A stretch of DNA of 64,000 nt from Spirulina sp. (GTDB taxonomy: Bacteria > Cyanobacteriota > Cyanobacteriia > Phormidesmidales > Phormidesmidaceae). The stretch covers positions 74,450 to 138,449 of the forward strand of contig JBIPSI010000016.1 in assembly GCA_044070495.1 (NCBI GenBank), in the 5' to 3' direction. How positions within the stretch are numbered: position 1 is the first letter of the stretch; every line of letters begins with the position of its first letter. A program made the translations under genes and the position numbers. The notes under the pieces are model-generated. The model did no database searches. It saw only the letters and a program-made list of their open reading frames with translations, and was not told the DNA's origin. Shown here piece by piece: positions 1-64,000 of the stretch.

Positions 1-22
1 CCGCCGTTCCGACACCTAGGCC

Positions 23-1708
23 ATGCCCTCGCCTGTCTATACCGCCATCACCTTTGCCCCCGTGCAGGGCTTCATCGAAAAATCGCGCAAACTGCGAGAT
101 CTCTACGGGAGTTCGCTAATTTTGTCCTACCTGGCGGATCAACTTTGCGATGCCGCGAGGGCCACCCTAGCCAGCCCTAATGCCCAATGGCCAGAGGATC
201 CCGTCATTTCCCCAGCCCACATTAACGTGACCCAAGGCACCCCCAACCAAATCCTGATTCGGGGAGAGTTTTCTGAGCCTGTCGCTGCCCAAGCCTTCAA
301 AACCGCTTGGCGCGACCTGTGCAACACCTGTCGAGCGTGGATCGAAACCCAGGTTAGCACCCAACCCAACGGCCAACCCTGGGCCTACCACTGGGCGCGG
401 CCTTGGCAAGAATGGGTCAACCATGCCTGGGAATTTTTCCATGCCACTGGCCCCAGCCCAGAACAGGCCAAACAAACCTTGATGGCCAAAAAACAAGCCC
501 GTGCCTGGACGGGGGTGAACTGGGTGGGCGAAAGTTCTACCCTGTCGGGGCTAGATTCGCGGGCGTGGCCCTTACTGGGGCGGCACTCTCCCCACCAACG
601 CCCCAAGGCCGAAGAAGAGACCGAAGTCACCACCTTTTACCAACAGCTCAGCGAGGCCATCGGCGCAACCGGAGAAGCCATCATCACCCCCAGGGAACAG
701 CTCAGCATTCCCGAACTGGTGAAACGGCTGGTGACGGTGGAGGCCGTGGTGGGCCACAACCCAGAACTGGGTACCCTAATGAGCTTTAAAGACCTCAACC
801 GCTGGCACGATCCAGAGGTAGACGACCTGCCCGACGAAGCCCAGCGCCGTCCCGAAGACTCCCAGCCGGGACGCTGGACAGGCTGGTTTCAGGGCGATGG
901 GGATCGTGTCAGCGACCATTTACGGGGACAATCCCCCGATGCCCTCCACGACTTTAGCCATCAACTGCGGCGGTGGGGTCGCCAGTTGCCCCGTCATCTG
1001 CCCAAAGCCACCACCCAGCGCCGCACCCTAGATCGCGATGGGCGGATCATCTATGCAGGCGGCGACGACTTCCTGGGCGTCCTCTATCGCAATGAACCCG
1101 ACCCACCCTTGGCCCCCGCCGAGGCCGTGGCTTGGCTGTCGCAGTTTCGTTCCCACATTTGGAGTCTGCACCAGCAGCCGATTACCGTCAGCGTGGGCTT
1201 TGTGTGGGCGGCCCCCAACGTGCCCCAGCGAGACGTGTTGCAGCACTGCCGCGAAGCCCAGGACTCGGCCAAGCAGCACGGACGAGATCGCATTGCCTTT
1301 CGCCTTCTGTTTAACGGTGGCAACTGGCTAGAGTGGGTCTGTCCTTGGTGGTTGCTAGAGGCGGGGTTGCTGGAGTCTTACCGAGATCGCAACGGGGTGC
1401 AGGGAACCACCAACGCCCCCAACTGGACACATCTCTATAACGACATCGCCACCCTAGAGGCCCGCCACGGCTTTGATGCCCAGGGTGATGTGGCCCTAGC
1501 CCTGGTGACGATCTACTTTGGAGAAGACCTCTGTACCCTCATCCGTCAGCACCGTTGGGATACCCCAGACCGCACCGGAATTTTGGGCCACTCCGCCCCA
1601 GAGGCCATCGCGATCACCGCCTGGGTGATCGCCCTCGCCAAGGTCGGCTTCCATCTGCATCGCCTTGGGGTTAACCGGGACTACATCGCTACCCCCATAG
1701 CCGCCTAG
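23..1708 (+). CDS. cas10: Type III-B CRISPR Cas10/Cmr2, no N-terminal HD domain
   Basis: Starts with ITFAPVQGFIEKSRKLRDLYGSS (Cmr2 N-terminus); palm motifs GDGD and IIYAGGDDFLG; first gene of a cmr operon. Confidence 0.95.
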   Translation: MPSPVYTAITFAPVQGFIEKSRKLRDLYGSSLILSYLADQLCDAARATLASPNAQWPEDPVISPAHINVTQGTPNQILIRGEFSEPVAAQAFKTAWRDLCNTCRAWIETQVSTQPNGQPWAYHWARPWQEWVNHAWEFFHATGPSPEQAKQTLMAKKQARAWTGVNWVGESSTLSGLDSRAWPLLGRHSPHQRPKAEEETEVTTFYQQLSEAIGATGEAIITPREQLSIPELVKRLVTVEAVVGHNPELGTLMSFKDLNRWHDPEVDDLPDEAQRRPEDSQPGRWTGWFQGDGDRVSDHLRGQSPDALHDFSHQLRRWGRQLPRHLPKATTQRRTLDRDGRIIYAGGDDFLGVLYRNEPDPPLAPAEAVAWLSQFRSHIWSLHQQPITVSVGFVWAAPNVPQRDVLQHCREAQDSAKQHGRDRIAFRLLFNGGNWLEWVCPWWLLEAGLLESYRDRNGVQGTTNAPNWTHLYNDIATLEARHGFDAQGDVALALVTIYFGEDLCTLIRQHRWDTPDRTGILGHSAPEAIAITAWVIALAKVGFHLHRLGVNRDYIATPIAA

Positions 1709-1718
1709 GAATCACTGA

Positions 1719-2783
<1,065 letters not shown>

Positions 2784-2868
2784 TCCCAATCCCCCGCACA
2801 GGCACACCGCTGGTCACCAAAATCCCAGCCCTCCCCCCCAGCCCCTTCACACTTTCACACTTTCACCC

Positions 2869-3678
2869 ATGTACCACAAAGCCTACGGCATCATCGAAAC
2901 CCTAGCCCCGCTCCATATAGGGGCCAGCGCCGGAGAAGAAACCGGAAACCTCAACCTGATTTTTCGCGACCAGTTCACCCAAACGGGCATTATTCCCGGT
3001 AGCTCGATTCGGGGGCGGTTCCGGGCCGATATGCGGCAGATCGACGGAGCTTCTGCCCAGCAGTGGTATGGCCATGAGGCCGTGGCGGGGGCAGAGGATG
3101 GCGGCACCACCGAAGCCCTGGTGAAGTTTGAGTATGCATCGTTGGTGTGGCTGCCAGTGTTCTGTCCAGGCCAGCCGATTTTATGGGTAACGTGCCCTTG
3201 GCTGCTGAAGCGCTACCAACGCATTGCGGAGATTGCCGATCCGATTCCCGACCCCTACACAGCCTCCCCCGGTCTTCAGGGCCGCCAGGTGGGCACCGGA
3301 GGCAAAGTGTTGTTTTTCAACCTGGGCTTTCTGACGCTGGAACATGAGGTGGATTTGTCCCCCTGGATTCCGGCGGGGGTAGATCTGCGGGCCGATAGCT
3401 TAGTGGTGGTAGACAACCGCGACATCAGCATGATCCACGACATGGCCCTCTATCGCCAAAGCCGGGTGCGCCTAGAGGATGACCAAAAGAAAGTGGCATC
3501 GGGCGCTTTCTTTAATGTGGAAGCCCTACCGGAGGGCTGCATTTTGGTGTTTCCGGTTGCCCTCAAAGCGCCAGACTGGCAACCCTTTGGTTCGGCCCAG
3601 ACCCAGGAACTTTACTTTGGCGGGCTAGAATCCATCGGCTTTGGCCGTTGTTACGTCACCCTAGCGGGAGGGAATTAG
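2869..3678 (+). CDS. cmr4: Type III-B Cmr4 (Cas7-group RAMP)
   Basis: PLHIGA, IIPGSSIRGRFR, FFNVEALPEG, G-rich loop FGGLESIGFGR. Confidence 0.93.
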   Translation: MYHKAYGIIETLAPLHIGASAGEETGNLNLIFRDQFTQTGIIPGSSIRGRFRADMRQIDGASAQQWYGHEAVAGAEDGGTTEALVKFEYASLVWLPVFCPGQPILWVTCPWLLKRYQRIAEIADPIPDPYTASPGLQGRQVGTGGKVLFFNLGFLTLEHEVDLSPWIPAGVDLRADSLVVVDNRDISMIHDMALYRQSRVRLEDDQKKVASGAFFNVEALPEGCILVFPVALKAPDWQPFGSAQTQELYFGGLESIGFGRCYVTLAGGN

Positions 3679-3680
3679 TC

Positions 3681-4076
3681 ATGGCTTGGGAATCCTACGG
3701 ACTCGATCAACTGGCTCAACAACTGGTGTTAGATGCCAAGGCCAGGGAACCGCAATCCCTGAATCAGGCCTACAAAATGCGGATGGCCACCGCCTACGGC
3801 CTAGAGCGTTTTTGGGGCGAACATCTGCGGCTGCAACGGCGAGAACTGAATGCCTCTCTGTTTTGGCAAGAAACCTGGGCCGCCTTGGTAACGGTGATGG
3901 CCCGCGCTGGGGTCAACCTGCCGAATCAGCGGGTGAACTCCGACGATGTGGCCTCCATTCGCGCTATTTCCGAAGCCCTGTGGCAGTTGCCCCTCAGCGA
4001 CCAGCGGGTGGCCCTAGCGGTGTTGACCCAGCTTTGCGACAGCCTCGTTTGGTGGACGCAGCGCTACAAGGGGTAA
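3681..4076 (+). CDS. cmr5: Cmr5/Cas11 small subunit
   Basis: Small helical protein starting 2 nt after the cmr4 stop (ATG 3681); position in operon; YGLERFWG and LVWWTQR motifs. Confidence 0.75.
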   Translation: MAWESYGLDQLAQQLVLDAKAREPQSLNQAYKMRMATAYGLERFWGEHLRLQRRELNASLFWQETWAALVTVMARAGVNLPNQRVNSDDVASIRAISEALWQLPLSDQRVALAVLTQLCDSLVWWTQRYKG

Positions 4077-4200
4077 GTCGGGTTCACACACCCGTAACGC
4101 ACTTGATTTATAAGGCTTTGATGCCTGACGCTAGCCCATCCTCCAGACTTCCAACCCTCCCATTGCGCTGATCTGGCTTAGGTTTCAGCTTTTTTACCCA

Positions 4201-5937
4201 ATGCCCTCGACCATGCCAACTTCACCTAACATCCCAAACATAACCACTCGCGTACCCATGATGTTTCGGGCACAGGTGCCAGGTCGCTGCCAACTTCAGC
4301 GCATTGATCCACAGCGTAGTAAGGACGGCATCGATCAAGATGTAGAGCGTTGGGTGGATGAGTGGATTGATAAAACGAGCGACGATCCGCCCCAATCTAG
4401 CCGCACCGAAAACAGCCGCGTGTACGACATCACCTGGCGGTTTGTCACCAATGGCGGCCAAGACGATGGCATCATTCGTCCGGTGATTGGGGCCTATGGC
4501 TGGCCTGTATATCCGGGCAGCAGTATGAAAGGAGCCTTTCGCCAAGCCTGTACCATTACCCAAGCCGACCGTTACTGTGGACGGGCCGTTGGCCAAGATT
4601 TCCAGCCTGGTATTTTGCGATTCCACGGGGGCTATCCCACCAGTACCGACTGGACGGATGGCCTGGTGGATATCATCCACCCTCAACAGGATCGCCAGGT
4701 TAAGCAGGAACAAACGACCAGCGCCTTTGCCCAAATTTCCCTCTATCAGCCCCAGTTGCGGTTTGCCATCTCCAGCACCGAACCCCTAGAGGCCACGGAA
4801 TGGGAGATCATTTGGCAAATTTGGGAGCGGGCGTCGCACAACGGCCTGGGCTGCCGCGTTAGTGCGGGCTATGGCCAGGTTCTCTTGCCTGCGGATCGCC
4901 CAAAAAATGGGGATTCTGGTGAAGTCCTATTCCAAGCCCATCTAAAGGGGCAGGGGCAAGCGCCTAAGTTGATTGATCAGGCTGGGGAGTTTCGGCCCAA
5001 TGTATTCCGGGCGGCGGTGCGGGGCCATGCCTTGCGATTATTTGGTGGCCTAACTTCGGCAGAGCAGGCGGAGGCGTTGGTCAACGGTCTCTTTGGCAGT
5101 GTGCGAGGCAGTGGCGATGTGGGACTGCTGGCCCTCCAGTTTCAAACTCGCCATTTAACCTTGGACAGCTACGGCACCGGGAAATGGGAGCAGCCCACCT
5201 ATGCCGTAGATGGTGATCTATCTTGGCGACTTACCCGATCCTTACCAGATGCCGACCAGCGGACAGCGTTAGCAAATTTGGTGCGGGCGCTGATGCATTT
5301 TTCCATGGTGTTTGGCGGCTTTGGCAAATCCTGGCGACGGGCCGATCATCGCCTCTTTTACCCCGACTATGCCGAGCAACCCAACAAGCCCCTGATTGGT
5401 TGCCACTGGCAATGGGGGGCCGAGTCCCTTCAGCAGAACTATCAAGTTCGCAAGTCAGAGCAAATTCCCTCCTTCCTAAATGCCGTACGGGGCGTGGCGC
5501 GGCAATGGATTCGGCTCCAGGGGGCCGAGTCTAACCAGCGGGCCACCCACTGGCGCGAAGCTTGGCACCCGCAGACGGTTCAAGTGTGGGGGCGCGTAGC
5601 CACCCACCAAGACGACAGCCTCGCCATCGAATGGTTGCACCGTCCCTATCAAGAGGCGATTCGGGCGGCTGGCATCCCCGAAGGATCGATCTACAAAACC
5701 TCGGTCACGGGAGAACTGGGGCGCATTGGTCGTCTATGGCATCGGATGTATCCTGTGGTGCGGCTGGCAAAACGGAAGGATGACCCCCAGGGCAAACCCA
5801 GGGCCATTCTGCCGCCAAATCCCCAGTATTTAGAACTTCTGACCCTTTTTCCGGATGATTCCACGGAATACCAGCAATTTCTGCAATTTCTTCAGCAGCA
5901 GCAAACGGCGTTTACCCCGCTTTGGCCAGCACCCTAG
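4201..5937 (+). CDS. cmr6: Two-RAMP protein, Cmr6-Cmr1 fusion
   Basis: Two RAMP units: YPGSSMKGAFR...GLGCRVSAGYG, then FRAAVRGHALRLFGG...FGGFGKSWRR. Confidence 0.8.
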   Translation: MPSTMPTSPNIPNITTRVPMMFRAQVPGRCQLQRIDPQRSKDGIDQDVERWVDEWIDKTSDDPPQSSRTENSRVYDITWRFVTNGGQDDGIIRPVIGAYGWPVYPGSSMKGAFRQACTITQADRYCGRAVGQDFQPGILRFHGGYPTSTDWTDGLVDIIHPQQDRQVKQEQTTSAFAQISLYQPQLRFAISSTEPLEATEWEIIWQIWERASHNGLGCRVSAGYGQVLLPADRPKNGDSGEVLFQAHLKGQGQAPKLIDQAGEFRPNVFRAAVRGHALRLFGGLTSAEQAEALVNGLFGSVRGSGDVGLLALQFQTRHLTLDSYGTGKWEQPTYAVDGDLSWRLTRSLPDADQRTALANLVRALMHFSMVFGGFGKSWRRADHRLFYPDYAEQPNKPLIGCHWQWGAESLQQNYQVRKSEQIPSFLNAVRGVARQWIRLQGAESNQRATHWREAWHPQTVQVWGRVATHQDDSLAIEWLHRPYQEAIRAAGIPEGSIYKTSVTGELGRIGRLWHRMYPVVRLAKRKDDPQGKPRAILPPNPQYLELLTLFPDDSTEYQQFLQFLQQQQTAFTPLWPAP

Positions 5938-5949
5938 CCCCCTACTAAA

Positions 5950-5981
5950 GGCCCCCAGTTCCTTGAAGAAACCGGGGGTCT
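5950..5981. terminator. Hairpin between convergent cmr6 and DUF2973 genes
   Basis: GGCCCCCAGTT...AACCGGGGGTC imperfect inverted repeat. Confidence 0.4.
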
Positions 5982-6017
5982 TGAAGACAGATAGATCCTT
6001 GTAGATCCTTGAGCCGC

Positions 6018-6314
6018 CTAAGCCTCTGAACTGGACTTTGGATCGTCGTTGTCGTCGTTGTAGAGGGCATCGAGTTGTTCGCGGGCATCCTTCACGGAGA
6101 TAGACCGCATCACCAGCAGCGGTTCCCGAATTACCTGTCCATCTTGATCCAGCAATTCTGGGTGAGGCACCGGACGGCGACTGTCGTTACCGTAGGCGCT
6201 GGGGGATTGCGAGGTACGGGCATTGTTGCCGAGCAAAATGATATTTCTCACCAGATTGGCAATGGCCAGAATGGCGAGAGCCGCAAACGCAATGATGTAA
6301 ATTACCTGCCACAT
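6018..6314 (-). CDS. DUF2973 family small membrane protein
   Basis: N-terminal TM helix; HPELLD..G.VI.EPLLVMRS and DAREQLDALY motifs. Confidence 0.8.
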   Translation of the reverse strand: MWQVIYIIAFAALAILAIANLVRNIILLGNNARTSQSPSAYGNDSRRPVPHPELLDQDGQVIREPLLVMRSISVKDAREQLDALYNDDNDDPKSSSEA

Positions 6315-6414
6315 GACTTGTATCCTCTGGCCAATCGTTGCCTGTATTGACTGTAACCTGTTTACCCTGATTATGGCCCATCCCTAGAAGCTAAATTCGC
6401 CCCCAGATCCGAGG

Positions 6415-6759
6415 CTAAGGGGATAGGGATCGATGGCGACGGGCGACCATCCAACATTCCGCCACTAGGGCGTGCCAAGCCATCACCTGGGCCGGATCCA
6501 CACCCACCTGGCCATCGGTAACCGCCAAGAGAGAGGCCGCCGTTTGGGTCTCGGCCATGGCTTCCCTGAGGCGGTTGAGTAAGTTGGCCTGATCCTCAAC
6601 GCTAGTGCCTTGCAGTGGCCCCTCCTCAAGCAACGCGAGGGAACGCTGAAACCAGTATTGAAAATCGTCTAGCAAGGGCGAAAGCACCCGGGCCAGCAGG
6701 GTTGTTTGGTTGGGGTTAACCCCATCGGCAGGGGCACCATCGAAGGGGGAAGGCGGCAT
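6415..6759 (-). CDS. DUF2605 family protein
   Basis: LLARVLSPLLDDFQYWFQRS and WHALVAECW; usual neighbour of DUF2973. Confidence 0.8.
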   Translation of the reverse strand: MPPSPFDGAPADGVNPNQTTLLARVLSPLLDDFQYWFQRSLALLEEGPLQGTSVEDQANLLNRLREAMAETQTAASLLAVTDGQVGVDPAQVMAWHALVAECWMVARRHRSLSP

Positions 6760-6866
6760 GACGGTTGTTTGGGATGACTAGGGCTAGGGTGAATGCTCGC
6801 AGTCTAGGCATCTATGCCTTGATCCTAACGCAACCTTAAGGATTGGTTGAGCCAGGACGAAGGGAT

Positions 6867-7118
6867 TCAGGGAGCAATTGCCGTTTCCTCCCGTGGCCCT
6901 AGGGGTTGCCATCCGGCTTGCCAAAGATCGCGGTTTTTCAGTTGTTTGGCATTCACCCACAGCCGCACCGAAGGATCGCAGGAGGCCACCAGTTCCGCAA
7001 ACACCCAGTCGCCCTCCTGTTTGCGGTTGGCCACCTGGAAATGTCGCCAGCCTTCGGTGGCGTGGCGGGCCGTCCATTTAGAACCCAGCAGGTGGGGAAA
7101 TTTTTGTTTACGAGCCAT
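6867..7118 (-). CDS. TIGR02450 family Trp-rich protein
   Basis: LLGSKWTA...GWRHFQV...LKNRDLWQAGW. Confidence 0.85.
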   Translation of the reverse strand: MARKQKFPHLLGSKWTARHATEGWRHFQVANRKQEGDWVFAELVASCDPSVRLWVNAKQLKNRDLWQAGWQPLGPREETAIAP

Positions 7119-7159
7119 CGGAAACCATGAAAATCAAGGGTTTTGCTGTAAGGTACAAG

Positions 7160-7287
7160 CGCGAAGCAATTCACCAAAACCCATCCATACCATCATAAAC
7201 CCGCTATGGGCGTAGGGTGGCCAAGGGGGTGGTGCATTGCGGCCAAGGGGTGGTGCCGCAGGGGCGAAGGATGACGGTGCCGCGAAT
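7160..7287 (+). repeat. Hairpin element, copy A
   Basis: CGCGAAGCAATTCACCAAA ... GGTGCATTGCGGCCAA ... GGTGCCGCGAAT; same three blocks as 7929-8038. Confidence 0.7.
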
Positions 7288-7345
7288 ACCCCATCGCTAC
7301 CTAGCCAAAGGATATGATGAAGGGGCCGCAACCCAAGATCGGACT

Positions 7346-7615
7346 ATGCCTGTCGTCTCGATGTTCTATGGGGTAATCGTACTGATGTATTTCTTTGATA
7401 ATAGGAAGCATCATCAGCCCCATATTCATGTGAAATACCAGGGCGAAGAAGCCGTGATCTCAATTCCAGATGGATTGGTCTTGGAGGGTAAGCTACGTAG
7501 CTCAAAGCTGAAGCTAGTGTTGGCTTGGGTTGAGATTCATCAAGACGAGTTGATGGCAAACTGGGAATTAGCGATTGCGGGTGAGCAGATTTTCAAAATT
7601 GAGCCGTTACGATAG
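7346..7615 (+). CDS. DUF4160 family protein (putative TA component)
   Basis: MPVVSMFYGVIVLMYFFDN..H..PHIHVKY...W.EIHQDELMANW; ATG at 7346. Confidence 0.9.
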   Translation: MPVVSMFYGVIVLMYFFDNRKHHQPHIHVKYQGEEAVISIPDGLVLEGKLRSSKLKLVLAWVEIHQDELMANWELAIAGEQIFKIEPLR

Positions 7616-7625
7616 GAGTAGAAAC

Positions 7626-7886
7626 ATGATGTCTCCTAAAGTGGTTAAGCTAGAAGCCCTAGAAAATAGCTGTCTACGATTGTTTTTTGACAACGGTGAA
7701 ACTCGTATTTTTGATGTCTCACCCTATCTAGAAAAGGGCTTCTTTAAGGAGTTGCAAAATAGTCACTACTTCAAGCAGGCTAAACCTTTCTTTGGCGGTG
7801 TGCAGTGGCCTCACGAACAAGATTTTGGCCCAGATACCCTATTCCTAGAAAGCACCCTAGAAAGCGTTTGGGATGTAGCAGGATAA
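7626..7886 (+). CDS. DUF2442 family protein (partner of DUF4160)
   Basis: LRLFFDNGETRIFDVSPYLEKGFFKEL...VQWPHEQDFGPDTLF. Confidence 0.88.
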   Translation: MMSPKVVKLEALENSCLRLFFDNGETRIFDVSPYLEKGFFKELQNSHYFKQAKPFFGGVQWPHEQDFGPDTLFLESTLESVWDVAG

Positions 7887-7928
7887 TGAACCGATTGGTA
7901 CATAACGCCAAGGCGAGGCTAGCGCCAA

Positions 7929-8038
7929 CGCGAAGCAATGCACCAAAGCCATATACAGGGAAATTCGTGATGAGTAAGCGGTGCATTGTGGCCAAAATGA
8001 TTGATCGCGCCATTGCCGAAAATGTTGGTGCCGCGAAT
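7929..8038 (+). repeat. Hairpin element, copy B, just upstream of the Y1/HUH gene
   Basis: CAATGCACC(7936-7944)/GGTGCATTG(7980-7988) perfect stem; shares blocks with copy A. Confidence 0.7.
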
Positions 8039-8264
8039 GTACCCTACGGCTATGGCGAGACCTAAACGCAGTTTTCAGACGGGCTATTGCTACCACGTTA
8101 CGGTTCGCTGCAATAACCGCGAGTTTCGATTAATTCGGGATGAGTGCCGGGAGATTTTGCTGTACGCCTTGGAGCGCTGCAAGGCAACATACGGCTTCAA
8201 GCTCTATGCCCTGTGCATTATGAGCAACCATGTGCATTACCTGATTGAGCCTGGTGGGGTAGAA

Positions 8265-8320
8265 TTCAAAGTTCAAAGTTCAAAGTTCAAAATTCAAAGT
8301 TCAAAGTTCAAAGTTCAAAA
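8265..8320 (+). repeat. Heptamer tandem repeat (TTCAAAG/A) x8
   Basis: Eight contiguous 7-mers ending at the A of the ATG at 8320. Confidence 0.95.
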
Positions 8321-8694
8321 TGGAAAAGTCTGTTCAGCCCATTACGGAGAGAACGTTTGCGTTTGCGGTGCGGATTGTGAAGCTCTGTCAGACGGTGGGA
8401 GCTACGATGGGGGTGAGCCAGCCTTTGGTGAGGCAGTTGATCCGGTCGGGAACATCGGTGGGGGCTAATGTGGAGGAAGCGCAGGCGGCGCAAAGTCGGG
8501 CAGATTTTATCCACAAAATGGAAATTGCGCTGAAGGAGCTACGGGAGACTCGCTACTGGTTGCGCTTGCTAGTGGCGACCGACTTGGTGCCAGAGGAGCA
8601 AATGAGGGGATTGATGGGTGAGGCGGAGGAGTTGGTGAAGATTATGTCGAAGATTGTGGTGAATACGAAGGCGAGGAATAAAGTTCAAAATTGA
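8320..8694 (+). CDS. Four-helix bundle protein (23S rRNA IVP / TIGR02436, Avd-like fold)
   Basis: RTFAFAVRIVKL...QLIRSGTSVGANVEEAQAAQSRADFIHKMEIALKELRETRYWLRLL. Confidence 0.93.
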   Translation: MEKSVQPITERTFAFAVRIVKLCQTVGATMGVSQPLVRQLIRSGTSVGANVEEAQAAQSRADFIHKMEIALKELRETRYWLRLLVATDLVPEEQMRGLMGEAEELVKIMSKIVVNTKARNKVQN

Positions 8695-8762
8695 AAATTC
8701 AATGTTCAAAAAGGTCAACTTAGACTTCTTTATTTTTTGAATTCATAATTTTGAATTTTGAA
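8684..8762. repeat. Degenerate heptamer repeats: four direct (8684-8711), then four inverted (8735-8762)
   Basis: TTCAAAA TTGAAAA TTCAATG TTCAAAA ... TTTTGAA TTCATAA TTTTGAA TTTTGAA. Confidence 0.9.
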
Positions 8763-9248
8763 TTGATATGCAACAGGGCTTTTTTTACGACTACAGCAAC
8801 TACGGCACCTACGACCGTTTGACCACGGATGGCCTGACGCAATGGCACCCGTCTTTTTTGGCGTTGGGGGCCACGCTGGAACTCTGTGCTGAGGCGTATC
8901 GGAAATTTTGCAAAAAATATAAGCCCAAACCCAAGCCAGAGCGGCGCAATACCTGGGGCAGCAAAAAACTGGCGGCGATTCGGCAGAAGATGAAGGCCAA
9001 AAAAAAGACCCCTGGCCAACAAAGCCTGTGGGATGAATGGCAAGCGCCGATGGATGCGGTGCAAAAGGTTGCTAAGAAATTTGTATTAGCGAATTGTTTG
9101 AACCCAGATGTGGTAAGTGCCCGATTTGAGGCCAATACGACCTGACGCCCGGTGCCAGGTAAGCGATCCCCGAAACACCTAGTTTTCCGTGCAGAGGGGG
9201 TCGGTAATCATTCTTTTGGATCGGGCTGAAGCGCTTATCTGCTACAGT

Positions 9249-11522
9249 TTACAAGTCTCTGTGCGAGAGAAGAGATGCCCACCCCCCCCAAACCCCCCCA
9301 GGAAATTCTCCTGCGGGGGAAAAAGAAGGGTTGGCTTTTAGGTCGCTGTAGTTCAGGTAGCTTCCGTCCTTGCGCCAGCCGACGCGATCTGCAAAGTCTT
9401 CCCAAGTTTCTTCATGATACTTGCCATCGAGCGGGTTGCCGCATTCCACATAAAGTTGCTTTTGTACGCTGAAGCCAAACTTGCCTTGGCTGTACTTCAC
9501 CCATAGCCCATCGAGGTGCAGCAAATCAGGGCAAGGAAAGTTGAGTAGCTCATTCGAGTAAAGAATTCGTCCAAACTCTTTGCCATAGGTTTGCAGCATC
9601 AAGCGCCAGGTTTCCTCATCGGATTCTCTCCATTGGCCCTGTTGCAGGTATTCCTCTAGCTGGCCAAAACGGCGGATTTTGATATCGGCCACTAGGTCAT
9701 CATCTAAACGGCGGCGGTTAACGCGCAGGCAATCGTAGGCTAGGGATGCGGCGGCGTGGCTGCGGCGATAGGCGGCACGGAGCAAGTTGGTGGGGTTGAC
9801 CTGGGCAACGTAGAGCAGAACGGTGCCCTTCCAGTATTCGTTGTCGAAGTTTTGCAAAAGCAGGTCTTCGTAGCTGGGGTCTCTTTGTACCTGATCTTTG
9901 ATTTGGGTGGCGGCTAGGTATTCTTGAAAGCTGCGGTGGGCAAATTCGTAGCCGTCGTCTTTTTTCACCAGCAGTTCGCTCACCCGTTCAATGGTTTGGA
10001 GAAAGGGGCGAGGGGCAACGGTTTCGTCCTGGTCAGCCAAGCCCTGTTGAATCAAGTCGAGCAGGGCATCGACGGGAATCACCTGCTGTTCGGCCTTCAC
10101 CATGGCCAGAGCGACGTTTTGTAACACGGCCTGACTCGCCTCGGCGGGCAGGGGCAAATCCACCTTTTTGGCCATGGGGCGATCTCCCAGTTGCAGTTTG
10201 CAAATGCCGGAATATAACTCGGCCTGACGCTGGGGCAGTTGTTCGTTGGGGTAGCTGCGGTGAAACATGGCGATCATATTCAGCATCAGCGGATTTTCGG
10301 CCATGCTTTCCAGTTCTGGGCGATTGTCGATTTGGCTCAGCAGGTTTTCGGCCCGTTGCTTGGCAGCTTCTTGCACATCGGGTGTCAGGCGGTTGCCCCG
10401 ATGAAAGCGCTCTTGGCACAGATACCACTGCTCCACAAAGCGGCGGCGTTGGTCTTCGTCAAAGGGTTGCACGGCTAGGGGCGTTTGCACCCTTTCGGCG
10501 GAGTAATCGGTGTCGTAGGCGGTGGGGCGCGAGGTGAGAATAAACACCGTGTTTGGGTACGCCTGCATTTGGTGGGTAATCCACTGGCTAACGGCGGGGC
10601 GCTGGGCTTCGGCAACTTCGTCAAAGCCGTCGAGCATCACCAGCAGGCGTCCGGTGTGCAGCAGGTTTTCGGCCCAGGAGGTCGGGATATCTAGAGCCTT
10701 GCCCTGGGCTAGGGCTTTGGCATGATGCTGGGTGATCAGTTCTGGCAGGGCGGGGGCATTGGGCTGGGCAATCGTGTCTCGCCAGGTGCGGAGGTACAAC
10801 AGCACGGGGATAAGGCGAGGGGCTTTGTAGCGACAGCGCACCAAGCGAGGGCGAGTGGCATAGAGATAGGTGAGGTGGCGCAGCAGGGTGGTTTTGCCAA
10901 AGCCGCCGTAGGCTTTGATCACCAAATGGCGAAACTGGGGCGTTTTGGCACTGAGGGCGAGGATATCCCAAATTTGCTGGGTGGGCCGCTCCTGCATCTG
11001 CTGAAGGATGTCTTCGGGCTTGTCGCCAAAGCCGGGTAAGGTGGGCAGGGCTTGGCCTTCAAAATTACGCAAAAACTCACTGCTGAGCTTCAGCGGTACA
11101 TAGACTTCATCCAGGTCAGGATTCAAAATGCCAGAGGGCAGGGGTACTTCGTTATGGCTCACATAGGCACGACAAGCGCTGGCCTGAGCTTTGAGGTACT
11201 GGCCTTCCGTTCCCGAAAAGCGCCAACGAATTGCCCGATCCAGCCGATCAAGGAAAGCGACCAAGGCATCGGCATCCTGGGTGCCACGCTCCCCGGCAAT
11301 TTCCCCCAACCGAGCCGTAAAGTTGCCCGTATACCTGGCCCACACCGCCGTTACCACCATGGCCGGAAACGTGAGCATGGCCATCGCCCACTCTTGCTGA
11401 AGTAAAAAGTGTGCAAAGGCCCAGCCACTCCCCCCCAACGGGCTCCACTGGATCAAGGCATCCACAGCCTTTTGTACGTAGCGACGTTCAGGGCTGGAAT
11501 TCGGGGCAGGTGGCTGAGTCAT
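9249..11522 (-). CDS. NACHT NTPase with C-terminal GUN4 domain
   Basis: Walker A GGFGKTT, Walker B MLDGFDEV, ILTSRP, NPLML, FAHRSFQEYLAA; GUN4 motifs FPCPDL..LD.LW..YSQGKFGFSVQK and FADRVGWR. Confidence 0.92.
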   Translation of the reverse strand: MTQPPAPNSSPERRYVQKAVDALIQWSPLGGSGWAFAHFLLQQEWAMAMLTFPAMVVTAVWARYTGNFTARLGEIAGERGTQDADALVAFLDRLDRAIRWRFSGTEGQYLKAQASACRAYVSHNEVPLPSGILNPDLDEVYVPLKLSSEFLRNFEGQALPTLPGFGDKPEDILQQMQERPTQQIWDILALSAKTPQFRHLVIKAYGGFGKTTLLRHLTYLYATRPRLVRCRYKAPRLIPVLLYLRTWRDTIAQPNAPALPELITQHHAKALAQGKALDIPTSWAENLLHTGRLLVMLDGFDEVAEAQRPAVSQWITHQMQAYPNTVFILTSRPTAYDTDYSAERVQTPLAVQPFDEDQRRRFVEQWYLCQERFHRGNRLTPDVQEAAKQRAENLLSQIDNRPELESMAENPLMLNMIAMFHRSYPNEQLPQRQAELYSGICKLQLGDRPMAKKVDLPLPAEASQAVLQNVALAMVKAEQQVIPVDALLDLIQQGLADQDETVAPRPFLQTIERVSELLVKKDDGYEFAHRSFQEYLAATQIKDQVQRDPSYEDLLLQNFDNEYWKGTVLLYVAQVNPTNLLRAAYRRSHAAASLAYDCLRVNRRRLDDDLVADIKIRRFGQLEEYLQQGQWRESDEETWRLMLQTYGKEFGRILYSNELLNFPCPDLLHLDGLWVKYSQGKFGFSVQKQLYVECGNPLDGKYHEETWEDFADRVGWRKDGSYLNYSDLKANPSFSPAGEFPGGVWGGWASLLSHRDL

Positions 11523-11750
11523 GGGCGTGTGGCGGCGGCGGGTTGCCTTCTATTGTGGCCCACCCTAGAAAAACTGCATCTGCGGTTCTGTGCCCCCAAG
11601 ACTTCACCCACCTCAGATTCATCGCCCAGCCCCAACCCTGGAGCAACCTGTCGTGAGCTTGCCAAACAGAGGGCCAAGGCCAGGAACTTGCCCTAGCCTT
11701 GGCCCAGCTTGAGGAATATGCCCCGGTGCTAGCTCTAAGATTCTAGGCAA

Positions 11751-11921
11751 CTAGCTGCCGTGGCAGCCGCAGCCCTTGTGGCCACAGCCGTCGCCGCTGG
11801 TGTGCCCGTTGGCGCAGGCCTCGCTGCAATAGTAATGGCCGTCTTTTTCTAGGGCTTTGCTGGTATCAACAATACACAGGCAAGATTCGCAGGCGCACTT
11901 CATTTGGGTTACGGCGGTCAT
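11751..11921 (-). CDS. smtA: Metallothionein SmtA (56 aa, absent from the ORF track)
   Basis: Manual translation MTAVTQMKCACESCLCIVDTSKALEKDGHYYCSEACANGHTSGDGCGHKGCGCHGS. Confidence 0.96.
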   Translation of the reverse strand: MTAVTQMKCACESCLCIVDTSKALEKDGHYYCSEACANGHTSGDGCGHKGCGCHGS

Positions 11922-11944
11922 CGGGACTCCTTACATCCACAAGG

Positions 11945-11991
11945 ATGAATAGCTGTTCATGGGTTCATATTAACACCTGAATATCTGTTCA
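11945..11991. promoter_or_regulatory. Two SmtB/ZiaR operator inverted repeats
   Basis: ATGAATAGCTGTTCAT (11945-11960) and TGAATATCTGTTCA (11978-11991) between divergent smtA and smtB. Confidence 0.85.
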
Positions 11992-12092
11992 AGGGTAGAG
12001 AGTTTGTTAAGCTTTAATGAGTCCAACGTGTATCCCCAGGGCAGAGTTTCTGGGGGAATGCTAGGCGTGCGTGAACCCTTGTTGCAATTCCA

Positions 12093-12473
12093 ATGTCCCC
12101 CTTGCCCCACCCACCCACTCCTGAGTCTGATCCGCCCACCGTTGAGCCAAGGGCTGAGTTGGATCACCCGGGCCCTGAGATTCTGAGCCAAGAAAAGGCA
12201 GAGCGGATGGCGGAATTCTTTGGCGGATTGGGTGATCCGAACCGCTGGCGCATTTTGTCGGCCCTAGCCTTGGGAGAGCGACGGGTGGGAGAGTTGGCGG
12301 CGGCGGTGGCCATGAGTGAATCGGCGGTGTCGCACCAGTTGCGAACCCTCCGCAATCTGCGCCTCGTGAGCCGCCAGAAACAGGGGCGTACGGTGGTGTA
12401 TCGCCTCACCGATCACCATATTTTTGATCTCTACCATGCCGCCTCAGAACACCTCGATGAACCGACAGACTAG
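12093..12473 (+). CDS. smtB: ArsR/SmtB zinc-sensing repressor
   Basis: [34 protein letters not shown], alpha5 site DHHIFDLY...EHLDE. Confidence 0.92.
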
Positions 12474-12621
12474 CCTGATCCCCCCCGTTGAATGGGAAGA
12501 GGGCGGTGCCTTGGGAAACCCTGAGACAAGCCATGGCTTAGGGTAGACCCCTTCATCCGAAGAATGCGGTAATATCAGCGGAACAGATTGACCCGATTGA
12601 CCTGCCGGAAGGAGATTCCCT

Positions 12622-12870
12622 ATGTTTCACCTCTATTTTGGGGCCTTTGACCTAGTACTCTACCTGGGGGGCATCTATGCCGCCATGACCCTAGCCAAGG
12701 CCATCTGTGATCAGATGGATGCCGCCGAGGTTTCCCAGGCGGTGGATCAGGGGGATAAAACAGGGGATGCGGCCCGCGCCATGGCTCCCATGCAGCCTAT
12801 CCCGGCTCACCTATCGGCTCCGGCAACGAAGCGCGAAGGCGTTGGCGTCAAAGTATCCGTGAATGGATAG
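12622..12870 (+). CDS. Small hypothetical membrane protein
   Basis: AGGAG RBS, ATG start, hydrophobic N-terminus, 82 aa. Confidence 0.55.
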   Translation: MFHLYFGAFDLVLYLGGIYAAMTLAKAICDQMDAAEVSQAVDQGDKTGDAARAMAPMQPIPAHLSAPATKREGVGVKVSVNG

Positions 12871-13144
12871 GATATTTGAGCGATAGCCAACGCATGAAGG
12901 TATCGAAATGTAACTCAAATGCGTAGTTTTATTTCCTTCTGTAGCGATCTGGATAACAGGTCGTTTTTTTATGACAAAAGGCATCTAAAAAGCGTAGTTT
13001 TAACCACGTTTTTTGTGGCGCAAACGTCCAATCTGAACTACTTTTTGGCGAATCTAGAGAGATTATTAAAACGTAGTCCAAGGCATAAACTTTGGTAGCT
13101 GGGGTTGTTATGCCTAGGGGGCCGTTTGCTTAGGAGGGTAGCCG

Positions 13145-14734
13145 ATGACCTACGCCGTTCAGACCGATTGCGTTGCCTGCGATCAGTGCCGCCCCACCTG
13201 TCCCCAGGGAGCCATCAAGCCATCGGAGGAGGGCTACTGGATTGACCCCACCCTCTGCGACCAATGCCCTGATGCGGAGACGCCCCCCTGCGTAGCGGCC
13301 TGTGATCTGGGTGCCCTGGCCCCTTTGCAACCGAAAAAGGGGCGTCACCGCAGTACGCTGCTCCCGGCGGCCATCCCTAGCATTTTCCTGAACGGCAAAA
13401 CCACCCCCTTTGCCTCCTCCATGGTGGTGTGGGAGGCCTGTAACCTGTTGGCCCAGCGCCAGTCCCTCCCCTGGCAGGCCGATAAAGACCAGCGCCTTTG
13501 CTATCTGCGCACTATTCACCGGGGACGGGGCACCCTGCGCCTGCGCCTCGCCGCTAACCCGGAGGATCCCCAACCCCAACCCCTGGGCTATGAGGAGGGG
13601 CAAGGGGTTCTACAGCAGATGGATCTGCGGGCGGCCTGTCTCCACCTCATCTTTGCGGCCCACGCCACCACCCTCGACCGACCCTGGGATAGCCCCTTCG
13701 TCATCAACGATCAACACATTGAAGCCTACCTAGGACTGAATCGCCGCAAAGACCTCAGCAAGCTAGAAAAACTCACCCTGATTAAAACCTTGGTCTACCA
13801 AGCCTGCCAACCCCTCGTCTGCCTCGACTGGCCTCGCCAAGGACGGGTACGGGGCTTTTCCCTACCAGAACATCCGGTGTGGCAGCACCTAGACACCCAG
13901 TACTATTTCGAGCCCGACGCCGAGGGCAACCGCCACCTGATTGGCCTCAGCTTTACCCTACAGGCAGGGCTATGGAGTCGCTACTTCCTCAATCGGCAGG
14001 ACTACCGCAAACAAACGGCCTTCTACCAGTACGGCACCCTGCCCCAGTCGTTGATTACCGAGGTGATGGGCCACTGGCAACAGCACGAAGGAGCTGTGCG
14101 TCTGCTGCTGTGGTTGGTGTTTAAGCTACGCCTTGGTCAAAATCACCGCATGACCGTGCGCACCCTGCTACGCATTGCCTACGGCGAAGAACGCCTCACC
14201 ACCGCCATGACCGTGCGTGGTGCCCACAAGCGGCTGCTGAAAACCTTCGAGACCGACCTCGAAACCCTCCACCACTACGGCCTCAGCCCCCAGTTCGACC
14301 CCGAAACCTATGGCCCCGATATTCAGCCCCTGTGGGCCAGGGTGGCCGATATTCCCGACGATGCCGACGATGCCCTCGACTTCTGGGCCAACGACGCCCA
14401 CCAAGACCTCAGCCTCACCCAGCGCGCCCCCCGCGACAAATGGCCGCGCCTGCTGAACGCTCGCATCCTAGGGTTTGACCTCGCTCCAGACTGGCAGCAG
14501 CCCAGCCTCAAGCCCCACCGCCGCCGTCGGCCCAAGGCCGATCCTCACCCCGCTGGCCCACCCCTCTCCACCGATACCATTCGCCAGGCCCGGCAACGGC
14601 TGCAACTTAGTCAGCGCGACCTAGCCCAACGGCTGGGCAAAAGCCAAAGCTGGGTGCGAGACGTGGAAAAGGGACGTTTTCAGATCAGCCCCGACGATCA
14701 AGATCGCCTGCGCCGCACCCTAGAGTTGGGTTGA
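13145..14734 (+). CDS. cnfR: CnfR/PatB nitrogen-fixation transcriptional activator
   Basis: N-terminal ferredoxin Cys motifs (CVACDQCRPTCP; CDQC...CVAAC), FASSMVVWEACN, C-terminal XRE HTH; about 530 aa. Confidence 0.9.
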   Translation: MTYAVQTDCVACDQCRPTCPQGAIKPSEEGYWIDPTLCDQCPDAETPPCVAACDLGALAPLQPKKGRHRSTLLPAAIPSIFLNGKTTPFASSMVVWEACNLLAQRQSLPWQADKDQRLCYLRTIHRGRGTLRLRLAANPEDPQPQPLGYEEGQGVLQQMDLRAACLHLIFAAHATTLDRPWDSPFVINDQHIEAYLGLNRRKDLSKLEKLTLIKTLVYQACQPLVCLDWPRQGRVRGFSLPEHPVWQHLDTQYYFEPDAEGNRHLIGLSFTLQAGLWSRYFLNRQDYRKQTAFYQYGTLPQSLITEVMGHWQQHEGAVRLLLWLVFKLRLGQNHRMTVRTLLRIAYGEERLTTAMTVRGAHKRLLKTFETDLETLHHYGLSPQFDPETYGPDIQPLWARVADIPDDADDALDFWANDAHQDLSLTQRAPRDKWPRLLNARILGFDLAPDWQQPSLKPHRRRRPKADPHPAGPPLSTDTIRQARQRLQLSQRDLAQRLGKSQSWVRDVEKGRFQISPDDQDRLRRTLELG

Positions 14735-14741
14735 CGCGACC

Positions 14742-15023
14742 CTACTTCTGACCTCGATTCTCCAGCCACAGCAACAACCCTACGGTGCCCAACACCCCAA
14801 ACTGAATCAGCAGATTCAGCCCCAAATCCTCCGTGGCTCGGCCTGCTAGCCCTTGGGTAACCATAATAAAGGCTCCAATGGCTGCCGAGGCCCCCGCCGT
14901 CAGGTATACCACCCGCCGTAACCCCCGGTAGGGAGCCTTAGCCTCTGCCCGCAAACGGGCATATTTTTCAGGACTCATCCCCTGGGGTGGGCGTTGGGGG
15001 GACGGGGAATCGGGCCTAGTCAT
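14742..15023 (-). CDS. DUF3493 family membrane protein
   Basis: RLRAEAKAPYRGLRRVVY plus two TM helices. Confidence 0.8.
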   Translation of the reverse strand: MTRPDSPSPQRPPQGMSPEKYARLRAEAKAPYRGLRRVVYLTAGASAAIGAFIMVTQGLAGRATEDLGLNLLIQFGVLGTVGLLLWLENRGQK

Positions 15024-15121
15024 AGCAGGACGCTCCTAAAAAATTTCCTCCCCAATCCCTTGGGGAAGGGGCAGTGCACAGACGACCCACCCTGTTATAC
15101 TAATTGACTGTGAGATCCTAT

Positions 15122-15193
15122 GCCGATGTGGCTCAGTGGTAGAGCACTCGATTCGTAATCGAGCGGTCGCGGGTTCAAATCCCGCCATCGGCT
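15122..15193 (+). tRNA. trnT: tRNA-Thr(CGT)
   Basis: Acceptor GCCGATG/CATCGGC, anticodon arm CTCGA-TTCGTAA-TCGAG, T-loop GGTTCAAATCC; no encoded CCA. Confidence 0.97.
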
Positions 15194-15242
15194 TAAACGC
15201 CATAACATTTGACTGGCAAGGGTTTCAAGGTGAATTAGCCTC

Positions 15243-15264
15243 GGTAGTGCATTAATGCACTACC
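15243..15264. mobile_element. 22-bp perfect palindrome matching the IS1 terminal IRs (possible IS1 remnant)
   Basis: GGTAGTGCATTAATGCACTACC; compare IS ends at 63000 (GGTAGTACATTAATGCA) and 63835-63845 (AATGCACTACC). Confidence 0.6.
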
Positions 15265-15474
15265 CTCACCTGAAAGCCATTAAGACCTATCAGCAATGGC
15301 TTTTGAGCAACCAGCGGCGTAAACGATAGTAGCTTGGGTGCTGAATTAGGAGTTGGCTTAGAGCCTGGTTCCGGAAATGCTGCGAAGCTTTGGATGGGGT
15401 TATGGTTCAGGAACAAACGTACTCAAGATGGATGGAAAGCAGTACACTCGTTCAGCACCATGAGCTAGCGCGTT

Positions 15475-15648
15475 ATGATCCACATCATTCGCCAGAGAGC
15501 AGAACCTGAGCAGATGCGTCAGATGCTAGAGGCGCTGGGAATTTACATTAAACTGGCGGCAGATGTTAAGCGCCGCATTCTGGCTAGAGGAGGCGAATTG
15601 CAGTTCTATTGGACGATGGCAGCCAGCGCGGCCTGCCTATACTCTTGA
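15475..15648 (+). pseudogene. Truncated, frameshifted DUF5674-like gene
   Basis: MIHIIRQRAEPEQMRQMLEALGIYIKLAADVKRRILARGGEL, then VLLDDGSQ in another frame. Confidence 0.6.
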
Positions 15649-15697
15649 CGAGCAAGGCGTTTTCTAGCAAGCTTTGAAGGCTTGCCTGCACCTCTGA

Positions 15698-16909
15698 GTG
15701 AACCCGGCTATTTTGGCAATTCGGCTGCGCACGACAGTAATCGAGCTTTTTTCAACCTTCATTCGGTTTGCGGACGATCACTTTGAGGGTTGGGCTAGCG
15801 ATCGGCGGCTGAAAAAGGCCATGGAAGACCGCCTGGGCCAGGCCGACGCGGCTGCCCAATCGGAGGGGTTTTGGGCGCTATACTGGCACAAATGCTGGCC
15901 GACCCACAAGCAGGCAGAGACCCATCTACAGGCCTATCTCCAGGAGCCCTGCTATTGGGCCACCCAACGGATCACCCAGCGCTTTGGCAGCGATCAGTGG
16001 ACCCTGGCCGATGGCTTTCAAACGGCGATCGCCCACACGCCCAGCATTCTCAAGCGCTACCGCCCCGACTATGGCAGCGATTTGAGGGCCTACGCCCTAA
16101 CCGCGTTTGGCAACGTAGTGCGCGACCAGATGCGGCAGCAGCAGACGGCTAATATTTGTAGCGATTGGGGCCTGTTGCGACGGCTGAGCCGGGTGCAGGT
16201 GCAGCGATCGCTGGAGGCCGCTGGAATTACCCAGACCGAGGCGGCCATTCTACTCTGGCAGTGCTTTAAAGCGGTTTGTCGGCCCGATCCCCAACGCTCG
16301 GTGCGGGCGCTACCGTCGTCACCCCCCGACCAGCTGGCCCAAATGGCGGCGCGCTACAACCGTCTGCGGGTTCAGCTCAGCCCCATCCCTCCCCGGTTGG
16401 AGGACGAGGATCTGGTGGGCAAGCTTCAGCAAATTGTGCAAGCGGCCCGTGCCCACCTGGTGCCAAAGGTGACGTCGCTGAACGATCCTCAGTTTGACCA
16501 CGGGGCGCACGAGCAGATCGAGAGCTTGATCGGTGATGATGTGCCGATGGCTCGGCTCTTGGCGGAGGAAGCCTATGCGGAACAGCAGCGGCGGGTACGG
16601 CAGATGGAGGAGGTGCTGAAGAATGCGATCGCGGCGCTCCCCCCCGCCGATCAGACCTTGCTGCGGCTTTACTACCAGGAGCAGTTAACCCAAACGGCGA
16701 TCGCCCAGCAGCTCCACATTCAGCAGTATCAGGTGTCGCGGCGGCTGAACCGGGTGCGCCAGCAGTTCCTGGCCGAGGTGGCTCAATGGAGCCAGGAAAG
16801 CCTGCATATTGCCCTGGATTCTGCCGTACTAGGCAGTATGAGCGACGCGATTCACGAGTGGCTACAGCGGCGTTACGCAGCAGAGGATCTAGATGAGTTT
16901 GGTGTTTGA
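15698..16909 (+). CDS. Atypical sigma-70 family sigma factor (cyanobacterial DUF1822-linked type)
   Basis: HLQAYLQEPCYW, SDWGLLRR; region-4 HTH LLRLYYQEQLTQTAIAQQLHIQQYQVSRRL; start uncertain (GTG). Confidence 0.88.
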   Translation: MNPAILAIRLRTTVIELFSTFIRFADDHFEGWASDRRLKKAMEDRLGQADAAAQSEGFWALYWHKCWPTHKQAETHLQAYLQEPCYWATQRITQRFGSDQWTLADGFQTAIAHTPSILKRYRPDYGSDLRAYALTAFGNVVRDQMRQQQTANICSDWGLLRRLSRVQVQRSLEAAGITQTEAAILLWQCFKAVCRPDPQRSVRALPSSPPDQLAQMAARYNRLRVQLSPIPPRLEDEDLVGKLQQIVQAARAHLVPKVTSLNDPQFDHGAHEQIESLIGDDVPMARLLAEEAYAEQQRRVRQMEEVLKNAIAALPPADQTLLRLYYQEQLTQTAIAQQLHIQQYQVSRRLNRVRQQFLAEVAQWSQESLHIALDSAVLGSMSDAIHEWLQRRYAAEDLDEFGV

Positions 16910-18017
16910 CAATCCGGTGCAGCCCGTTCTGGCGATGCCGCCCGATATGGCCCTGTGGCAGCAGGGCGAGGCGATTGCAGACCCGGCGGCCCGCTGGCGC
17001 GTCTACCTGCATCATCTGGGATTCGCGGCCCTGCAAGCCTGGGTACAGGAGGAATGGGATCAACCGCTGCGGCTCTGGCCCGTCAACGCAGCGGAGCTCT
17101 GGCCGTGGGTGGAGGGGCTGGCCCTGGGGCTGGGTGATCGCCGCCTGGTGGTCATCCTCAGCGAGGCGATTGATGCCAGTGCTCTGACGGTGCCCCAGGA
17201 GTGGGTCGATATTCCCGGTTGGGCGGCGGACTACTACCTGGCGGCCCAGGTGGATGTGGACGAGCAGCGGCTGGTGCTGTGGGGCTATGGCACCCACGCC
17301 CAGGTGAAGACTCAGGGGCACTACGAACCGAGCGATTGCACCTACAGCCTGAGCGACGACGACCTAATTCAAGATTTTTCGGTCTTTTGGGTAGCCCAAC
17401 AGCTCGAACAGCCCCAAACCTTTTCCCTGCCTGAGTTGCCTCCCCTCTCAGAGGCCCAGGCCGAGCGCCTGATCGATCGGCTGGTCTATGCGGTGGAACC
17501 GAGACTAGAAATTCCCTTTGAGCAGTGGGGGGCGCTGCTCAGCGATGAGGGCTGGCGGCAACGGCTCTGGCGACAGCGGCGGGGGATGGTGGACCTGAGC
17601 GGCTGGCTGAGGGATTTGGTAGAACCGGGCTGGCGATCTCTGACTTCGCTGTTGCCCCGCACTCCGGCTTTGGGGTTTCGCTCCAGCGGTACTCAAAGTG
17701 CGACGGTCAGTCGGGGCAAGGCCATCTGGCTCAGTCCTCCCGACTGTTTCCTAGTGCTGGGCCTGCGGGTGACACCCACCGAGGATGATCGCCGCCGTAT
17801 TAGCGTGCAGCTCTTTCCCACCGATGTGGACCTGCTGCCTGTGGGCATGACCCTGACTCTGGAACTGCCGGAAACCGGAGAGCCCCTGCAAACGGTGCAG
17901 GCGGGGGGGCAGGACAACTATATACAAATTCCCAGTTTTCGCTGTCCGCCGGGGCAGCGGTTTCGGGTGAGCATTCAGCTGGCAGATGCTATCGTGCAGG
18001 AGGACTTCGTCAGCTAA
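16893..18017 (+). CDS. DUF1822 family protein
   Basis: LTVPQEWVDIPGWAADYYLAAQV, LWGYGTH, LSGWL..LVEPGW, DNYIQ; overlaps the sigma gene. Confidence 0.9.
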   Translation: MSLVFDNPVQPVLAMPPDMALWQQGEAIADPAARWRVYLHHLGFAALQAWVQEEWDQPLRLWPVNAAELWPWVEGLALGLGDRRLVVILSEAIDASALTVPQEWVDIPGWAADYYLAAQVDVDEQRLVLWGYGTHAQVKTQGHYEPSDCTYSLSDDDLIQDFSVFWVAQQLEQPQTFSLPELPPLSEAQAERLIDRLVYAVEPRLEIPFEQWGALLSDEGWRQRLWRQRRGMVDLSGWLRDLVEPGWRSLTSLLPRTPALGFRSSGTQSATVSRGKAIWLSPPDCFLVLGLRVTPTEDDRRRISVQLFPTDVDLLPVGMTLTLELPETGEPLQTVQAGGQDNYIQIPSFRCPPGQRFRVSIQLADAIVQEDFVS

Positions 18018-18021
18018 TGCG

Positions 18022-20388
18022 ATGGAACAGCGCCTGTTGCTCAATCTGGGCCAGGGCGATTGGCACACCGGCTTTGCCAGCGTCACGGCTCAGCTTTGGG
18101 AAAATGAGCAGCCGCCCATGCAGTTTGTCGGCAGTTTGCCGCCGATGCCCCAGCTAGCGGCCCAGTACCAGCGCTGGCAGCAGCTTTACGAGGCTATCTA
18201 CGGCAGCCAGAGCCGCTGGCGACGGTCGGCATCGCCCTTTGAGTTTGAAGCGGGGGCGCTCACCCATGTGTCGCACCAGGAGTTTGCCACCCTCTGCACC
18301 ACCCTGCACACCGATCTAAACCAGTGGCTGATGGCGGCCACCTTTGCCCCCATCGAGCGCCGCCTGCGCACGCACCTTTCGGCCCATGCCAACCTTCAGG
18401 TCATGCTCACCGCCCACGCCAAAGCGGTGCTGCGGTTCCCCTGGCGTCTGTGGCACTTGTTTGACGACTATCCCAATGCCGAACTCTCGTTGAGTCTGCC
18501 TGACTACGGACGCGCCCTGAAGCAGAGTCAGGGCAATTCCACAGGAACGGTCAGAATTTTGGCGGTGCTGGGCACAGACACCGGTATTGATATCGAAACC
18601 GATCGGCGGATTTTGAGCCAGTTACCCGACGCTGAGGTAACGCTGCTGGCTCAGCCCAACCTGAGGGAATTGCAGCATCAACTCTGGGAGTCCAGCTGGG
18701 ATATTTTGTTTTTTGCGGGACACAGCAGCAGCCAGGGAAAGGGGCATCTCCAGGTCAACCCCACTGAATCACTAACCATTGAGCAGCTCAAATACGCCCT
18801 GCAACGCACCATCACTAATGGCTTACAGCTAGCGATTTTGAACTCCTGCGACGGGCTGGGGCTGGCCTGGGATCTGGCGGATCTGCACCTGCCCCAAACC
18901 ATCGTGATGCGGGAGCCGGTACCCGATGCAATCGCCCACCAGTTTCTCAAGGGGTTTTTGGCCCGGTTTGCCAGCGGTCAGCCCCTCTACAGCGCCGTGC
19001 GCGACGCCCGCGAACGGCTCCACGGCCTAAGCGAGCTGGGGATCTGCGCCGCCTGGCTGCCCGTGATTGTGCAAAACCCGGCGGAGGTGCCCCCCACCTG
19101 GCCACAGTTGGCGGGGCAACCCCAGGCGCAACCCACGCCCCCGGCGATGACGCGGTTTCGGCCAAATCCGGCCCAGCGGCGGGTGGGCCTGGGCTGTCTG
19201 GCGATGGCCGCCACGGTTTTGGCCCTGCGCTGGTTCGGCTTCCTGCAACCGGCGGAGCTGTGGGCCTACGATGCCCTGCTGCGATCGCGCCCCCCAGAAA
19301 CGCCGGACTCTCGCCTGCTGCTGGTGACGGTGGACGAGAGCGATATCCAGGCCCAAGCGGGGTTAGAACGGCGGGGTTCGGTAGCCGATGAGACCCTGCT
19401 CCAGACGCTGACCCTGCTGATGGAGGGGGAACCCCGCCTGATTGGCCTCGATCTGTACCGCGACTTTTCGGCCAGCGATCCGGCCCTGGTTGAAGCCCTG
19501 GGGCAGCCCCATCTGGTGGGGCTGTGCAAAAGCCGGGATGCGATCGCAGGCTCGGTTGGCATCAGCCCGCCGCCAGAACTGCCCGCCACCCAGGTCGGCT
19601 TCAGTGACTTTATTGAAGAGGCCGATGGCCGGGTGCGGCGGCAACTGCTGACCCTGACCCCCGACCCGGCTTCGCCCTGCACCTCGCCCTACGGCTTTGG
19701 GGCGCTGATCGCGATTCGCTACCTGCAAGCCACCGGGCTGCAACCCCGGTTTACCGCCCAGGGCGATTTGCAGATCGGGGAGGTGGTCTTGCCCCGGTTG
19801 ACCAACCGCACTGGCGGACTGCAACGGATGGACAGCGGCGGCAATCAGATCCTGCTCAACTACCGCGCCCTGCCTACCCCCGACCAGATCGCAGCGACGG
19901 TTTCCCTCCAGCAGCTTTTGAATGGGCAGGTGAATTTGGAACGGCTGCGTGATCGCATTGTCTTAATCGGCGTCACGGCCCCCAGTGGCGGCGATTACTG
20001 GTCTACCCCCTACGGCAGCCAGGGGCAGGCCCGAACGGCAGGCGTGTTTATGCAGGCCCAGATGATCAGCCAGATCGTCAGCGCCGTGGAGGACGGGCGG
20101 CCCCTGATCTGGGTCTGGCCCCAGTGGGCCGAGGCGCTGTGTATTGCGGTGGGGGCGATTGCCGGTAGTCTGCTGGCCTGGCGCTGGCGATCAGCCCGGC
20201 TAGCTCTAGCCTGTGCGCTAACCACGAGTGCGCTGACTGTAGTCGCCTGGGCCACTCTATTCACAGGCGGATGGCTGCCGCTGTTGCCCACCCTGGTAGC
20301 CCTGAACAGTAGCGCGTTATTAACCGCTACCCTAACCCGCCCATCAGACCGATATCTCCCTCTGAAATCAGCCGATGGGGGGCCGTAG
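18022..20388 (+). CDS. CHAT (caspase-like) protease - TM - CHASE2 - 3TM sensor
   Basis: Catalytic dyad motifs FFAGHS and ILNSCDG; CHASE2 motifs IGLDLYRD, GFSDF..DGRVRRQLL, RIVLIG; terminal TM helices. Confidence 0.92.
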   Translation: MEQRLLLNLGQGDWHTGFASVTAQLWENEQPPMQFVGSLPPMPQLAAQYQRWQQLYEAIYGSQSRWRRSASPFEFEAGALTHVSHQEFATLCTTLHTDLNQWLMAATFAPIERRLRTHLSAHANLQVMLTAHAKAVLRFPWRLWHLFDDYPNAELSLSLPDYGRALKQSQGNSTGTVRILAVLGTDTGIDIETDRRILSQLPDAEVTLLAQPNLRELQHQLWESSWDILFFAGHSSSQGKGHLQVNPTESLTIEQLKYALQRTITNGLQLAILNSCDGLGLAWDLADLHLPQTIVMREPVPDAIAHQFLKGFLARFASGQPLYSAVRDARERLHGLSELGICAAWLPVIVQNPAEVPPTWPQLAGQPQAQPTPPAMTRFRPNPAQRRVGLGCLAMAATVLALRWFGFLQPAELWAYDALLRSRPPETPDSRLLLVTVDESDIQAQAGLERRGSVADETLLQTLTLLMEGEPRLIGLDLYRDFSASDPALVEALGQPHLVGLCKSRDAIAGSVGISPPPELPATQVGFSDFIEEADGRVRRQLLTLTPDPASPCTSPYGFGALIAIRYLQATGLQPRFTAQGDLQIGEVVLPRLTNRTGGLQRMDSGGNQILLNYRALPTPDQIAATVSLQQLLNGQVNLERLRDRIVLIGVTAPSGGDYWSTPYGSQGQARTAGVFMQAQMISQIVSAVEDGRPLIWVWPQWAEALCIAVGAIAGSLLAWRWRSARLALACALTTSALTVVAWATLFTGGWLPLLPTLVALNSSALLTATLTRPSDRYLPLKSADGGP

Positions 20389-20476
20389 TCAGGGCTTACC
20401 CCCTCATCGAAACGTTACAAAATTGACAATCTCTGGCCCCCTTCCCCCATACTTTGGAGGATAAATCCCTAGGAGC

Positions 20477-21214
20477 ATGACCATGAGACGTGCTGTGATG
20501 CGATCGTCCCTATCCGCCGCCATCTCCCTGGGGGTAGCTGCTGCCCTGGGATGGCCCCTGGTGCCTGTGGCCCAGGCCGTGCCTACCCCACCCGACCAGG
20601 GCGCACCCAGCGGACGGCAGCGAGGTGGAGCTTCTCGCGGTGACTGTATGGCCTATCAAGGCTTGACCGCGCTGGTGCCCGTAGTGGATGGCAGCGTCTG
20701 GAGTCAGACCCATAGCCCCACCCCCGACTTCTTCTTTTACATTCCGCAATCCCTCACCGCAGACGTTCCCCTAGAGATGGTGGTGCAGGATAGCGACGAT
20801 AACTACGTCTTCCGCAAGCAGTTCTCCGTCGATGCCGCCGCTGGCATTCTCACGGTTCCGGTTAGCCCTGCCGAGACTGAACTGACCCCCGGCGAAAGCT
20901 ACTCCTGGACCTTTTCAATCTACTGCGATGCAGCTCGTCCGTCGGCCTCGGTTGCTGTGTTTGGCACGGTTACTCGAGTGGCGGCTGGGACAATGCCTGA
21001 AGCAGGTCACCCCCTTACCCCGGCGCAACAGCTTGACCTGGCCAAGCAGTATGCCGCTGCCGGGATCTGGCACGAAGCATTGGGGCTGACCCTGGCGCTG
21101 CATCAGGCCGACCCAGACAATGCCGAATACCTCGAAGCGTTGGATGCGCTGCTTCAACAGGCTGGACTGGCGGACTTATCGCCTGCTGTGTCGGTGAGTG
21201 AGGTGCCTGAGTGA
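20477..21214 (+). CDS. DUF928 secreted protein
   Basis: Signal peptide, GGASRGDC..LTALVP, PDFFFYIP, YAAAGIWHEAL. Confidence 0.92.
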   Translation: MTMRRAVMRSSLSAAISLGVAAALGWPLVPVAQAVPTPPDQGAPSGRQRGGASRGDCMAYQGLTALVPVVDGSVWSQTHSPTPDFFFYIPQSLTADVPLEMVVQDSDDNYVFRKQFSVDAAAGILTVPVSPAETELTPGESYSWTFSIYCDAARPSASVAVFGTVTRVAAGTMPEAGHPLTPAQQLDLAKQYAAAGIWHEALGLTLALHQADPDNAEYLEALDALLQQAGLADLSPAVSVSEVPE

Positions 21215-21262
21215 TGGGGGCGGGGTGGTAGTGGGATGGTGGGGTAGTGAGATGGTGGGAAG

Positions 21263-24229
21263 ATGGGGAGTTATGAAACCGGTGTAATTCGTGCTCGTTG
21301 GCCTTTGGCCGCAGGAGCTGCACTTTTGGGCATGGTTGGCAGCCCCTTTCTGGTGCAGGCGCAGGTGATCCCAGATGCCACCCTACCGTCAGAAAACTCT
21401 ATCGTCACCACCGATGGCACGACCTCTCAAATCACGGGTGGGGCCATTCGGGGCGGCAACCTGTTCCACAGTTTTGAGCAGTTTTCGGTGCCCTTGGGCG
21501 ATACCGTTGTCTTTGCCAACGGGGACAGCTTTGCCAACATCATCAACCGCGTCACCGGGGGGACGCTTTCGGATCTCCAGGGGACGATCCAGGCGGGCGG
21601 TAACGCCAATGTATTCCTGATCAACCCCGCAGGTATTGTGTTTGGCCCCAATGCCCGGTTGGAGATAGGCGGCTCTTTCTTCGCCAGCACGGGGGAAGGG
21701 CTGCGGTTTGAGACTGGGTTTGTGTACGATGTCGCTGGCGCTGAGGCCCCGCCGCTGCTGACCATCAGTGCGCCCATCGGTCTCCGCTTGGGCAATGTTT
21801 CAGGGGGCAATGCCCCAGGGGATGTAGTGGTGGCTGGGGCAGACCTCTCCATGGCTGAGGGCCAAACCCTGGCCTTGATTGGAGGGAATATCTCCCTGAC
21901 GGGAGCGCAGCTCACTACCCCTGGAGGCCGCATTGAAGTTGGCAGCGTACAGGCAGGCCAGGAGCTAGGACTCGCCCCTGACGGGCTAGGGTTTGATGTG
22001 GGCTTCGACGGCGTGAATAACTTTGGCGATATTCAACTTTCTAATCGGTCGGTCTTGAATGCCAGCGGCGCAGGCGGGGGGGCGATCGCACTTCACGGCA
22101 ATACAGTCACCCTATCCGGTCAGTCAGCCATTATTTCCGATACCCTGGGCGATCAGGATGGTCGCGGTGTGCAAATTACTGCCGACAGTCTTCAACTCTT
22201 GGATAGCTCCTACATCGGGGCAGCGAGCCTAGGGCGCGGAGCCTCTAGCAGCATCGATATCACGGCAAACGATATCGTAATGGTCGGCACTGGCATCGCC
22301 AACTACAAACTTGTTGAGTTCAGTACCTTTTTAGGAGCCAGGCAGATTAGCGATCGCCAAATTGGTGGCATTTCTACAACCACCGTTGCGTCGGGCCGAA
22401 CCGGAAACATCTCCTTAAATGCTCAAAACATATTGATGGATGAAGGGGTGTTGCTGTCTACCGAGTCATTTGGCACGGGCGACAGCGGTGATATTAATAT
22501 TACTGCCACCGAATCGCTCCGCCTAAGAGGGTCAGGTGTTGTGTCGGGTAGTCAAGTGTCTGGAATACCCCTAGTCACTCCCGGTGGTATTCCCACTGGA
22601 TTATCCACTAGTAACATTCCAGCAGGTGAGGGTGGACGTATTGCGATCAATACAGCCCAGCTAGCTGTAGAAGATGGTAGTGCAATTGCAGCTATGACCC
22701 AAAGCGATCAACGTTCGGGAGATGTTGTTATCAGCGTCTCAGATTCAATCACGTTAAGGGGCTTTTTTGCCCCTTTCTTCCTTCCAACATCAGTCACGAC
22801 TATTACGATTGGTGGTAACGGGACAGCCGGAAATTTGCAAATTGAAACAGGTCGTTTAATTGTTCAAGATAGCTCAGCCATCTATGCCGACTCGGGTAGT
22901 CGAGGCATAGATGGCAACGTTACTTTTGGTGGAATAGCTGGTGATATATCTATCGTTGCCACTAATTCAGTTGATATTGTCGGCAATCGAACTGTTGTGG
23001 CTGGATTAGCAGCTAGTGGTGTGCGATCAAGAACCTTTTCTGATTCACCCGCAGGCACCATCCAGATCACCACACCAATCCTGAATGTTCGTGACGGCGG
23101 TCTCATTAGCAGTGCTACGTTGAATGACGGAGCAGGCGGTGCAATCAACATTGATGCCCAGACAGTTGTTGTGTCAGGGGATAGGAATCGCCCCACCGAA
23201 ACCTTCAGCAGTATTGGTGCCAGTTCAGGTATTGAGCGGCAGACAGCGTTTACCACCGGAGCGATTGAGTCTTTGCCCGCTGCTGGATCTGGGGGAAGCA
23301 TCACCATCAATGCGACGAATCTAGCCTTACAAGGTGCCGCTGAAATATCTGTGGGGAGTTTTGGGTCAGGCACTGCTGGCAACCTTGACATTACAGCTAA
23401 TACCGTTCGTCTAAATGATGGCGGCAGTCTAACTGCAACAACGACCTCCGGTGGAGGGGGCAATATTGCTCTGACATCCCAGACCCTGGCTCTTGACGGC
23501 AGCCACATCACCGCCAGTTCGGATAGCGGCGATGGCGGCAACCTGGCTTTTCATCTTCAGGATTTTCTACTGCTGAGAAACGGTAGTTTAATCTCTACTG
23601 AAGCGGGGACAGATGGGGCTGGGGGCAACGGCGGCGACATTGCCCTCAACCTGCCCACTGGCTTTCTCGTTGCCGTACCCACGGAAAATAGCGACATTCG
23701 CGCCAATGCCTTTGAGGGGGATGGCGGCAGCGTCACCATCACCGCCCGCAGTCTGCTGGGGATCGAATTTCGTCCTGACGTGATCGATACGCCCCTCAGC
23801 GACATTACCGCCAGCTCCCGTTTTGGCAACAGCGGCACGGTCACCATTGACGAACTGGCCCCAGATATCGCCCAGGACGATGTGGCCCTTCCGACTGAAA
23901 CAGCGCCAACAGAACTGGCCCAGGGCTGTCGGGGGCAGGGGGCACAGGCGGGTAGCTTCGTAGTTACCGGGCGTGGCGGTCTGCCCACCAACCCGGCTGA
24001 TTCGCTCAGCGCCGATTCCGTTTGGCAAGATTTGGCTCCCATTCCGCTGACTGAGGACGGTGCGGAGCCATCTTCTGAGGCCCCCGATCCTGAACCCATG
24101 GTTGCGGCTACCCCCATAGTCGAAGCCCAAAGCTGGACTAGGGCTGAGGATGGCACAGTAATGCTCCTGGCGGATGCCACCGCTGCGCCAGATCACTTTG
24201 TGTCAAGAGTGAATTGTGCGGGTAATTGA
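21263..24229 (+). CDS. Filamentous haemagglutinin-family (TpsA) beta-helical exoprotein
   Basis: TPS domain NLFHSFEQFSV, INRVTGG, FLINPAGIVFG; G.GG.I.I repeats; C-terminal ENSDIRANAF and FVVTGRGGLP. Confidence 0.93.
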   Translation: MGSYETGVIRARWPLAAGAALLGMVGSPFLVQAQVIPDATLPSENSIVTTDGTTSQITGGAIRGGNLFHSFEQFSVPLGDTVVFANGDSFANIINRVTGGTLSDLQGTIQAGGNANVFLINPAGIVFGPNARLEIGGSFFASTGEGLRFETGFVYDVAGAEAPPLLTISAPIGLRLGNVSGGNAPGDVVVAGADLSMAEGQTLALIGGNISLTGAQLTTPGGRIEVGSVQAGQELGLAPDGLGFDVGFDGVNNFGDIQLSNRSVLNASGAGGGAIALHGNTVTLSGQSAIISDTLGDQDGRGVQITADSLQLLDSSYIGAASLGRGASSSIDITANDIVMVGTGIANYKLVEFSTFLGARQISDRQIGGISTTTVASGRTGNISLNAQNILMDEGVLLSTESFGTGDSGDINITATESLRLRGSGVVSGSQVSGIPLVTPGGIPTGLSTSNIPAGEGGRIAINTAQLAVEDGSAIAAMTQSDQRSGDVVISVSDSITLRGFFAPFFLPTSVTTITIGGNGTAGNLQIETGRLIVQDSSAIYADSGSRGIDGNVTFGGIAGDISIVATNSVDIVGNRTVVAGLAASGVRSRTFSDSPAGTIQITTPILNVRDGGLISSATLNDGAGGAINIDAQTVVVSGDRNRPTETFSSIGASSGIERQTAFTTGAIESLPAAGSGGSITINATNLALQGAAEISVGSFGSGTAGNLDITANTVRLNDGGSLTATTTSGGGGNIALTSQTLALDGSHITASSDSGDGGNLAFHLQDFLLLRNGSLISTEAGTDGAGGNGGDIALNLPTGFLVAVPTENSDIRANAFEGDGGSVTITARSLLGIEFRPDVIDTPLSDITASSRFGNSGTVTIDELAPDIAQDDVALPTETAPTELAQGCRGQGAQAGSFVVTGRGGLPTNPADSLSADSVWQDLAPIPLTEDGAEPSSEAPDPEPMVAATPIVEAQSWTRAEDGTVMLLADATAAPDHFVSRVNCAGN

Positions 24230-24245
24230 GCGAGGACAGGGGTGA

Positions 24246-24473
24246 CTATGCCAAAGTGCCAAGCCACGGAACGACCTCATCATCAGGACGCCCCACCACC
24301 ATGGCAGCGACATCAGTGACCTTGTAGACCCACCCATCCATGACTACCTGGTAGTTCGGTAGAACCTGGGGAGTCAGGGCTCTGGCCATTTCTGCCACCA
24401 GCTGATTGTGAAAGTCTGCCCCGTAGTCAGGCGGCTCCAAATACGGATTGGCTCATGGGAAAGGGTTGCTCAT
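24246..24473 (-). pseudogene. DUF4058 family fragment with in-frame stop
   Basis: MSNPFP*ANPYLEPPDYGADFHNQLVAEMARALTPQVLP, truncated. Confidence 0.65.
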
Positions 24474-24589
24474 GGCACGAAAGATCACCGAGGCATCTTG
24501 CTGAGATTCTAGCCCCTGACCCTGGAAAGCGGGCCTTGGTCAACCTCACAGGGGGTGATCCGGTCGGATTCGGTTTCAAAAGCATCGAA

Positions 24590-24645
24590 AAATTTTCTCA
24601 AAGTCAGGGCTGAGCCCTGCATACTTCGTTCCGATCCGCCGTATA
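24590..24645 (+). promoter_or_regulatory. Promoter-like motif copy 1: TCTCA-N10-TGAGC then TGCATAC-N14-CCGTAT
   Basis: TGCATAC 24618-24624, CCGTAT 24639-24644; upstream of the PAS gene. Confidence 0.7.
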
Positions 24646-24699
24646 CGCCTTTAATCAGCGGTATCCGTTGGGAGAAAAGCGACGGCCTGAGGGGGCTAC

Positions 24700-24829
24700 T
24701 TGGTTGACTGACAAAAGATCCTGCGCCGGACGCGGAAACCGTGCCCCTACAGGATTTGGATAATGTAGGGGTCAGGTCTCCTGACCCTTTGGCGGATTTG
24801 GGTTCTCGCAAGTTTTGTCAGTCAACCAG
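24700..24829. mobile_element. 130-bp MITE with terminal IRs, 9-bp target duplication and internal GTAG REP pair
   Basis: TGGTTGACTGACAAAA / TTTTGTCAGTCAACCA; GGGGGCTAC at 24691-24699 and 24830-24838; homologue at 46379-46508. Confidence 0.85.
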
Positions 24830-24951
24830 GGGGGCTACTGGCCCTGGTGACAGTCAAAAGTCAGCCCAGAGGCGATCGCACCTCTACTTTCAAGACAATC
24901 AACAGGAGTTAGAAACGGTGAACCTGAACGGATGTTGGAGTTGACGTCACT

Positions 24952-26511
24952 GTGAAACGCTATCTAGCTCATCTGTTTCAAATTTCAGTTAATCGTCCGG
25001 TTACGACCGTTATGGTTGCGATTTTTTTGACGCTGTCACTGTTTTTACCTCTGGGTTGGAGCGCCTGGAATGCGTACCAAACCTTTAGCCGCGTCATCGT
25101 CAATGACTTTCGCCTGCAATATCTGGTGGGTTCAATTATTCACCTGGATGAAGTGCTCACCATGTCAGCTCGGATGAACGCTGCTACGGGCGATACCCGC
25201 TGGGAAGGGCGCTACAACGACTTTGAACCGCAATTGGATGCTGTGATCAAAGAAGCAATCGCGATCGCCCCAGACACCTACGAAGGGGAAGGCGCTGCGC
25301 AAACCGACATTGCTAACCAAAAGCTGGTCGCCATGGAAGTGCAGTCGTTTGAACTGGTGCGCAACGGGCAGCAGGCAGCGGCAGCCGATTTACTGTTTAG
25401 TGCCAATTATGAACAGCAAAAAGTGATCTACGCCGAGGGCATTCAGCGGGGACTCGACGCCACCCAGGAGCGAATTCGCGAGAACCAGAAAAATTTTGCT
25501 CAGCAGCTAATTCTTGCCAGTGCGATCGCCGCCTTCAGCCTGCTAATTCTGCTGCCAATCTGGTGGGTAGTCTTGCAGGTCTTGCAGCGCTACCTAGACG
25601 CTCGTAACACCGCAGAACATGCCCTCCACGCCGCCAAAGATCAGCTAGAAGCTGTCTTAGACGCCGTACCCGGCCCCATCTCTTGGATTGATGCGGGCGG
25701 CGTTTATATTGGCGTCAATCGGTACCTAGCCAACAGCTGGAGCATGGCCCAGGGAGCATTTATTGGGCGCAGCGTTAACTCCCTCAACGGCAATGCCCAA
25801 CTGGCCCAGTTTTTGCAGGAGTTCCTCACAAACTCCCGTAAATCGGACTCCCGCACCATCGAAGTCGAAATTAAAGGCGTACTCCGCTACTTTCTCGTCG
25901 CGGTGCAAAAGTATCAGCGGGGTACAGCGGCGGTTTCGGTGGGCATTGATATCACCGAGCGCAAACAGGCCGAAGAAGCCCTACGTGTCGCCGAAGAAAA
26001 CTATCGCAGCATCTTTGAAAATGCCCTCGAAGGAATTTTTCAATCCTCCCCAGAGGGCTACTTCATCAGGGTTAATCCAGCCCTGGCAAAGATTTACGGC
26101 TATGACTCACCCCACGACATGATCAAAAGCATTACCAATATTTCAAAACAGCTCTATGTGGATGCAGAAAGACGGGCAGAATTCATCACCGCGATTGAAA
26201 AATATGGCACCGTCAAAGATTTTGAATACCGTGGCTACTGTAAAAATGGCCGCATTATCTGGACTCAAATTGATGCCCGTGCGGTTACCGATGGTAATGG
26301 CAAAGTGATCTACTACGAAGGTATTGTGCAGGACATAACTGAACGCAAGCAGCAAGAAGAGTCCTGGAAGCGGCAGTTGCAGGAATTACAAATCGAAATT
26401 GACCATAAGCAGCGGGCGCGTCAAGTCGCTGAAATCAGCTCAACGGACTATTTTCAACAGTTGATGGCCGAAGCCGATGATTTAAGAAATTTTGATAATG
26501 AGTGGAGTTGA
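24952..26511 (+). CDS. Membrane sensor with two PAS domains and no enzymatic output domain
   Basis: Two TMs around a periplasmic helical domain (LDEVLTMSARM); PAS motif YRSIFENALEGIFQ...EGIVQDITERK; tail LQIEID...DYFQQL. Confidence 0.85.
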   Translation: MKRYLAHLFQISVNRPVTTVMVAIFLTLSLFLPLGWSAWNAYQTFSRVIVNDFRLQYLVGSIIHLDEVLTMSARMNAATGDTRWEGRYNDFEPQLDAVIKEAIAIAPDTYEGEGAAQTDIANQKLVAMEVQSFELVRNGQQAAAADLLFSANYEQQKVIYAEGIQRGLDATQERIRENQKNFAQQLILASAIAAFSLLILLPIWWVVLQVLQRYLDARNTAEHALHAAKDQLEAVLDAVPGPISWIDAGGVYIGVNRYLANSWSMAQGAFIGRSVNSLNGNAQLAQFLQEFLTNSRKSDSRTIEVEIKGVLRYFLVAVQKYQRGTAAVSVGIDITERKQAEEALRVAEENYRSIFENALEGIFQSSPEGYFIRVNPALAKIYGYDSPHDMIKSITNISKQLYVDAERRAEFITAIEKYGTVKDFEYRGYCKNGRIIWTQIDARAVTDGNGKVIYYEGIVQDITERKQQEESWKRQLQELQIEIDHKQRARQVAEISSTDYFQQLMAEADDLRNFDNEWS

Positions 26512-26514
26512 CCC

Positions 26515-27273
26515 ATGGCCGAAGTTGTATTGGTTCATTCCTTTCGCGGTGGCACCGGAAAATCTAACACCACCGCCAATTTGGCGACCACAATCGCCCG
26601 CACGGGCAAACGGGTGGCGGTGATCGACACTGATATTCAATCCCCTGGTATTCACGTGTTGTTTAGCATGGAACAGGTCGATTCCCAAATCACGCTTAAC
26701 CAATATTTGTGGGGCAACTGTTCTGTAGAGGAGGTCGCCCATGATGTCAGCCCCGATGAGGTGAAACAGAACGGCGGGCAGGTATTTTTAGTGCCATCGA
26801 GTAGCGATGCGGGCGACATCACCCGAATTTTGCACGAAGGGTATGACGTGCGTCTGTTAAAAAAAGGCTTTGCCAGCCTGATCAAAACGCTCACCCTGGA
26901 CTATGTTTTTGTAGATAGCCATCCAGGATTGAACGAAGAAACCCTGCTGTGCATCGCGGTTGCCAACACGCTGATCGTGATTTTGCGCCCCGACCGTCAA
27001 GACTTTCAGGGTACTGCCGTGATGGTCGATTTGGCCCAAAAGCTCAAGGTGCCCAGAATTTTGATGGTGGTGAATCGGGTGATGCAAAATTCTGACCCCG
27101 AGATGGTGCGCCAACAACTTCAAGCCAAATATGAGGTGCCCGTCGTCGGGGTGTTGCCCAACTGCGACGAGATGATGCAGCTCGCCAGCAGCGATTTGTT
27201 TTCGCTGCGATATCCGGATCATCCCCTGACCCAGATTTACCACCAGGTGGCCGATAAGGTTATGACCACCTAA
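26515..27273 (+). CDS. MinD/ParA family ATPase
   Basis: HSFRGGTGKS, IDTDIQSPG, DSHPGLNEET. Confidence 0.9.
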   Translation: MAEVVLVHSFRGGTGKSNTTANLATTIARTGKRVAVIDTDIQSPGIHVLFSMEQVDSQITLNQYLWGNCSVEEVAHDVSPDEVKQNGGQVFLVPSSSDAGDITRILHEGYDVRLLKKGFASLIKTLTLDYVFVDSHPGLNEETLLCIAVANTLIVILRPDRQDFQGTAVMVDLAQKLKVPRILMVVNRVMQNSDPEMVRQQLQAKYEVPVVGVLPNCDEMMQLASSDLFSLRYPDHPLTQIYHQVADKVMTT

Positions 27274-27298
27274 GCCCTTTCGTAATACTGGCTCAGCC

Positions 27299-29551
27299 AT
27301 GAAAGCTTCCTCCCGCAAGTCCCAACTACCTCAATTCACCCTAGGCACCCAAGTGCGTCAGGAATTACAGCCTGCTCGGCTCGTCCCCACGCTGACAGCA
27401 GGGTTGATTACGGGAGTTCTGCTGGTGATTTACGCCATTTCAATGGCAGCGTTAATCTTTACTGGTTCTCTCGTCGAATTTATTCCCATTGGCATTGGCT
27501 TAACGCTGTTCACGGCGATTGTTATAGCCATCATCGTGGCGTTAACAAACTCGATGCCAGGAATCGTCATCATGCCCCAGGATTCTCCAGCGATCATTCT
27601 GGCCATGATGGCGAGTGCGATCGCAGCCCAACTGCCAGCCTCTGATCCGGCCCTGTTACCCACGGTGATGATGGCACTGGCAATCGCCACCGGAGTCGTG
27701 GGTATCGTTTACTTTTTACTTGGCTCCTTCAAACTCGGCAATTTAATCCGCTTTATTCCCTATCCAGTGGTGGGCGGCTTTCTGGCGGGCACTGGCTACT
27801 TACTTGCCCAGGGTGCCTTCAACGTAATGACGGATCAGTTTTTTAATCTAGCGGATTTACCGGCTTTACTGACCCCAACGATGGCTGTACGTTGGCTACC
27901 CGGCTGTGCCGTTGGCCTGACTTTAGTGGTCTTGCTGCGCCGCTACAACAATGTGTTTATTATGCCGGGCATTATCGTTGGCAGCACCCTGGCGTTTTAT
28001 TTGACCCTATGGCTAACTCGAACACCCATCAGCCATGCCCAGGAGTTGGGGCTGCTCTTTGGCGATTTCCCTAAAGGTGGGCTGTGGCAACCCCTGCATT
28101 GGTCAATGCTGACCCAGGTCAACTGGGCGCTCATTTTAGGTCAGGTCGATAAAATGGCGACCGTGACACTGCTTTCAGTGATTGCTCTTTTGCTGAACGT
28201 GTCGGGTATTGAGCTGGCCGCCCGTCAGGATATCGACCTGAACCGGGAGCTGCAATCAACCGGGATTGCCAATGTGATTGTTGGCCTAGGCGGTGGCATT
28301 GTGGGTTTCCATGCCCTGGGTCTATCCGTTTTAAGCTGCGCCAAAATTAATGCCAAAAGTCGTCTGGTAGGAGTGCTCGCCGCCAGTATTTGTGTCGTTA
28401 CCCTGCTGCTGGGGGATACGTTGGTCACGTTGTTTCCGAAACCGGTGCTAGGAGGGGTGGCTCTATTTTTGGGTTTAAGCTTTTTGGTGGAGTGGGTCTA
28501 CGACGCCTGGTTTAAGCTGCCGAAAACAGATTATGGCATTGTTATCTTGATCCTGTTTGTAATTGCCACCGTTGGCTTTTTACAGGGGGTCGGCGTCGGT
28601 ATCGTCGTCGCCATTGCCCTGTTTGTAGTCAGTTCTAGCCGAGTCAACGTCACCAAACACATCCTCTCCGGTGCCACCCACCAGAGCCACAGGGCTCGCA
28701 GCTTACCCCAAACCCGAATTCTTCAGGAGGAAGGCGATCAGATCTACATTCTCGATTTGCAGGGGTTTCTTTTTTTTGGCACTGCCAATGCCCTACTAAA
28801 GCGCGTTCAAGATAGGCTTAATGATAACTGCCTCACTCCCTTAAAGTACGTCGTTCTCGACTTTCAGGCGGTCAACGGACTCGACTCTTCAGCGGTACTC
28901 AGCTTTGTCCGCCTCAAGCAACTCTTGCAGCAACAGCAGGTCAAACTGGTGCTGACCCATCTCAGCCCAGCGATTCGCACCCAGCTCAAGCGGGGGGGAT
29001 GCCTACTGCCGGATGACCTGGCTTGTCAGGCGTTTGCCGATCGCGATCGCGGCCTGGAATGGTGTGAAAATGACCTGCTCGGGGTGATTCCCCTACGACG
29101 CGCCCGCACTCTGCCGCTGCTGCTTCAGCTCAATGATCTGTTTCCGGCCCGTGATGTCGCCACTGAATTCATCGACTACCTGGAAGAGTGGGACGCCGAA
29201 CCAGGGGAATACATCTATCAACAGGGTCAGCCCGCCGATACCCTTGATCTGATCGAAGTGGGTGAGGTGGCCGTATATCTGGATGGGCAACAGGAACAAA
29301 CTCATCGCATTCAAGCGCTAGGGGCAGGCAACGTGGTCGGAGCGGTAGATTTTTTCCGTCACTCCAATCACCAAACGACAGCGATCGTCGAAGCGCCCAG
29401 CACCCTCTATCGATTAACGGTAGAGAGCTTCCAGCGTATGGAAAAAGAGCACCCCGAGGTGGCAACGGCGTTTCAGGCGGCGGTGATTCAAATTTTGGGT
29501 GATCGGCTCACCTATGCCTACAAAGAAATTGCCGACCTGCTGCGATCGTGA
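27299..29551 (+). CDS. SulP family anion transporter with STAS and cNMP-binding domains
   Basis: RFIPYPVVGGFLAG, QGFLFFGTA (STAS), C-terminal cyclic-nucleotide-binding fold. Confidence 0.9.
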   Translation: MKASSRKSQLPQFTLGTQVRQELQPARLVPTLTAGLITGVLLVIYAISMAALIFTGSLVEFIPIGIGLTLFTAIVIAIIVALTNSMPGIVIMPQDSPAIILAMMASAIAAQLPASDPALLPTVMMALAIATGVVGIVYFLLGSFKLGNLIRFIPYPVVGGFLAGTGYLLAQGAFNVMTDQFFNLADLPALLTPTMAVRWLPGCAVGLTLVVLLRRYNNVFIMPGIIVGSTLAFYLTLWLTRTPISHAQELGLLFGDFPKGGLWQPLHWSMLTQVNWALILGQVDKMATVTLLSVIALLLNVSGIELAARQDIDLNRELQSTGIANVIVGLGGGIVGFHALGLSVLSCAKINAKSRLVGVLAASICVVTLLLGDTLVTLFPKPVLGGVALFLGLSFLVEWVYDAWFKLPKTDYGIVILILFVIATVGFLQGVGVGIVVAIALFVVSSSRVNVTKHILSGATHQSHRARSLPQTRILQEEGDQIYILDLQGFLFFGTANALLKRVQDRLNDNCLTPLKYVVLDFQAVNGLDSSAVLSFVRLKQLLQQQQVKLVLTHLSPAIRTQLKRGGCLLPDDLACQAFADRDRGLEWCENDLLGVIPLRRARTLPLLLQLNDLFPARDVATEFIDYLEEWDAEPGEYIYQQGQPADTLDLIEVGEVAVYLDGQQEQTHRIQALGAGNVVGAVDFFRHSNHQTTAIVEAPSTLYRLTVESFQRMEKEHPEVATAFQAAVIQILGDRLTYAYKEIADLLRS

Positions 29552-29573
29552 GGCAGCTCATGGGCCAGATATT

Positions 29574-29600
29574 TGCATACTTAGCCCAAACCAGCCGTAT
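29574..29600 (+). promoter_or_regulatory. Promoter-like motif copy 2
   Basis: TGCATAC-ttagcccaaaccag-CCGTAT. Confidence 0.65.
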
Positions 29601-29838
29601 ATGTTTGTGAGTTAAATCTCACTTACAAAACCACCGGCCAGGGCTGCGAACTATCTTTTGATATTCCGGTACTGGTCATTTTTTTGACCACCCAAGCAGA
29701 GCCCTACTTAGAGCCTGCCCCTATGCTTGAAATGCGAGTCAAGGCACGACTGACGGGACGCGAATTCTTATAGGCGATGCAAGGCCCGCTCCAAGTATGA
29801 CGCTTGGGGGGCGATCGCTAATATTTGCCAAACGAAAG

Positions 29839-29887
29839 TTTCAAATTCAGGCCTGAGAATTGCATACTCACCCTATGGCAGCCGTAT
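29839..29887 (+). promoter_or_regulatory. Promoter-like motif copy 3
   Basis: TTTCA-N10-TGAGA then TGCATAC-tcaccctatggcag-CCGTAT; about 75 nt before the patatin ATG. Confidence 0.7.
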
Positions 29888-29961
29888 TATCCTGTGAGCA
29901 CATCGTTTGGCTCACCGTTAACGATAAATTTAGGGCCAGATACCATATAAGAGCAATCTCT

Positions 29962-31023
29962 ATGAAGAAAATTCTGAGTATCGACGGCGGTGGCATTCGA
30001 GGTTTGATTCCGGCCATGGTGCTGACAGAAATTGAAAGGAGAACCAATCAGCCCATTTCAAAGAGCTTTGATCTAATCGCAGGTACTTCAACTGGAGGAA
30101 TTCTAGCGCTTGGGCTTAGTAAGGCTGACGAGAGCGGGCAGCCCGAATTTTCTGCCAAAGCCCTGAGCGAAATCTATACAAATCACGGCAAAACCATATT
30201 TCCCCAGGGCACCTGGGCTTCTGCTGCCCGGCACCTTTGGGTCGGATTTGGTATGTCGGAGAAAATTTATTCTCACCAAGGCTTAGAAGAAGTGCTTAGG
30301 GATAAGGTTGGAAATGCAACCCTGGGTGATGCGCTGGGTAGAGTACTGATTTCAACCTACGACATTGTCGGTGGAGAACCTGTCTTTTTCAAAAGCTGGG
30401 ATGGCCCCCACAAAGCCGTGAAGATGGTTGATGTGGCTCGCGCTACATCGGCGGCCCCTACCTACTTCGAGCCTCACCAAGTAACGATTACCTACGAAAA
30501 AGAAGAGTATTTTGAGAAGTATAACCTGAGCTACAAAAAAGAAAAATTCAAGAAAATTATTGTCGAGAAAGTCATTGATGGAAAAGAGATGATTGAAAAA
30601 ACGTACACATTGGTGGATGGAGGAATTTGTATCAATTCTCCCGCAGTTTCCGCCTATGCCGAGGCTAAGCGCCTTTTTCCTGAAGAGCAAGACTTTTTAG
30701 TCCTGTCATTGGGCACAGGGCAAATTAATCCTGAAACGACTTACCAGCAAGCGAGGGCTTGGGGGATGGCTTCCTGGGCTAGGCCACTGATCAAGTTCAT
30801 GTTTGATGGTGTCTCTGATGTGGCCGACTATCAACTGCGAAATATTTTGAGCGGCGAACCTAAGCGTTACTACCGCATGCAGACCGATATCCATGAGGAT
30901 TCGGGTGCCATGGATCTTGCCAGTGATGAAAATATTCTCAGATTAATCAACGGCGCTACAAGTCTGATCAGAGAGCAAGATGCAAACCTGAATGAACTCT
31001 GTGGTTTGCTAAGCGGCTCATAG
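29962..31023 (+). CDS. Patatin-like phospholipase
   Basis: ILSIDGGGIRG, GTSTG, ATSAAPTYF, DGG; ATG at 29962. Confidence 0.93.
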   Translation: MKKILSIDGGGIRGLIPAMVLTEIERRTNQPISKSFDLIAGTSTGGILALGLSKADESGQPEFSAKALSEIYTNHGKTIFPQGTWASAARHLWVGFGMSEKIYSHQGLEEVLRDKVGNATLGDALGRVLISTYDIVGGEPVFFKSWDGPHKAVKMVDVARATSAAPTYFEPHQVTITYEKEEYFEKYNLSYKKEKFKKIIVEKVIDGKEMIEKTYTLVDGGICINSPAVSAYAEAKRLFPEEQDFLVLSLGTGQINPETTYQQARAWGMASWARPLIKFMFDGVSDVADYQLRNILSGEPKRYYRMQTDIHEDSGAMDLASDENILRLINGATSLIREQDANLNELCGLLSGS

Positions 31024-31074
31024 CGCCTGCATAGATGCTTCAGTTTGTCCATTTGTATACTTTTTATCACTGCC

Positions 31075-32112
31075 ATGACTCTTCTTTCAAACAGCCTCAA
31101 GATTTCTGCAACAGTAACGACAGCTGCTCTCCTAGCTACCTGCTTTTCCCCTAGTGCGATCGCCGACCAGCCGACCATTGTCACCGTTCAGAAACTCACC
31201 GCTGGCGATCGCGCCTGCTATGTCGATGTCATTGATGCGGGGGGAGTCTACTCTACAGAATATGCAGCTTTCGAGGTTTGTGAGCAAGATTTAGTCGGTA
31301 GAGACGTGAATCTTATCTATGAGCCGGGCAGCATTATAGCTGTCTCGTGCCAGGGCGATCCGGCCTGTAGCGAAACTGAAACGGTGATGCTGATTACCCA
31401 GGCTGAAATCATCGAGGCTCCGACAGTGGGCGTTATCCATGAGGTTATTGTAGGGGACAGAGCCTGTGATATTGGATTTACAGATGAAACGGGAGAACTC
31501 TGGTACCGCCAAGCAACCTTTGCAGTCTGTAATCAAGATTTAATCGGTGACACTGCGCAATTTACCTATGAAGTAGCGGAGATTTCAGCCTATGCTTGCG
31601 AGGGCGATCCAACCTGTGAGCAAACCGATGTCGTGACTCTGATTACCAATGTCGAAATTGTTTCTGACTTGACCCCCAATTTAATCAATGATAGACCTCA
31701 AGGTCGCGTGCAGGATCTCCCCGATGGCAACTATCGCTACTGGAGCGGCACCACCGATCAAAGTATTGTTTCTGACGATATCCTGATCAATAACGGAGGC
31801 ACCTTATTTCTGTTCCGAAAGCAGGGTGATAATGTTACAGGCATTTTCTCTTATGTGAATGCGGAAGCCATCTGTATTAGCGGCCAAGTCAATGGCAACA
31901 CCGTCAGCGGTCGGGCGGTGCAAACGGGGGAGGGGATTTCTGTCCTGAGTAGCGGAGAAACCTTTGCAAACTTTGGGCCGAGTGAGACCTTGTCTCTACG
32001 TCGAGGTCGCCAGGTCAGCGATGAACAGGTTCGCTATGGCAGCGCCCTTCTAAATCTCGCAGAACTCAATCGCATTAATGCCGGTACAGCCCTTCCCCCA
32101 GGAGGATGCTAG
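31075..32112 (+). CDS. Secreted protein with two tandem Cys-containing repeats
   Basis: Signal peptide; GDRAC...FxVCxQDLxG...CxGDPxC..T..V.LIT occurs twice. Confidence 0.75.
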   Translation: MTLLSNSLKISATVTTAALLATCFSPSAIADQPTIVTVQKLTAGDRACYVDVIDAGGVYSTEYAAFEVCEQDLVGRDVNLIYEPGSIIAVSCQGDPACSETETVMLITQAEIIEAPTVGVIHEVIVGDRACDIGFTDETGELWYRQATFAVCNQDLIGDTAQFTYEVAEISAYACEGDPTCEQTDVVTLITNVEIVSDLTPNLINDRPQGRVQDLPDGNYRYWSGTTDQSIVSDDILINNGGTLFLFRKQGDNVTGIFSYVNAEAICISGQVNGNTVSGRAVQTGEGISVLSSGETFANFGPSETLSLRRGRQVSDEQVRYGSALLNLAELNRINAGTALPPGGC

Positions 32113-32280
32113 AACTCATTATGTGCCCTGAGACTATCAAGAAAAATAGGCTTGGGGTGCGTGACAGTTTTCCTTCAACAGATCGTTTCAACCTGTGCTA
32201 GCGTAGGTAGATCGCAGGGCTTGATTTGAATGAGATCGTCTACGGGTGAGGTGCGATCAATGATAGTTGCCAAAAGAAAT

Positions 32281-32329
32281 TCTCAAACTTAGGGCTGAGA
32301 GCTGCATACTCCGTAAACATCAACCGTAT
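32281..32329 (+). promoter_or_regulatory. Promoter-like motif copy 4
   Basis: TCTCA-aacttagggc-TGAGA then TGCATAC-tccgtaaacatcaa-CCGTAT; about 30 nt before ATG 32359. Confidence 0.7.
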
Positions 32330-32358
32330 ATGTTCTTAGACTACATGGAGAAGTATTT

Positions 32359-33264
32359 ATGTTATTGATACCTGAACTTGAAAGAGTAAACCATTGGGCT
32401 TCGGTTCACAGTCCACTACATTCCCATAGATCTGCAAAGCGCGAACGTCAATCGGTAACACATTTTGCACCATTATTCCTTACAGAAAGTAACGTTGGCG
32501 AGCATGGCTTTCAACCGCCTGTAGTCTCTGGAAGCGCTTTAGTCGGAGATGGGAAGGAAAATGGCTTAAGGAAAGATTTAGAAGTAGGCAATTGTCTACC
32601 TGGTTTAGGAGAACCTCTTACTGCAGAGGGGTATAATGCTCTGTTAGAACAATATCGTGGAAGTCCGCTCACTGGTTGTACAACCGTAATGGATATGGCA
32701 AGGATAAAAGCCGGTTATAACCCCCTTAGTCCAGACTTTGACGGTAATAAGTCAGCTTTCGATGATTACGTTTCAAGAATAATGCAGTCTCCTTTTTTCT
32801 TTCTCGATTATTCAAGCCGAACGGATTATCACAAGGAAGAGCAAAATTGGGATCAAGCGATTAGTGGAATTGCTGATCTCTATGAGGGAATTGAATCTGG
32901 CAGTAAAGATTCAATAGTCAAAAGCTTAGCAGCCATGGCCCAGGCAGCAGCCTCAAGAAAGAACACAAAAAACACGCAGAACTTGTTTGCGCAAAGCACA
33001 ATAAGCATCAATGATAAAATCGAGGTTTTTATTTACTCCAGCCTAGTTGAGATGGAGGAAAGCCAGTCTAAGGGTAGCGATTCTAAGCAGACTGATATGA
33101 CCATCATAAAAGCTAAGTTAACCTTTTACAGCACTATGTGGCCATCATACGCGCAGATGGTGCTAGGTCATCATATAAAGCTAACGAGTGATTGGTTAGA
33201 CGAGAATACATTAAAGTCAGGTTCTGAAACAACAAATCTGAATTTAGGACAAAATAAAGCATAG
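32359..33264 (+). CDS. Hypothetical protein, Evf/Cyt-like candidate
   Basis: AT-rich 301-aa ORF; SPFF..I.DLYEGI...I..SL..MA.AA.S...QNLFAQ...FIYSS...DWL pattern recalls the Evf family. Confidence 0.5.
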   Translation: MLLIPELERVNHWASVHSPLHSHRSAKRERQSVTHFAPLFLTESNVGEHGFQPPVVSGSALVGDGKENGLRKDLEVGNCLPGLGEPLTAEGYNALLEQYRGSPLTGCTTVMDMARIKAGYNPLSPDFDGNKSAFDDYVSRIMQSPFFFLDYSSRTDYHKEEQNWDQAISGIADLYEGIESGSKDSIVKSLAAMAQAAASRKNTKNTQNLFAQSTISINDKIEVFIYSSLVEMEESQSKGSDSKQTDMTIIKAKLTFYSTMWPSYAQMVLGHHIKLTSDWLDENTLKSGSETTNLNLGQNKA

Positions 33265-33375
33265 GGTGAGACTGGTTTCGCAAAAACACAAGATTGGGAG
33301 ATTAATGAAGTTTCGTCATCTCCCAATCTTATTGATTACACATCGAAATCCGCGAAAAATATACCGAATAGGCTT

Positions 33376-34248
33376 TTGACTAGAATGAATTTAGAAAGCA
33401 CTAATAAGTGGATTGAACACGTAAACAGTTTTCCGGTTGAATTTAATCTTGATCCTACCCGTATCCATCCGTTCACCCTTGAGCTTCCATCTAGCATATC
33501 AACTAACAATAAAACGTCTGGTGTGGGCGCAATATTATTAGGAAAAGGAATAACAGAAGTTCATAAGCAAGCGGAAGAGCTGGCAGCAACAAAGCCAGAG
33601 GAAAGACCGTGGGAAAATTCAGATTGGTTAGATAAATTTAGTGCTTCTCCTGCAAACGGATTGGCCAGCATTTTAGGTTTTATACAGCATAGAGTGAACT
33701 GGAATCCAATTAGAAATTCCGAAGCGACACGGAATAATTTCTCGGCCTTTATTAACCTACTTTCACTTAGCCCATATTTGGCACATAATATTGTTGACAA
33801 AACCAAAGTTAACTTCAAGAATAAAGACTATCCGAAGATAATTGATGAAATTCTATCTCTGTACACTGGATTATCTCCTGAGCAAATGCAGGATGTGAAG
33901 ACTAACTTGCGGCAAATGGTGTATGCGGCTTTATCAGAAGCGGGTAGTCAGCAAACCAATACATTATTTGTTCAAAACATTATGGAAGTTAAGACGCCAG
34001 ACATAATAGCTTTCTACGTGTACTCTTCGAAGGTTTCATTTATTTACCATGGCGGGAAGCATCATTTCATGGAGACACATGCCATAATTGATCGCATTAA
34101 ACTTATCTTTGATGCATCAAAGGTTTGGAATCGTACCACTGCTGCAATTGTTTCTGGAATCCTATATAACGATGTCAATCAATGGTTAGAAAACAATAAT
34201 GCTCCTGATAAACAGTCGATTCAACCCACAATAGATCTGTGTTTCTAA
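33376..34248 (+). CDS. Divergent paralogue of the upstream Evf-like protein
   Basis: Shares NP, SPY, LY.G, TLFVQN, YVYSS, KL.F and QWLENN in register with 32359-33264; start may be ATG 33385. Confidence 0.5.
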   Translation: MTRMNLESTNKWIEHVNSFPVEFNLDPTRIHPFTLELPSSISTNNKTSGVGAILLGKGITEVHKQAEELAATKPEERPWENSDWLDKFSASPANGLASILGFIQHRVNWNPIRNSEATRNNFSAFINLLSLSPYLAHNIVDKTKVNFKNKDYPKIIDEILSLYTGLSPEQMQDVKTNLRQMVYAALSEAGSQQTNTLFVQNIMEVKTPDIIAFYVYSSKVSFIYHGGKHHFMETHAIIDRIKLIFDASKVWNRTTAAIVSGILYNDVNQWLENNNAPDKQSIQPTIDLCF

Positions 34249-34450
34249 TTATTTTATAATCTCATAACTAAGATTTCCGTTTTCTTGGGTATGTTGTCGT
34301 CCATCGTGTAGAGAATAAACGTTGCTAAACAGTTTGAATCGGTATACAGTGTTGGTAAAGTGCCAAAAGGGTTGCCCCGGCCTCACTAGCCTGAAATAGT
34401 CTGTATGGCTAATTGCTTAATACTGCAAAGTATCCGCTAGATCATTTTCT

Positions 34451-37042
34451 ATGGCGTGGCGCATTGATAGCGTGCTTTCCTGGCTGCGGCTATTCAAACT
34501 AAGCCTTTACCTATTTTTAGGCATAGTCCTTGCCTTCACTCCCGTTTGGGGACTTAGTCTAGTCCATGCTGGAGAAGCGAGAATGGCTGAGATCGCCGCT
34601 TCCCCCTCGCCTAACGACCTGCTCGATCAGGGTCGCCAAGCTTATACATCCCAGCGATATATCGAGGCTGTAGCCGCTTGGGAAGAGTCAACAATGTTAT
34701 TCACTGATCGCCCGCTCCAGCAAGCCCTGGCTCTCGGCTATCTCACCCTGGCGCACCAGCAACTCAGCCAGTGGGACGCCGCCGATCGCACCATCACCCA
34801 CAGCTTAAACCTCCTCGCCACCGCCCCCGACTCCCCCCAAAAGCTGGCCGTGAGCGCCCAGGTTCACAACACCCTCGGCAGCCTGCAATTTGCCCTAGGG
34901 CAGACCCAGGCTGCCCTAGAAACCTGGCACACCGCTGCCGAGCTGTACAAGCAAACCGGAGACGAAAGCCGCTACGTCAACGCTCTCCTAAACCAGGTAC
35001 AGGCCCAGCAGTCATTGGGATACTACCAGCCCGCGCGGCGTACCCTGGCGACCCTGGAGCAGCGCCTGCCGCTACAGTCGCTGCCCGTGCAGGTGCTGGG
35101 CTATCAACGGCTAGGGCAGACCTACCGCCTGCTGGGCGACCTGGAAATGGCCCAGGCTCATTTGCAGACTGCTTTGGAACTGGCGCAGCGAGAGCGCTTA
35201 GCCACGGGGGCCATCTTGCTGGGGCTGGCCAATACGGCCCAGGGGCAGGGAGACTGGCAGAGCGCAATCGCTCTCTACCAGCAAGCCGAACAGACCCAGG
35301 AATCCGACATTCGCCTCAAGGCCCGCCTGAACCGACTCAGCCTGTTAGCCCAGCACGATCCTGAGGCGGCTCCACCGCTGGCCGTCTCTCTACCGAGAGA
35401 TCTAGCCGAAATGCCCCCAGGGCGCAGCCAGATCTATGCCCACATCAACGCGGCCCAAAGCCTGCTCCAGCTTAAAACCCCTGCTGAGGTCGAAACCGCT
35501 GCCCGACTGCTGGCCCAGGCCATTCAGCAGAGCATGGCCTTGCAAGATACCCGTGCCGAAGCCTATGCCAGGGGCTATCTGGGCCACGCCTACGAGGTCT
35601 CCCAGCAGTGGCCGGAGGCGCAGCAGTTAACCGAGCAAGCTCTGACCCTGGCCCAAGCCCTCAATGCCGCCGATATCGCCTACCAGTGGCACTGGCAGCT
35701 AGGTCGCCTGCTCAATCAACAGGGGCAACCAAACCTGGCTTTGCCAGCCTACCGGAATGCTTTCACCGCCCTGCAATCCCTCAAACAAGATCTAGTAGCC
35801 GTCAGCGACGACCTCCAGTTCTCCTTTCGCGACAGCGTCGAGCCAGTCTACCGAGAGCTGGTCGATCTGCTGCTGCAACCGGAACCCCAAACACCCTCTT
35901 CCGTCACCCCACCACCCCACTACCCCACCACCCGCCTCACCGAAGCCCGCTTAGTCATCGAAGCCTTGCAGATCGCCGAACTCAACAATTTCTTTAGAAC
36001 CGCCTGCCTGGAGGGTGAGCAGGTCGCCCTTGAGGCGGTGAGTCAGTCCACCACCGCCGTCATTTACCCAATTATTCTGCCGGATCGGCTGGAGATCATC
36101 GCCAGTCTGCCGGGGCAGCCCCTGCGGCAGTACACCAGCCCAGTGCCCCAGGCAGCGCTGGAGCAGACCCTGACGGACTGGCGGCAAAACCTGGAACGGC
36201 GGTTCACCGCTCCCGAGGGCAGGGCCCTGGGACAGCAGCTCTACCGCTGGCTGATTGACCCGATGCAGGAGGTACTGGCCGAAACCCGGCCCCAAACCCT
36301 GGTCTTCGTGCTGGATGGTGCCCTGCGAAACACCCCCATGGCGGCCCTGTACGACGGGGAGCGGTATTTGGTGGAAGACTATGCGATCGCCCTCTCCCCC
36401 GGTCTCCAACTTCTCGGCCCCCGGCCTTTACAGGACAGTCGGATGGCGGCACTCTTGGCAGGGCTGACGGAGCCTAGACATGGCTTTAGCGCCCTCACCA
36501 ACGTGAACAACGAGATTCAAACCATTCAGGCGCTGCTCGACAATCGGGTCTTGCTCGATGAACAGTTCACCACAACAGCCCTAGCCCAGCAGATCGCAAA
36601 GACTGAGCTGCCCATTGTGCACCTGGCCACCCATGCCCAGTACAGCTCTAATCTGCAAGACACCTTCATTCTGGCCTGGGATCGCCCCATGCCGGTGGAT
36701 GAGTTGAGCCTCCTGCTCAGCGCCGGAGACCAGAGCCGGGTGGAACCCATTGAGCTGCTGGTGCTCAGCGCCTGCGAGACGGCCACCGGAGACAACCGCG
36801 CCGCCCTGGGTTTGGCGGGTCTGTCGCTCCAGGCGGGTGCCCGCAGTACCCTGGCCTCCCTGTGGAATTTAGACGACGCTTCTGGAGCGTATTTTATTCG
36901 CCAGTTCTATCAAGCCCTGGCCCAGCCCGGTGCAACTAAAGCCAAAGCGCTGCGCCAGGCCCAAAGGTCGCTGCTACAGCATCCTGACTACCGCCATCCG
37001 ATCTATTGGTCGGCCTATGTGCTGGTGGGAAACTGGCTGTAG
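34451..37042 (+). CDS. Exported TPR-CHAT protease
   Basis: N-terminal hydrophobic segment, TPR repeats, FSFRDSVEPVYR, VHLATH, LVLSACETA, HPIYWSAYVLVGNWL. Confidence 0.93.
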   Translation: MAWRIDSVLSWLRLFKLSLYLFLGIVLAFTPVWGLSLVHAGEARMAEIAASPSPNDLLDQGRQAYTSQRYIEAVAAWEESTMLFTDRPLQQALALGYLTLAHQQLSQWDAADRTITHSLNLLATAPDSPQKLAVSAQVHNTLGSLQFALGQTQAALETWHTAAELYKQTGDESRYVNALLNQVQAQQSLGYYQPARRTLATLEQRLPLQSLPVQVLGYQRLGQTYRLLGDLEMAQAHLQTALELAQRERLATGAILLGLANTAQGQGDWQSAIALYQQAEQTQESDIRLKARLNRLSLLAQHDPEAAPPLAVSLPRDLAEMPPGRSQIYAHINAAQSLLQLKTPAEVETAARLLAQAIQQSMALQDTRAEAYARGYLGHAYEVSQQWPEAQQLTEQALTLAQALNAADIAYQWHWQLGRLLNQQGQPNLALPAYRNAFTALQSLKQDLVAVSDDLQFSFRDSVEPVYRELVDLLLQPEPQTPSSVTPPPHYPTTRLTEARLVIEALQIAELNNFFRTACLEGEQVALEAVSQSTTAVIYPIILPDRLEIIASLPGQPLRQYTSPVPQAALEQTLTDWRQNLERRFTAPEGRALGQQLYRWLIDPMQEVLAETRPQTLVFVLDGALRNTPMAALYDGERYLVEDYAIALSPGLQLLGPRPLQDSRMAALLAGLTEPRHGFSALTNVNNEIQTIQALLDNRVLLDEQFTTTALAQQIAKTELPIVHLATHAQYSSNLQDTFILAWDRPMPVDELSLLLSAGDQSRVEPIELLVLSACETATGDNRAALGLAGLSLQAGARSTLASLWNLDDASGAYFIRQFYQALAQPGATKAKALRQAQRSLLQHPDYRHPIYWSAYVLVGNWL

Positions 37043-37087
37043 CCCTATAATGCAGTCGCCACAACCGTAGTTTTTCTAGCCCCCACC

Positions 37088-38869
37088 TTGACGCGATCGC
37101 AAACCCGATGCCCTTGGGTTGGCTTGGCGCTTGCCTGTCCAGCTATGCTTCAAACCCTGGCAGCCGCTTCTCCTACCAGGGCGCAAATGGTGGAGCGATC
37201 ACTTGATCCCGTCCCTCTGATGCTCTCCCAAGGGGGGCCAGCGCTACCCCGTTTGCCAAACCAGCCGATTCCAGAACCGCCCTTGCCCGACCAGCTGCTG
37301 CCCACCCTGCCCCCGCCGGAGGAACTTCTGCCATCGGCTGAGCCCGCGCCACCAGAAGCACCCCTGGACGGAACCGACGCTACTTTTTTTGTTAGCACTA
37401 TCGAGATTACGGGCAGCACCGTCTTTTCCCAGGCCGATTTGGCTGACCTGGTGGCCCCCTACCTCAACCGGCAGGTCAGTTTTGGGGAACTGCTGGAACT
37501 GCGCAATGCCATTACCGAACGCTACGTTACGGCGGGCTACATTACCTCAGGGGCCATCCTGCCGCCCCAAACCCTAGTGGACGATAGGGTCACGATTCAG
37601 GTGATTGAAGGGGAACTCGAAGACATTGTGGTAGTCGGCTTGAATCGCCTTAGTCCGGCCTATGTCCGCAGCCGCCTGGGGTTGGCTAGTGCCCCTCCCC
37701 TCAATGTGGATCGATTGCTGGCGGGGTTGCAGCGGCTCCAGCTCAATCCCCTGATTGAAACGGTGGCGGCAGACTTGCAGGCGGGCAGTAGAGCGAACCT
37801 CAGCGTGCTGGTGGTCGATTTGGCGGAGGCGGATTCCTTTGCCGTGGATCTGAGTTTGGACAACTACGGGGCGGACAGCACCGGGGTCGGACAGCGCCGA
37901 CTGCTGTTGAGCGAGGGCAATCTTTCGAGCCTGGGCGATCGTATCACCCTGGAGTACGAAAACACCGACGGCAGCAACGGCGTTGATCTCAGCTACACCC
38001 TGCCCGTGAGTCCAAACGGCGATATCCTGCGCTTCAGAGTGGGCTACGCAAACAGCCGGGTCATTGACCCCAATTTTCAGGTGCTCGACATTTCCTCCAG
38101 CAGTGTTTACTACGACCTGGGCTATCGCCATACCCTGATCGAAACCCCCACCGAAGAACTCACCCTGGGCCTCACCCTATCCCATCAGCACAGCCAAACC
38201 CGCCTGGGCCTAGACAACATTGGCCCCTTTCCCCTCTCCCCAGGGGCCGACCGTGATGGCATCACCCGCATCACGGCCCTGCGCTTCTCCCAACAGTGGA
38301 CCCAGCGCAGCCAGACCCATGTGCTGGCCTTTCGTTCCCAATTCAGCCTGGGGCTAGATTGGCTCAACGCCACCGTCAACCCCACTGGCCCCGACAGCCG
38401 CTTTCTGGCCTGGCGCGGTCAGGGCCAGTGGCTCCAACGCTTTGGCCCCGATACCCTGCTGCTGCTGCGGGGCGACGCCCAACTGGCGAGCAATGACCTG
38501 CTATCGCCCGAGAAATTTGGCCTGGGCGGTGCCCAGAGCGTGCGCGGCTATGGGCGAGATGTGCTGCTGCGCGACAGTGGGGTGCTGCTCTCGGCAGAGT
38601 TGCGATCGCCCATCGCCCGCATTCCAGAACTGGATAGCACTCTCCAGATCATTCCGTTTCTGGATGCTGGGGTGGCCTGGAGTGTAAACGATGACTTGTC
38701 CTCTGGCCCTAACACCTTGATTGGCACTGGACTGGGCCTACTTTGGCAGCAGGGCGATCGCCTCTCCATGCGAGTCGATCTGAGTCTTCCCCTTGTACCC
38801 CTGGCTGAAGATAGAAACGTTTTCCAAAACAGCCGTATCTATGGTTCAGTTCGGTACGCACTCTTCTGA
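37088..38869 (+). CDS. ShlB/FhaC/HecB (TpsB) outer-membrane transporter
   Basis: POTRA Y..AGYITSGA, VIEG; GGAQSVRGY barrel motif; C-terminal Phe. Confidence 0.93.
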   Translation: MTRSQTRCPWVGLALACPAMLQTLAAASPTRAQMVERSLDPVPLMLSQGGPALPRLPNQPIPEPPLPDQLLPTLPPPEELLPSAEPAPPEAPLDGTDATFFVSTIEITGSTVFSQADLADLVAPYLNRQVSFGELLELRNAITERYVTAGYITSGAILPPQTLVDDRVTIQVIEGELEDIVVVGLNRLSPAYVRSRLGLASAPPLNVDRLLAGLQRLQLNPLIETVAADLQAGSRANLSVLVVDLAEADSFAVDLSLDNYGADSTGVGQRRLLLSEGNLSSLGDRITLEYENTDGSNGVDLSYTLPVSPNGDILRFRVGYANSRVIDPNFQVLDISSSSVYYDLGYRHTLIETPTEELTLGLTLSHQHSQTRLGLDNIGPFPLSPGADRDGITRITALRFSQQWTQRSQTHVLAFRSQFSLGLDWLNATVNPTGPDSRFLAWRGQGQWLQRFGPDTLLLLRGDAQLASNDLLSPEKFGLGGAQSVRGYGRDVLLRDSGVLLSAELRSPIARIPELDSTLQIIPFLDAGVAWSVNDDLSSGPNTLIGTGLGLLWQQGDRLSMRVDLSLPLVPLAEDRNVFQNSRIYGSVRYALF

Positions 38870-38990
38870 GGAGAACGTTGGCTGTAGTTGCTCCACTCAA
38901 ATTAAGCGCCAGGACAGGGAGTCACTGGCTCAGCATTGGATTAGGTCTGCGATGGTTAAAGACCGGCTTGCGGCCATCGCCGCGTAGTCC

Positions 38991-40694
38991 TCAAGATGAA
39001 CAGCTATAGTGCGCCACGCCACCAACATCAGAAAACGCCCTCGGTCTTAGGCGATAGTATTTATCTTCTATTTCTTGTGATTGCTCATCATATGGATAGC
39101 TAAATACGGCTTGCAACTCTTTAACTAAGGTGTAGTCACCCTGCATGGCTCGTTGGTAGGCGGGGACAACTAACCACTCTCGCCATGTGTATTTCGGGTT
39201 CGTCTGTTTCATATTTGCTGATATCTCAGCCAAATTGCCATCGTTAACGACGAGGTCGCGCCAGCTTTTTAGCCAAGCTTGCCATTGTTCATCGAGTTGT
39301 TGTGACGTTTTACCATAGAAGCTCTTTTTTAATGGTGAGACATCGTCTGGTATATGGGATAACTCGCGAAAGAAAATGGTGTAATCCACCTCTGAGTGGG
39401 TCATTAACTGCACTAATGTCTTAAATAGCTCTGGGTTAAATTCAGTCAAACCAAGTTTGGTCGCCCACATTTTTTGGATTTGTTGTTGCATAGCTTCTGC
39501 AAAGCCACGGCCTACTTGGTCAAACTGTTCTAAAGCGTCAGTATCTTCTGCCAGTAAAGGTCTCACAGCTTTCCAAAACATATAATAATTTGCTTCTGCT
39601 GCGATGGGCTGATTGAAGAATGCAAAATGTTTGCCGCCGCCCGTCCAAGGTTGAAACCAAGGGTCGAAAGTTTCACAAAACCCAAAAGGGCCATAGTCGA
39701 GGGTAAAGCCACCAGCGGCGCAGTTATCACTATTAAAATTACCCTGGCAGTAACCAACCCGTAGCCAATTGGCCACCAGGGTCGTAAGACGTTGGCGAAA
39801 TAACTTAGCTAACTCAACCAATTGATCGGCAAAACCAAGAGTTTGATTAATATCGCTTTTGTATTCTCGCTCAATTAAATGCGACACAATCATGCGCAAC
39901 TCTTCTAATGCTTTTGGGTGAGCATGGCTGCGAGCGCGGCGGGCAAATAACTCTAGCTGACCAACGCGCAAAAAGGAGGGTGCAACGCGAGTTGAAATAG
40001 CTACAGGATTGTCCACCAAAACATCAGGGTCAATAGAGTAGGAGTCTTGGGAATACCAAGGCCGGGTAACGGTCTCAGATTTAGAAACATACAGGGTCAA
40101 AGAGCGCGATGTTGGCACACCTAAAGCCTGCATATAGTCTTGGGCTAGAAACTCACGCACACTTGACCGGAGTACTGCACGCCCGTCGGCACCACGGCAA
40201 TAAGGCGTTGGGCCACCCCCTTTCAATTGCATTTCCCAGCGCTGGCCACTAATGATTCCTTCAAATACAGATATTGCCCTACCATCGCCATAACCATTAC
40301 CCGTACCGAATGGACAATTTTGGAGATATTCGGTGCCATAAATCGACAGGGCATAACCCGTCGCCCAGCCAACCTGACGCATAGGCCCATGGGCCGCAGA
40401 GAGGTCACCAGAAAATACCTGGCAAAATTTTTCATCAAGCACTAGCTCATCGCTCAACCCAAGTTCCTTAAAAAAAGTGCTGCTATGGGCTACATATTCT
40501 GGTTCTGCCAGCGGTGTAGGCGTCACAGGTACGAAATGACCGGAGAAAACTTGGCGAGCACGGTGATCATCACCATCAACCGTAGCGTTAGGGTCGGCAT
40601 TTAAGGTGTCCATCAGAGAATAATCCGCCAATTGCACAAACTCATCGAAGGTCGTTACGCAGTGCTCAGTGGGTGGTTTAGATAGATAGGACAT
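38991..40694 (-). CDS. selO: Protein adenylyltransferase SelO/YdiU
   Basis: [48 protein letters not shown]-terminal SCSS. Confidence 0.93.
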
Positions 40695-41275
40695 TGTTGT
40701 TAGCGCCGGTATTGTTGGAAAAGATTCATGTTTAAGTCAGGACTTTGCAGATGCTAGCATATTAAATGTGGAGCTTTTCCCTGTCCGACTAATCGACTTG
40801 TTAGTAGGCTACGGAAAGGCATTCTGGCTCTCGGCGTAAGAAGATCCTAGATCAAGTGCGTAATTCCCATAAAGCACTACTCCTATCGAGCAGAGCAAAC
40901 CTATGCGCAAGAGTTCGGCTCACTATTTCGGCATCGAGCACATTTAGCCAACACATATCCTCGAAATAGCAGCGTGCTTCTCTCACTTCACTCACCCATT
41001 CTTTGGGAGGGCTGACACCTAAAACGGGGGCTAATTCGCTAATCCTTCGGCAACCCTGTGGGCACTGTAGCTGACCTACATCAGGCAGCCTATTGCGCGT
41101 GATCGCAGGGGCAGTCGCAGTTACACCACGATATCTTGATCCTGTTCAACGCATGGCAAGCGCCCACAACTACCATCGGGTAATGCGGGCTGGCGTGGGA
41201 GGGAACACCATAGACAAAACCGGGACGCACAGTCATTGCACATCCCGGTTAGAAAGTCTTAACTCGTTTCAAGCC

Positions 41276-41419
41276 TTACATCAAGCCGATCTGAGACAGA
41301 ATGCCTTGGCCCGTCAGAAGCTCGGTAGCGACGCCAATCACAAAGCCCAGCATAGCTAGACGACCATTCCAAGTCTCTGCAAAGTTGACAAACCCGAACT
41401 TGCCTTCGTTACCGTCCAT
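41276..41419 (-). CDS. hli: High-light-inducible protein (Hli/SCP), 47 aa
   Basis: GFVNFAETWNGRLAMLGFVIGVATELLTGQGIL. Confidence 0.95.
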   Translation of the reverse strand: MDGNEGKFGFVNFAETWNGRLAMLGFVIGVATELLTGQGILSQIGLM

Positions 41420-41463
41420 AATCGTTAATCTCCGGAAGTGCAAAAGCTTTTTTGATTCAAGCT

Positions 41464-41481
41464 TCTGTAACAAATTGTAAC
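41464..41481 (-). promoter_or_regulatory. HLR1 (RpaB-binding) direct repeat upstream of hli
   Basis: Minus strand GTTACAAT-TT-GTTACAGA. Confidence 0.8.
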
Positions 41482-41992
41482 ACATGGAGCCTGGCATGGC
41501 CAGAAGTGTATCAACTTTTAGCAATAGCTCAGTCTTTTTGATGTCCCAAACCCCTTGCTGGCTCTAGCTTGAATCCGCTTGCATCTCACCTGATCGGTGC
41601 CGGGGCTATAGATCACGTAGGAGGGCTGGCCTGAGCGGCCTACATTACCCACCCCACCCCCCGGCGAGGGGACTTTTCCTGTTCCTGGGGGGATAAGTCA
41701 GGGTCAACTCTTAAGTTTAAATTAAGAACCCATCGGCCTGGGGGTTTTCACGGTATCAAAGGGATACTACTAATAATATTTTTTGTCATTAACTGCCTTC
41801 ATTTAGCCCATGGCCTAACCTGAGCTTTCCATTTCCCCCAGGCGCAGCACTACCTGCCTGGGCCAAGAATCCGGCTTAGGCAATCTCAATGCAGATGGCC
41901 AGGGTTGTGGGGCTAGGCAAGATCGCAGCCCGTCTAAATCATTTAATCGAAAGATCGCTTTTTAGCGATTAAGTGATACTATTTCTTTAGTA

Positions 41993-42027
41993 AATGAGAA
42001 AAATTCCTGACAAAATGCTTTCTCAAC
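41993..42027. promoter_or_regulatory. Fur-box-like sites upstream of feoA
   Basis: AATGAGAAAAATTCC and AATGCTTTCTCAA half sites. Confidence 0.55.
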
Positions 42028-42045
42028 CGTGACACTGGAGTCCCC

Positions 42046-42726
42046 ATGGAACTCAATTCGCTCAACACCGCCTCACGTGCTGTACGGGAGATCGAATCCC
42101 CATGCATTACCTTCGTGGGCGGCACCGCCGATTTAGGCGACCCCCTTGCTCCAAACCACGATTTTGCGCAGTCCCCCAATTCTGGGGAGGCGCGATTACC
42201 CCTGACGATGATGGCCATCGGCGACCGCGTCTGGATCGTCGAAATCAAGGGTGGCCATCGCATGGTGCGCCGTCTCACCGATCTAGGCCTCACCCAGGGC
42301 AGCGAAATCACCATCGTCAGCCGCACCGAGAGTGGCTCTGTGATCGTCGGCTTCCAAGGCTGTCGCATTGGCTTAGGCGCGGGCATCTCCCATCGAGTCT
42401 TGGTGACAACAACTCAACGGGAGATATCGCCAACCGCGACCCGGCCAGCACCAGCACAGCCTGTAAATGGAGATTTAATCATGCCAGAACCCCTGCACCT
42501 TGGGGCTCTAGCGGTGGGCCAATCCGGCCACATCGTTGGCTACGAAAACGCACATCGCGCCTACCGCGAAAAACTGCTGTCCATGGGCCTCACCCCCGGC
42601 ACCCACTTCACCGTCACCCGCCAAGCCCCCCTGGGCGACCCCATCGAAGTTGAAGTGCGCGGCTACAAACTCAGCCTCCGCAAGGGGGAAGCCGCCGCCC
42701 TGAAGGTGGAGCTTTTGGGGGAATGA
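42046..42726 (+). CDS. feoA: FeoA with two FeoA domains
   Basis: RRLTDLGLTQGSEI and KLLSMGLTPG...APLGDPIEVEVRGYKLSLRK. Confidence 0.92.
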   Translation: MELNSLNTASRAVREIESPCITFVGGTADLGDPLAPNHDFAQSPNSGEARLPLTMMAIGDRVWIVEIKGGHRMVRRLTDLGLTQGSEITIVSRTESGSVIVGFQGCRIGLGAGISHRVLVTTTQREISPTATRPAPAQPVNGDLIMPEPLHLGALAVGQSGHIVGYENAHRAYREKLLSMGLTPGTHFTVTRQAPLGDPIEVEVRGYKLSLRKGEAAALKVELLGE

Positions 42727-42772
42727 GGTTACTGAGTTACCACCCATCCTCAACGTAGACCTTACTGGGGAT

Positions 42773-42806
42773 GGATCCCCCCTAGCCCCCCTTAGGAAGG
42801 GGGGGA
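42773..42806 (+). repeat. Short dispersed palindromic repeat (CCCCCTT..AAGGGGG family)
   Basis: GGATCCCCCCTAGCCCCCCTTAGGAAGGGGGGG; further copies at 45230-45262 (inverted) and 45284-45316. Confidence 0.75.
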
Positions 42807-42872
42807 CTGGATTTGAGAATCCCTTCACCCCCTCATCTCTTCACCCTTCACTCCATTACCCCCATTTATGCC

Positions 42873-45215
<2,343 letters not shown>

Positions 45216-45229
45216 TCCTCGGATTCAAA

Positions 45230-45393
45230 GTCCCCCTTTCCAAGGGGGATTTAGGGGGATCTCCTTGCTAGGTCACTGAGATCGGATCCCCCCTAGCCCC
45301 CCTTGTAAAGGGGGGAATCGGATTCAAAGCAGAACCCAACAATCCCGAAATTCTCAGCGGGTGTTGGGTTCCGCTCCGCTTCACCCAACCTAC
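45230..45393. repeat. Cluster of dispersed palindromes plus a GTAG-type REP
   Basis: Two CCCCCTT/AAGGGGG repeats; minus strand GTAGGTTGGGTGAAGCGGAGCGGAACCCAAC at 45363-45393. Confidence 0.7.
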
Positions 45394-45599
45394 TTTGGAG
45401 AGGTATCAGGCAAGCAGGATTTCGAGTATTAATGAGAGCCATTTCTAGCTTTAGATATTGATCCTCGTTCTAAACATAAAATTCAATCTAGAACTCAATC
45501 TTATTAACGCTCATCACATCAATTCTCGATATCAACTTCTGCCAAATCTTGCCCTTTGTTACCCAGAATTATTCCTCTCAAATCCTGCTTTATAGCCCT

Positions 45600-45851
45600 A
45601 TGCTGACCGACATTCAAACCTATATTGCTAACCACGGCACCGTATCCCTGGCCGATCTGTCGCTACATTTCCATACCGACAGCCAAGCCCTACAGCCCAT
45701 GCTAAATCGACTGGTGCGAAAAGGTCGCCTGCGCCGCCTGCCTGCCCCCACCAAATGTGGAGACTGCACCTGCTGCGATTTCAGCCAACTGGAATGTTAT
45801 GAGTGGTTGCAAGAAAATAGAAGCCATTCCCATGAAGCCAATCACCTATGA
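45600..45851 (+). CDS. feoC: FeoC-like winged-helix Fe-S protein
   Basis: SLADLSLHF...MLNRLVRKGRL...CGDCTCC...CYEW. Confidence 0.85.
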   Translation: MLTDIQTYIANHGTVSLADLSLHFHTDSQALQPMLNRLVRKGRLRRLPAPTKCGDCTCCDFSQLECYEWLQENRSHSHEANHL

Positions 45852-46027
45852 CTAAGCCTAGGTTAAGCAGTAGAATGGTTGAAGAGAGTGCCTTCAATCA
45901 CCTTGTTTAGCCATCCTTTTTAGTCCATCGCTAAACAAAGTCAAAATTTTCTTCGCCATGGAGAATTGATAGATTGCACCCATAAACCGCAAGTTTAAAC
46001 TTGCCTTGGCCCAAGGAGACGATAACC

Positions 46028-46348
46028 ATGCTCAATCCCCATCACACCCCCGTCAGCCTAAGAACACGGGTGGCCGAACTCGCCAGCCATCCCAGTGCCA
46101 AAACCTTAGCCATTGGGGTCGCTGCGGTGGCCATCACGCCCATTGTGTTGCCCCTGGTAAAGCCTGCCCTCAAGGCCACCATCAAATCCGGCGTTACCCT
46201 CTACGAACGGGCAAAAATTGCCGTGGCCGAAACCGCTGAAGCCCTCGCCGATGTCGCCGCCGAAGCCAGAGCCGAAGTTCGCGGCGACGTCCATCCCCCC
46301 ACCAGTCTGCCCGCCGCCGCACCGACTGAGCCTGCCCCAGCGGAATAA
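46028..46348 (+). CDS. DUF5132 family protein
   Basis: KPALKATIKSGVTLYE...AETAEALADVAAEARAE. Confidence 0.8.
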   Translation: MLNPHHTPVSLRTRVAELASHPSAKTLAIGVAAVAITPIVLPLVKPALKATIKSGVTLYERAKIAVAETAEALADVAAEARAEVRGDVHPPTSLPAAAPTEPAPAE

Positions 46349-46378
46349 GGCTGGACGCTCCCCGCCCGATCAACCACC

Positions 46379-46508
46379 CTGATTGACTGACGAAAGTTGT
46401 TGCATCGGGCGCGGCAACCTCGCCCCTACCGTATTTGGATAACGTAGGGGGCAGGTCTCCTGACCCTTGAACAAATCTAGGTTCTGGCACGTTTTGTCAG
46501 CCAATCAG
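46379..46508. mobile_element. Second 130-bp MITE copy (diverged, no visible target duplication)
   Basis: CTGATTGACTGACGAAA...TTTTGTCAGCCAATCAG; internal GCCCCTAC..TTTGGATAA.GTAGGGG.CAGGTCTCCTGACCCTT as in 24700-24829. Confidence 0.8.
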
Positions 46509-46673
46509 CCAGCGGTTTGTTCAGGAATCGAGATCTACGCCCCATCCCCATCACAAACGCCGTCGATACTTCCTGGATTTCCGGGGCATCGGCGGCGTTG
46601 TCGTTGAAATGTCTTGGCAATGGTTTGCTCGGTGCGTGGATTTAGGTTGCGCCCTAGGAAAAATTGCGCTGGC

Positions 46674-47002
46674 CTAGGCTGCCCACCGATCCGAGTTTGA
46701 GGATGGGGCCACCGTCAGCGTGGGTCGTTCGGGTTTGGCCGCCACGGATAGGGTCGGCGCTTCTGAGGCGGAATGGCCCTGCTTTTTAAGCTGAAGGATC
46801 ACCTGACGAGTGGCGGCGGCAATGGCAATGTTCACCAGCAGCGCCGTGCCCCCCGCAACCGCAGCTGAGTCGTCACCAACAGCCCCGTCACCACGGGCAG
46901 AATGGTGGCAATTTCGCTGTACTCCTCCAACCAACGACCTAGTTGAGAATAGCTTTCGTTAGTGGTTGGTGTAGTACTCCCGGCAGCTTGCGATAGCGTC
47001 AT
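46674..47002 (-). pseudogene. Frameshifted remnant of a membrane protein (HMA2-associated type)
   Basis: MTLSQ...WLEEYSEIATILPVVTGLLVTTQLRLRG, frameshift in a G6 run, then GTALLVNIAIAAATRQVI. Confidence 0.45.
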
Positions 47003-47239
47003 GATCAATCCTTAGCCTTTCCTTAGGGAACAGCCCTAATCGTACCCCCGCATTATCGGCAGATTTATCATTAAATGCAGATAATTCCTATCTAAAATTA
47101 ATAATCCGCCAACGTTCAGAAGGCGTACCCCCCCTAACCCGTCTGCTTCCAAATGCCTCCCACTTGGCTAGATAGAATGGAGTTATAGAACCGTAGGGGC
47201 AAGGTTTCCTTACCCTTCTAGCATTTTGAGGATATCGCC

Positions 47240-47893
47240 ATGCAAGATTCCCTCGCCGCCGCCCTCACCGAAGCCCTGCAAGACGAATACAAAGCCTGCG
47301 CCACCTATCGCGCTATTTTGGAGTGTTTTGGCCCTGTTCGTCCCTTTATCAATATTTTGTCGGCAGAGGAACGCCACATTCAAGCACTACTGCCCCTGTT
47401 CGAGCGCTACGGCATCCCCATACCGGAAGATCACTGGCCGAGCCAGGTGGTCGTCCCCAATACCCTCGCCCAAGCCTGCGCCGAGGGGGTACAGGCCGAA
47501 ATCGAAAACGGCGCGATGTATGACCGACTGCTGGGCCTCACGGTGGACTATCCCGATGTGCAGCGGGTGTTTCGCAACCTTCAGCGGGCCTCCCAAGAAA
47601 ACCATTTGCCAGCCTTCCAGCGCAGGGCAGAACGCCTCACCCGCCAAACGATCTATCCCCATAGCGCCGAACATCGCCCTGCCCGTGGCCATCCTCATCA
47701 GGGGAACGCCCAGCCCGCCACCCCCCATCACGCCGAATCTCATCATGCTGGACATCAGCCGTCCAGCGTTACCACAGATCTGCGCTCCACGGGCCAAAGG
47801 TGCCGTCAAGGCCAAGGATGGAGGTCTCCTCAGGGCCAGCGGCACGGTCGAGGTGGTCAAAGCGGTCGGCACGGTCGCTCTGGGGGTTGTTAA
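47240..47893 (+). CDS. Ferritin-like domain protein with His/Gly-rich tail
   Basis: EALQDEYKA, AEERH, AEIEN..MYD, ASQENHLPAF di-iron pattern. Confidence 0.85.
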   Translation: MQDSLAAALTEALQDEYKACATYRAILECFGPVRPFINILSAEERHIQALLPLFERYGIPIPEDHWPSQVVVPNTLAQACAEGVQAEIENGAMYDRLLGLTVDYPDVQRVFRNLQRASQENHLPAFQRRAERLTRQTIYPHSAEHRPARGHPHQGNAQPATPHHAESHHAGHQPSSVTTDLRSTGQRCRQGQGWRSPQGQRHGRGGQSGRHGRSGGC

Positions 47894-47969
47894 CCCGTAG
47901 AACAAGGTGGTCGCTGACGAGCTAGGTAGGGCACAGAATGATAGCCCGGTCTAGCTTGAAGCGCATCCA

Positions 47970-49898
47970 TTAGCCCTCCTTGAGCCAATGGGCGTGATGG
48001 GGCAGCCGTGCTTCTGGAGAACCTAAAAACTCAATGCCTCCCTGTTCTAGAACCAGGATTTGGCTGGCGCGATTGAGCACCGAGGGCCGATGGGAAACGG
48101 CTAAACAAGTGGGTAGGTCAGCCATCCGTCGATGGGGCGATAACAAGCGCTCCCACAATTGCTGTTCTGTCTCCACATCCAGGGCGCTGGAGAGATCGTC
48201 AAACACCATCAGGGCGGGCTGGCGCAGAATCATGCGGGCGGCGGCGGCTCGTTGCTTTTGGCCACCGGAAAGGCGAAACCCACGGGTGCCCACCAGCGTA
48301 TCCAGGCCATCGGGTAGTTGGGCAAGGTCTTGGTCAAATACGGCGGTGGCGATGGCTCAATCTAGCGATTCTGAATCAACCGCATCCCCCAGCAGCAGGT
48401 TTTCCCGTAGGGAGGCGCTGAAAAGTTGGGGCATTTGGGGGGTGTAGGCCGCCAGGGGTGGCACCAAGAAATTTGCTGGATCGTCGATGGGCTGGCCATT
48501 CCAGTGCAGTGTCCCGGCTTGCCTCGGCAGCAGCCCCAGCAGCACGCGCAATAGGGTCGTTTTGCCTGCGCCCACTGGCCCTGTGATCACGGTTAGGCTG
48601 CCCGCCGTTAAGGTGAAGCTGATATCGCGGATGCCCCCGCCGCCGGGGTAGCGGTAGGTTAACCCTTCAACCCGTAGCTCTTGAAGGGTACTGGGCATGG
48701 GCTTCGCTGGTGACGGTAGGGCTGGTGCTAGGCCCAGGAGGGGTTTTAGGTAGAGGGGGTGGGGATAAGTGAGGAGGTGAGAGCGTTGGGATGGGCGGGT
48801 TGAGTGGTGATCAGAAGGGTTCGCGAAAGGTGGCCTGTGAGACCTCAACGCTGGAGCCTTAGAGCTTTGCGATGTCAGAGAACTCTGTTTGTCAAACGTC
48901 CGCTGTATGGCAGGGCTGTTCGATGCACGGCCCACCAGCCCTGCCATACGCTCAAAGGAGACTTCGCTTTGCTGGATGGTGGCCATAAAGCCGCCCAGGA
49001 AGGCGAGAAAGTAGGTGACAAAGGAAAGGTAGTAGACAAACAGGGCAAAGTCGCCCACGCTCAGGTCGCCTTGGGCTCCGAGGTGTTGGGAGGCCGCCAG
49101 CAACATGAGTCCGGTGCCGATGCTGACAATGTTTTCAAAACCGGAGTTCAGCATGGCAGAGAACACTTGGTCGCGTACCATCGCATCGCGGCGGTGATCA
49201 CACCTCTCCTGCAATTCCGCCAGCATGGGGGCTTCGGCTCCGGCCACCTTGACGGCCTGCACAGCGGTGAAGAGTTCGCCAATCAATCCGGTCACGCGCT
49301 GGGTCGCTTGGCGACTGGCGTGGCGATAGCGCTTCAGGCGATGTTCGGCCCAGTGGGCCAGGAGGGCGATGGCCGCTAGGGGCACAAACACCAATAGCGT
49401 CATCGTTGGGTTAACGCTAATCAGCAGCGCCACGGAACCCACAGCAAACACTCCGGCGGCAAAGATCTCATTGGTGCCAACGACGACATCCTCAATTTGG
49501 GCCGCATCGTCGCGGAAGTAGCTGAGAATTTCGCCGGGGGAGGCATTGTGGCCATTGGCACCACCCGTGGCCAGTTCGGCCCCAGGACGTTTGAGGAGTT
49601 CATGCAACAGGTTATGCCGCACCAGACCACTGATTAAAAATCGATGCTGGGTCTTGGTAATGCGCCCCACAAAAATGGCCACCACCCGCGCCAACCCCAC
49701 CGCCAACAGCAGCCCAATCCACACCCAGGGTGACCCATCAAAACGGGACTCGCCAGTGAGGCTGTCAAAAAACTCGCGAATGATCAGCCCCGGCACCGCA
49801 GGCAAGCCGAGAATGAACAGCCACAGCAGGGTATCGACCCAGTAGAGCCGCTGGGCATAGCGGATGAGCTGCCAGAGGAGGTGGTGAATGGGAGGCAT
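47970..49898 (-). pseudogene. ABC transporter permease/ATPase with one in-frame TGA at 48357-48359
   Basis: TMD plus GPVGAGKTT; the same frame continues after the stop into AIATAVFDQDL...LSGGQKQR...FDD. Confidence 0.85.
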
Positions 49899-49980
49899 AG
49901 GGGTCGATGGGTAGATTTTTTTGGCTGCTTGACGGAGTTTCTATAATGGCAGAATAGGCTTTATCGTTACGGTCACGCCC

Positions 49981-50421
49981 ATGCAAACCACCACGCTCTA
50001 TGAGCAAGACTTTTACGCCTGGGCTCAGCGTCAAGTCGAGCTATTGCGCTCAGGTCAACTGGGGGAACTAGATATTGACAACCTGATCGAGGAGATAGAA
50101 TCGTTGGGTCGGCGAGAACGGCAAGAGTTGCGTAACTGGATGGGAGTGTTGCTAGGGCATCTGCTCAAATGGCGCTATCAGCCAGAGGCTCGATCTAAAA
50201 GCTGGGCTGCAACCATCCGAGAACAGCGGGAGCGCATTCAAGAGCACTTGGCAGAAAACCCCAGCTTGAAGCCCTATTTAGCTGAAGCAACTCTCAAGGG
50301 CTATCGATCTGGGTTAAACCTGGTAGATAGAGAAACGCCCCTCGACCTTAAACAACTTCCCCAATCTTGTCCCTTCTCCGAAGCAGAAATTTTTGAGGAG
50401 CCAATTGACTGGCCGTCATAG
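49981..50421 (+). CDS. DUF29 family protein
   Basis: LYEQDFYAW, LIEEIESLGR, HLLKWRYQP, NPSLK, LPQSCPF. Confidence 0.93.
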   Translation: MQTTTLYEQDFYAWAQRQVELLRSGQLGELDIDNLIEEIESLGRRERQELRNWMGVLLGHLLKWRYQPEARSKSWAATIREQRERIQEHLAENPSLKPYLAEATLKGYRSGLNLVDRETPLDLKQLPQSCPFSEAEIFEEPIDWPS

Positions 50422-50452
50422 TCACGCGTCACGCGATCGCACGCGGATTCAC

Positions 50453-50824
50453 TTAAGCGGCGGGAGGAATGCGGGCGATGCGGCAGGGTTGCAGATCTGG
50501 CGGCAATTTGAAGGCTGGCACCATGCCATCTTGGCTGTCGAGGTAAAGCTCGGCGGCGATAAGCAGATCGGCGGCACAGGTGGCAGGGTCGAGGTCGGCA
50601 AAGAGGAAGCTGGGTTTGCCCATGCCCACGTAGGCGACGGCACAGGGCTTGTCACACACGCACAGGCATCCGGTGGTCTCAATCACCAGATCGTCTTGGC
50701 GGGGCCACTGGTCGTACAGGGTTTGCAGGTGCTTCAGCAGGTGTCCCCCACCCGTTTCGCCGTCGCGCTTTTCTTCATCCACCGAAAAGCCGCAGCTTTT
50801 GCAGACAATCAACTGGTCGGGCAT
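50453..50824 (-). CDS. DUF1636 family thioredoxin-like metal-binding protein
   Basis: VCKSC, CLCVCDKPCAVA, IARIPP. Confidence 0.85.
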   Translation of the reverse strand: MPDQLIVCKSCGFSVDEEKRDGETGGGHLLKHLQTLYDQWPRQDDLVIETTGCLCVCDKPCAVAYVGMGKPSFLFADLDPATCAADLLIAAELYLDSQDGMVPAFKLPPDLQPCRIARIPPAA

Positions 50825-50826
50825 GG

Positions 50827-51837
50827 CTAGGATGGCTCCACCAAGTAGGTAAACAGGTCATCGAGCACAGCATTGGCGGCGATGGGGCCACTGCCAATCC
50901 AATAGCTGGGGACGGTGTACACCCGACCGGCCTGCACCGCCTTGAGCCTCTGCCACAGGGGATCTTGCAGGAGCGTTTGCAGGTTTTGCTGAGCTGTCGC
51001 CATCGCTTCGGGGGTGTTTTCCCCAGTCCACACAAAAATCACATCCCCATCGGCTTGATCCAACCGTTCACGGCTAATGCTGGTTTGAATGGCGTTACCA
51101 AACCGGGTATCGGCCTCGCCAGCCCCCACATCCTGGGCCGGAGGGCGCGCCAAACCCGCATCCTGTAACACCGTGCCGCAGAAGGAATCTTTGAGATAGA
51201 GGTTGATGGTGTCTGGATAAATGCGCACCACCGATATTTGCAAAGTATCGAGGCGATCTCCCATCTGCCCTTTGAAGTCATCCAGACGAGCGTTATAGTC
51301 GGCCATCACCTGCTGGGCAGCGGCGGCGCGTCCGAGGGCTGCCGAAATCTGCTGAAACACGGTTTTCCATTGGCCGCTGTGGTCAAAGCGAAACAGGAGG
51401 GTGGGCGCAATCTGCGTGGCCTGGGCATAGGCCGCCTGATTGGAATCAAGCCCCACAATTAAGTCGGGCTTGAGGGCTAGAACTTTCTCCAGGCTGGGTT
51501 CTCCGGCCACGCCGATGTTTTCCACCTGGGCCATCTGCTCCGTAAGGTGATCCATCAGGCCACCCACAGCCGTGGCAATGGGGGAGAGACCCGTTGCCAT
51601 CGCGGCTTCAAACGTCACTCCGTCAAGCGTCACCAAGCGGTCAAAGCTCAGCGGCACACAGGTCGTCCCCGCCGCATGGTCAACCTCGGTGCAAGCCGAG
51701 GATTGTTCGGGGCTAGGATTGCCACCCTGACAGCCCACCACCAACCCCAGGGCCATCAACCCCAGGATGAGGGGTATCCCCCACTGTTTTAGCCTTCGCA
51801 AATGCAACGTGTTCACCTCCCTAAAATTCAAACCCAA
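50827..51837 (-). CDS. Iron-siderophore ABC substrate-binding lipoprotein
   Basis: Lipobox VVGC, PSLEKVLALKPDLI, PLWQRLKAVQAGRVY; start uncertain. Confidence 0.9.
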   Translation of the reverse strand: MGLNFREVNTLHLRRLKQWGIPLILGLMALGLVVGCQGGNPSPEQSSACTEVDHAAGTTCVPLSFDRLVTLDGVTFEAAMATGLSPIATAVGGLMDHLTEQMAQVENIGVAGEPSLEKVLALKPDLIVGLDSNQAAYAQATQIAPTLLFRFDHSGQWKTVFQQISAALGRAAAAQQVMADYNARLDDFKGQMGDRLDTLQISVVRIYPDTINLYLKDSFCGTVLQDAGLARPPAQDVGAGEADTRFGNAIQTSISRERLDQADGDVIFVWTGENTPEAMATAQQNLQTLLQDPLWQRLKAVQAGRVYTVPSYWIGSGPIAANAVLDDLFTYLVEPS

Positions 51838-54298
51838 TCCTGGCCGATACCGTCAACGGGGCCCCTGGGGTAACGCCCAAAAATTGATCTGATGAAGTAA
51901 AGTACCGCGTGTCAAATAGGTTTTCTAGGTTGATCTGGGCGCGCCAGTTATTACGACGATAAAATAAGGCGGCATCGGTTCTAAAGTAGCTGGGTACGGT
52001 AAAACTGTTGTCAGAATTTCCGGCCCGCTGGCTCACATAATACAGACCTAACCCAGCACCCAATCCCTCCAGACTACCTTCCTGAATTTGGTAAGTATTC
52101 CACAGGCTCAACTGATGATCGGGCACATTGGCAAGGCGATTTCCCACCGGAATCGAATTATCTTGGCTAACAAAGGCATCCAGGGCGGTATAGTTAGCGG
52201 TAATATTCCATCCCGGCAAAATTTCGCCTCCTAGACCCAGTTCAATGCCTCGACTGGTCACTTCTCCAGTTTGCACGGTAAACAGTGGATCATCCGGGTC
52301 GGGGGTTTGTACATTCTGGCGACGAATATCAAACAAAGCCAGGGTAAAACTTAAACTGTCGGTAATATCGGCCTTGGCACCAATCTCGAACTGTCGGCCT
52401 CGTTCGGGATCAAAGGTTGAGTCATCGACATTGCGGCTAGCCGCAAAGGAGGGCTGAAAGGAGGTGCTGTAGGACGCATAGAGCGACAGCGGTTCAATTG
52501 GCTCGTAAACAATGCCCAATCGAGGGGAAAAGGCACTGTCAGTCTGACGAAACTCATTGCGGGGTTCACCAATATCTTGGGTCGTACGAAACTGGTCAGC
52601 GGTGTCGTAGCGTATCCCAGCCAGGGCTTTTAGGTTAGGCAGAATATCCATTTGATCTTGAAGATAAATGCCGAAGGTTCTAACCGTGTCGTCCCTAAAA
52701 AATACAGGTTCTATGGCAAAGGGAAGCCCTGTATAAACCGGATTAAATACATTAATGGGGGCATAGGAATCGAATTGAAATTCGGGCTGCTCCAGAACAT
52801 TGCGATATTCAACCCCGAAAAGAACCTGGTGGGAAACGGCTCCCGTATTAAACTGACCAACCGCTTCCACATTGGTTGAGAAACGCTGATAGTCCCCCCC
52901 TGCGAAGTAGGCTAAACGTCCTAATTCGCCCGTAGCCTCATCAAAGGAGTCGAATAGGGGGGCATAGCGCCGAGGTGAATATTGCTGATACTGTAGAGCA
53001 TGACGCAGAGTGAGGTTGTCGTCAATCGTGTGATTAAGGCGATAGCCCAGATTAAATTGATCCTGGGAAAATTCACTAAATTCTTCGCCCAAAAATCGCG
53101 TGCGGGGCAAATCGAGAATGCCATTTTCGCCCACCACTAACCCTTCATCAATCGTTTCGCGATCACTTGTATACTGGCCATACACATCCAAAGAGGTATT
53201 AGGGCCAATATCCCAGGTGAGAATGGGAGAAATCAGCAGCCGATTACCATCCACAAAATCACGAAAGCTATTGATAGTTTCGTAGGATACATTCAATCGG
53301 TAGCGCAGGCTGCGATCCTGAGTTAACGGCCCTGATATATCAACGGCTCCCTCAAAGCCCCCAAAGCTATCGACATTGGCTGAGACATCATAAAACGGCT
53401 CACTCAGTGGGCGCTTGGGCACCAGGCTGATAATGCCCCCCGGTTCTCCTCGGCCAAACAGCACCGAGGCTGGCCCCCGCAGTACTTCCACCCGTTCCAC
53501 ATCGTTGGTGCTGAGGGCGCTCAAGGAAAAAGCCTCGACCCCATCACGGAAAATGCCGCCCCGATTCTCAAAGCCACGAATCAAAAAGCCAGGGCCAAAG
53601 ACGCTAGTACCTCGACCCCCGTTTGACACAACTGACCCAGCGGTTTCTAGGGCATTGCCCAATTCCGTTGCATCGCGATCTTCAATTACGGCACGGGGAA
53701 TCACCTGAATCGACTGGGGAATTTCCCGCAAGGGCGTGTCGGTGCGGGTGGCGGAGGTGGCATTGGACGGGGCATAGCCCTCATCCCCGGTTCCGGTCAC
53801 TCCAATGCGGATGGTGTCATCATTGCCCGTGGCCAACCCCAGACCGGGGGTAATCCCTAACACCAGTCCAGCAGATCCAGGGCTGGCAGTGGCCGCTGGT
53901 GGCCCATCGTTGCCCGTGATCACAACCCGCACCCGATTTCCCGGCGCATTAGCAGCATTCACCAGGGCAATGCCCTCGGCGGGGCTAAACTGCTCAAAGT
54001 TGCCGCCATCGGGTAGGGCTAGGATCGCATTGGGAATTTCCGCCACCAGGGCATTGCCAACAACCGAGGTGGTGGGTTCCCCTAGCGCTCCGTCGGCCTC
54101 GATCACCAGCCGCAGCCCCTCACCGTCAGGCTCCAGCCGAAGGCCCGTAATGGTGGTGACAGTCTGCGCCAAATCTGCGGCTTGCGCGTCGGGCGGCACG
54201 GCTTCTACCCCAGCCCCCGCCTCGGCTTGCACCGCCATCGGCATTAGCGCTAGCCATCCTGCCAGTAACATCAACCCCTGCCATCTAACGACCATCAC
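51821..54298 (-). CDS. TonB-dependent siderophore receptor with AMIN domain
   Basis: ATRTDTPLREIPQSIQVI, VERVEVLRGPASVLFG, NLENLFD..Y, C-terminal F. Confidence 0.95.
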   Translation of the reverse strand: MMVVRWQGLMLLAGWLALMPMAVQAEAGAGVEAVPPDAQAADLAQTVTTITGLRLEPDGEGLRLVIEADGALGEPTTSVVGNALVAEIPNAILALPDGGNFEQFSPAEGIALVNAANAPGNRVRVVITGNDGPPAATASPGSAGLVLGITPGLGLATGNDDTIRIGVTGTGDEGYAPSNATSATRTDTPLREIPQSIQVIPRAVIEDRDATELGNALETAGSVVSNGGRGTSVFGPGFLIRGFENRGGIFRDGVEAFSLSALSTNDVERVEVLRGPASVLFGRGEPGGIISLVPKRPLSEPFYDVSANVDSFGGFEGAVDISGPLTQDRSLRYRLNVSYETINSFRDFVDGNRLLISPILTWDIGPNTSLDVYGQYTSDRETIDEGLVVGENGILDLPRTRFLGEEFSEFSQDQFNLGYRLNHTIDDNLTLRHALQYQQYSPRRYAPLFDSFDEATGELGRLAYFAGGDYQRFSTNVEAVGQFNTGAVSHQVLFGVEYRNVLEQPEFQFDSYAPINVFNPVYTGLPFAIEPVFFRDDTVRTFGIYLQDQMDILPNLKALAGIRYDTADQFRTTQDIGEPRNEFRQTDSAFSPRLGIVYEPIEPLSLYASYSTSFQPSFAASRNVDDSTFDPERGRQFEIGAKADITDSLSFTLALFDIRRQNVQTPDPDDPLFTVQTGEVTSRGIELGLGGEILPGWNITANYTALDAFVSQDNSIPVGNRLANVPDHQLSLWNTYQIQEGSLEGLGAGLGLYYVSQRAGNSDNSFTVPSYFRTDAALFYRRNNWRAQINLENLFDTRYFTSSDQFLGVTPGAPLTVSARIGFEF

Positions 54299-54351
54299 AC
54301 CACCTACTCACTCCGTTGAGAACGATGATTCTGGCACCAGAACCAGAAACA

Positions 54352-54450
54352 ATCAGGAATACTTCTCAACAAGATACAGGTTACTAAGAATGACTATCAC
54401 TAACGATGATCCTTGGCCGGAGTTTTTGTGATCACTCCCCGGAGTTTTTG
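54352..54450. promoter_or_regulatory. Fur-like box plus CCGGAGTTTTTG direct repeat (putative AraC site)
   Basis: GAATACTTCTCAA near 54357-54369; exact 12-mers at 54417 and 54439 (22-nt period). Confidence 0.6.
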
Positions 54451-55374
54451 CTGCCCCCGCGCATATACCCCCGGATTCACCCCATACTTCCGGCGAAAAG
54501 CAGCGGCAAAATGACCACGGCTAGCAAACCCCACCGCCTCAGCCGCTTCAGTCACGCTGAGGTCGCCGGATTCGAGGAGGTGACGGGATCGCTCCATGCG
54601 GTGCTCATGGAGATAGCCAAACACCGTCGTGCCAAACACCTGACGAAACCCCACCTTCAGCTTGTGGTCATTGATGCCCGTAGCCCTGGCCAGTTCCATC
54701 AGCGAAGGGGGATGGGTCATTTGGCGGCGCAGGAGTTTGCCCGCGTAGTGGATGCGCTCCACATCATCGGGCTTGAGGACGGGCGCACTGGCTTGATCAG
54801 GCGTTGTTTTCAGGTCTTCTATCAACAGCGCCATCAGTTCCCACACTTTGCTTTCCAGATAAAGCCGCTGGGTTAACCCTTGAAACGGGCAGCACAAAAT
54901 CGCCTGCACCGCCATTTGCATCGCGGCGGTGGGTGTCCCAGAACGCTCTAGATAAGGCTGATCATCAGGGCGCAGCAGGTCTGGAATATCCTGGCTGGCA
55001 TCTCCAACCCACTGCTGGAAGAGCTGAGGATCGATATGAACATTGATGCCCACGGTGTGGCGCTGACCAGGAACGTACCACAGCCCCGCCGGAGCTAACC
55101 CACTGCCAAACACATGGTAGTGCTGATCATCCTTGCCGCCGCCCTGCACCTGCTCAAAGGTAAATTCCAGCGGATGGGGGCGATTGCCCTGGTGAATCTC
55201 TAAATCGTCGTGGAACCAGCGGTCTTCAAGACAAAGTTCGATGCCCTCGCGCAGGGCGACATGATGCAGGTGCCCACGCCCTAGGCTAGATGGATAGGTT
55301 GTCACACCGCCCTCTGTGGTGATCGACTCGTCGAGCCAGGTTGCGTAGTCGGCTTGGGAGAGGGAGATCGGCAT
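54400..55374 (-). CDS. AraC family (PchR-like) regulator
   Basis: PPSLMELARATG...KLKVGFRQVFGTTVFGYL...FAAAFRRKYG. Confidence 0.93.
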   Translation of the reverse strand: MPISLSQADYATWLDESITTEGGVTTYPSSLGRGHLHHVALREGIELCLEDRWFHDDLEIHQGNRPHPLEFTFEQVQGGGKDDQHYHVFGSGLAPAGLWYVPGQRHTVGINVHIDPQLFQQWVGDASQDIPDLLRPDDQPYLERSGTPTAAMQMAVQAILCCPFQGLTQRLYLESKVWELMALLIEDLKTTPDQASAPVLKPDDVERIHYAGKLLRRQMTHPPSLMELARATGINDHKLKVGFRQVFGTTVFGYLHEHRMERSRHLLESGDLSVTEAAEAVGFASRGHFAAAFRRKYGVNPGVYARGQQKLRGVITKTPAKDHR

Positions 55375-55505
55375 GGCGACGGTTAAAACAACGGTCTAGC
55401 AAAAAAGAGGAATGCCTAGGGAACAAAAGCTCCATTGAGACATCCCTCTGGCACACTACACCCAAGACATCAGATGTCATAGAGGATGGAATAATTTTAC
55501 CCTTA

Positions 55506-55524
55506 ATTGGCAATGATTCTCAAT
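55506..55524. promoter_or_regulatory. Fur box
   Basis: ATTGGCAATGATTCTCAAT upstream of the AraC gene. Confidence 0.7.
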
Positions 55525-55603
55525 ACCATGCGAATAGAATTTTGCGATTTACCCCGGATGTGGCCCTCAGCAGCCGTTAAGCCCAGCCGGTCAGGGGCTG
55601 CGC

Positions 55604-56572
55604 CTATGGGGAGGCAATACGGGCCATAATTGCATCGACCAAGGCACCCAGGGATCGCGTGCCTGTCGTTAATCCACCGACTTCGGCATCGCCCAGCGCA
55701 TAGAGTTGTCCAGATTTAACCGCCGTTAGGTTGCCCCATACGGCATCTTGCCTCAGGGTTGCTACTAGGTCAGAGGAAGGGGAGGGCACCAACACAACAA
55801 TCATCTCCGGATCGACCTGCAAAATATGCTCGGGGGAAAACACCGCCCAGTTGATGGCGCTGGGGGTACGATCACCTAGAGACCAGGGATAGTCCACCAA
55901 GGTTGCTAGGGTAGAGCCGACTAAGGATTCGCGGGTGGCGACGTAAAAGGTGCCTTGGGTGCCGTTGGTGACCAGCACGGTGAAGTTAGGCTGAGCTGGG
56001 TGAGCCGCTAGGCGTTTGCGGAAAGCTTGGGCTGCCGTTTCTGCCTCAGTGGCGCGATCAGCAAGTTGACCGACTTGGTGCAGATTGGCAATCGCCTCTT
56101 CAGCAGTGGTTACCTCCAGCAAAAACAGGGGCGCAATGGGGGCCAGGGTTTCCCGTAGACCATCGACTTGGCCCCGGTAGCCGATGATCAGATCGGGCCG
56201 CAGGGACAGCAGCACTTCGAGGTTGGGCTCTGGGCCGCCGACCACTGCAATCTGCGAGGCCGCTTCGCCAAAGTAGATCGGACTTTTGGCCCAGTCGGCC
56301 AGCCGGGGATGCCCTACCGCCAGGGGCAGGAGATCTAGCTCTGCCAGAATGTCGATGCAGCTCAGGTGCAGGCAGACAATGCGCTCGGCGGACTGGGGCA
56401 GGGTTACCGTCGTTCCTGAGGCATCGGATAGGGCAATAGCCGAATCTGGTGCGGTTAACTGCTCTGCGGGGGGTGATTGGCAAGCCGTGAGCCACAGCCC
56501 TGTGGATAGGGCCAGCCAGCGGTGATGGAATCGCTGCCGTGGCAGAGGTTGGGCAGAGGGTTGAGTCGGCAT
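55604..56572 (-). CDS. Iron-siderophore ABC substrate-binding lipoprotein
   Basis: Lipobox LTAC, ERIVCL, PNLEVLLSLRPDLIIG, WGNLTAVKSG. Confidence 0.88.
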   Translation of the reverse strand: MPTQPSAQPLPRQRFHHRWLALSTGLWLTACQSPPAEQLTAPDSAIALSDASGTTVTLPQSAERIVCLHLSCIDILAELDLLPLAVGHPRLADWAKSPIYFGEAASQIAVVGGPEPNLEVLLSLRPDLIIGYRGQVDGLRETLAPIAPLFLLEVTTAEEAIANLHQVGQLADRATEAETAAQAFRKRLAAHPAQPNFTVLVTNGTQGTFYVATRESLVGSTLATLVDYPWSLGDRTPSAINWAVFSPEHILQVDPEMIVVLVPSPSSDLVATLRQDAVWGNLTAVKSGQLYALGDAEVGGLTTGTRSLGALVDAIMARIASP

Positions 56573-56680
56573 AGGTAGGGTTAGCAAAATTGCTAGGGCA
56601 AGGGAGAAACCGGGTTCCTAGGGCGCTGCTCAGCACCCATCTTGTGTATGGGCCTCAGAAACCCGGTTTCTGCAAACGGC

Positions 56681-59296
56681 TTAAAACTGCACCTGATAGC
56701 CAATGCGGAAAGTACGGCCCTCTCCGGCGGCATTAAAGATTTCATTAAAGCCGCTGAGAAACTGAGACTGCACCGGAAAATACTGGCTATTGAACACATT
56801 GTTGATACCGACTTGGAGGGTGCCGGGGCCAAGATCAGCCTGACTAATCAAATCAACAACAAAATAGTCGCTAATGCCGACGGCATCGACATCCGCATCA
56901 AAGGCGCGACCTCGGCTACCAGAATAGAGCGCCTGAAGTCGGTTACGCCAACCCGGCAAAGGTTCATGTTCGAGGTAGGCCGTAAGCTTCAGGGGTTGAA
57001 TGCGGAAGGTGGAAATGGGCAGATAGTCGCCTGTATCATCAGCGTCGTTCTCCCCCTCCGTCCAGCCTAGGGTACCCCCCAGCCGCCAGGTATCCGCTAG
57101 CTGCCAGTCCACCGTGGCCTCTACGCCATAAATACGCTCTGGGGCACGCACCAGTTGGGAAACGCCACCAACAAAGGTATAGTCTTCGCCCAGGGCGGAG
57201 GTGTTGTAGAAGACGGCTAGGGAGGTCTGCACCCCCGACCAGTTGCCCCGCAGACCAATTTCGTAGTTGTTCACCGTCACCGGATCGGTGAGGCGCAGAC
57301 CTTCACCCACATTGACAAACCCAGCCGGTGGACTACGTAGCACGCCACCAAACGTGGGCACCGAAAATCCCTGGGCAAAACTAGCAAAGGCGGTGAGTTC
57401 TGGCGTGAGATCGTAGCTGGTGCCCAGGTTAAATACCGTAGCGTCAAAGTTTTGGTTGCCGCCGGTAATGGCATCACCAAAGAAGGTGGTGTAGTCGTCA
57501 ACCTGTAAACCAATCCGCTCGTGGCGCAGGCCACCGCTCAATCGCCAGCGATCACTGACATCCCACTGCATCTGGGCAAACAGGCCCAATTGATCCAAGC
57601 CGTAGGGGGGAACAAAGGTGCGTTCTCCCACCTTTTGCAACGTATTGCGGGTGTCAAAGGCTACCGGGTCAAAAATCTCAAAGGGGGCAACGTTATTTTC
57701 GTCTACATAGTCCACCCCCCACAGCAGGCGGGCGGCTCCAGCATCCCAAAGGGGTGTTTCCACCTGCACCTGGGCACCCCACCGGTCGCCCGAGGCCCGC
57801 TGGCGACCAATGACATCAAAAAAGCCGCCCCGAAAATCGCTAAAGCCGACGATGGAGGTGTAATCGCGGTAATACAGGTTGCCCTGGAGGCGGCTCCCAA
57901 AAAGGTTGTCGTGGCTGTAGGTCAGTCCGGCGGTCAAGCTACGATCACCCGCCAAGTCAGTACCTTCGGTTGCGAGGTTAACGGCCAGGGGACGAGCTTT
58001 TTGAATTCCTGGCTCCTGACGCACCGCTGGGTCAGACAAAAATGCCGTATTTTGCCGACCATCGTAAAAGCTCAGGGTAAACCGCAGTTGCTGATCTGGG
58101 GTCAAGCGATAGCCCATAGAGCCCAAAAAGGCATAGGAGGTAGCATCGATCACCCCGCCACCGCTGGTTTCGGGAATGCGATCACCTTCGGCATCAAAGG
58201 CCGCTCCGGTCTGCTGTCGTCGCAGGGAAAACACGTAGTCTACCTCGCCGTCGTCACCCGATACCCCCAGTTGTAAACCATGGCCAAAACTCTCATTCAG
58301 GTTGCGAAATGTGCCGTCAATTTCGGGAGCAACCGTGACCTGCATGGGGGTATCCGCTGGGGCGCGGCTGGTGATGCTGATCACCCCTCCCGTCGCCTGA
58401 CTGCCATAGATCGCCGTAGGGCCGCGCACCACTTCCACCCGCTCTACGGTGCTGGGGTCGAGGGCTCGTAGCTCGCGATCTAGCCCATAGTTTCCGGTCA
58501 GGGGAATGCCATTAAACAAAATGGTGGTGCTGCGCCCCCGCAGATTTTGAATAATCGACCGGGGAGTGGACACACTCGTCGGTGGGCCAAACCCCGGTAC
58601 CAGGTTGCCCAAAATATCGCGAAAGTCAGAGCTAAGTGCGGATTGTTGCTCAATGTCTTCGCGGGTGATCACCGTGACTGATCGCGGCAGACTCTGAAGA
58701 TTTTCTTCGGTTCGCGTTGCGCTGACGACGATCTGTAGTCCCGGGTCGGTGCTTGTTGCCGTGGAGCCAGCGACACCGGGCTGTAGGGTTAGGGCTAGCC
58801 CCGTTGCCGTGGCGCGGGTTGCCACCGTGGGGGGTGCGTCGGTGCCTGTAATCGCCACCTGCACCCGGTTGTTGGGCAGAGCAGTGACGCTGACTAGGGC
58901 AATGCCCTCAGCGGGGCCAAACTGCTCAAAGGCTTCCCCACTAGGCAGTTGCAGCACCGCATTGGGAACGTCTACCAGCAGCGCATTCCCGGTGACGGTA
59001 GTGGTCGGCGCAGCTAACTCCCCCGCTGCCGTTTCTAGCACTACCTCAAGCCCAGCCTCCGTAGACTCAATCCGCACTCCCGTAATTTGAACTGGGGTTT
59101 CTCCTTGCTGGGCCATCTCCCAGCCTGCCGCTGGCATAGCCTGCCCGATAGACAGTGGCGCTAGACCGCTGGGAGTTCTATCCGCCGCCATTGCACCACT
59201 GGCCCAAAACGGCAGTGTGATTACACCCCCCGCCACCCACCTCACCAGTGCCCGGTGTCCCTGTTGCTGTCCCTGTCGTTGTCCCTGTTGTGACAT
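56681..59296 (-). CDS. TonB-dependent receptor (IutA/SchT-like) with AMIN domain
   Basis: VVSATRTEE...RSVTVITRE, ERVEVVRGPTAIYG, FDAEGDRIP, C-terminal YQVQF. Confidence 0.93.
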   Translation of the reverse strand: MSQQGQRQGQQQGHRALVRWVAGGVITLPFWASGAMAADRTPSGLAPLSIGQAMPAAGWEMAQQGETPVQITGVRIESTEAGLEVVLETAAGELAAPTTTVTGNALLVDVPNAVLQLPSGEAFEQFGPAEGIALVSVTALPNNRVQVAITGTDAPPTVATRATATGLALTLQPGVAGSTATSTDPGLQIVVSATRTEENLQSLPRSVTVITREDIEQQSALSSDFRDILGNLVPGFGPPTSVSTPRSIIQNLRGRSTTILFNGIPLTGNYGLDRELRALDPSTVERVEVVRGPTAIYGSQATGGVISITSRAPADTPMQVTVAPEIDGTFRNLNESFGHGLQLGVSGDDGEVDYVFSLRRQQTGAAFDAEGDRIPETSGGGVIDATSYAFLGSMGYRLTPDQQLRFTLSFYDGRQNTAFLSDPAVRQEPGIQKARPLAVNLATEGTDLAGDRSLTAGLTYSHDNLFGSRLQGNLYYRDYTSIVGFSDFRGGFFDVIGRQRASGDRWGAQVQVETPLWDAGAARLLWGVDYVDENNVAPFEIFDPVAFDTRNTLQKVGERTFVPPYGLDQLGLFAQMQWDVSDRWRLSGGLRHERIGLQVDDYTTFFGDAITGGNQNFDATVFNLGTSYDLTPELTAFASFAQGFSVPTFGGVLRSPPAGFVNVGEGLRLTDPVTVNNYEIGLRGNWSGVQTSLAVFYNTSALGEDYTFVGGVSQLVRAPERIYGVEATVDWQLADTWRLGGTLGWTEGENDADDTGDYLPISTFRIQPLKLTAYLEHEPLPGWRNRLQALYSGSRGRAFDADVDAVGISDYFVVDLISQADLGPGTLQVGINNVFNSQYFPVQSQFLSGFNEIFNAAGEGRTFRIGYQVQF

Positions 59297-59431
59297 GATC
59301 GATCTCTCCTCATACTGAAGCCTACAAATGATGGGTTAATCATTTGCTGGGAACTGTTCTCAAGAAGATATCGACAAAGGGGACGGTAGGATCGCCCCCG
59401 AACGGATCGTTTTGAGCCTTAGAGGGATTTT

Positions 59432-60406
59432 TCAGCCTCTGCTATAGGCTTTTGGATTGATGCCAAATTGCTTGCGAAAGGCGGCGGCGAAGCGGCTCTG
59501 GTTGGCATAGCCCACGGCCTGGGCAACTTCTTTCACATTGAGTCGGCGGCTGTGGAGCAGGTGGCGAGCCGTTTCCATGCGGTGCTGGTGCAGGTAGCCA
59601 AACACCGTGGTGCCAAATATCTGTTTGAAGCCCACCTTGAGCTTGTAGTCGTTGAGGTGAACCTGGCGGGCCAGCTCCAGCAGGGTAGGGGGATTATCCA
59701 GATGGCGGATGAGGATTTTTTGGGCGGCGTAGATGCGATCACAATCATCGGCGCTAAGGGGGCTGGACGATTGAAGCTGGGGTGCTTCTATATGCAACTG
59801 CTCTAGCTTTAGGGCAATCAGCTCCAGGCATTTACCCTCCAAAAAAATGCGCCGAGTTTGGCCATGAAAGGGACAGCGCCAGATTTGCTCCAGCACGAAC
59901 CGCATAGCTGGGGTAATCACATTGATATCGCTCAGCCAGGGGGTACCCCCATCCGCTGGTTGGCTAAACGAGGACAGATTGGCGATGCCCTGGGCCAACA
60001 GTTGCCCGATCTCGTGGTCAGGATCAAGGTGTAAATCAACCTTGACCACTGGGTCATTGGCATACAACATCTGCCGGAGGGGTTGCTCAACGGGGCGCTG
60101 ACCCCATTCTAAAAAGTTTTCCCCCGTGCGCTTGCCACAGCGATTGCCAGACAAGTTAAAGCCTACCTCATAGCTGGCGACCCTATCTGTCGCTGCCGCA
60201 AGTAAGCAGATATCCTCATGGAGGTGATAGTCAAACAGAGACAGATAAATGCCCCGAAGCTGAACTTGCTGCACATAGCCCTGCCCCAGACGAGGCGGCA
60301 CAATCTCACGCATTTCACCTAAATTTTCGTGATCGCTCTCTTCCAGGGGGGGATTGGCCGCTTGCCAGAGTTCGTCGTAGTCGGTAATGGAGAGGGTAAT
60401 AGCCAT
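59432..60406 (-). CDS. AraC family (PchR-like) regulator
   Basis: PPTLLELARQV.LNDYKLKVGFKQIFGTTVFGYL. Confidence 0.93.
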   Translation of the reverse strand: MAITLSITDYDELWQAANPPLEESDHENLGEMREIVPPRLGQGYVQQVQLRGIYLSLFDYHLHEDICLLAAATDRVASYEVGFNLSGNRCGKRTGENFLEWGQRPVEQPLRQMLYANDPVVKVDLHLDPDHEIGQLLAQGIANLSSFSQPADGGTPWLSDINVITPAMRFVLEQIWRCPFHGQTRRIFLEGKCLELIALKLEQLHIEAPQLQSSSPLSADDCDRIYAAQKILIRHLDNPPTLLELARQVHLNDYKLKVGFKQIFGTTVFGYLHQHRMETARHLLHSRRLNVKEVAQAVGYANQSRFAAAFRKQFGINPKAYSRG

Positions 60407-60446
60407 GGCGAAGATGCAAGAGGGGAGGGGCTCTTACAGCAGTTTT

Positions 60447-60465
60447 AATGAGAGTAGCTCTCAAC
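60447..60465. promoter_or_regulatory. Fur box
   Basis: AATGAGAGTAGCTCTCAAC palindrome upstream of the AraC gene. Confidence 0.65.
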
Positions 60466-60716
60466 TGTATCAGAATCTGAGCTGGTTTCTAAAGCAGCCT
60501 TTGACCAAGTGGTTTATCAGGATTAGCCTTGGGGATCAGGTAGGTTGAATAACGCTAAGGCACAGCGATAGAGGTGAATGAACGTTAAAGCACTATTATG
60601 ACCAGCGCCCTGGAAATGGGGTGCGATCGCCTCTATAGCGAAGACATTCAAGATGGCCAAACCATAGACAATACGCTTATTCTGATTAATCCATTTAAAG
60701 GTATGAGGTATTCAGA

Positions 60717-62585
60717 TTAGGTTTGCTCACTCACCGTACCTACTCTGAGCAAGCTCGAAAATCGAGAGGTGGGATCGTGGACTAGGGTAGCGCGATCGCC
60801 GTACTCCACGACCTGCCCCCGCTCCAAAATCAAAATCTGGTCGGCCCGCTCCACGGTCTTCAGTCGATGGGCGATGATAATCCCGGTGCGATTTTGCAGC
60901 AGCCGATCCACTGCTCGCTCAATCCACTGCTCCGTCTGCGGATCGAGGCGTGATGAGGCTTCATCCAGCACCACCAGCCCCGGACTTTTGAGAAACACCC
61001 GCGCAAAGGCCAGCAACTGTGCCTGCCCTGCCGACAAACCTCCGCTATCGGCCCCAAGTTCTGTATCCAGACCCGCTGGCAGCGCTTCCAGCCAGGGCAT
61101 CAGGCCCAGTTCCTCTAGGGTTTGCAGAATCGCGTCATCTGCAATGTGGGGATTAAAAAACGTCAGATTGTTACGCACGCTGGTTTGAAACAATTGCACA
61201 TCCTGGGTCACAAACCCCACATGGTGCGGCAATTCTCGCAACGGCACCTGGGCAATATCCACCCCGCCCAGCCGAATTTGCCCTTGCTGAACGTCGTATA
61301 GCCGCAGCAACAACCGCGCCAGGGTGCTCTTACCGCTGCCCGTGCGGCCCAGTAGGCCAAGGGTTTGTCCGGCAGGCAGGTGGAAAGTGATGTTCTGAAG
61401 AGTATCCGGTGCTGACCTTACGATTTCAGAGGTTACGCCTAGGGTCTGATGTCTAGATTGCCGATTGACGGGAGCGCTCAATATTTCGAGATCACCATCT
61501 TCCCTGACCCCTGTCGCTCGCAGCCGTTCGCTCTTCTCTCCATACCCAAACCACACGTTGTCAAACTCCACCGACAGCGCCCCCGTGGGCAAAACCCCGT
61601 GGCCACCAAGACTCACCTGAGGCTGGTGCCGCAGAAGATCCTGAATGCGCTGGAGGCTGGCCTGGGCCTGCTGGAGTTGCTCTAGCTCTTCGCGAATGCG
61701 CTCGATGGGGTCTTGCAGCAGGGTGGCGTAGTAAAAGAGCAGATAGACGGTGCCTAGGGTGATGGCAGATTGGCTCCAAAGATAAGCCCCGACCGCCAAG
61801 GCGATGGCATTGCCCAGGGTAAACAGCCCCACGGTGCTACCCCACAGCAGCGTGCTGGTAAAGCGGGCCTGGTGAAAGGCCGCCAACCATTGCCGCAGAA
61901 GTTTGTAAAACCGATCCATGACGTAGCTGGCGGCCCCATTGGCGCGGATATCCTCAAGTCCGCTGAGGTATTCGGCCACAAAACCGTAAAATTCGGCACT
62001 GACCTGGCGGTAAATGCCCCAGGGGCCAATGGCCAGGGTTTGCAGTCGCCCCAGCACCCCAAAGGCCACCAGGGCAAACAGGCTAAGGCTGAGGCCCGCC
62101 CGCCAATCTTCAAGCCACAAAATCGTTAGAATACCCACCACCAGGAGGCCATTGCCCACCACCTGCAACACAAACTGCGAGAAAAACCGCGACAGGGCAT
62201 CCACATCACCATCGACCCGTTCCACTAGTTCTCCGGGGGTGTGGGCATTGTGAAAAGCCACATCCAACCCCATGACATGGCGAGACAGATCCAGGCGCAG
62301 GGCATTGGTGGCCCTCCAAGCAATGGTTTCGCTAAAGCAGGTCGTTAGAATGGCTAGCCCCTGCTGTACCAGGGCAATGGCCATAAATGCCCCTGCCGCC
62401 CATACCAACACCCGCTGCGATCCACCCGCCATCGCCGTATCAATGAAGTAGCGCAAAAGCTGGGGGTTCAGCAACTGCAAGCCAATGCCGCTCAGCAGGG
62501 TCATCGCCAACCCCAAAAACCTCTCCCGCTGAGGGTTTAGATAGGTTGCTAAAATTGTGCGATACCCTGGTGCTGCTGCTCCCAT
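60717..62585 (-). CDS. ABC transporter permease/ATPase (likely partner of 47970-49898)
   Basis: TMD, GRTGSGKST, LSAGQAQ, VLDEASS, IAHRL; start uncertain. Confidence 0.9.
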   Translation of the reverse strand: MGAAAPGYRTILATYLNPQRERFLGLAMTLLSGIGLQLLNPQLLRYFIDTAMAGGSQRVLVWAAGAFMAIALVQQGLAILTTCFSETIAWRATNALRLDLSRHVMGLDVAFHNAHTPGELVERVDGDVDALSRFFSQFVLQVVGNGLLVVGILTILWLEDWRAGLSLSLFALVAFGVLGRLQTLAIGPWGIYRQVSAEFYGFVAEYLSGLEDIRANGAASYVMDRFYKLLRQWLAAFHQARFTSTLLWGSTVGLFTLGNAIALAVGAYLWSQSAITLGTVYLLFYYATLLQDPIERIREELEQLQQAQASLQRIQDLLRHQPQVSLGGHGVLPTGALSVEFDNVWFGYGEKSERLRATGVREDGDLEILSAPVNRQSRHQTLGVTSEIVRSAPDTLQNITFHLPAGQTLGLLGRTGSGKSTLARLLLRLYDVQQGQIRLGGVDIAQVPLRELPHHVGFVTQDVQLFQTSVRNNLTFFNPHIADDAILQTLEELGLMPWLEALPAGLDTELGADSGGLSAGQAQLLAFARVFLKSPGLVVLDEASSRLDPQTEQWIERAVDRLLQNRTGIIIAHRLKTVERADQILILERGQVVEYGDRATLVHDPTSRFSSLLRVGTVSEQT

Positions 62586-62999
62586 GGCAAGCCTACGGTA
62601 CAAAGAACTCAGCCCACAGCTTATCGGCTGGCACGTCTCAAAAGGATTCCTAGACGGAGTATCTTGGCTCCTAGCGGGAGGAGACAACGCTCAGAGGTGC
62701 TGCTCCTATGGGCCAACATCAGCCCCCTAGCCGATTGAGGTGGTTTGACTGAAATTGGGACGTCATAATAGATCGTCTGCGGCTGGCGTTCGAGATCCAG
62801 GTGATAGTGCGGGCTGACTGACACAACCCCAAAAAGCATTGATTTCTAGCCGTGTGCCCTAACGAGCGGCGTGGCCAAGCCTCCAACCCAAAAGTCTGAG
62901 AGGATATTTGGAAAGTATCAATTCATGCTACGGAGGCTCGCGTGAGGGGTTTAAGACCTCATCTCCGTGTTTTCAAAGTGACGTGGGGCGTGCCTTTGG

Positions 63000-63845
63000 G
63001 GTAGTACATTAATGCACGGGACGGAGGAAAATCAGGCTACGCCACCACGATAACCGGGGAGACAAGCACATGGCCATCGAGATGACTTGTCCGACCTGTG
63101 GGTCTCACGATATCTCCAAGAACGGCACCAGCCATCGGGGGAAGCAAAATTACAAATGTCGGGACTGTGGCCGTCAATTCGTGGAGAACCCGCAATGGCA
63201 ACCGAAACCGAAGGAGACCAAGGCACTGGTGAATCGGTTGTGACACGAGACGATCCCCCTAGCAGGCATTGCCCGTGCGACGGAGACGTCGGAGGATTGG
63301 GTACAAGGTCAGGCCAATGCGACCTATGCGTCGGTTTCCCAAGTCGCGGAGGTTGTCCCCAAGGCGAAAGGCCGCCTGAAGGTTCAGATGGATGAACTGT
63401 GGTCGTTTATGGATCATCAAGGGAACAAGCCATGGGTGGGTCTCGCCATGGATGCCGAGACTCGAGAAGTGATGGGCTGTTATATTGGCGACCGTTCTCG
63501 GGCGTCGGCGAGGGCGCTCTGGCAGTCCATTCCAGCGGTCTATCGCCAATGCGCCAAGGTCTATACGGACGTTTGGGACGCCTACGTTACGGTGATTCCG
63601 AGCCAACGCCATGAGGCGGTGGGCAAAGACAGTGGCATGACCAGTTACATCGAGCGCTTGAACAACACGTTGAGGCAGCGGGTGGCGCGACTGGTGAGAA
63701 AGACCCTGTCGTGCTCCAAGAAGCTCAAGAACCACATTGGGGCGATCTGGCTGTTCATCCATGACTACAATCGCGGCATCCGAGAGAAGCTGGCGAAACA
63801 AGGTAATCCGGTCTTTTCCTCTAGCCTGCACTAAAATGCACTACC
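63000..63845 (+). mobile_element. IS1 family element, 846 bp
   Basis: IRs GGTAGTACATTAATGCA and TGCACTAAAATGCACTACC enclosing an InsA/InsB-type transposase; no target duplication seen. Confidence 0.9.
63070..63834 (+). pseudogene. IS1 transposase, single frame with TGA at 63241-63243
   Basis: Zn ribbon CPTCGS...YKCRDCGRQF in frame with MDELWSF...YTDVW...IERLNNTLRQR. Confidence 0.88.
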
Positions 63846-63884
63846 AGATTTTGTTCGTGAACGCAAACCCTCTCTGGCATTGCC

Positions 63885-64000
63885 ATGGCAAAAATCACCC
63901 TCGACATCCCAGACGAGCTGCTCGACCAACTCTCCGAGCTAGGCCAACCTATCGCAGACTGGCTACCCCAGCAGTTGCCCAGCCTGCTTACCCAAGGCCG
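63885..64000 (+). CDS. Partial ORF running off the window end
   Basis: MAKITLDIPDELLDQL..., antitoxin/RHH-like N-terminus. Confidence 0.5.
   Translation, partial: MAKITLDIPDELLDQLSELGQPIADWLPQQLPSLLTQG

Follow-up and report, generated by a model that had tools for sequence, protein, structure and literature searches.

A recurrent end module of cyanobacterial GUN4-domain genes: a variable G/T-rich tract, a tail read in all three frames and a conserved block, often beside a RAYT-like gene

The 3' end of a NACHT-GUN4 gene in the window (the whole 64,000-nucleotide stretch of Spirulina sp. DNA that was analysed) is one copy of a widespread module consisting of a variable tract, a tail that is read in three frames, a conserved non-coding block and, often, a RAYT-like gene. 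The arrangement is far beyond chance. The favored explanation, with a probability of roughly 0.55, is that the module is a conserved, frameshift-tolerant hypervariable end of cyanobacterial GUN4 sensor domains that behaves as a contingency-type loop. Literature searches found no paper that joins a GUN4 tail to RAYT, IS200, frameshift or hypervariability, and no description of the module. The sequence-only reading of this DNA had proposed a diversification system in which an HUH nuclease and an adjacent cis element vary the tip of a NACHT receptor. That interpretation is partly supported: homologues are highly variable at this gene end and use all three frames, GUN4 and HUH genes are linked, and no template repeat accounts for the variation.

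Locus layout

Coordinates are window positions, and the end of the GUN4 gene, the tract, the tail and the block are all read on the minus strand. The features are:

9249..11522, minus strand: NACHT-GUN4 gene, 757 aa, from the ORF list; the annotated frame ends in SLLSHRDL-stop
9300..9311, minus strand: codons for G-E-F-P (GGA GAA TTT CCT, 9311-9300), the fixed left border of the tract
9276..9299, minus strand: hypervariable G/T-rich tract, 24 nt, G7 TTT G8 T GGG CA
9235..9275, minus strand: three-frame tail, TCTCTTC plus the 20-mer core up to the third stop
9146..9234, minus strand: conserved non-coding block ("type B"), 3' end ...TTACCTGGCACC, with GGCACC at 9156-9151
8768..9145, plus strand: RAYT-like Y1 HUH gene, C-terminal fragment, MQQGFFYDY to stop
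8253..8767, plus strand: 515-nt insert splitting the RAYT-like gene
8052..8252, plus strand: RAYT-like gene, N-terminal fragment (Pfam Y1_Tnp), MARPKRSF... to ...SNHVHYLIEP
8030..8047, minus strand: REP-like 18-mer with a GTAG tag, differing from GTAGGGTGCATTCGCGGC at one position and lying immediately 5' of the RAYT start codon
7897..7946, plus strand: dispersed 50-nt repeat that matches 20 further copies in the genome and marks how far outward the similarity to related RAYT loci extends

The tract consists of G7 (9299-9293), TTT (9292-9290), G8 (9289-9282), T (9281) and GGGCA (9280-9276), is stop-free in all frames, and is followed directly by TCTCTTC TCTCGCACAGAGACTTGTAAACTGTAGCAGATAA.

The three-frame tail

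The first frame of the tail ends as ...ASLLSHRDL (TAA, 9251-9249) and closes the annotated 757-aa ORF, the second ends as ...LFSRTETCKL (TAG, 9244-9242), and the third as ...SSLAQRLVNCSR (TAA, 9237-9235). The last stop bases, 9249, 9242 and 9235, are spaced 7 nt apart, and the G-rich tract, the three endings and this spacing are all present as the sequence-only reading had described them. The three endings that it named are indeed all found in GUN4-domain proteins: in a comparison set of 52 distinct tails from 30 genomes, the tail of about 41 nt is read in each of the frames (27, 16 and 9 tails), although the loci are paralogues and kin, so these counts are not independent. Each frame encodes an alpha7-like end, [SR]-[LI]-x-[STN]-[HC] plus two or three residues, and then a stop.

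The tail DNA is almost invariant across the class, and its variability profile in the 52 tails is the same regardless of the frame used. The stop at core+17 is kept in 50 of 52 tails (TAA in 27, TGA in 20, TAG in 3) while its frame is used by only nine genes; the stops at core+24 and core+31 are kept in 47 and 30 of the 52, respectively. The retention of stops in unused frames, together with a base composition of the tract that is equal at the three codon positions, points to selection for frame tolerance. Of 401 genomes sampled across the phylum, 66 carry the 20-mer core, and all of these belong to the class of the source genome; among the GUN4 matches listed, the core lies directly 3' of such a match in 43 of 50 occurrences from 41 relatives.

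The hypervariable tract

In the 52 tails the tract ranges from 24 to 104 nt, is about 78% G+T and begins right after an invariant G-x-[FL]-P. Its bases are G 44.6, T 32.9, A 11.3 and C 11.2%, equally at codon positions 1, 2 and 3, and 25 of the 52 tracts are stop-free in every frame. Glycine codons within the tracts are GGG (100), GGT (53), GGA (25) and GGC (6), while those in the 120 codons upstream are GGC (218), GGT (103), GGA (97) and GGG (79). All 17 locus pairs having at least 85% identity over the 120 nt past the tail have a tract identity of 0.33-0.61, and the reading frame differs in ten of them. In the two best pairs, which are 97% identical downstream and 87-88% identical upstream, tract identity is 0.41 and 0.54. 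The tract is unalignable despite flanks that are 87-97% identical, and its turnover in both length and sequence is far above that of either flank; comparison between species and paralogues suggests a high rate of variation at present. The variable G/T-rich segment between conserved flanks that the sequence-only reading had proposed to look for is found.

Tracts differ wholesale between loci, not by plus or minus one G. G runs of seven or more occur in 12 of the 52 tracts compared with 7.4 +/- 2.1 in composition shuffles, which is a modest excess (p about 0.03). At the left border of the tract, homologue alignments remain good as far as GAATTTCC and then break; its right border is sharply defined. 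Many metagenome contigs from four public runs share the tail and block, diverge at 9273-9276 and are C/A-rich beyond (plus strand); no public run, all being sets of contigs, contains the population of this organism, and the best has 29% of the sampled words.

Position of the module in the GUN4 fold

Pfam places NACHT at residues 206-366 of the 757-aa protein (PF05729, 51.4 bits vs a cut-off of 26.7, with the P-loop GGFGKTT in the translation) and GUN4 at residues 618-748 (PF05419, 106.5 bits vs a gathering cut-off of 29.2, profile positions 7-132 of 141). The AlphaFold model of residues 608-757 has a pLDDT of 91.4, and model residues 8-150 superpose on chain residues 85-228 of 4XKC (VIA Z 19.4, rmsd 1.6 A, 133 residues), so that the modelled domain is predicted to have the "cupped hand" fold of GUN4. 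The tract is modelled as a loop (pLDDT about 78) and the tail as a helix at 141-145. G-E-F-P corresponds to Gly205-Pro208 (GHLP) of Synechocystis GUN4, in the numbering of which R214 and R217 fall within the replaced stretch and alpha7 begins at V218. The sequence after G-E-F-P is GGVWGGW, which contains no Arg, so the porphyrin-carboxylate arginines Arg214 and Arg217 are absent. Homology and the model suggest that the tract substitutes for the Arg214/Arg217 end of the predicted porphyrin-binding alpha6/alpha7 loop, and that the tail substitutes for helix alpha7. The earlier proposal that variation falls on the ligand-facing tip of a NACHT receptor agrees with this placement of the tract but is too narrow with regard to the receptor, as the same tail module also terminates non-NACHT GUN4-domain proteins of about 270-590 residues.

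A proposed frameshift-tolerant contingency loop

Under the favored explanation, the tract would change mainly by indels arising from slipped-strand mispairing in G runs and short G/T repeats, with occasional duplication of the tail start adding to the change. Whichever frame is read, DNA composed only of G and T can encode no amino acids other than Gly, Val, Trp, Cys, Leu and Phe, and it lacks stop codons. Because a G/T-only tract is stop-free and each frame of the tail restores a proper ending, a frameshift would not switch the gene off; it would alter the length and sequence of a loop at the position where canonical GUN4 holds the porphyrin carboxylates. A preference at the protein level for Trp/Gly/Val loops could add to the G/T bias. 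Mosaic loci suggest that whole cassettes, from the last third of GUN4 to the 3' end of RAYT, are exchanged by homologous recombination, and RAYT and block may form a linked pair of enzyme and cis-site that moves together with the module, with DNA nicking, cassette exchange or regulation as candidate roles. Simple homopolymer slippage alone leaves the wholesale differences among tracts unexplained, and the contingency reading assigns no demonstrated function to the conserved block or to purifying selection on RAYT.

GUN4 is the domain in the sensor position of many cyanobacterial immune-type and signalling proteins. Replacement of the porphyrin-carboxylate stretch, combined with a frameshift-tolerant gene end, points to a large GUN4 subfamily that would present a diversifying recognition surface rather than serve as a fixed metabolite sensor. 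The tail also offers an example, rare in nature, of a short sequence that is overprinted so as to yield equivalent endings in all three frames.

The RAYT-like gene, the block and a possible role in diversification

As the sequence-only reading had noted, an HUH gene (Y1_Tnp match) lies about 100 nt away and converges on the GUN4 gene; its stop ends at 9145, 103 nt from 9249. That this copy is broken was also recognized correctly. Compared with intact relatives of 255 aa, which carry NHVH and YIHANP, it retains residues 2-68 (8055-8255) with the H-V-H motif, and homology resumes at MQQGFFYDY, the segment with the catalytic Tyr (YIHANP motif) having been replaced by the 515-nt insert. To judge from its sequence, the RAYT gene is dead in this genome. 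The suggestion that another copy acts in trans finds no candidate in the assembly (97% complete), which has only fragments of this RAYT family and one unrelated Y1 gene. An intact relative (L021) scores 72.1 bits (E 4e-20) with NCBIfam REP_Tyr_transpos, below the equivalog cut-off of 80, and so is called RAYT-like and not an equivalog; the family is also extended by about 120 residues at the C-terminus, and a PDB sequence search with the intact protein as query returned no match.

A Y1 gene is found beside 24 of 49 assessable tails, always convergent and 122-352 nt from the core, and RAYT is absent within 470-1400 nt at 25 of the 49. Of 31 loci belonging to this RAYT family, 23 adjoin a GUN4 tail. 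Linkage of GUN4 and HUH genes, as predicted by the sequence-only reading, is thus strong in both directions. The block between the tail and the RAYT-like gene is about 90 nt and carries a conserved GTAG. For the four pairs with both figures, identity is 0.88-0.93 in the block and 0.73-1.00 in the tail, and identity at fourfold sites in the last 60 RAYT codons is only 0.55-0.75. Conservation above that of adjacent fourfold-degenerate sites means that the block is selectively constrained. Tail and block remain conserved at loci without RAYT.

These features are the basis of a tentative and rather doubtful alternative, in which an HUH nuclease of the RAYT family would have been co-opted to initiate, at a specific site, a loop diversification that is independent of reverse transcriptase (RT) and resembles V(D)J junction formation. 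The enzyme would bind the block, with its GTAG, on single-stranded DNA and nick the CT-rich start of the tail, and extension of the 3' end or imprecise rejoining would add, delete or duplicate bases at the tract-tail border, with the three-frame tail having evolved to absorb the resulting frame changes. In effect, the enzyme would read the block, open the border and rewrite the ligand-binding loop of NACHT/NLR-like and other GUN4-ended proteins, while the tail secures a functional product at each event. The TnpA_REP protein of Escherichia coli requires GTAG, is relaxed in its specificity when cutting single-stranded DNA between C and T and is capable of strand exchange, and a model of linker diversity through alternative sites has been published for it, according to portions of PMC3333891. 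The tight RAYT linkage, fixed in orientation and distance, the purifying selection on RAYT (dN/dS 0.03-0.16), the constrained block and the sharp right border of the tract are all consistent with this scheme, as is the opening of the tail with TCTCTTCTCTC, a repeated C-T cut site. The tract of L021 contains partial copies of the tail start, and in another locus (G050) a 25-nt G/T-rich filler takes the place of tract, tail and 50 nt of block.

Several observations argue against a nuclease as the driver of variation, and this part of the sequence-only reading is not supported. About half of the tails (25 of 49) lack RAYT, and tract composition does not differ significantly with its presence (A+C medians 0.24 without and 0.16 with RAYT, p = 0.14). 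CT and AG dinucleotides are not depleted in the tracts (216 observed vs 216 expected). The block has no conserved hairpin or REP: consensus folding (alifold) of 31 tail-plus-block sequences, on both strands and with RNA and DNA parameters, yielded nothing beyond a 5-bp hairpin that showed no covariation, and single-strand DNA folds of tail plus block had z-scores of -0.12 and +0.42, neither significant. Selection on the essential Pro208 motif could account for the left border of the tract. HUH enzymes are not known to have a polymerase or terminal-transferase partner. If junctional diversification did occur, it would be an RT-independent rewriting of NLR-like sensor loops that leaves a functional product after every event.

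Two related ideas were considered and rejected. G/T-only tracts as an escape from RAYT cleavage between C and T on both strands would not fit the CT plus AG count, which equals the shuffle mean of 216. An IS200/IS605 insertion sequence does not fit the lack of a conserved 5' end, the lack of a significant hairpin in the 3' block and the age of the copies (dS of at least 0.5). By eye, no IS608-like fixed target tetranucleotide was seen at the tract end among the 52 tracts.

REP-like repeats and a possible selfish resident

It is unlikely, although conceivable, that the RAYT gene and its flanks are a domesticated or selfish REPtron-like resident that once inserted itself at the 3' end of an ancestral GUN4 cassette and was then propagated along with this cassette; the block would be the cis-site of the element, and the variability of the tract would be unrelated low-complexity drift in a loop that has lost its porphyrin function. 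The GTAG-tagged 18-mer has 37 matches at two or fewer mismatches in the source genome, and full REP-like copies consist of GTAG plus GGTGCATT-CGCGAAGC-AATGCACC. One copy lies directly 5' of the RAYT start in the window, as in L010, L011 and L015. Where RAYT is gone, the 18-mer sits 46-199 nt past the core, a pattern suggestive of excision or of a deletion between GTAG sites. Fragmentary RAYT copies are numerous, the block type tracks the RAYT clade and not the upstream gene, and class 2 RAYT-like Y1 genes without classical REPs are on record in the available part of PMC6006769. A selfish origin leaves unexplained the overprinting in three frames, the stops in unused frames and the equal composition at codon positions, and does not account for the conservation of tail and block after RAYT loss. 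Nor is the 5' flank of RAYT conserved across loci: other RAYT loci differ from the four above, no second copy of the block or conserved left end was found 5' of RAYT across the RAYT loci, and no REP was found on its 3' side.

A possible RNA-level element and other sources of variation

Tail and block might also be a shared 3' mRNA or antisense target with the reading frame incidental, for example if read-through RAYT transcripts paired with all GUN4-tail mRNAs, but this is improbable. Conservation at the nucleotide level independent of frame, constraint on the block, and convergent transcription with no terminator in the block (a scan of the block for promoters and terminators found nothing) are compatible with such an element. 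The folding results above show no conserved secondary structure, and Rfam, searched over 8700-9600 at E up to 10, gave only two sub-threshold chance matches. The preservation of stops through changes among TAA, TGA and TAG, and an alpha7-like peptide in each frame, are signatures of selection on protein.

Mutagenesis by a diversity-generating retroelement (DGR), or a plain artefact or pseudogene due to sequencing error in the error-prone G7 and G8 runs, has a negligible chance of being correct and is already contradicted: the genome has two DGR-type RTs, but these are on other contigs (C15 and C54) with FGE-type targets, the assembly has no template-like copy of 9200-9750 (the matches being the region itself and a 70% paralogue), in agreement with the RT independence first proposed, the variation is in length and not in adenine-specific substitutions, and the same architecture recurs with other tracts and all three frames in 30 genomes.

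Comparison with known systems

Simple-sequence-repeat (SSR) contingency loci of Neisseria, Campylobacter and Helicobacter undergo phase variation by slipped-strand mispairing, and some 3' repeats alter the C-terminus. The literature on such loci includes PMC3734016 and PMC3315296. The GUN4 module resembles them in having a mutable homopolymer or short-repeat tract inside the ORF (G7 and G8 here), indels that shift the downstream frame, and a gene family of the conflict type. It differs in that there is no "off" frame, since the overprinted tail supplies an equivalent ending and stop in all three; in that the tract is G/T-only, low in complexity and turned over wholesale; and in the attached conserved non-coding block and RAYT gene.

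DGRs diversify the sensor domains of cyanobacterial STAND, kinase and caspase proteins, according to sections of PMC7517822 and PMC10907252. As in DGR targets, the C-terminal ligand-binding part is varied in the same classes of multidomain conflict and signalling proteins, and conserved sequence lies directly 3' of the variable region; unlike DGRs, the GUN4 module has no RT, template repeat or adenine-specific changes, varies by length and frame, and involves the GUN4 fold and not the C-type-lectin/FGE fold.

Canonical GUN4/Ycf53 structures (PDB 1Y6I, 4XKC and 1Z3X; PMC1084334, in part) share with the module the fold, the G-x-L-P motif and an alpha7-like terminal helix. In place of Leu209-Arg217 with its porphyrin-carboxylate arginines, the module has a hypervariable Gly/Trp/Val tract; nothing follows alpha7 in the protein, and NACHT and other effector or switch domains are joined to the GUN4 domain. 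Bacterial NACHT/NLR-related proteins with a C-terminal GUN4 are covered by a preprint (10.1101/2022.07.19.500537) and likewise combine a NACHT NTPase with GUN4 in the sensor position. GUN4 in conflict systems has been treated as a tetrapyrrole sensor in PMC7159879, the accessible text of which is silent on a variable tract, a three-frame tail or a link to RAYT.

The RAYT-like gene resembles REPtron/RAYT genes (PMC3333891) and the class 2 Y1 genes of Quentin et al. (PMC6006769), as far as the available portions describe them, in its H-U-H and Y-x-x-x-N-P motifs, low copy number, purifying selection, and a GTAG-tagged REP-like repeat that lies beside the gene at some loci and is dispersed in the genome. 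Apart from the sub-cut-off score and the C-terminal extension, it differs in that its 3' flank, instead of a REP hairpin, is a conserved block without structure that adjoins and is fused to a host gene's end, and in that it is tied to one protein domain and not to intergenic repeats. An enzyme under purifying selection, of a class without an agreed cellular function, is thus tied to one defined host gene module, and tail plus block provide a concrete candidate substrate for tests of RAYT-like enzymes.

The insert that splits the RAYT gene in the window carries a four-helix-bundle gene (23S_rRNA_IVP/TIGR02436) at 8320-8694, which is flanked by heptamer repeats, (AAAGTTC)n, at 8261-8337 and by inverted copies up to 8764.

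Window locus

The NACHT-GUN4 gene of the window ends in a G-rich tract and a short tail, and converges on a Y1/HUH gene.

Features at the end of the GUN4 gene
9249-11522, minus strand: NACHT-GUN4 ORF, 757 aa (NACHT at residues 206-366, GUN4 at 618-748)
9311-9300, minus strand: G-E-F-P codons, directly before the tract
9299-9276, minus strand: tract, G7-TTT-G8-T-GGGCA
ending at 9145, plus strand: Y1/HUH gene, 103 nt from the end of the GUN4 ORF

The tail reads as SLLSHRDL, LFSRTETCKL or SSLAQRLVNCSR depending on frame, with stops ending at 9249, 9242 and 9235 (minus strand). A 515-nt insert with a four-helix-bundle (23S_rRNA_IVP) gene splits the Y1/HUH gene, which also lacks the catalytic-Tyr segment of its intact 255-aa relatives. 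The sequence-only reading, which proposed a hypervariable tail terminated in every frame and diversified by a nuclease and an adjacent cis element, was confirmed in the window sequence as to the poly-G tract, the three staggered stops and the broken convergent HUH gene. The tail, the tract and the GUN4-RAYT link are undescribed in those portions of the literature that were searched, including PMC7159879, PMC7517822 and PMC6006769, supplements aside.

The gene in the insert (insert 8253-8767) is flanked by (AAAGTTC)n heptamer repeats and inverted copies, making long inverted arms, and belongs to 23S_rRNA_IVP / TIGR02436, the family of the DGR Avd proteins; a further member directly follows a GUN4 tail at locus L031 (+88 to +538 from the tail core). 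Elsewhere in the window, a 56-aa Cys-rich ORF (11751-11921, minus strand), judging by its translation presumably an SmtA-type metallothionein, adjoins a repressor ORF (12093-12473, plus strand) taken on the same basis to be ArsR/SmtB-like.

A recurrent tail in three frames

The tail is a recurrent module rather than a local oddity. The genome of the window (G000) has seven GUN4 domains, and two others of these, on contigs C39 and C23, carry related tails in the other two frames. In 41 relatives the 20-mer core of the tail, TCTCGCAYNNAGACTTGTRA, gave 50 matches with at most two mismatches, and the reversed control gave 12. A GUN4 match among those listed lies immediately 5' of 43 of these core matches; the remaining seven, six of them with two mismatches, have none among those listed. 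An evenly drawn sample of 401 genomes of the phylum, covering 156 genera, has the core (at most one mismatch) in 66 genomes from 37 genera, all of the same class as G000. The reversed control gave 19 matches in this sample by the count of the table, most within one genus.

The comparison used 52 distinct tails from 30 genomes. Exact duplicates had been removed, as had matches preceded by fewer than 50 open codons and those lacking a motif of the type G-x-[FLY]-[PI] within 70 codons. All three frames are used among these homologues, as had been anticipated: 27 tails are read in the frame of FSRIETCKL, 16 in that of SSLASRLVNC... and nine in that of SLLSHRDL. The first stop is used by only nine genes and retained in 50 of 52 tails (TAA 27, TGA 20, TAG 3), the second in 47 and the third in 30; 12 more have AGC at that place and are probably the type-A tails ending in ...STSQF or ...STSQS, with a stop 9 nt further on. 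Per-column variability is equal whichever frame is in use, and third positions have no consistent excess. All three frames encode an ending resembling helix alpha7 of canonical proteins; the SLLSH frame matches ASLLSHP of G000's own Gun4, and R-[IL]-x-[TN]-C-x-x followed by a stop matches the ...FLxRLxTCxL terminus of ~200-aa Gun4-like proteins in relatives. At L043 (G034:C48) the frame-0 stop is lost from the tail and the protein extends ~30 residues more.

The hypervariable tract

Tracts are 24-104 nt long (52 tails) and consist of 44.6% G, 32.9% T, 11.3% A and 11.2% C, identically at codon positions 1, 2 and 3. Their glycine codons are GGG and GGT, versus GGC upstream in the same genes, and 25 of 52 are stop-free in every frame. 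Because of the genetic code, DNA of G and T only encodes G, V, W, C, L and F and has no stop in any frame. Runs of at least seven G are mildly enriched (12 of 52 tracts versus 7.4 +/- 2.1), and the tract of L021 holds partial copies of the tail start.

High variability between conserved flanks was borne out: in all 17 locus pairs with at least 85% identity in the 120 nt after the tail, tract identity is 0.33-0.61, which looks like chance level for such composition, and frames differ in 10 of the 17. Between the window and its closest cassette relative, G005, identity is 85-88% in the final 180 nt of GUN4 and 93-100% across the block (the conserved ~90-nt non-coding DNA between tail and RAYT) and the RAYT 3' part, with tracts of 24 versus 41 nt that are unalignable; similarity ends exactly after GAATTTCC and restarts at TCTCTTC. 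Metagenome contigs diverge at 9273-9276, followed by C/A-rich sequence (plus strand).

Two related loci are organized differently. In L069 (G050:C1:3431779-3432291), a close cassette relative, a 25-nt G/T-rich filler stands in place of the tract, the tail and the block's first 50 nt, and the GUN4 ORF runs on antisense to the RAYT gene. In L052 (G005:C46:2046-2211), a 95%-identical tail, block and RAYT 3' remnant lie ~250 nt after the GUN4 domain, and the intervening stretch codes for a hydrophobic, transmembrane-looking segment with no G/T tract.

Position in the GUN4 structure

In 1Y6I numbering, by alignment with G000's Gun4, GHLP is at 205-208, LLNQLRGVR at 209-217 and alpha7 starts from V218. 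Verdecia et al. (PMC1084334) assign Pro208 and Leu210 to the palm, and place Arg214 and Arg217 at the porphyrin carboxylates; both arginines are absent from the window GUN4 tract. An AlphaFold model from a 29-sequence alignment (pLDDT 91.4) has the tract as a loop (~78) and the tail as a helix (141-145), and superposes on Mg-deuteroporphyrin-bound GUN4 with Z 19.4 and rmsd 1.6 A over 133 residues, pairing model residues 8-150 with chain residues 85-228. The mapping, the residue roles and the superposition together indicate that the variable stretch takes the place of the alpha6/alpha7 loop at its ligand-contacting end, which would uphold the proposal that variation falls on the ligand-facing part of the receptor.

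The RAYT-like gene, the block and repeats

Intact relatives of the HUH gene, here called RAYT for its RAYT-like character, have 255 aa with NHVH and YIHANP motifs, fall slightly short of the NCBIfam RAYT cut-off (72.1 versus 80), have no sequence match in the PDB, and show pairwise dN/dS of 0.03-0.16 with dS of at least 0.5. The suggested GUN4-HUH linkage holds: 23 of 31 loci of the family (at least 46% identity, 41 genomes) adjoin a GUN4 tail and one does not, the other seven being at contig ends (three) or left out of the check (four). Conversely, 24 of 49 assessable tails have a Y1 gene. It is convergent in every case, lies 122-352 nt away from the core and is near full length in 11. One of the 24, that of L025 (G026:C80), is a Y1 transposase of a different family (31% identity; HYH, YIHQNP), convergent at the same position after its GUN4 tail.

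In the four locus pairs that have both measures (L017/L021, L021/L074, L017/L074, L009/L015) block identity is 0.88-0.93 and tail identity 0.73-1.00, and identity at fourfold-degenerate sites of the neighboring final 60 RAYT codons is only 0.55-0.75 (0.40-0.75 across all seven pairs measured for these sites). Because it is more identical than these sites, the block is constrained as DNA or RNA; no Rfam match, significant fold, promoter or terminator was found in it.

One copy of a GTAG-tagged REP family, which has 37 matches in G000 (at most two mismatches of an 18-mer), sits immediately 5' of the RAYT start. Where RAYT has been lost from a locus, the 18-mer is found 46-199 nt beyond the core. 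The REP-like family has the form GTAG plus GGTGCATT-CGCGAAGC-AATGCACC, with the window copy at 8030-8047; a separate 50-nt repeat (7897-7946) has 20 matching copies elsewhere in G000. At L002 (G000:C23:67856-68139), the C23 GUN4 tail keeps only 14 nt of block; next come the REP 18-mer and a permuted pair of RAYT 5' fragments (window 8047 to 7897, then 8168 to 8050).

Relative to G004, the window is 80-98% identical over NACHT and the first two thirds of GUN4, and identity drops to 40-66% from ~9450 to ~8970. This drop points to cassette exchange, with one putative boundary in the conserved KFGFSVQ region and a second within RAYT.

Source of the variation

The equal codon-position composition, stops in unused frames, overprinted tail and saturated tract divergence fit frequent indels in the tract that would be tolerated by the design of the gene end; on this view the gene would be a locus of the contingency type that lacks an off state. 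RAYT may make the breaks. Its linkage to the tail favors this, as do the conserved GTAG within the constrained block and the CT-rich tail start. E. coli TnpA_REP requires GTAG, and its cleavage of single-stranded DNA is at C|T (PMC3333891). However, tracts with and without RAYT do not differ (p = 0.14), CT/AG is not depleted in tracts and the block has no hairpin. Only fragments of the RAYT family are present in G000, so any RAYT-dependent step would be off there at present; the only other Y1 gene of this genome is at G000:C3:236416-236727.

A DGR, the alternative source of variation that the sequence-only reading had named, is excluded for this locus, as G000 holds no template-like copies of 9200-9750. 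Two DGR-type RTs are present in G000 on contigs other than that of the window (C15:570-3100 and C54:9500-13500), and since they adjoin FGE-sulfatase/C-type-lectin-like target genes, G000 also diversifies other sensors by the classical DGR route.

Follow-up and report, generated by a model that had tools for sequence, protein, structure and literature searches.

To our knowledge, many cyanobacterial CHAT proteases and CHASE2 receptors have no known substrate, signal or output. A Spirulina sp. locus that joins both to a sigma factor raises the question of what such a protease might control. A sequence-only reading of the window (the whole stretch analysed, 64,000 nucleotides) had proposed that a surface signal activates CHAT, which cleaves DUF1822, acting as an anti-sigma factor, and frees the sigma factor to transcribe neighbouring cargo genes. 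Two elements of this cascade gained support: DUF1822 was modelled on the sigma factor, and a promoter-like motif in the cargo was found to track it. The place of TPR-CHAT and of TpsA/TpsB is its least supported step.

Gene content and conservation of the locus

The left boundary and the core genes are as follows.

15122..15193, + strand: tRNA-Thr(cgt), left island boundary (ARAGORN)
15698..16909, + strand: divergent ECF-like sigma factor (Pfam sigma-70 r2/r4, NCBIfam TIGR02937, structure model)
16893..18017, + strand: DUF1822, predicted anti-sigma factor (Pfam, alignments, structure models)
18022..20388, + strand: receptor protease, EACC2-like + CHAT + TM + CHASE2 + TMs (Pfam, hydropathy)
20477..21214, + strand: DUF928, probably periplasmic (Pfam, hydropathy)
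21263..24229, + strand: TpsA exoprotein with TPS domain and conserved C-terminal tail (Pfam)
34451..37042, + strand: TPR-CHAT protease, N-terminal hydrophobic leader, His728/Cys775 (Pfam, alignment)
37088..38869, + strand: TpsB outer-membrane transporter, POTRA_2 + ShlB (Pfam)

Pfam searches recovered all seven co-oriented core genes in the places first assigned to them, and the overlap noticed between the sigma and DUF1822 genes measures 17 bases. The receptor protease ORF spans 17986-20388, with a likely start at ATG 18022, five bases 3' of the DUF1822 stop. Identity to the close relative G067 is 89% up to base 15194, beyond which the sequences diverge.

The neighbourhood survey that had been suggested found a sigma gene directly 5' of DUF1822 in 38 of 41 loci, the remaining three starting at a contig end. 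An EACC2-CHAT gene adjoins the pair in 22 of these 41 loci and DUF928 comes next in 15; because this adjacency of sigma-DUF1822, CHAT and DUF928 recurs, the grouping of the core genes is not due to chance. A neighbouring CHAT gene is lacking in 19/41 loci, some of them ended by contig ends.

The proposed secretion pair was borne out by a TPS domain in TpsA and by POTRA and ShlB barrel domains in TpsB (Pfam), and from their linkage TpsB is predicted to export TpsA. Unlike in an ordinary two-partner secretion system, the cargo slot comes between these two genes, which are accompanied by two proteases and a sensor. The two arms could simply be a secretion cassette lying beside a regulator, in which TPR-CHAT matures TpsA and has no part in signalling. 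Such an arrangement would fit the recurrence of the CHASE2/DUF928/TPS/TPR-CHAT set in the same genome without a sigma factor, the lack of a promoter-like motif directly 5' of TPR-CHAT here, and the fact that TpsB was not found 3' of TPR-CHAT in G230 and G284. We nevertheless consider it rather unlikely, as the seven-gene order is retained across 6-25 kb of varying cargo in four genomes (G000, G002, G016, G042) and TPR-CHAT directly adjoins the left arm, cargo absent, in four distant loci. The secretion-cassette explanation does not conflict with the inner half of the protease switch discussed below. Three further copies of the envelope genes in the genome are wired to a histidine kinase, an adenylate/guanylate cyclase and a Ser/Thr kinase.

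The CHAT proteases

Both CHAT domains keep their His and Cys, as had been claimed: His246/Cys288 (numbered from ATG 17986) are present in 25/25 EACC2-CHAT sequences and His728/Cys775 in 12/12 TPR-CHAT sequences. Neither CHAT region matches solved structures by sequence. In the receptor protease, a hydropathy scan located transmembrane helices at 400-420, 714-732 and 739-759, a layout that agrees with the predicted topology, placing CHAT inside and CHASE2 (E 4e-58, flanked by TMs) outside. Relatives carry other C-termini. In a 25-row alignment, CHAT follows a conserved N-terminal stretch of about 190 aa, a candidate EACC2 domain. Hydrophobic N-terminal stretches were detected by hydropathy in TPR-CHAT (8-40), which we infer to be exported, and in DUF928 (11-32), which also displays a conserved Arg/Gly-rich N-terminal peptide and two invariant Cys.

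DUF1822 is modelled as an anti-sigma factor

The sigma protein is organized into sigma2 (about 55-150), an insertion of about 110 aa and sigma4 (about 295-370), the two domains expected of an ECF (group 4) factor. It scores 90 bits against TIGR02937 (cut-off 42.9), and the fold matches of its model are sigma-70 proteins, with Z 9-10 and rmsd about 2 Å over 80-95 residues for sigma2, and Z 8.0 and rmsd 1.4 Å over 69 residues for sigma4.

Structure prediction of the sigma-DUF1822 pair gave a complex score of 0.84 in three runs, the best control reaching 0.00; the mark for this score is reached by 116 of 157 solved pairs and 2 of 215 mismatched pairs, counts that hold only roughly here as our own alignments were used. 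Contacts agree in at least 90% between runs, with a partner pLDDT of at least 81. In the model, DUF1822 covers sigma regions 2 and 4, including the -35-reading helix of region 4, through residues 3-202. DUF1822 itself is modelled as an alpha/beta N-domain, a disordered linker and an Ig-like C-terminal domain; helical-repeat inserts are confined to longer members of the family. DUF1822 is thus predicted to be an anti-sigma factor that binds sigma through its N-domain (about 3-230).

The linker contains one residue, Arg263 (F-R|S), that is invariant in 31/31 rows, neighbouring columns reaching at most 20/31, within a segment of pLDDT under 50. An invariant Arg, mostly R-S, is found in a similar linker in 30/30 members of the PatU family, and HetF cuts PatU3 at R117|S118 (PMC9457339). 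By this analogy, CHAT cleavage of DUF1822 at Arg263 is plausible. A cut at this position alone would not free sigma, because Arg263 lies outside the modelled interface.

This last point would suit an arrangement in which sigma, anti-sigma and promoter act as proposed but CHAT cleaves itself or other substrates, DUF1822 being released through binding or some other protease. Arg is missing at this position in the genome's two divergent DUF1822-like paralogues, and many sigma-DUF1822 pairs without an adjoining CHAT gene nonetheless keep it. Such pairs may, on the other hand, use a CHAT encoded elsewhere, and the present genome does contain further EACC2-CHAT genes. That one Arg is invariant in a linker that is disordered and otherwise variable, with HetF-PatU3 as a direct precedent, argues for DUF1822 as the substrate, and we regard the alternative as unlikely.

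A promoter-like motif precedes the cargo genes

The gap between TpsA and TPR-CHAT, estimated beforehand at about 10 kb, measures 10.2 kb and contains seven ORFs, organized with the motif copies as follows.

16803..16829, + strand: internal promoter-like copy TGCATATT-N13-CCGTAC in the 3' end of the sigma gene, weaker
24618..24644, + strand: putative promoter copy 1, exact, with upstream TCAAAnTnAGGnCTGA element, before PAS-MinD-SulP
24699..24830, no strand assigned: miniature inverted-repeat element between copy 1 and the PAS gene (hairpin z -3.4)
24952..29551, + strand: cargo unit 1, membrane PAS protein, MinD/ParA-like ATPase and SulP-STAS-cNMP transporter (Pfam)
29574..29600, + strand: putative promoter copy 2, exact
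29861..29887, + strand: putative promoter copy 3, exact, 75 nt 5' of the likely patatin start 29963
29963..32112, + strand: cargo unit 2, patatin-like phospholipase and secreted-type protein of no known family
32303..32329, + strand: putative promoter copy 4, exact, 30 nt 5' of the start at 32359
32359..34248, + strand: cargo unit 3, two low-GC paralogues with a putative Evf/Cyt-like pore-forming-toxin fold (ESM Atlas)

Cargo unit 1 reappears in the slots of relatives, and the miniature element matches 92 places in the genome, 63 of them near-full-length copies. The patatin of unit 2 scores 205 bits against NF041079 (cut-off 200) and is matched by PADLOC phospholipase effector models. The unit 3 paralogues are 23% identical (mutual E 3e-12), with ESM Atlas features at 0.96-0.97 and no Pfam or PDB sequence match; the second has a TM of 0.61 to an Evf cluster, the other staying under the naming bar. 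GC3 is 0.35-0.64 in cargo ORFs versus 0.65-0.76 in six core genes, TpsA being at 0.54.

The cargo had been described as unrelated to the core. This is true of its sequences, but four copies of a promoter-like motif precede cargo genes and tie them to the core. The motif, TGCATACT-N13-CCGTAT, has exactly four perfect copies in the 5.3-Mb genome, where half-site counts predict 0.004, and all four lie in the slot, on the + strand, in intergenic positions upstream of cargo genes. The window's four exact copies compare with a shuffle mean of 0.17 for up to two mismatches, and the genome scan at spacers 9-12 and 14-18 returned no exact motif. ECF promoter boxes are spaced by 16 nt; read as TGCATA-N16-CGTA, the motif matches the geometry of ECF promoters. 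In B. subtilis, ECF promoters are described with tgaAAC and CGTA boxes (PMC5758882).

The internal copy is located 64 nt 5' of the DUF1822 start. Its codons are constrained: His370 is CAT in 29/29 sequences and Leu369 ends in TG in 30/31, so that these two columns rank highest among 167 in how well the third base is conserved (median 0.58). We propose that it could be a feedback promoter for the DUF1822 inhibitor.

Across the family, 16 exact copies were found in 11/173 genomes (reversed control, 1), and 9 of these 11 genomes encode the sigma factor at 51% identity or more. The motif is present in 9/65 genomes with the sigma factor versus 2/108 without, and in 7/10 with sigma at 59% identity or more, kin not being independent in these counts. 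G204 and G268 have an exact motif where sigma is a deleted remnant or missing. In 9 of ten five-gene arms the motif lies directly 3' of TpsA, co-oriented, before varying cargo; five of these arms trained the matrix, four were held out and one is a miss. The matrix gave 24 matches in 434 kb (reversed matrix, 0). The motif is absent from G242, which has the whole arm, from 8/8 sigma-DUF1822 loci without CHAT, and from the downstream flanks examined at loci with sigma at most 43% identical. With one mismatch allowed, 21 matches occur in 7 genomes and 21 reversed-control matches in 53, so single imperfect copies mean little. Another divergent sigma factor of the same family in this genome has its own, different motif, 6/7 genome copies of which are on its contig. 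Together, the cargo appears to carry a private ECF-type promoter motif that tracks the sigma factor, by which it would be recognized.

A mark of cassette recombination or insertion, or the site of another regulator such as HTH-NB-ARC, might also produce such repeats. Synteny breaks between strains adjoin motif copies, copies 3 and 4 share 73% identity over 60 bases upstream, and HTH-NB-ARC genes occupy the slots of five relatives (G004, G016, G057, G230, G264). We judge this very unlikely given that the two boxes are separated by a spacer free in sequence but constant in length and keep a single orientation, that copies lie 30-75 nt 5' of starts in three cases, and that the sigma gene, into which no cassette inserts, holds a conserved copy. 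Moreover, Pfam detected no recombinase in the slot, and four perfect copies are found here although the slot has no HTH-NB-ARC gene (best relative elsewhere in the genome, 35%); conversely, G057 has the NB-ARC gene, but neither such a sigma nor a copy within one mismatch was found there. Genes 3' of the motif in relatives are non-homologous to one another. A contractile injection system in G016, the largest cargo encountered, lies on the other strand and lacks the motif.

Comparison with known systems

The sigma/DUF1822/caspase-CHASE2 core was catalogued computationally in 2021 (Kaur, Iyer, Burroughs, Aravind, eLife; PMC8195603), and the proposal made there, as its accessible text has it, is nearly the same as the cascade first read from the sequence; CHAT acts in it by "autopeptidase activation", as in the alternative given above for CHAT. 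As in the EACC2-caspase systems outlined in that text, which begin with a constant N-terminal domain, we found a caspase-like domain with intact His/Cys, a variable C-terminal sensor (here TM-CHASE2-TM), and neighbouring ECF sigma and DUF1822 genes. The same text describes no promoter, regulon, anti-sigma assignment, cut site or cargo slot, and calls DUF1822 a TPR protein, whereas our model has an alpha/beta N-domain and an Ig-like C-domain. New here are the promoter motif tying cargo to core, the modelled sigma-DUF1822 complex and the candidate site Arg263.

The HetF-PatU3-sigma-HetZ system of Anabaena PCC 7120, established experimentally (PMC9457339; PMC13342950), likewise has a membrane CHAT protease, co-transcribed sigma and inhibitor, and an Arg-Ser/Gly site in the linker that leads to a C-terminal beta domain. 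Sigma-HetZ is also ECF-like, of about 400 aa with insertions, and activates patU, being itself blocked by PatU3 (PMC13342950); sigma driving its inhibitor's gene is what we propose here. The systems differ in promoter (TCCGGA-N16-17-TGnA versus TGCATA-N16-CGTA), sensor (periplasmic TPR in HetF versus CHASE2) and output (cell differentiation versus local cargo). The genome holds its own hetZ-patU elsewhere. Membership of the HetZ family was rejected for sigma, NF037963/NF037964 matching other loci only and hhalign giving 11% probability over the helix-turn-helix alone, as was HetF identity for CHAT-CHASE2 (NF045509, 18 bits versus cut-off 1200). DUF1822 and PatU align with an hhalign probability of 4.6% as wholes and 22% for the C-domains alone (E 2e-4).

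In CRISPR-linked modules (Csx29-Csx30-CASP-sigma, CalpL-CalpT-CalpS, SAVED-CHAT/PCaspase), as bioRxiv 2023.06.23.546230 presents them, the switch is a protease cut of a sigma-binding partner, as predicted here, and the trigger is cytoplasmic, RNA or cyclic oligoadenylate. Assignment to a type III CRISPR-linked CHAT/sigma module was rejected, Pfam and PADLOC detecting no SAVED/CARF or Cas7-11 in the locus. The cmr genes of the window are about 10 kb distant, on the far side of the tRNA boundary.

Discussion

We consider it fairly probable that the locus encodes a transcription switch worked by regulated proteolysis, whose regulon is variable and lies in the locus itself. In the resting state, DUF1822 would hold sigma and, as modelled, cover region 2 together with the helix of region 4 that reads the -35 box. 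A periplasmic cue sensed by CHASE2, with DUF928 probably as co-receptor or ligand, would activate the cytoplasmic CHAT, which, as in HetF-PatU3, may cut DUF1822 after Arg263; this would detach the Ig-like domain and mark the sigma-binding half for degradation. Freed sigma would then read the TGCATA-N16-CGTA promoters, four of which would serve the cargo units, while the weaker one inside the sigma gene would make more inhibitor and receptor, as a negative feedback. The slot between TpsA and TPR-CHAT could be an accretion site where strains gain or swap units of promoter and cargo, comprising the recurrent PAS/MinD signalling unit, phospholipases, Evf/Cyt-like proteins, hydrolases and other conflict-type genes. 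A generic CHASE2/DUF928 input module would include TpsA/TpsB and the presumably exported TPR-CHAT.

A bolder reading, which we hold to be quite improbable, draws a parallel with Toll-like innate immunity: TpsA would relay a damage, grazer or parasite cue to TPR-CHAT, which would release an Arg-rich peptide ligand from DUF928, and the CHASE2 caspase would destroy DUF1822 so that sigma fires promoter-tagged cassettes, exchanged by recombination at promoter repeats, integron-like without an integrase. The cassettes in this reading contain pore-forming-toxin-like proteins, phospholipases, chitinase, TIR and dynamin genes.

HetF-PatU3-HetZ is the only worked-out case that we found, and the regulated-proteolysis switch favoured here offers handles for a second: a named promoter sequence from which to build a reporter, a sigma/anti-sigma pair with a structural model, a predicted cleavage site and a regulon encoded nearby. 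The promoter reporter would be a direct screen for the CHASE2 signal. Cyanobacterial engineering might also draw parts from the paralogous sigma/promoter pairs, which seem to be orthogonal within one genome. If the cassette reading is true, a signalling system would have a way to bring newly gained genes for defence or attack under its private promoter.

Organization and conservation of the locus

The host is a filamentous cyanobacterium; among named records, those most similar to its DUF1822 protein come from Nodosilinea species (71-87% identity). Pfam analysis confirmed the identity and coordinates of all seven genes proposed by the sequence-only reading: sigma, DUF1822, CHAT-CHASE2, DUF928 and TpsA, forming the left arm, followed beyond a cargo slot by TPR-CHAT and TpsB. 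The proposed overlap between sigma and DUF1822 amounts to 17 shared bases, and the most likely start of the CHAT-CHASE2 gene is 18022. The His and Cys residues, said to be kept in both CHAT domains, are invariant in the aligned relatives (25/25 for CHAT-CHASE2 and 12/12 for TPR-CHAT). Hydropathy places the first CHAT domain in the cytoplasm beneath CHASE2, as had been claimed, and reveals an N-terminal leader in the second, TPR-CHAT, which would accordingly be exported; DUF928 also has such a leader and is probably exported.

The locus starts immediately past a tRNA-Thr, the sole Rfam match between 15000 and 39000, and the sequence of a close relative, 89% identical as far as base 15194, diverges beyond it, which identifies the locus as an island. 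In relatives, a telomere-resolvase-like or Mu-transposase gene lies on the tRNA side. The surroundings in the window comprise the following features:

23-5937: type III-B CRISPR cmr genes (Cmr2, Cmr3, RAMP; Pfam)
13145-14734: 4Fe-4S plus HTH regulator (Pfam), present in 21/53 genomes of the genus, which we take to resemble PatB/CnfR of nitrogen fixation
15200-15697: remnants of broken reading frames, between the tRNA and sigma
42046-62687: iron-uptake cluster with FeoAB, TonB-dependent receptors with AMIN domains, AraC regulators and ABC transporters (Pfam)

A tie between the locus and the CRISPR genes found no support.

A neighbourhood survey demonstrated that the core linkage recurs. Sigma lies directly upstream of DUF1822 in 38 of the 41 loci fetched with DUF1822, the remaining three beginning at contig ends; an EACC2-CHAT gene adjoins DUF1822 in 22/41, DUF928 comes next in 15/41, and TPR-CHAT abuts the left arm without cargo in 4/41. 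The seven-gene order is intact on a single contig in the genome carrying the window (G000) and in three relatives, with slots of 10 kb (G000), 23 kb (G002), 25 kb (G016) and 12 kb (G042); slots of 6-10 kb occur in G284, G230 and G177.

Sets of CHASE2, DUF928, TPS and TPR-CHAT genes at three other places of G000 (L173, L174 and L175, on contigs C18, C1 and C6; two with TpsA/TpsB) lack the motif described below and are joined to a histidine kinase, an adenylate/guanylate cyclase and a Ser/Thr kinase. The envelope arm looks like a generic input module, for which a signal and a role of the exported part are proposed. DUF928 harbors a conserved Arg/Gly-rich N-terminal peptide, conjecturally a substrate of the exported CHAT. 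TpsA terminates (23900-24229) in a conserved, non-repetitive tail containing the motif TGRGGLP and two Cys residues.

A promoter-like motif tags the cargo slot

Reading of the intergenic DNA revealed a two-box motif, TGCATACT-N13-CCGTAT, at 24618, 29574, 29861 and 32303, which the automatic repeat finder had missed because of its free spacer. The window contains four exact copies and one with two mismatches, where shuffling gave 0.17 on average. No further copy within one mismatch at the N13 spacing was detected in the 5.3-Mb genome, for which half-site counts predict 0.004 copies, and no exact motif with spacers of 9-12 or 14-18. An upstream element, TCAAAnTnAGGnCTGA, occurs three times in the genome, each time ahead of one of three of the four motif copies. 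The layout, TGCATA-N16-CGTA, agrees with ECF promoters, whose box spacing matches N16. The ECF boxes are described as tgaAAC and CGTA (PMC5758882). Scans for sigma-70 promoters (17 vs 11.4 +/- 3.5) and terminators (14 vs 11.0 +/- 3.2) gave results near chance.

A survey of the family (173 genomes) gave 16 exact copies, spread over 11 genomes, against one for the reversed control. Nine of these 11 genomes carry sigma at 51% identity or more, and one of the two sigma-less ones retains a deleted sigma remnant; conversely, the motif is present in 9/65 genomes with sigma vs 2/108 without, counts that are descriptive since kin are not independent. Allowing one mismatch within the genus, a match was obtained in 6/6 genomes with a close sigma vs 1/47 others, that of G016 lying solely inside the sigma gene. 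The reversed motif gives 21 scattered matches under the same rule, so a lone imperfect copy is no more than chance would give. Three one-mismatch copies outside slots (G042, G004), considered as a trans regulon, lie inside ORFs or are chance-level and were not counted. A metagenome scan with an extended pattern returned five stretches with no core gene in the flanks examined, and was left unused.

A matrix trained on 13 sites located a co-oriented site directly past TpsA in nine of ten five-gene arms (five from training and four held out, G016, G042, G273 and G264; G242 was the miss), with 24 matches in 434 kb vs none for the reversed matrix. The slot of G177 contains three motif copies, and the genes behind the motif in different loci are non-homologous. 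Where sigma identity was at most 43%, no copy was found downstream, nor in 8/8 CHAT-less loci, and the exact motif is therefore subfamily-specific. We infer that the motif is used as a promoter.

Predicted binding of DUF1822 to sigma

The sequence-only reading had proposed that CHAT cleaves DUF1822, acting as an anti-sigma, and that the freed sigma transcribes the cargo. Structure prediction, using alignments of 31 rows from the fetched loci, yielded a sigma-DUF1822 complex with a score of 0.84 in three runs, compared with 0.00 for the best of three controls; the mark for this score, reached by 116/157 solved complexes and 2/215 mismatched pairs, is roughly valid here, our own 31-row alignments having been used. 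The runs shared at least 90% of their contacts, with a partner pLDDT of at least 81. This model supports binding of DUF1822 to sigma. In the predicted interface, DUF1822 residues 3-202 face sigma residues 116-167, 191-226 and 325-386, recognition helix included. The regions of sigma-HetZ reported as cross-linked to PatU3, its insertions and sigma4, match these modelled contacts in outline.

Sigma is modelled as sigma2, an insertion and sigma4. The insertion (residues about 151-268) bears a weak likeness to SANT/SLIDE helical domains (Z 7.3, rmsd 4.1) and may serve to recognize either the motif's spacer or the upstream element. In the model, DUF1822 has an alpha/beta N-domain joined by a disordered linker (257-268) to an Ig-like C-domain; no TPR is seen, and the reading as a TPR protein was rejected. 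Foldseek returned nothing at an E-value of 0.001 or below, and no solved relative was found. The best VIA rows were Holliday-junction-resolvase-like (Z 7.6, rmsd 3.0, 110 aligned), followed by Ig-like sandwiches (Z about 7), all middling and showing no function. The N-domain (16893-17430) is weakly similar to PD-(D/E)xK nuclease folds, Hjc giving Z 7.6.

Within the linker, Arg263 is kept in 31/31 rows, neighbouring columns reaching at most 20; in a wider set of 43 rows, 35 align at this residue and most others have an Arg close by. PatU proteins harbor an invariant Arg (30/30) in a similar linker, and PatU3 is reported to be cut by HetF at Arg117|Ser118 (PMC9457339). DUF1822 may likewise be cleaved at Arg263; since this residue is outside the modelled interface, a second degradation step would be needed. 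Comparisons gave no demonstration of homology of DUF1822 to PatU or of sigma to HetZ.

A candidate feedback promoter and separate paralogous sets

The fifth motif copy is located within the sigma gene, 64 nt ahead of DUF1822. Codon comparison of 31 sigma genes (32-83% identity) showed His370 as CAT in 29/29 and a Leu369 codon ending in TG in 30/31, the top two third-base conservation values among 167 columns (median 0.58). Val377 is GTA in 10/10 close sigma genes vs 21/184 elsewhere in those genes. This copy is a candidate feedback promoter, resembling the HetZ system, in which sigma-HetZ is described as activating the genes of its own inhibitor (PMC13342950).

Two further, very divergent sigma/DUF1822-like/EACC2-CHAT sets exist in G000 (C35:8480-11055 and C12:102787-108073), and their inhibitors lack the linker Arg. 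An intergenic search with ORFs masked gave the C35 island its own motif, TATAT-N16-CTTAT, with 6/7 genome copies on that contig; the first word pairs found there were TPR coding repeats and were dropped. The window's motif is absent from the C35 island, and the separate motifs would fit private sigma-promoter pairs.

Cargo content and acquisition

The slot in the window spans 10.2 kb and contains seven ORFs:

a PAS protein
a MinD-like ATPase
a SulP-STAS-cNMP transporter
a patatin
a secreted-type unknown
two low-GC paralogues

The last two have no sequence match in Pfam or PDB and were grouped by ESM Atlas with Evf/Cyt-fold proteins, a lead. Among relatives, a PAS or kinase-PAS/MinD unit is recurrent. 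The G016 slot carries a contractile injection system (sheath, baseplate J and spike-like genes; L063:6310 to L064:6893) on the opposite strand and without the motif, adjoined by an RGS-domain gene; that of G002, collar/laminin-G and DUF6603 genes; that of G057, Ntox11; and others, glutaminase, hydrolases, cyclase, dynamin-like, TIR and chitinase-astacin genes and HTH-NB-ARC regulators. In five relatives the latter lie just ahead of TPR-CHAT or past TpsA (L075:827-2239, L064:8680-10098, L072:11413-12879, L147:19014, L157:10951), two of them preceded by a weak motif copy; the window's slot has no such regulator.

The PAS and MinD-like proteins (24952-27273) are 95-98% identical between strains whose core genes share 72-91%, which may reflect recent transfer or strong constraint. 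The sensors end in a short C-terminal helix that they have in common, and in other parts of the genome too they pair with MinD-like ATPases. An inserted miniature inverted-repeat element (24699-24830), with a flanking direct repeat and 63 near-full copies in the genome, separates the first motif copy from the PAS gene.

Similarity between strains ends beside motif copies, most frequently just past SulP, and copies 3 and 4 are 73% identical over the 60 bases upstream and 17% downstream. This pattern suggests that cargo may arrive by duplication of a short promoter unit, new genes being captured immediately behind it. No recombinase was found in the window's slot.

Relation to known systems

Proteins of the EACC2-caspase type, carrying variable sensors, were described beside an ECF sigma and DUF1822 by Kaur et al. 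2021 (PMC8195603), who list operons extending to a TPR-caspase and proposed autopeptidase activation leading to sigma-driven transcription. HetF-PatU3-sigma-HetZ of Anabaena provides an experimental model, a separate family with a similar working. Our search of largely open-access literature found no experimental study of the system and no mention of a promoter or the motif. The locus is a real member of the EACC2-caspase/sigma/DUF1822 kind, and its variant feature is a swappable, promoter-tagged cargo slot, whose contents would serve a defensive purpose.

Follow-up and report, generated by a model that had tools for sequence, protein, structure and literature searches.

A bipartite motif, TGCATA-N16-CGTA, present at five sites of a gene island, is probably the -35/-10 promoter of the sigma-70-family factor encoded on the same island; the probability of this reading is about 0.85. 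The island lies in a window of 64,000 nucleotides (the whole stretch of DNA analysed), and its features are collected in Table 1. The original prediction had described four exact copies of TGCATAC-N14-CCGTAT on the plus strand, all with a 14-nucleotide spacer, and a genome-wide exact scan confirms them: these four are the sole exact matches in 5,313,730 bases, the same blocks with spacers of 10-13 or 15-19 nucleotides give no match anywhere in the genome, and not one match arises in any of 100 shuffles of the sequence. The count of four missed a fifth copy, TGCATAT-N14-CCGTAC, located inside the sigma gene. The conserved core is TGCATA-N16-CGTA, the seventh base being C or T. This core has six matches in the genome, five of which are on the island, and outside the island the genome scan detected no excess of it over other spacers. 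All five island copies are oriented in the sense of the genes.

Table 1. Features of the island, in window coordinates
Feature	Position	Strand	Remarks
Sigma-70-family factor, 403 aa	15698..16909	+	Pfam r4, weak r2; TIGR02937; N-terminal extension, sigma2 ~55-150, insertion ~155-255, sigma4 ~300-365, C-terminal helix
Fifth (internal) copy	about 16803-16829	+	sigma codons 369-377; predicted start 16838
DUF1822 protein, predicted anti-sigma	16893..18017	+	Pfam; complex model
CHAT protease, CHASE2 sensor and membrane helices	17986..20388	+	Pfam; EACC2-caspase-CHASE2 type
DUF928 protein and TPS (filamentous-haemagglutinin-type) exoprotein	20477..24229	+	Pfam; constant island part
Upstream TCTCA-N10-TGAG block of copy 1	24594..24615	+	also ahead of copies 3 and 4
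Promoter copy 1	24618..24644	+	predicted start 24653; ahead of PAS-MinD-SulP
MITE	24701..24828		~130 bp, terminal inverted repeats, ~10-bp target duplication
Cargo unit 1: membrane PAS protein, MinD/ParA ATPase, SulP-STAS-cNMP transporter	24952..29551	+	Pfam
Promoter copy 2	29574..29600	+	predicted start 29609
Candidate ~80-nt structured RNA	29609..29690	+	downstream of copy 2; ends in seven T
Promoter copy 3	29861..29887	+	predicted start 29896; ahead of patatin and next gene
Cargo unit 2: patatin phospholipase (ATG 29962) and 355-aa protein without Pfam match	29962..32112	+	
Promoter copy 4	32303..32329	+	predicted start 32338, ATG 21 nt further on
Cargo unit 3: two paralogous low-GC proteins, lead to Evf/Cyt fold	32359..34248	+	
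TPR-CHAT protease and ShlB-type transporter	34451..38869	+	Pfam; closes island

The fifth copy occupies the 3' end of the sigma gene, and the start predicted from it falls 55 nt ahead of the DUF1822 ATG. Comparison of homologous sigma genes indicates that this internal copy is conserved as DNA sequence throughout the sigma family, synonymous positions included. The third base of codon 377 is A in 98 of 103 genes, against 21.5 expected, a signal that is the strongest among 375 positions and spans Val, Leu, Ile and Ala codons. Likewise, codon 370 carries T in 102 of 103 genes (55.6 expected), codon 369 G in 95 of 100 (40.3 expected) and codon 376 C in 83 of 103 (39.2 expected), and 93 of the 103 internal sites read TGCATA. 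The DUF1822 gene follows the sigma gene in 98 of the 103; at one locus, a single case, it lies upstream of the sigma gene, and both halves of the internal copy are lost there. Many sigma loci have the internal copy only. A promoter so placed would switch on the gene of a probable sigma inhibitor, DUF1822.

Spacing, strand and start signature point the same way. Sites with the 16-nt spacer number 18 intergenic-sense versus 0 antisense at 39 close loci and 46 versus 5 at 64 distant loci, and no other spacer gives more than 1 and 8 sites, respectively; these counts include kin that are not independent and loci of which part were picked around motif matches. Of 40 distinct non-coding sites, 26 have a T followed by a purine at the predicted -1/+1, and at most 9 have it at any other offset, except directly behind the element; all five window copies carry the step. 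This T-purine step, an indirect sign of the start that played no part in the motif selection, places the elements at -35..-30 and -13..-10. A pair of asymmetric elements, constant spacing and a single orientation upstream of genes are features of sigma-70 promoters, and the site shows them all. The RNA data consist of one metatranscriptome with 0.06 of the sequence words; RNA contigs of ~90%-alike relatives span the sigma to TPS genes, one of them from 16771 on, which is upstream of the predicted start; such contigs cannot show starts and do not enter the argument. The promoter function originally proposed for the motif has four independent lines of support: conservation of the internal copy as DNA, an enrichment ahead of genes in sigma loci that depends on spacer and strand, the T-purine step where a start would be expected, and the full sigma2 and sigma4 fold predicted for the neighbouring protein.

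That protein scores 90 bits for TIGR02937 (cut-off 42.9), its Pfam sigma2 match being below cut-off. Residues 55-148 of its model match RpoS sigma2 (Z 11.5, rmsd 1.9), and sigma2 is followed by sigma4, the domain order of the sigma-70 family. Its best PDB sequence match is sigmaF (1l0o), a Foldseek search with the whole model returns sigma factors with poor TM-scores, and it is the sole member of its family in the genome. Tyr/Phe344, in the sigma4 helix, accompanies C at -33 without exception (98 of 98 genes), and the five genes lacking it, from two lineages, have A or G at this position. A different base at -33 means a different residue 370 as well, so the change may be protein-driven; none of these five loci has an external site. 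The choice of CGTA or CCTA in external sites follows clades (FastTree tree) with few switches, and at CCTA loci the internal copy reads CGTA in 11 of 24. No single residue stands out as a correlate of this switch, many alignment columns separating the clades equally.

A genome-wide enrichment, which the original prediction had proposed as a check, is seen with the exact pattern and not with the loose one. Of the 56 genomes that carry the sigma gene, 15 have the exact motif, as do 2 of the 94 that lack it, and the reversed control motif is present in 4 and 1, respectively; since 5 of the 20 exact matches in other genomes are not promoter-like, only 12 of the 56 sigma genomes have a promoter-like exact match. 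The loose pattern, less its sigma-internal sites, does not separate the two sets of genomes: its density is 0.47 versus 0.29 per Mb for the reversed control in sigma genomes and 0.25 versus 0.15 in the others, values that are over-corrected by the subtraction of all 79 sigma matches. One possibility is that the promoter is read by another widespread cyanobacterial sigma factor (a HetZ paralogue or an ECF factor such as SigG), the island genes merely being part of its regulon. The excess of the loose pattern over its control even in genomes without the island sigma would fit, as would the promoter-like copy of one genome (G032) in which no sigma gene was found, the three HetZ-like genes of the genome and the similarity of the -10 element to HetZ's TGTA. 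This is nevertheless unlikely: the core matches are concentrated on the island with no spacer excess elsewhere, the -35 differs from HetZ's TCCGGA at three of six positions, and the -33 base varies with the recognition helix of the island sigma itself.

It is less probable still that the copies are operators of a dimeric DNA-binding protein (an ATAC-N16-GTAT dyad), or that the sigma-like protein is a plain regulator acting without RNA polymerase. In favour, ATAC and GTAT form an inverted pair in each of the four intergenic copies, CTCA-N10-TGAG further upstream has dyad symmetry and the Pfam sigma2 match is sub-threshold. Against it, a full palindrome would require three more positions to match, which they do in just 7, 6 and 9 of 40 sites; TGCATAT is the first block of many sites, the sites keep one orientation with respect to the genes, and a complete sigma2 fold is predicted. 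Least credible are the cassette recombination sites that had been offered as the alternative, for although the cargo varies in GC content and between genomes and changes directly behind a motif copy (in G081, copy 3 and the patatin start are fused to the next gene), the linked tyrosine recombinase and conserved single-strand hairpins of an integron-like array are lacking: none of five PF00589 (tyrosine recombinase) matches is on the contig (C16), the scanned window proteins include no recombinase, there is no dyad beyond ATAC/GTAT and no consistent hairpin (1 of 10 strands at 2/200 shuffles), one copy is conserved within the sigma reading frame, and elsewhere copies stand ahead of isolated genes.

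As a promoter of the island sigma, the motif was said to precede the cargo units, which holds for copies 1, 3 and 4. Copy 2, 23 nt past the SulP stop, is not paired with any gene, patatin being served by copy 3; it probably drives the ~80-nt RNA rather than a cargo gene. This RNA has a folding z of -3.57, with 0 of 200 shuffles equally stable, and is kept in G068 and G081; it has no Rfam match and was not picked up by the terminator scan. The upstream TYTCA-N10-TGAG block, which had been noticed at three copies, was found ahead of copies 1, 3 and 4 and is absent ahead of copy 2; it is either an auxiliary site or a relic of promoter duplication. The surroundings of copies 1 and 4 and of copies 3 and 4 are 78% alike over 51-65 bp, and homologous recombination between such blocks could reshuffle the cargo as a side effect. 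As originally noted, cargo GC differs, dropping from 0.52 to 0.38 versus 0.60-0.61 in flanking core genes. The DUF928-TPS order and the position of the TPR-CHAT/ShlB-type pair are the same in sister loci. The MITE sits in the leader of the PAS gene, downstream of copy 1; it has many copies in the genome, and another genome (G096) has the empty site. The paralogues of cargo unit 3 (23% identical, E 8e-14) have no Pfam or PDB sequence match; their first Atlas match scores 0.96, with Evf on 13% of that cluster, and the structural matches are below the naming bar. A tRNA is the sole match of the Rfam scan; integration at tRNA-Thr is not supported, since the 3' end of the tRNA is not repeated on the contig and, in the stretches compared, 1 of 11 related loci has any tRNA.

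How the sigma factor might be controlled is suggested by structure prediction. The sigma-DUF1822 complex model scores 0.84 (best control 0.00; the mark is reached by 116 of 157 solved pairs and 2 of 215 mismatched pairs), its runs share at least 81% of contacts and partner pLDDT is 82. In this model DUF1822 covers both DNA-reading surfaces, the sigma2 helix and the sigma4 recognition helix, and would thereby hold sigma inactive. DUF1822 is itself modelled as an alpha/beta N-domain and a beta-sandwich C-domain; fold searches (Z under 8; PD-(D/E)XK-like and Ig-like, respectively) are not decisive. An Atlas feature match of DUF1822 to a 'putative PatU' cluster (0.82) is a lead only. The linker at 257-269 (pLDDT<50) contains a candidate cut site, Arg263-Ser264, with R or K at 263 in 95 of 95 sequences. 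The protease has FFAGHS and LNSCD as catalytic His and Cys motifs, conserved in 46 and 41 of 47 family members. On the model of HetF/PatU3/HetZ, the CHAT protease would be activated by a signal at its CHASE2 sensor, would cut DUF1822 after Arg263 and would thereby free sigma. Free sigma would then transcribe the cargo units and, starting at the internal copy, raise the output of DUF1822 and protease as well, which would complete a feedback loop. Cargo genes vary between genomes and would join this control on acquiring or inheriting a copy of the promoter. The odds that this CHAT-protease/anti-sigma/sigma module operates as a whole cascade, cleavage included, seem slightly better than even. Evenly balanced is the wider proposal that filamentous cyanobacteria have, in parallel with HetF/PatU/HetZ but distinct from it, another widespread family of sigma factors gated by a protease. 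In this family the promoter for the inhibitor would lie in the sigma4-tail codons, a CHASE2-CHAT receptor would cut DUF1822 at the conserved Arg, and the island would be a self-contained expression platform that takes on interchangeable cargo (secreted, lipolytic and defence-like proteins, as well as a small RNA) through duplication of a promoter block of ~65 bp.

No output is known for the many CHAT (caspase-like) proteases of filamentous cyanobacteria. The promoter, predicted starts, predicted anti-sigma and predicted cut site make a bioinformatic prediction of 2021 testable as a circuit, for which cyanobacterial RNA polymerase as already reconstituted in E. coli could serve. The motif also gives a list of the regulon of each genome, and a promoter limited to five genome sites would be a candidate orthogonal switch for cyanobacterial engineering.

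Bacillus SigW-type ECF promoters read TGAAAC-N16-CGTA and occupy an autoregulatory position. The island promoter shares the TG-led -35, 16-nt spacer, CGTA -10 and autoregulatory position, with another -35 core, a sigma factor twice as long and an anti-sigma predicted to be soluble. In CRISPR defence, release of an ECF-type sigma is linked to CHAT in Csx29/Csx30/CASP-sigma and in Myxococcus DdvA/DdvS. Such a coupling is predicted here too, without Cas7-11 or a membrane TPR-CHAT anti-sigma, and with a different sigma family and variable non-CRISPR cargo.

In Anabaena PCC 7120, sigma-HetZ is described as using a promoter whose elements lie at -35..-30 and -13..-10, separated by 16-17 nt, the -10 being xGTA (PMC13342950). 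The island sigma resembles this ~400-aa factor in its insertions and promoter geometry (PMC13342950), and as with HetZ/PatU3 an inhibitor gene activated by sigma would lie directly downstream; HetF, a CHAT protease, cuts PatU3 at Arg-Ser, and DUF1822 has a conserved Arg-Ser linker (PMC13342950, PMC9457339). The differences are that the -35 is TGCATA rather than TCCGGA (DIF1) and that five local sites contrast with hundreds for sigma-HetZ, on that account (PMC13342950). A further difference from HetF is that the island protease is a membrane sensor of CHASE2 type whose gene shares the operon. The HetZ profile NF037963 matches three other genes of the genome and not the island sigma, profile comparison with HetZ (hhalign) is limited to the helix-turn-helix (probability 12.9%) rather than full-length, and DUF1822 against PatU gives 0.9%. 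Within the hetZ genes of 31 loci, no DIF1 promoter is consistently conserved.

Kaur et al. (2021) describe a neighbourhood in which EACC2-caspases occur with an ECF sigma and DUF1822 and protease activation is proposed to end in sigma-driven transcription (PMC8195603). The same gene set, EACC2-caspase(CHAT)-CHASE2, sigma and DUF1822, is found together here, the caspase-fold protein having a variable C-terminal sensor; the EACC2 label follows that description (PMC8195603). DUF1822 is called a TPR protein there, unlike the two-domain model above, and the section on EACC2 gives no promoter, regulon, internal site, anti-sigma role or cut site (PMC8195603). A literature search on DUF1822, CHAT/CHASE2/DUF928, TGCATA and EACC2 found no paper giving the promoter, subscription journals and supplements (e.g. 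start-site tables) lying outside its scope. The gene neighbourhood itself was predicted in 2021 (PMC8195603).

All four copies of TGCATAC-N14-CCGTAT were found on the plus strand where the original prediction had placed them, and shuffled windows gave no match. The 5.3-Mb genome has no exact copy beyond these four, and the remaining spacer lengths tested gave none. The TYTCA-N10-TGAG block does precede copies 1, 3 and 4. Since copies 1 and 3 are 78% alike to copy 4 across 51-65 bp, the three look like duplicates of a single promoter block.

Allowing two mismatches revealed a fifth copy, TGCATAT-N14-CCGTAC, within the sigma gene, 65 nt 5' of the DUF1822 start. Its conservation was assessed using an alignment of 103 distinct homologous sigma genes (34-100% identity, identical duplicates removed). 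The third base of codon 377 is A in 98 of these, against 21.5 expected from codon use, the strongest bias among 375 positions, even though the codon encodes Val, Leu, Ile or Ala across the family. Codons 369, 370 and 376, which hold the remaining motif bases, rank fourth, sixth and seventh in synonymous constraint, the spacer codons vary freely, and T at the ninth base after CGTA is kept synonymously (80/103 versus 45.1 expected). The second-strongest constraint, at codons 110-111 (GCG ATC), fits the cyanobacterial HIP1 repeat and acts as a positive control for this analysis. The family-wide core is TGCATA-N16-C(G/C)TA. DUF1822 lies downstream of sigma in 98/103; four of the other five genes are close to the end of available sequence, and in the fifth, locus L129, DUF1822 is relocated upstream and both halves of the internal site are gone. 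At G062:C180:33824-34166, in a related genome, a sigma gene that has lost a large internal stretch still retains the internal copy.

The original prediction had offered an alternative, that the copies are recombination sites of a cassette array. The evidence argues against it: the contig lacks a tyrosine recombinase and has no repeat of the tRNA end, the copies show no consistent hairpins, and one is under selection within a reading frame. The variable cargo can be accounted for by promoter-block duplication together with homologous exchange.

The promoter reading is favored by spacing and strand. Around 39 close loci (the window included), the 16-nt spacer gave 18 intergenic sense and no antisense sites, and other spacers at most one; 64 distant loci gave 46 versus 5, with no more than 8 for any other spacer. 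A few of the loci had been collected around motif hits. At the ninth and tenth bases past CGTA, positions outside the search pattern, 20 of 21 distinct close non-coding sites have T and 20 a purine; the step occurs at 26/40 sites of the wider set. Taking the purine as +1 places TGCATA at -35 to -30 and CGTA at -13 to -10. Palindrome-completing bases occur at chance level only. The sigma factor, single-copy and closest among named relatives to Nodosilinea records, has a predicted structure (pLDDT 71) with a full sigma2 (RpoS match, Z 11.5, rmsd 1.9, 90 residues) and sigma4. Spacer and strand bias, T-purine step, internal-copy conservation and sigma fold agree, and I conclude that the motif is real and most likely (probability about 0.85) the promoter that the island sigma itself recognizes. 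All 98 genes whose sigma4 helix has an aromatic residue at position 344 carry C at -33, and the five genes without that residue, from two lineages, have A or G; this is suggestive, though confounded in that the -33 base also alters residue 370.

The genome-wide scan gave a mixed answer. Among order-level genomes, the exact motif was found in 15/56 with the sigma and 2/94 without (reversed control, 4 and 1); one of those two has a deleted sigma remnant, and none was found in the other. Five of 20 exact hits are not promoter-like, and a looser pattern, internal sites subtracted, did not separate sigma-bearing from sigma-less genomes. In the host, a filamentous cyanobacterium, five of six TGCATA-N16-CGTA matches lie on the island, and the rest of the genome shows no excess. 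By these results the regulon appears to be small and chiefly local.

Features of the window and its island
Feature	Position	Remarks
Type III-B CRISPR cmr genes	23-5937	Cmr2/Cas10, Cmr3, RAMP; ~10 kb 5' of island; no motif copy in genome search
529-aa protein	13145-14734	4Fe-4S, C-terminal HTH; architecture reminiscent of nif activator CnfR/PatB
Island	15698-38869	sigma, DUF1822, CHAT-CHASE2, DUF928, TPS exoprotein, cargo, TPR-CHAT, ShlB
Cargo units in order		PAS-MinD-SulP; patatin + unknown; two Evf-like paralogues
Fifth copy	16803	within sigma gene
Gene remnant	24230-24500	reverse strand; intact 257-aa ORF in related genome G096, shorter remnant in G068
Copies 1-4	24618, 29574, 29861, 32303	
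MITE	24701-24828	leader of PAS operon; dozens of family copies in genome
GTGAG...CTCAC inverted repeats	29606-29621, 29893-29915	overlap predicted starts of copies 2, 3; half-site as in upstream dyad
Patatin	29962-31023	NCBIfam CBASS cGAMP-activated phospholipase (206 bits, cut-off 200); despite this, no cyclase among window proteins scanned
Iron-uptake cluster	40700-62700	FeoAB, TonB-dependent receptors, AraC regulators, ABC transporters

In sister genomes the island frame is constant, variable cargo sits between TPS and TPR-CHAT, and motif copies precede cargo units. Genes behind external copies at related loci (L001-L140; 42 proteins scanned, 37 from 65 first-downstream genes) include those for MinD/PAS/histidine-kinase units, caspase-nSTAND proteins, NB-ARC/NACHT ATPases, Cu/Zn superoxide dismutase, RTX and FG-GAP proteins, peptidoglycan-binding proteins, M15 peptidases, second CHAT proteins and numerous signal-peptide-like proteins without a Pfam match. 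Copy 2 lies 23 nt 3' of the SulP stop. Behind it, a conserved ~80-nt stretch ending in seven T, whose folding beats 200/200 shuffles and which has no Rfam match, is a candidate sigma-dependent small RNA, or else an operon terminator with a promoter ahead.

The modeled sigma-DUF1822 complex scored 0.84 (best control 0.00); the mark for such models is attained by 116/157 solved and 2/215 mismatched pairs, counts that apply only roughly here as the complex was modeled from alignments of my own. Run agreement is at least 81% and partner pLDDT 82. In the model DUF1822 contacts sigma residues 139-151, the insertion and residues 342-355, that is, both DNA-reading surfaces, which supports a predicted role as an anti-sigma. 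Residue 263, in a low-confidence linker, is Arg in 91 and Lys in 4 of the 95 homologues; the next residue is Ser or Gly in 77. HetF of Anabaena PCC 7120 cleaves PatU3 between Arg117 and Ser118 (PMC9457339), and PatU homologues retain Arg-Ser/Gly there. The sensor proteases keep the CHAT motifs (His 46/47, Cys 41/47); by analogy, the CHAT protease may cleave DUF1822 upon signal.

Kaur et al. (2021; PMC8195603) had already described the gene neighbourhood, the section concerned giving neither promoter nor anti-sigma assignment. A search of openly accessible main texts found no publication with this promoter. The module would work like HetF/PatU3/HetZ but fails family membership: the HetZ profile picks three other host genes, not the island sigma, and profile alignment with the latter is confined to the HTH. 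In the sigma-HetZ open complex (PMC13342950), TCCGGA and TGTA occupy -35 to -30 and -13 to -10, the same positions as TGCATA and CGTA of the island motif when the purine is +1.
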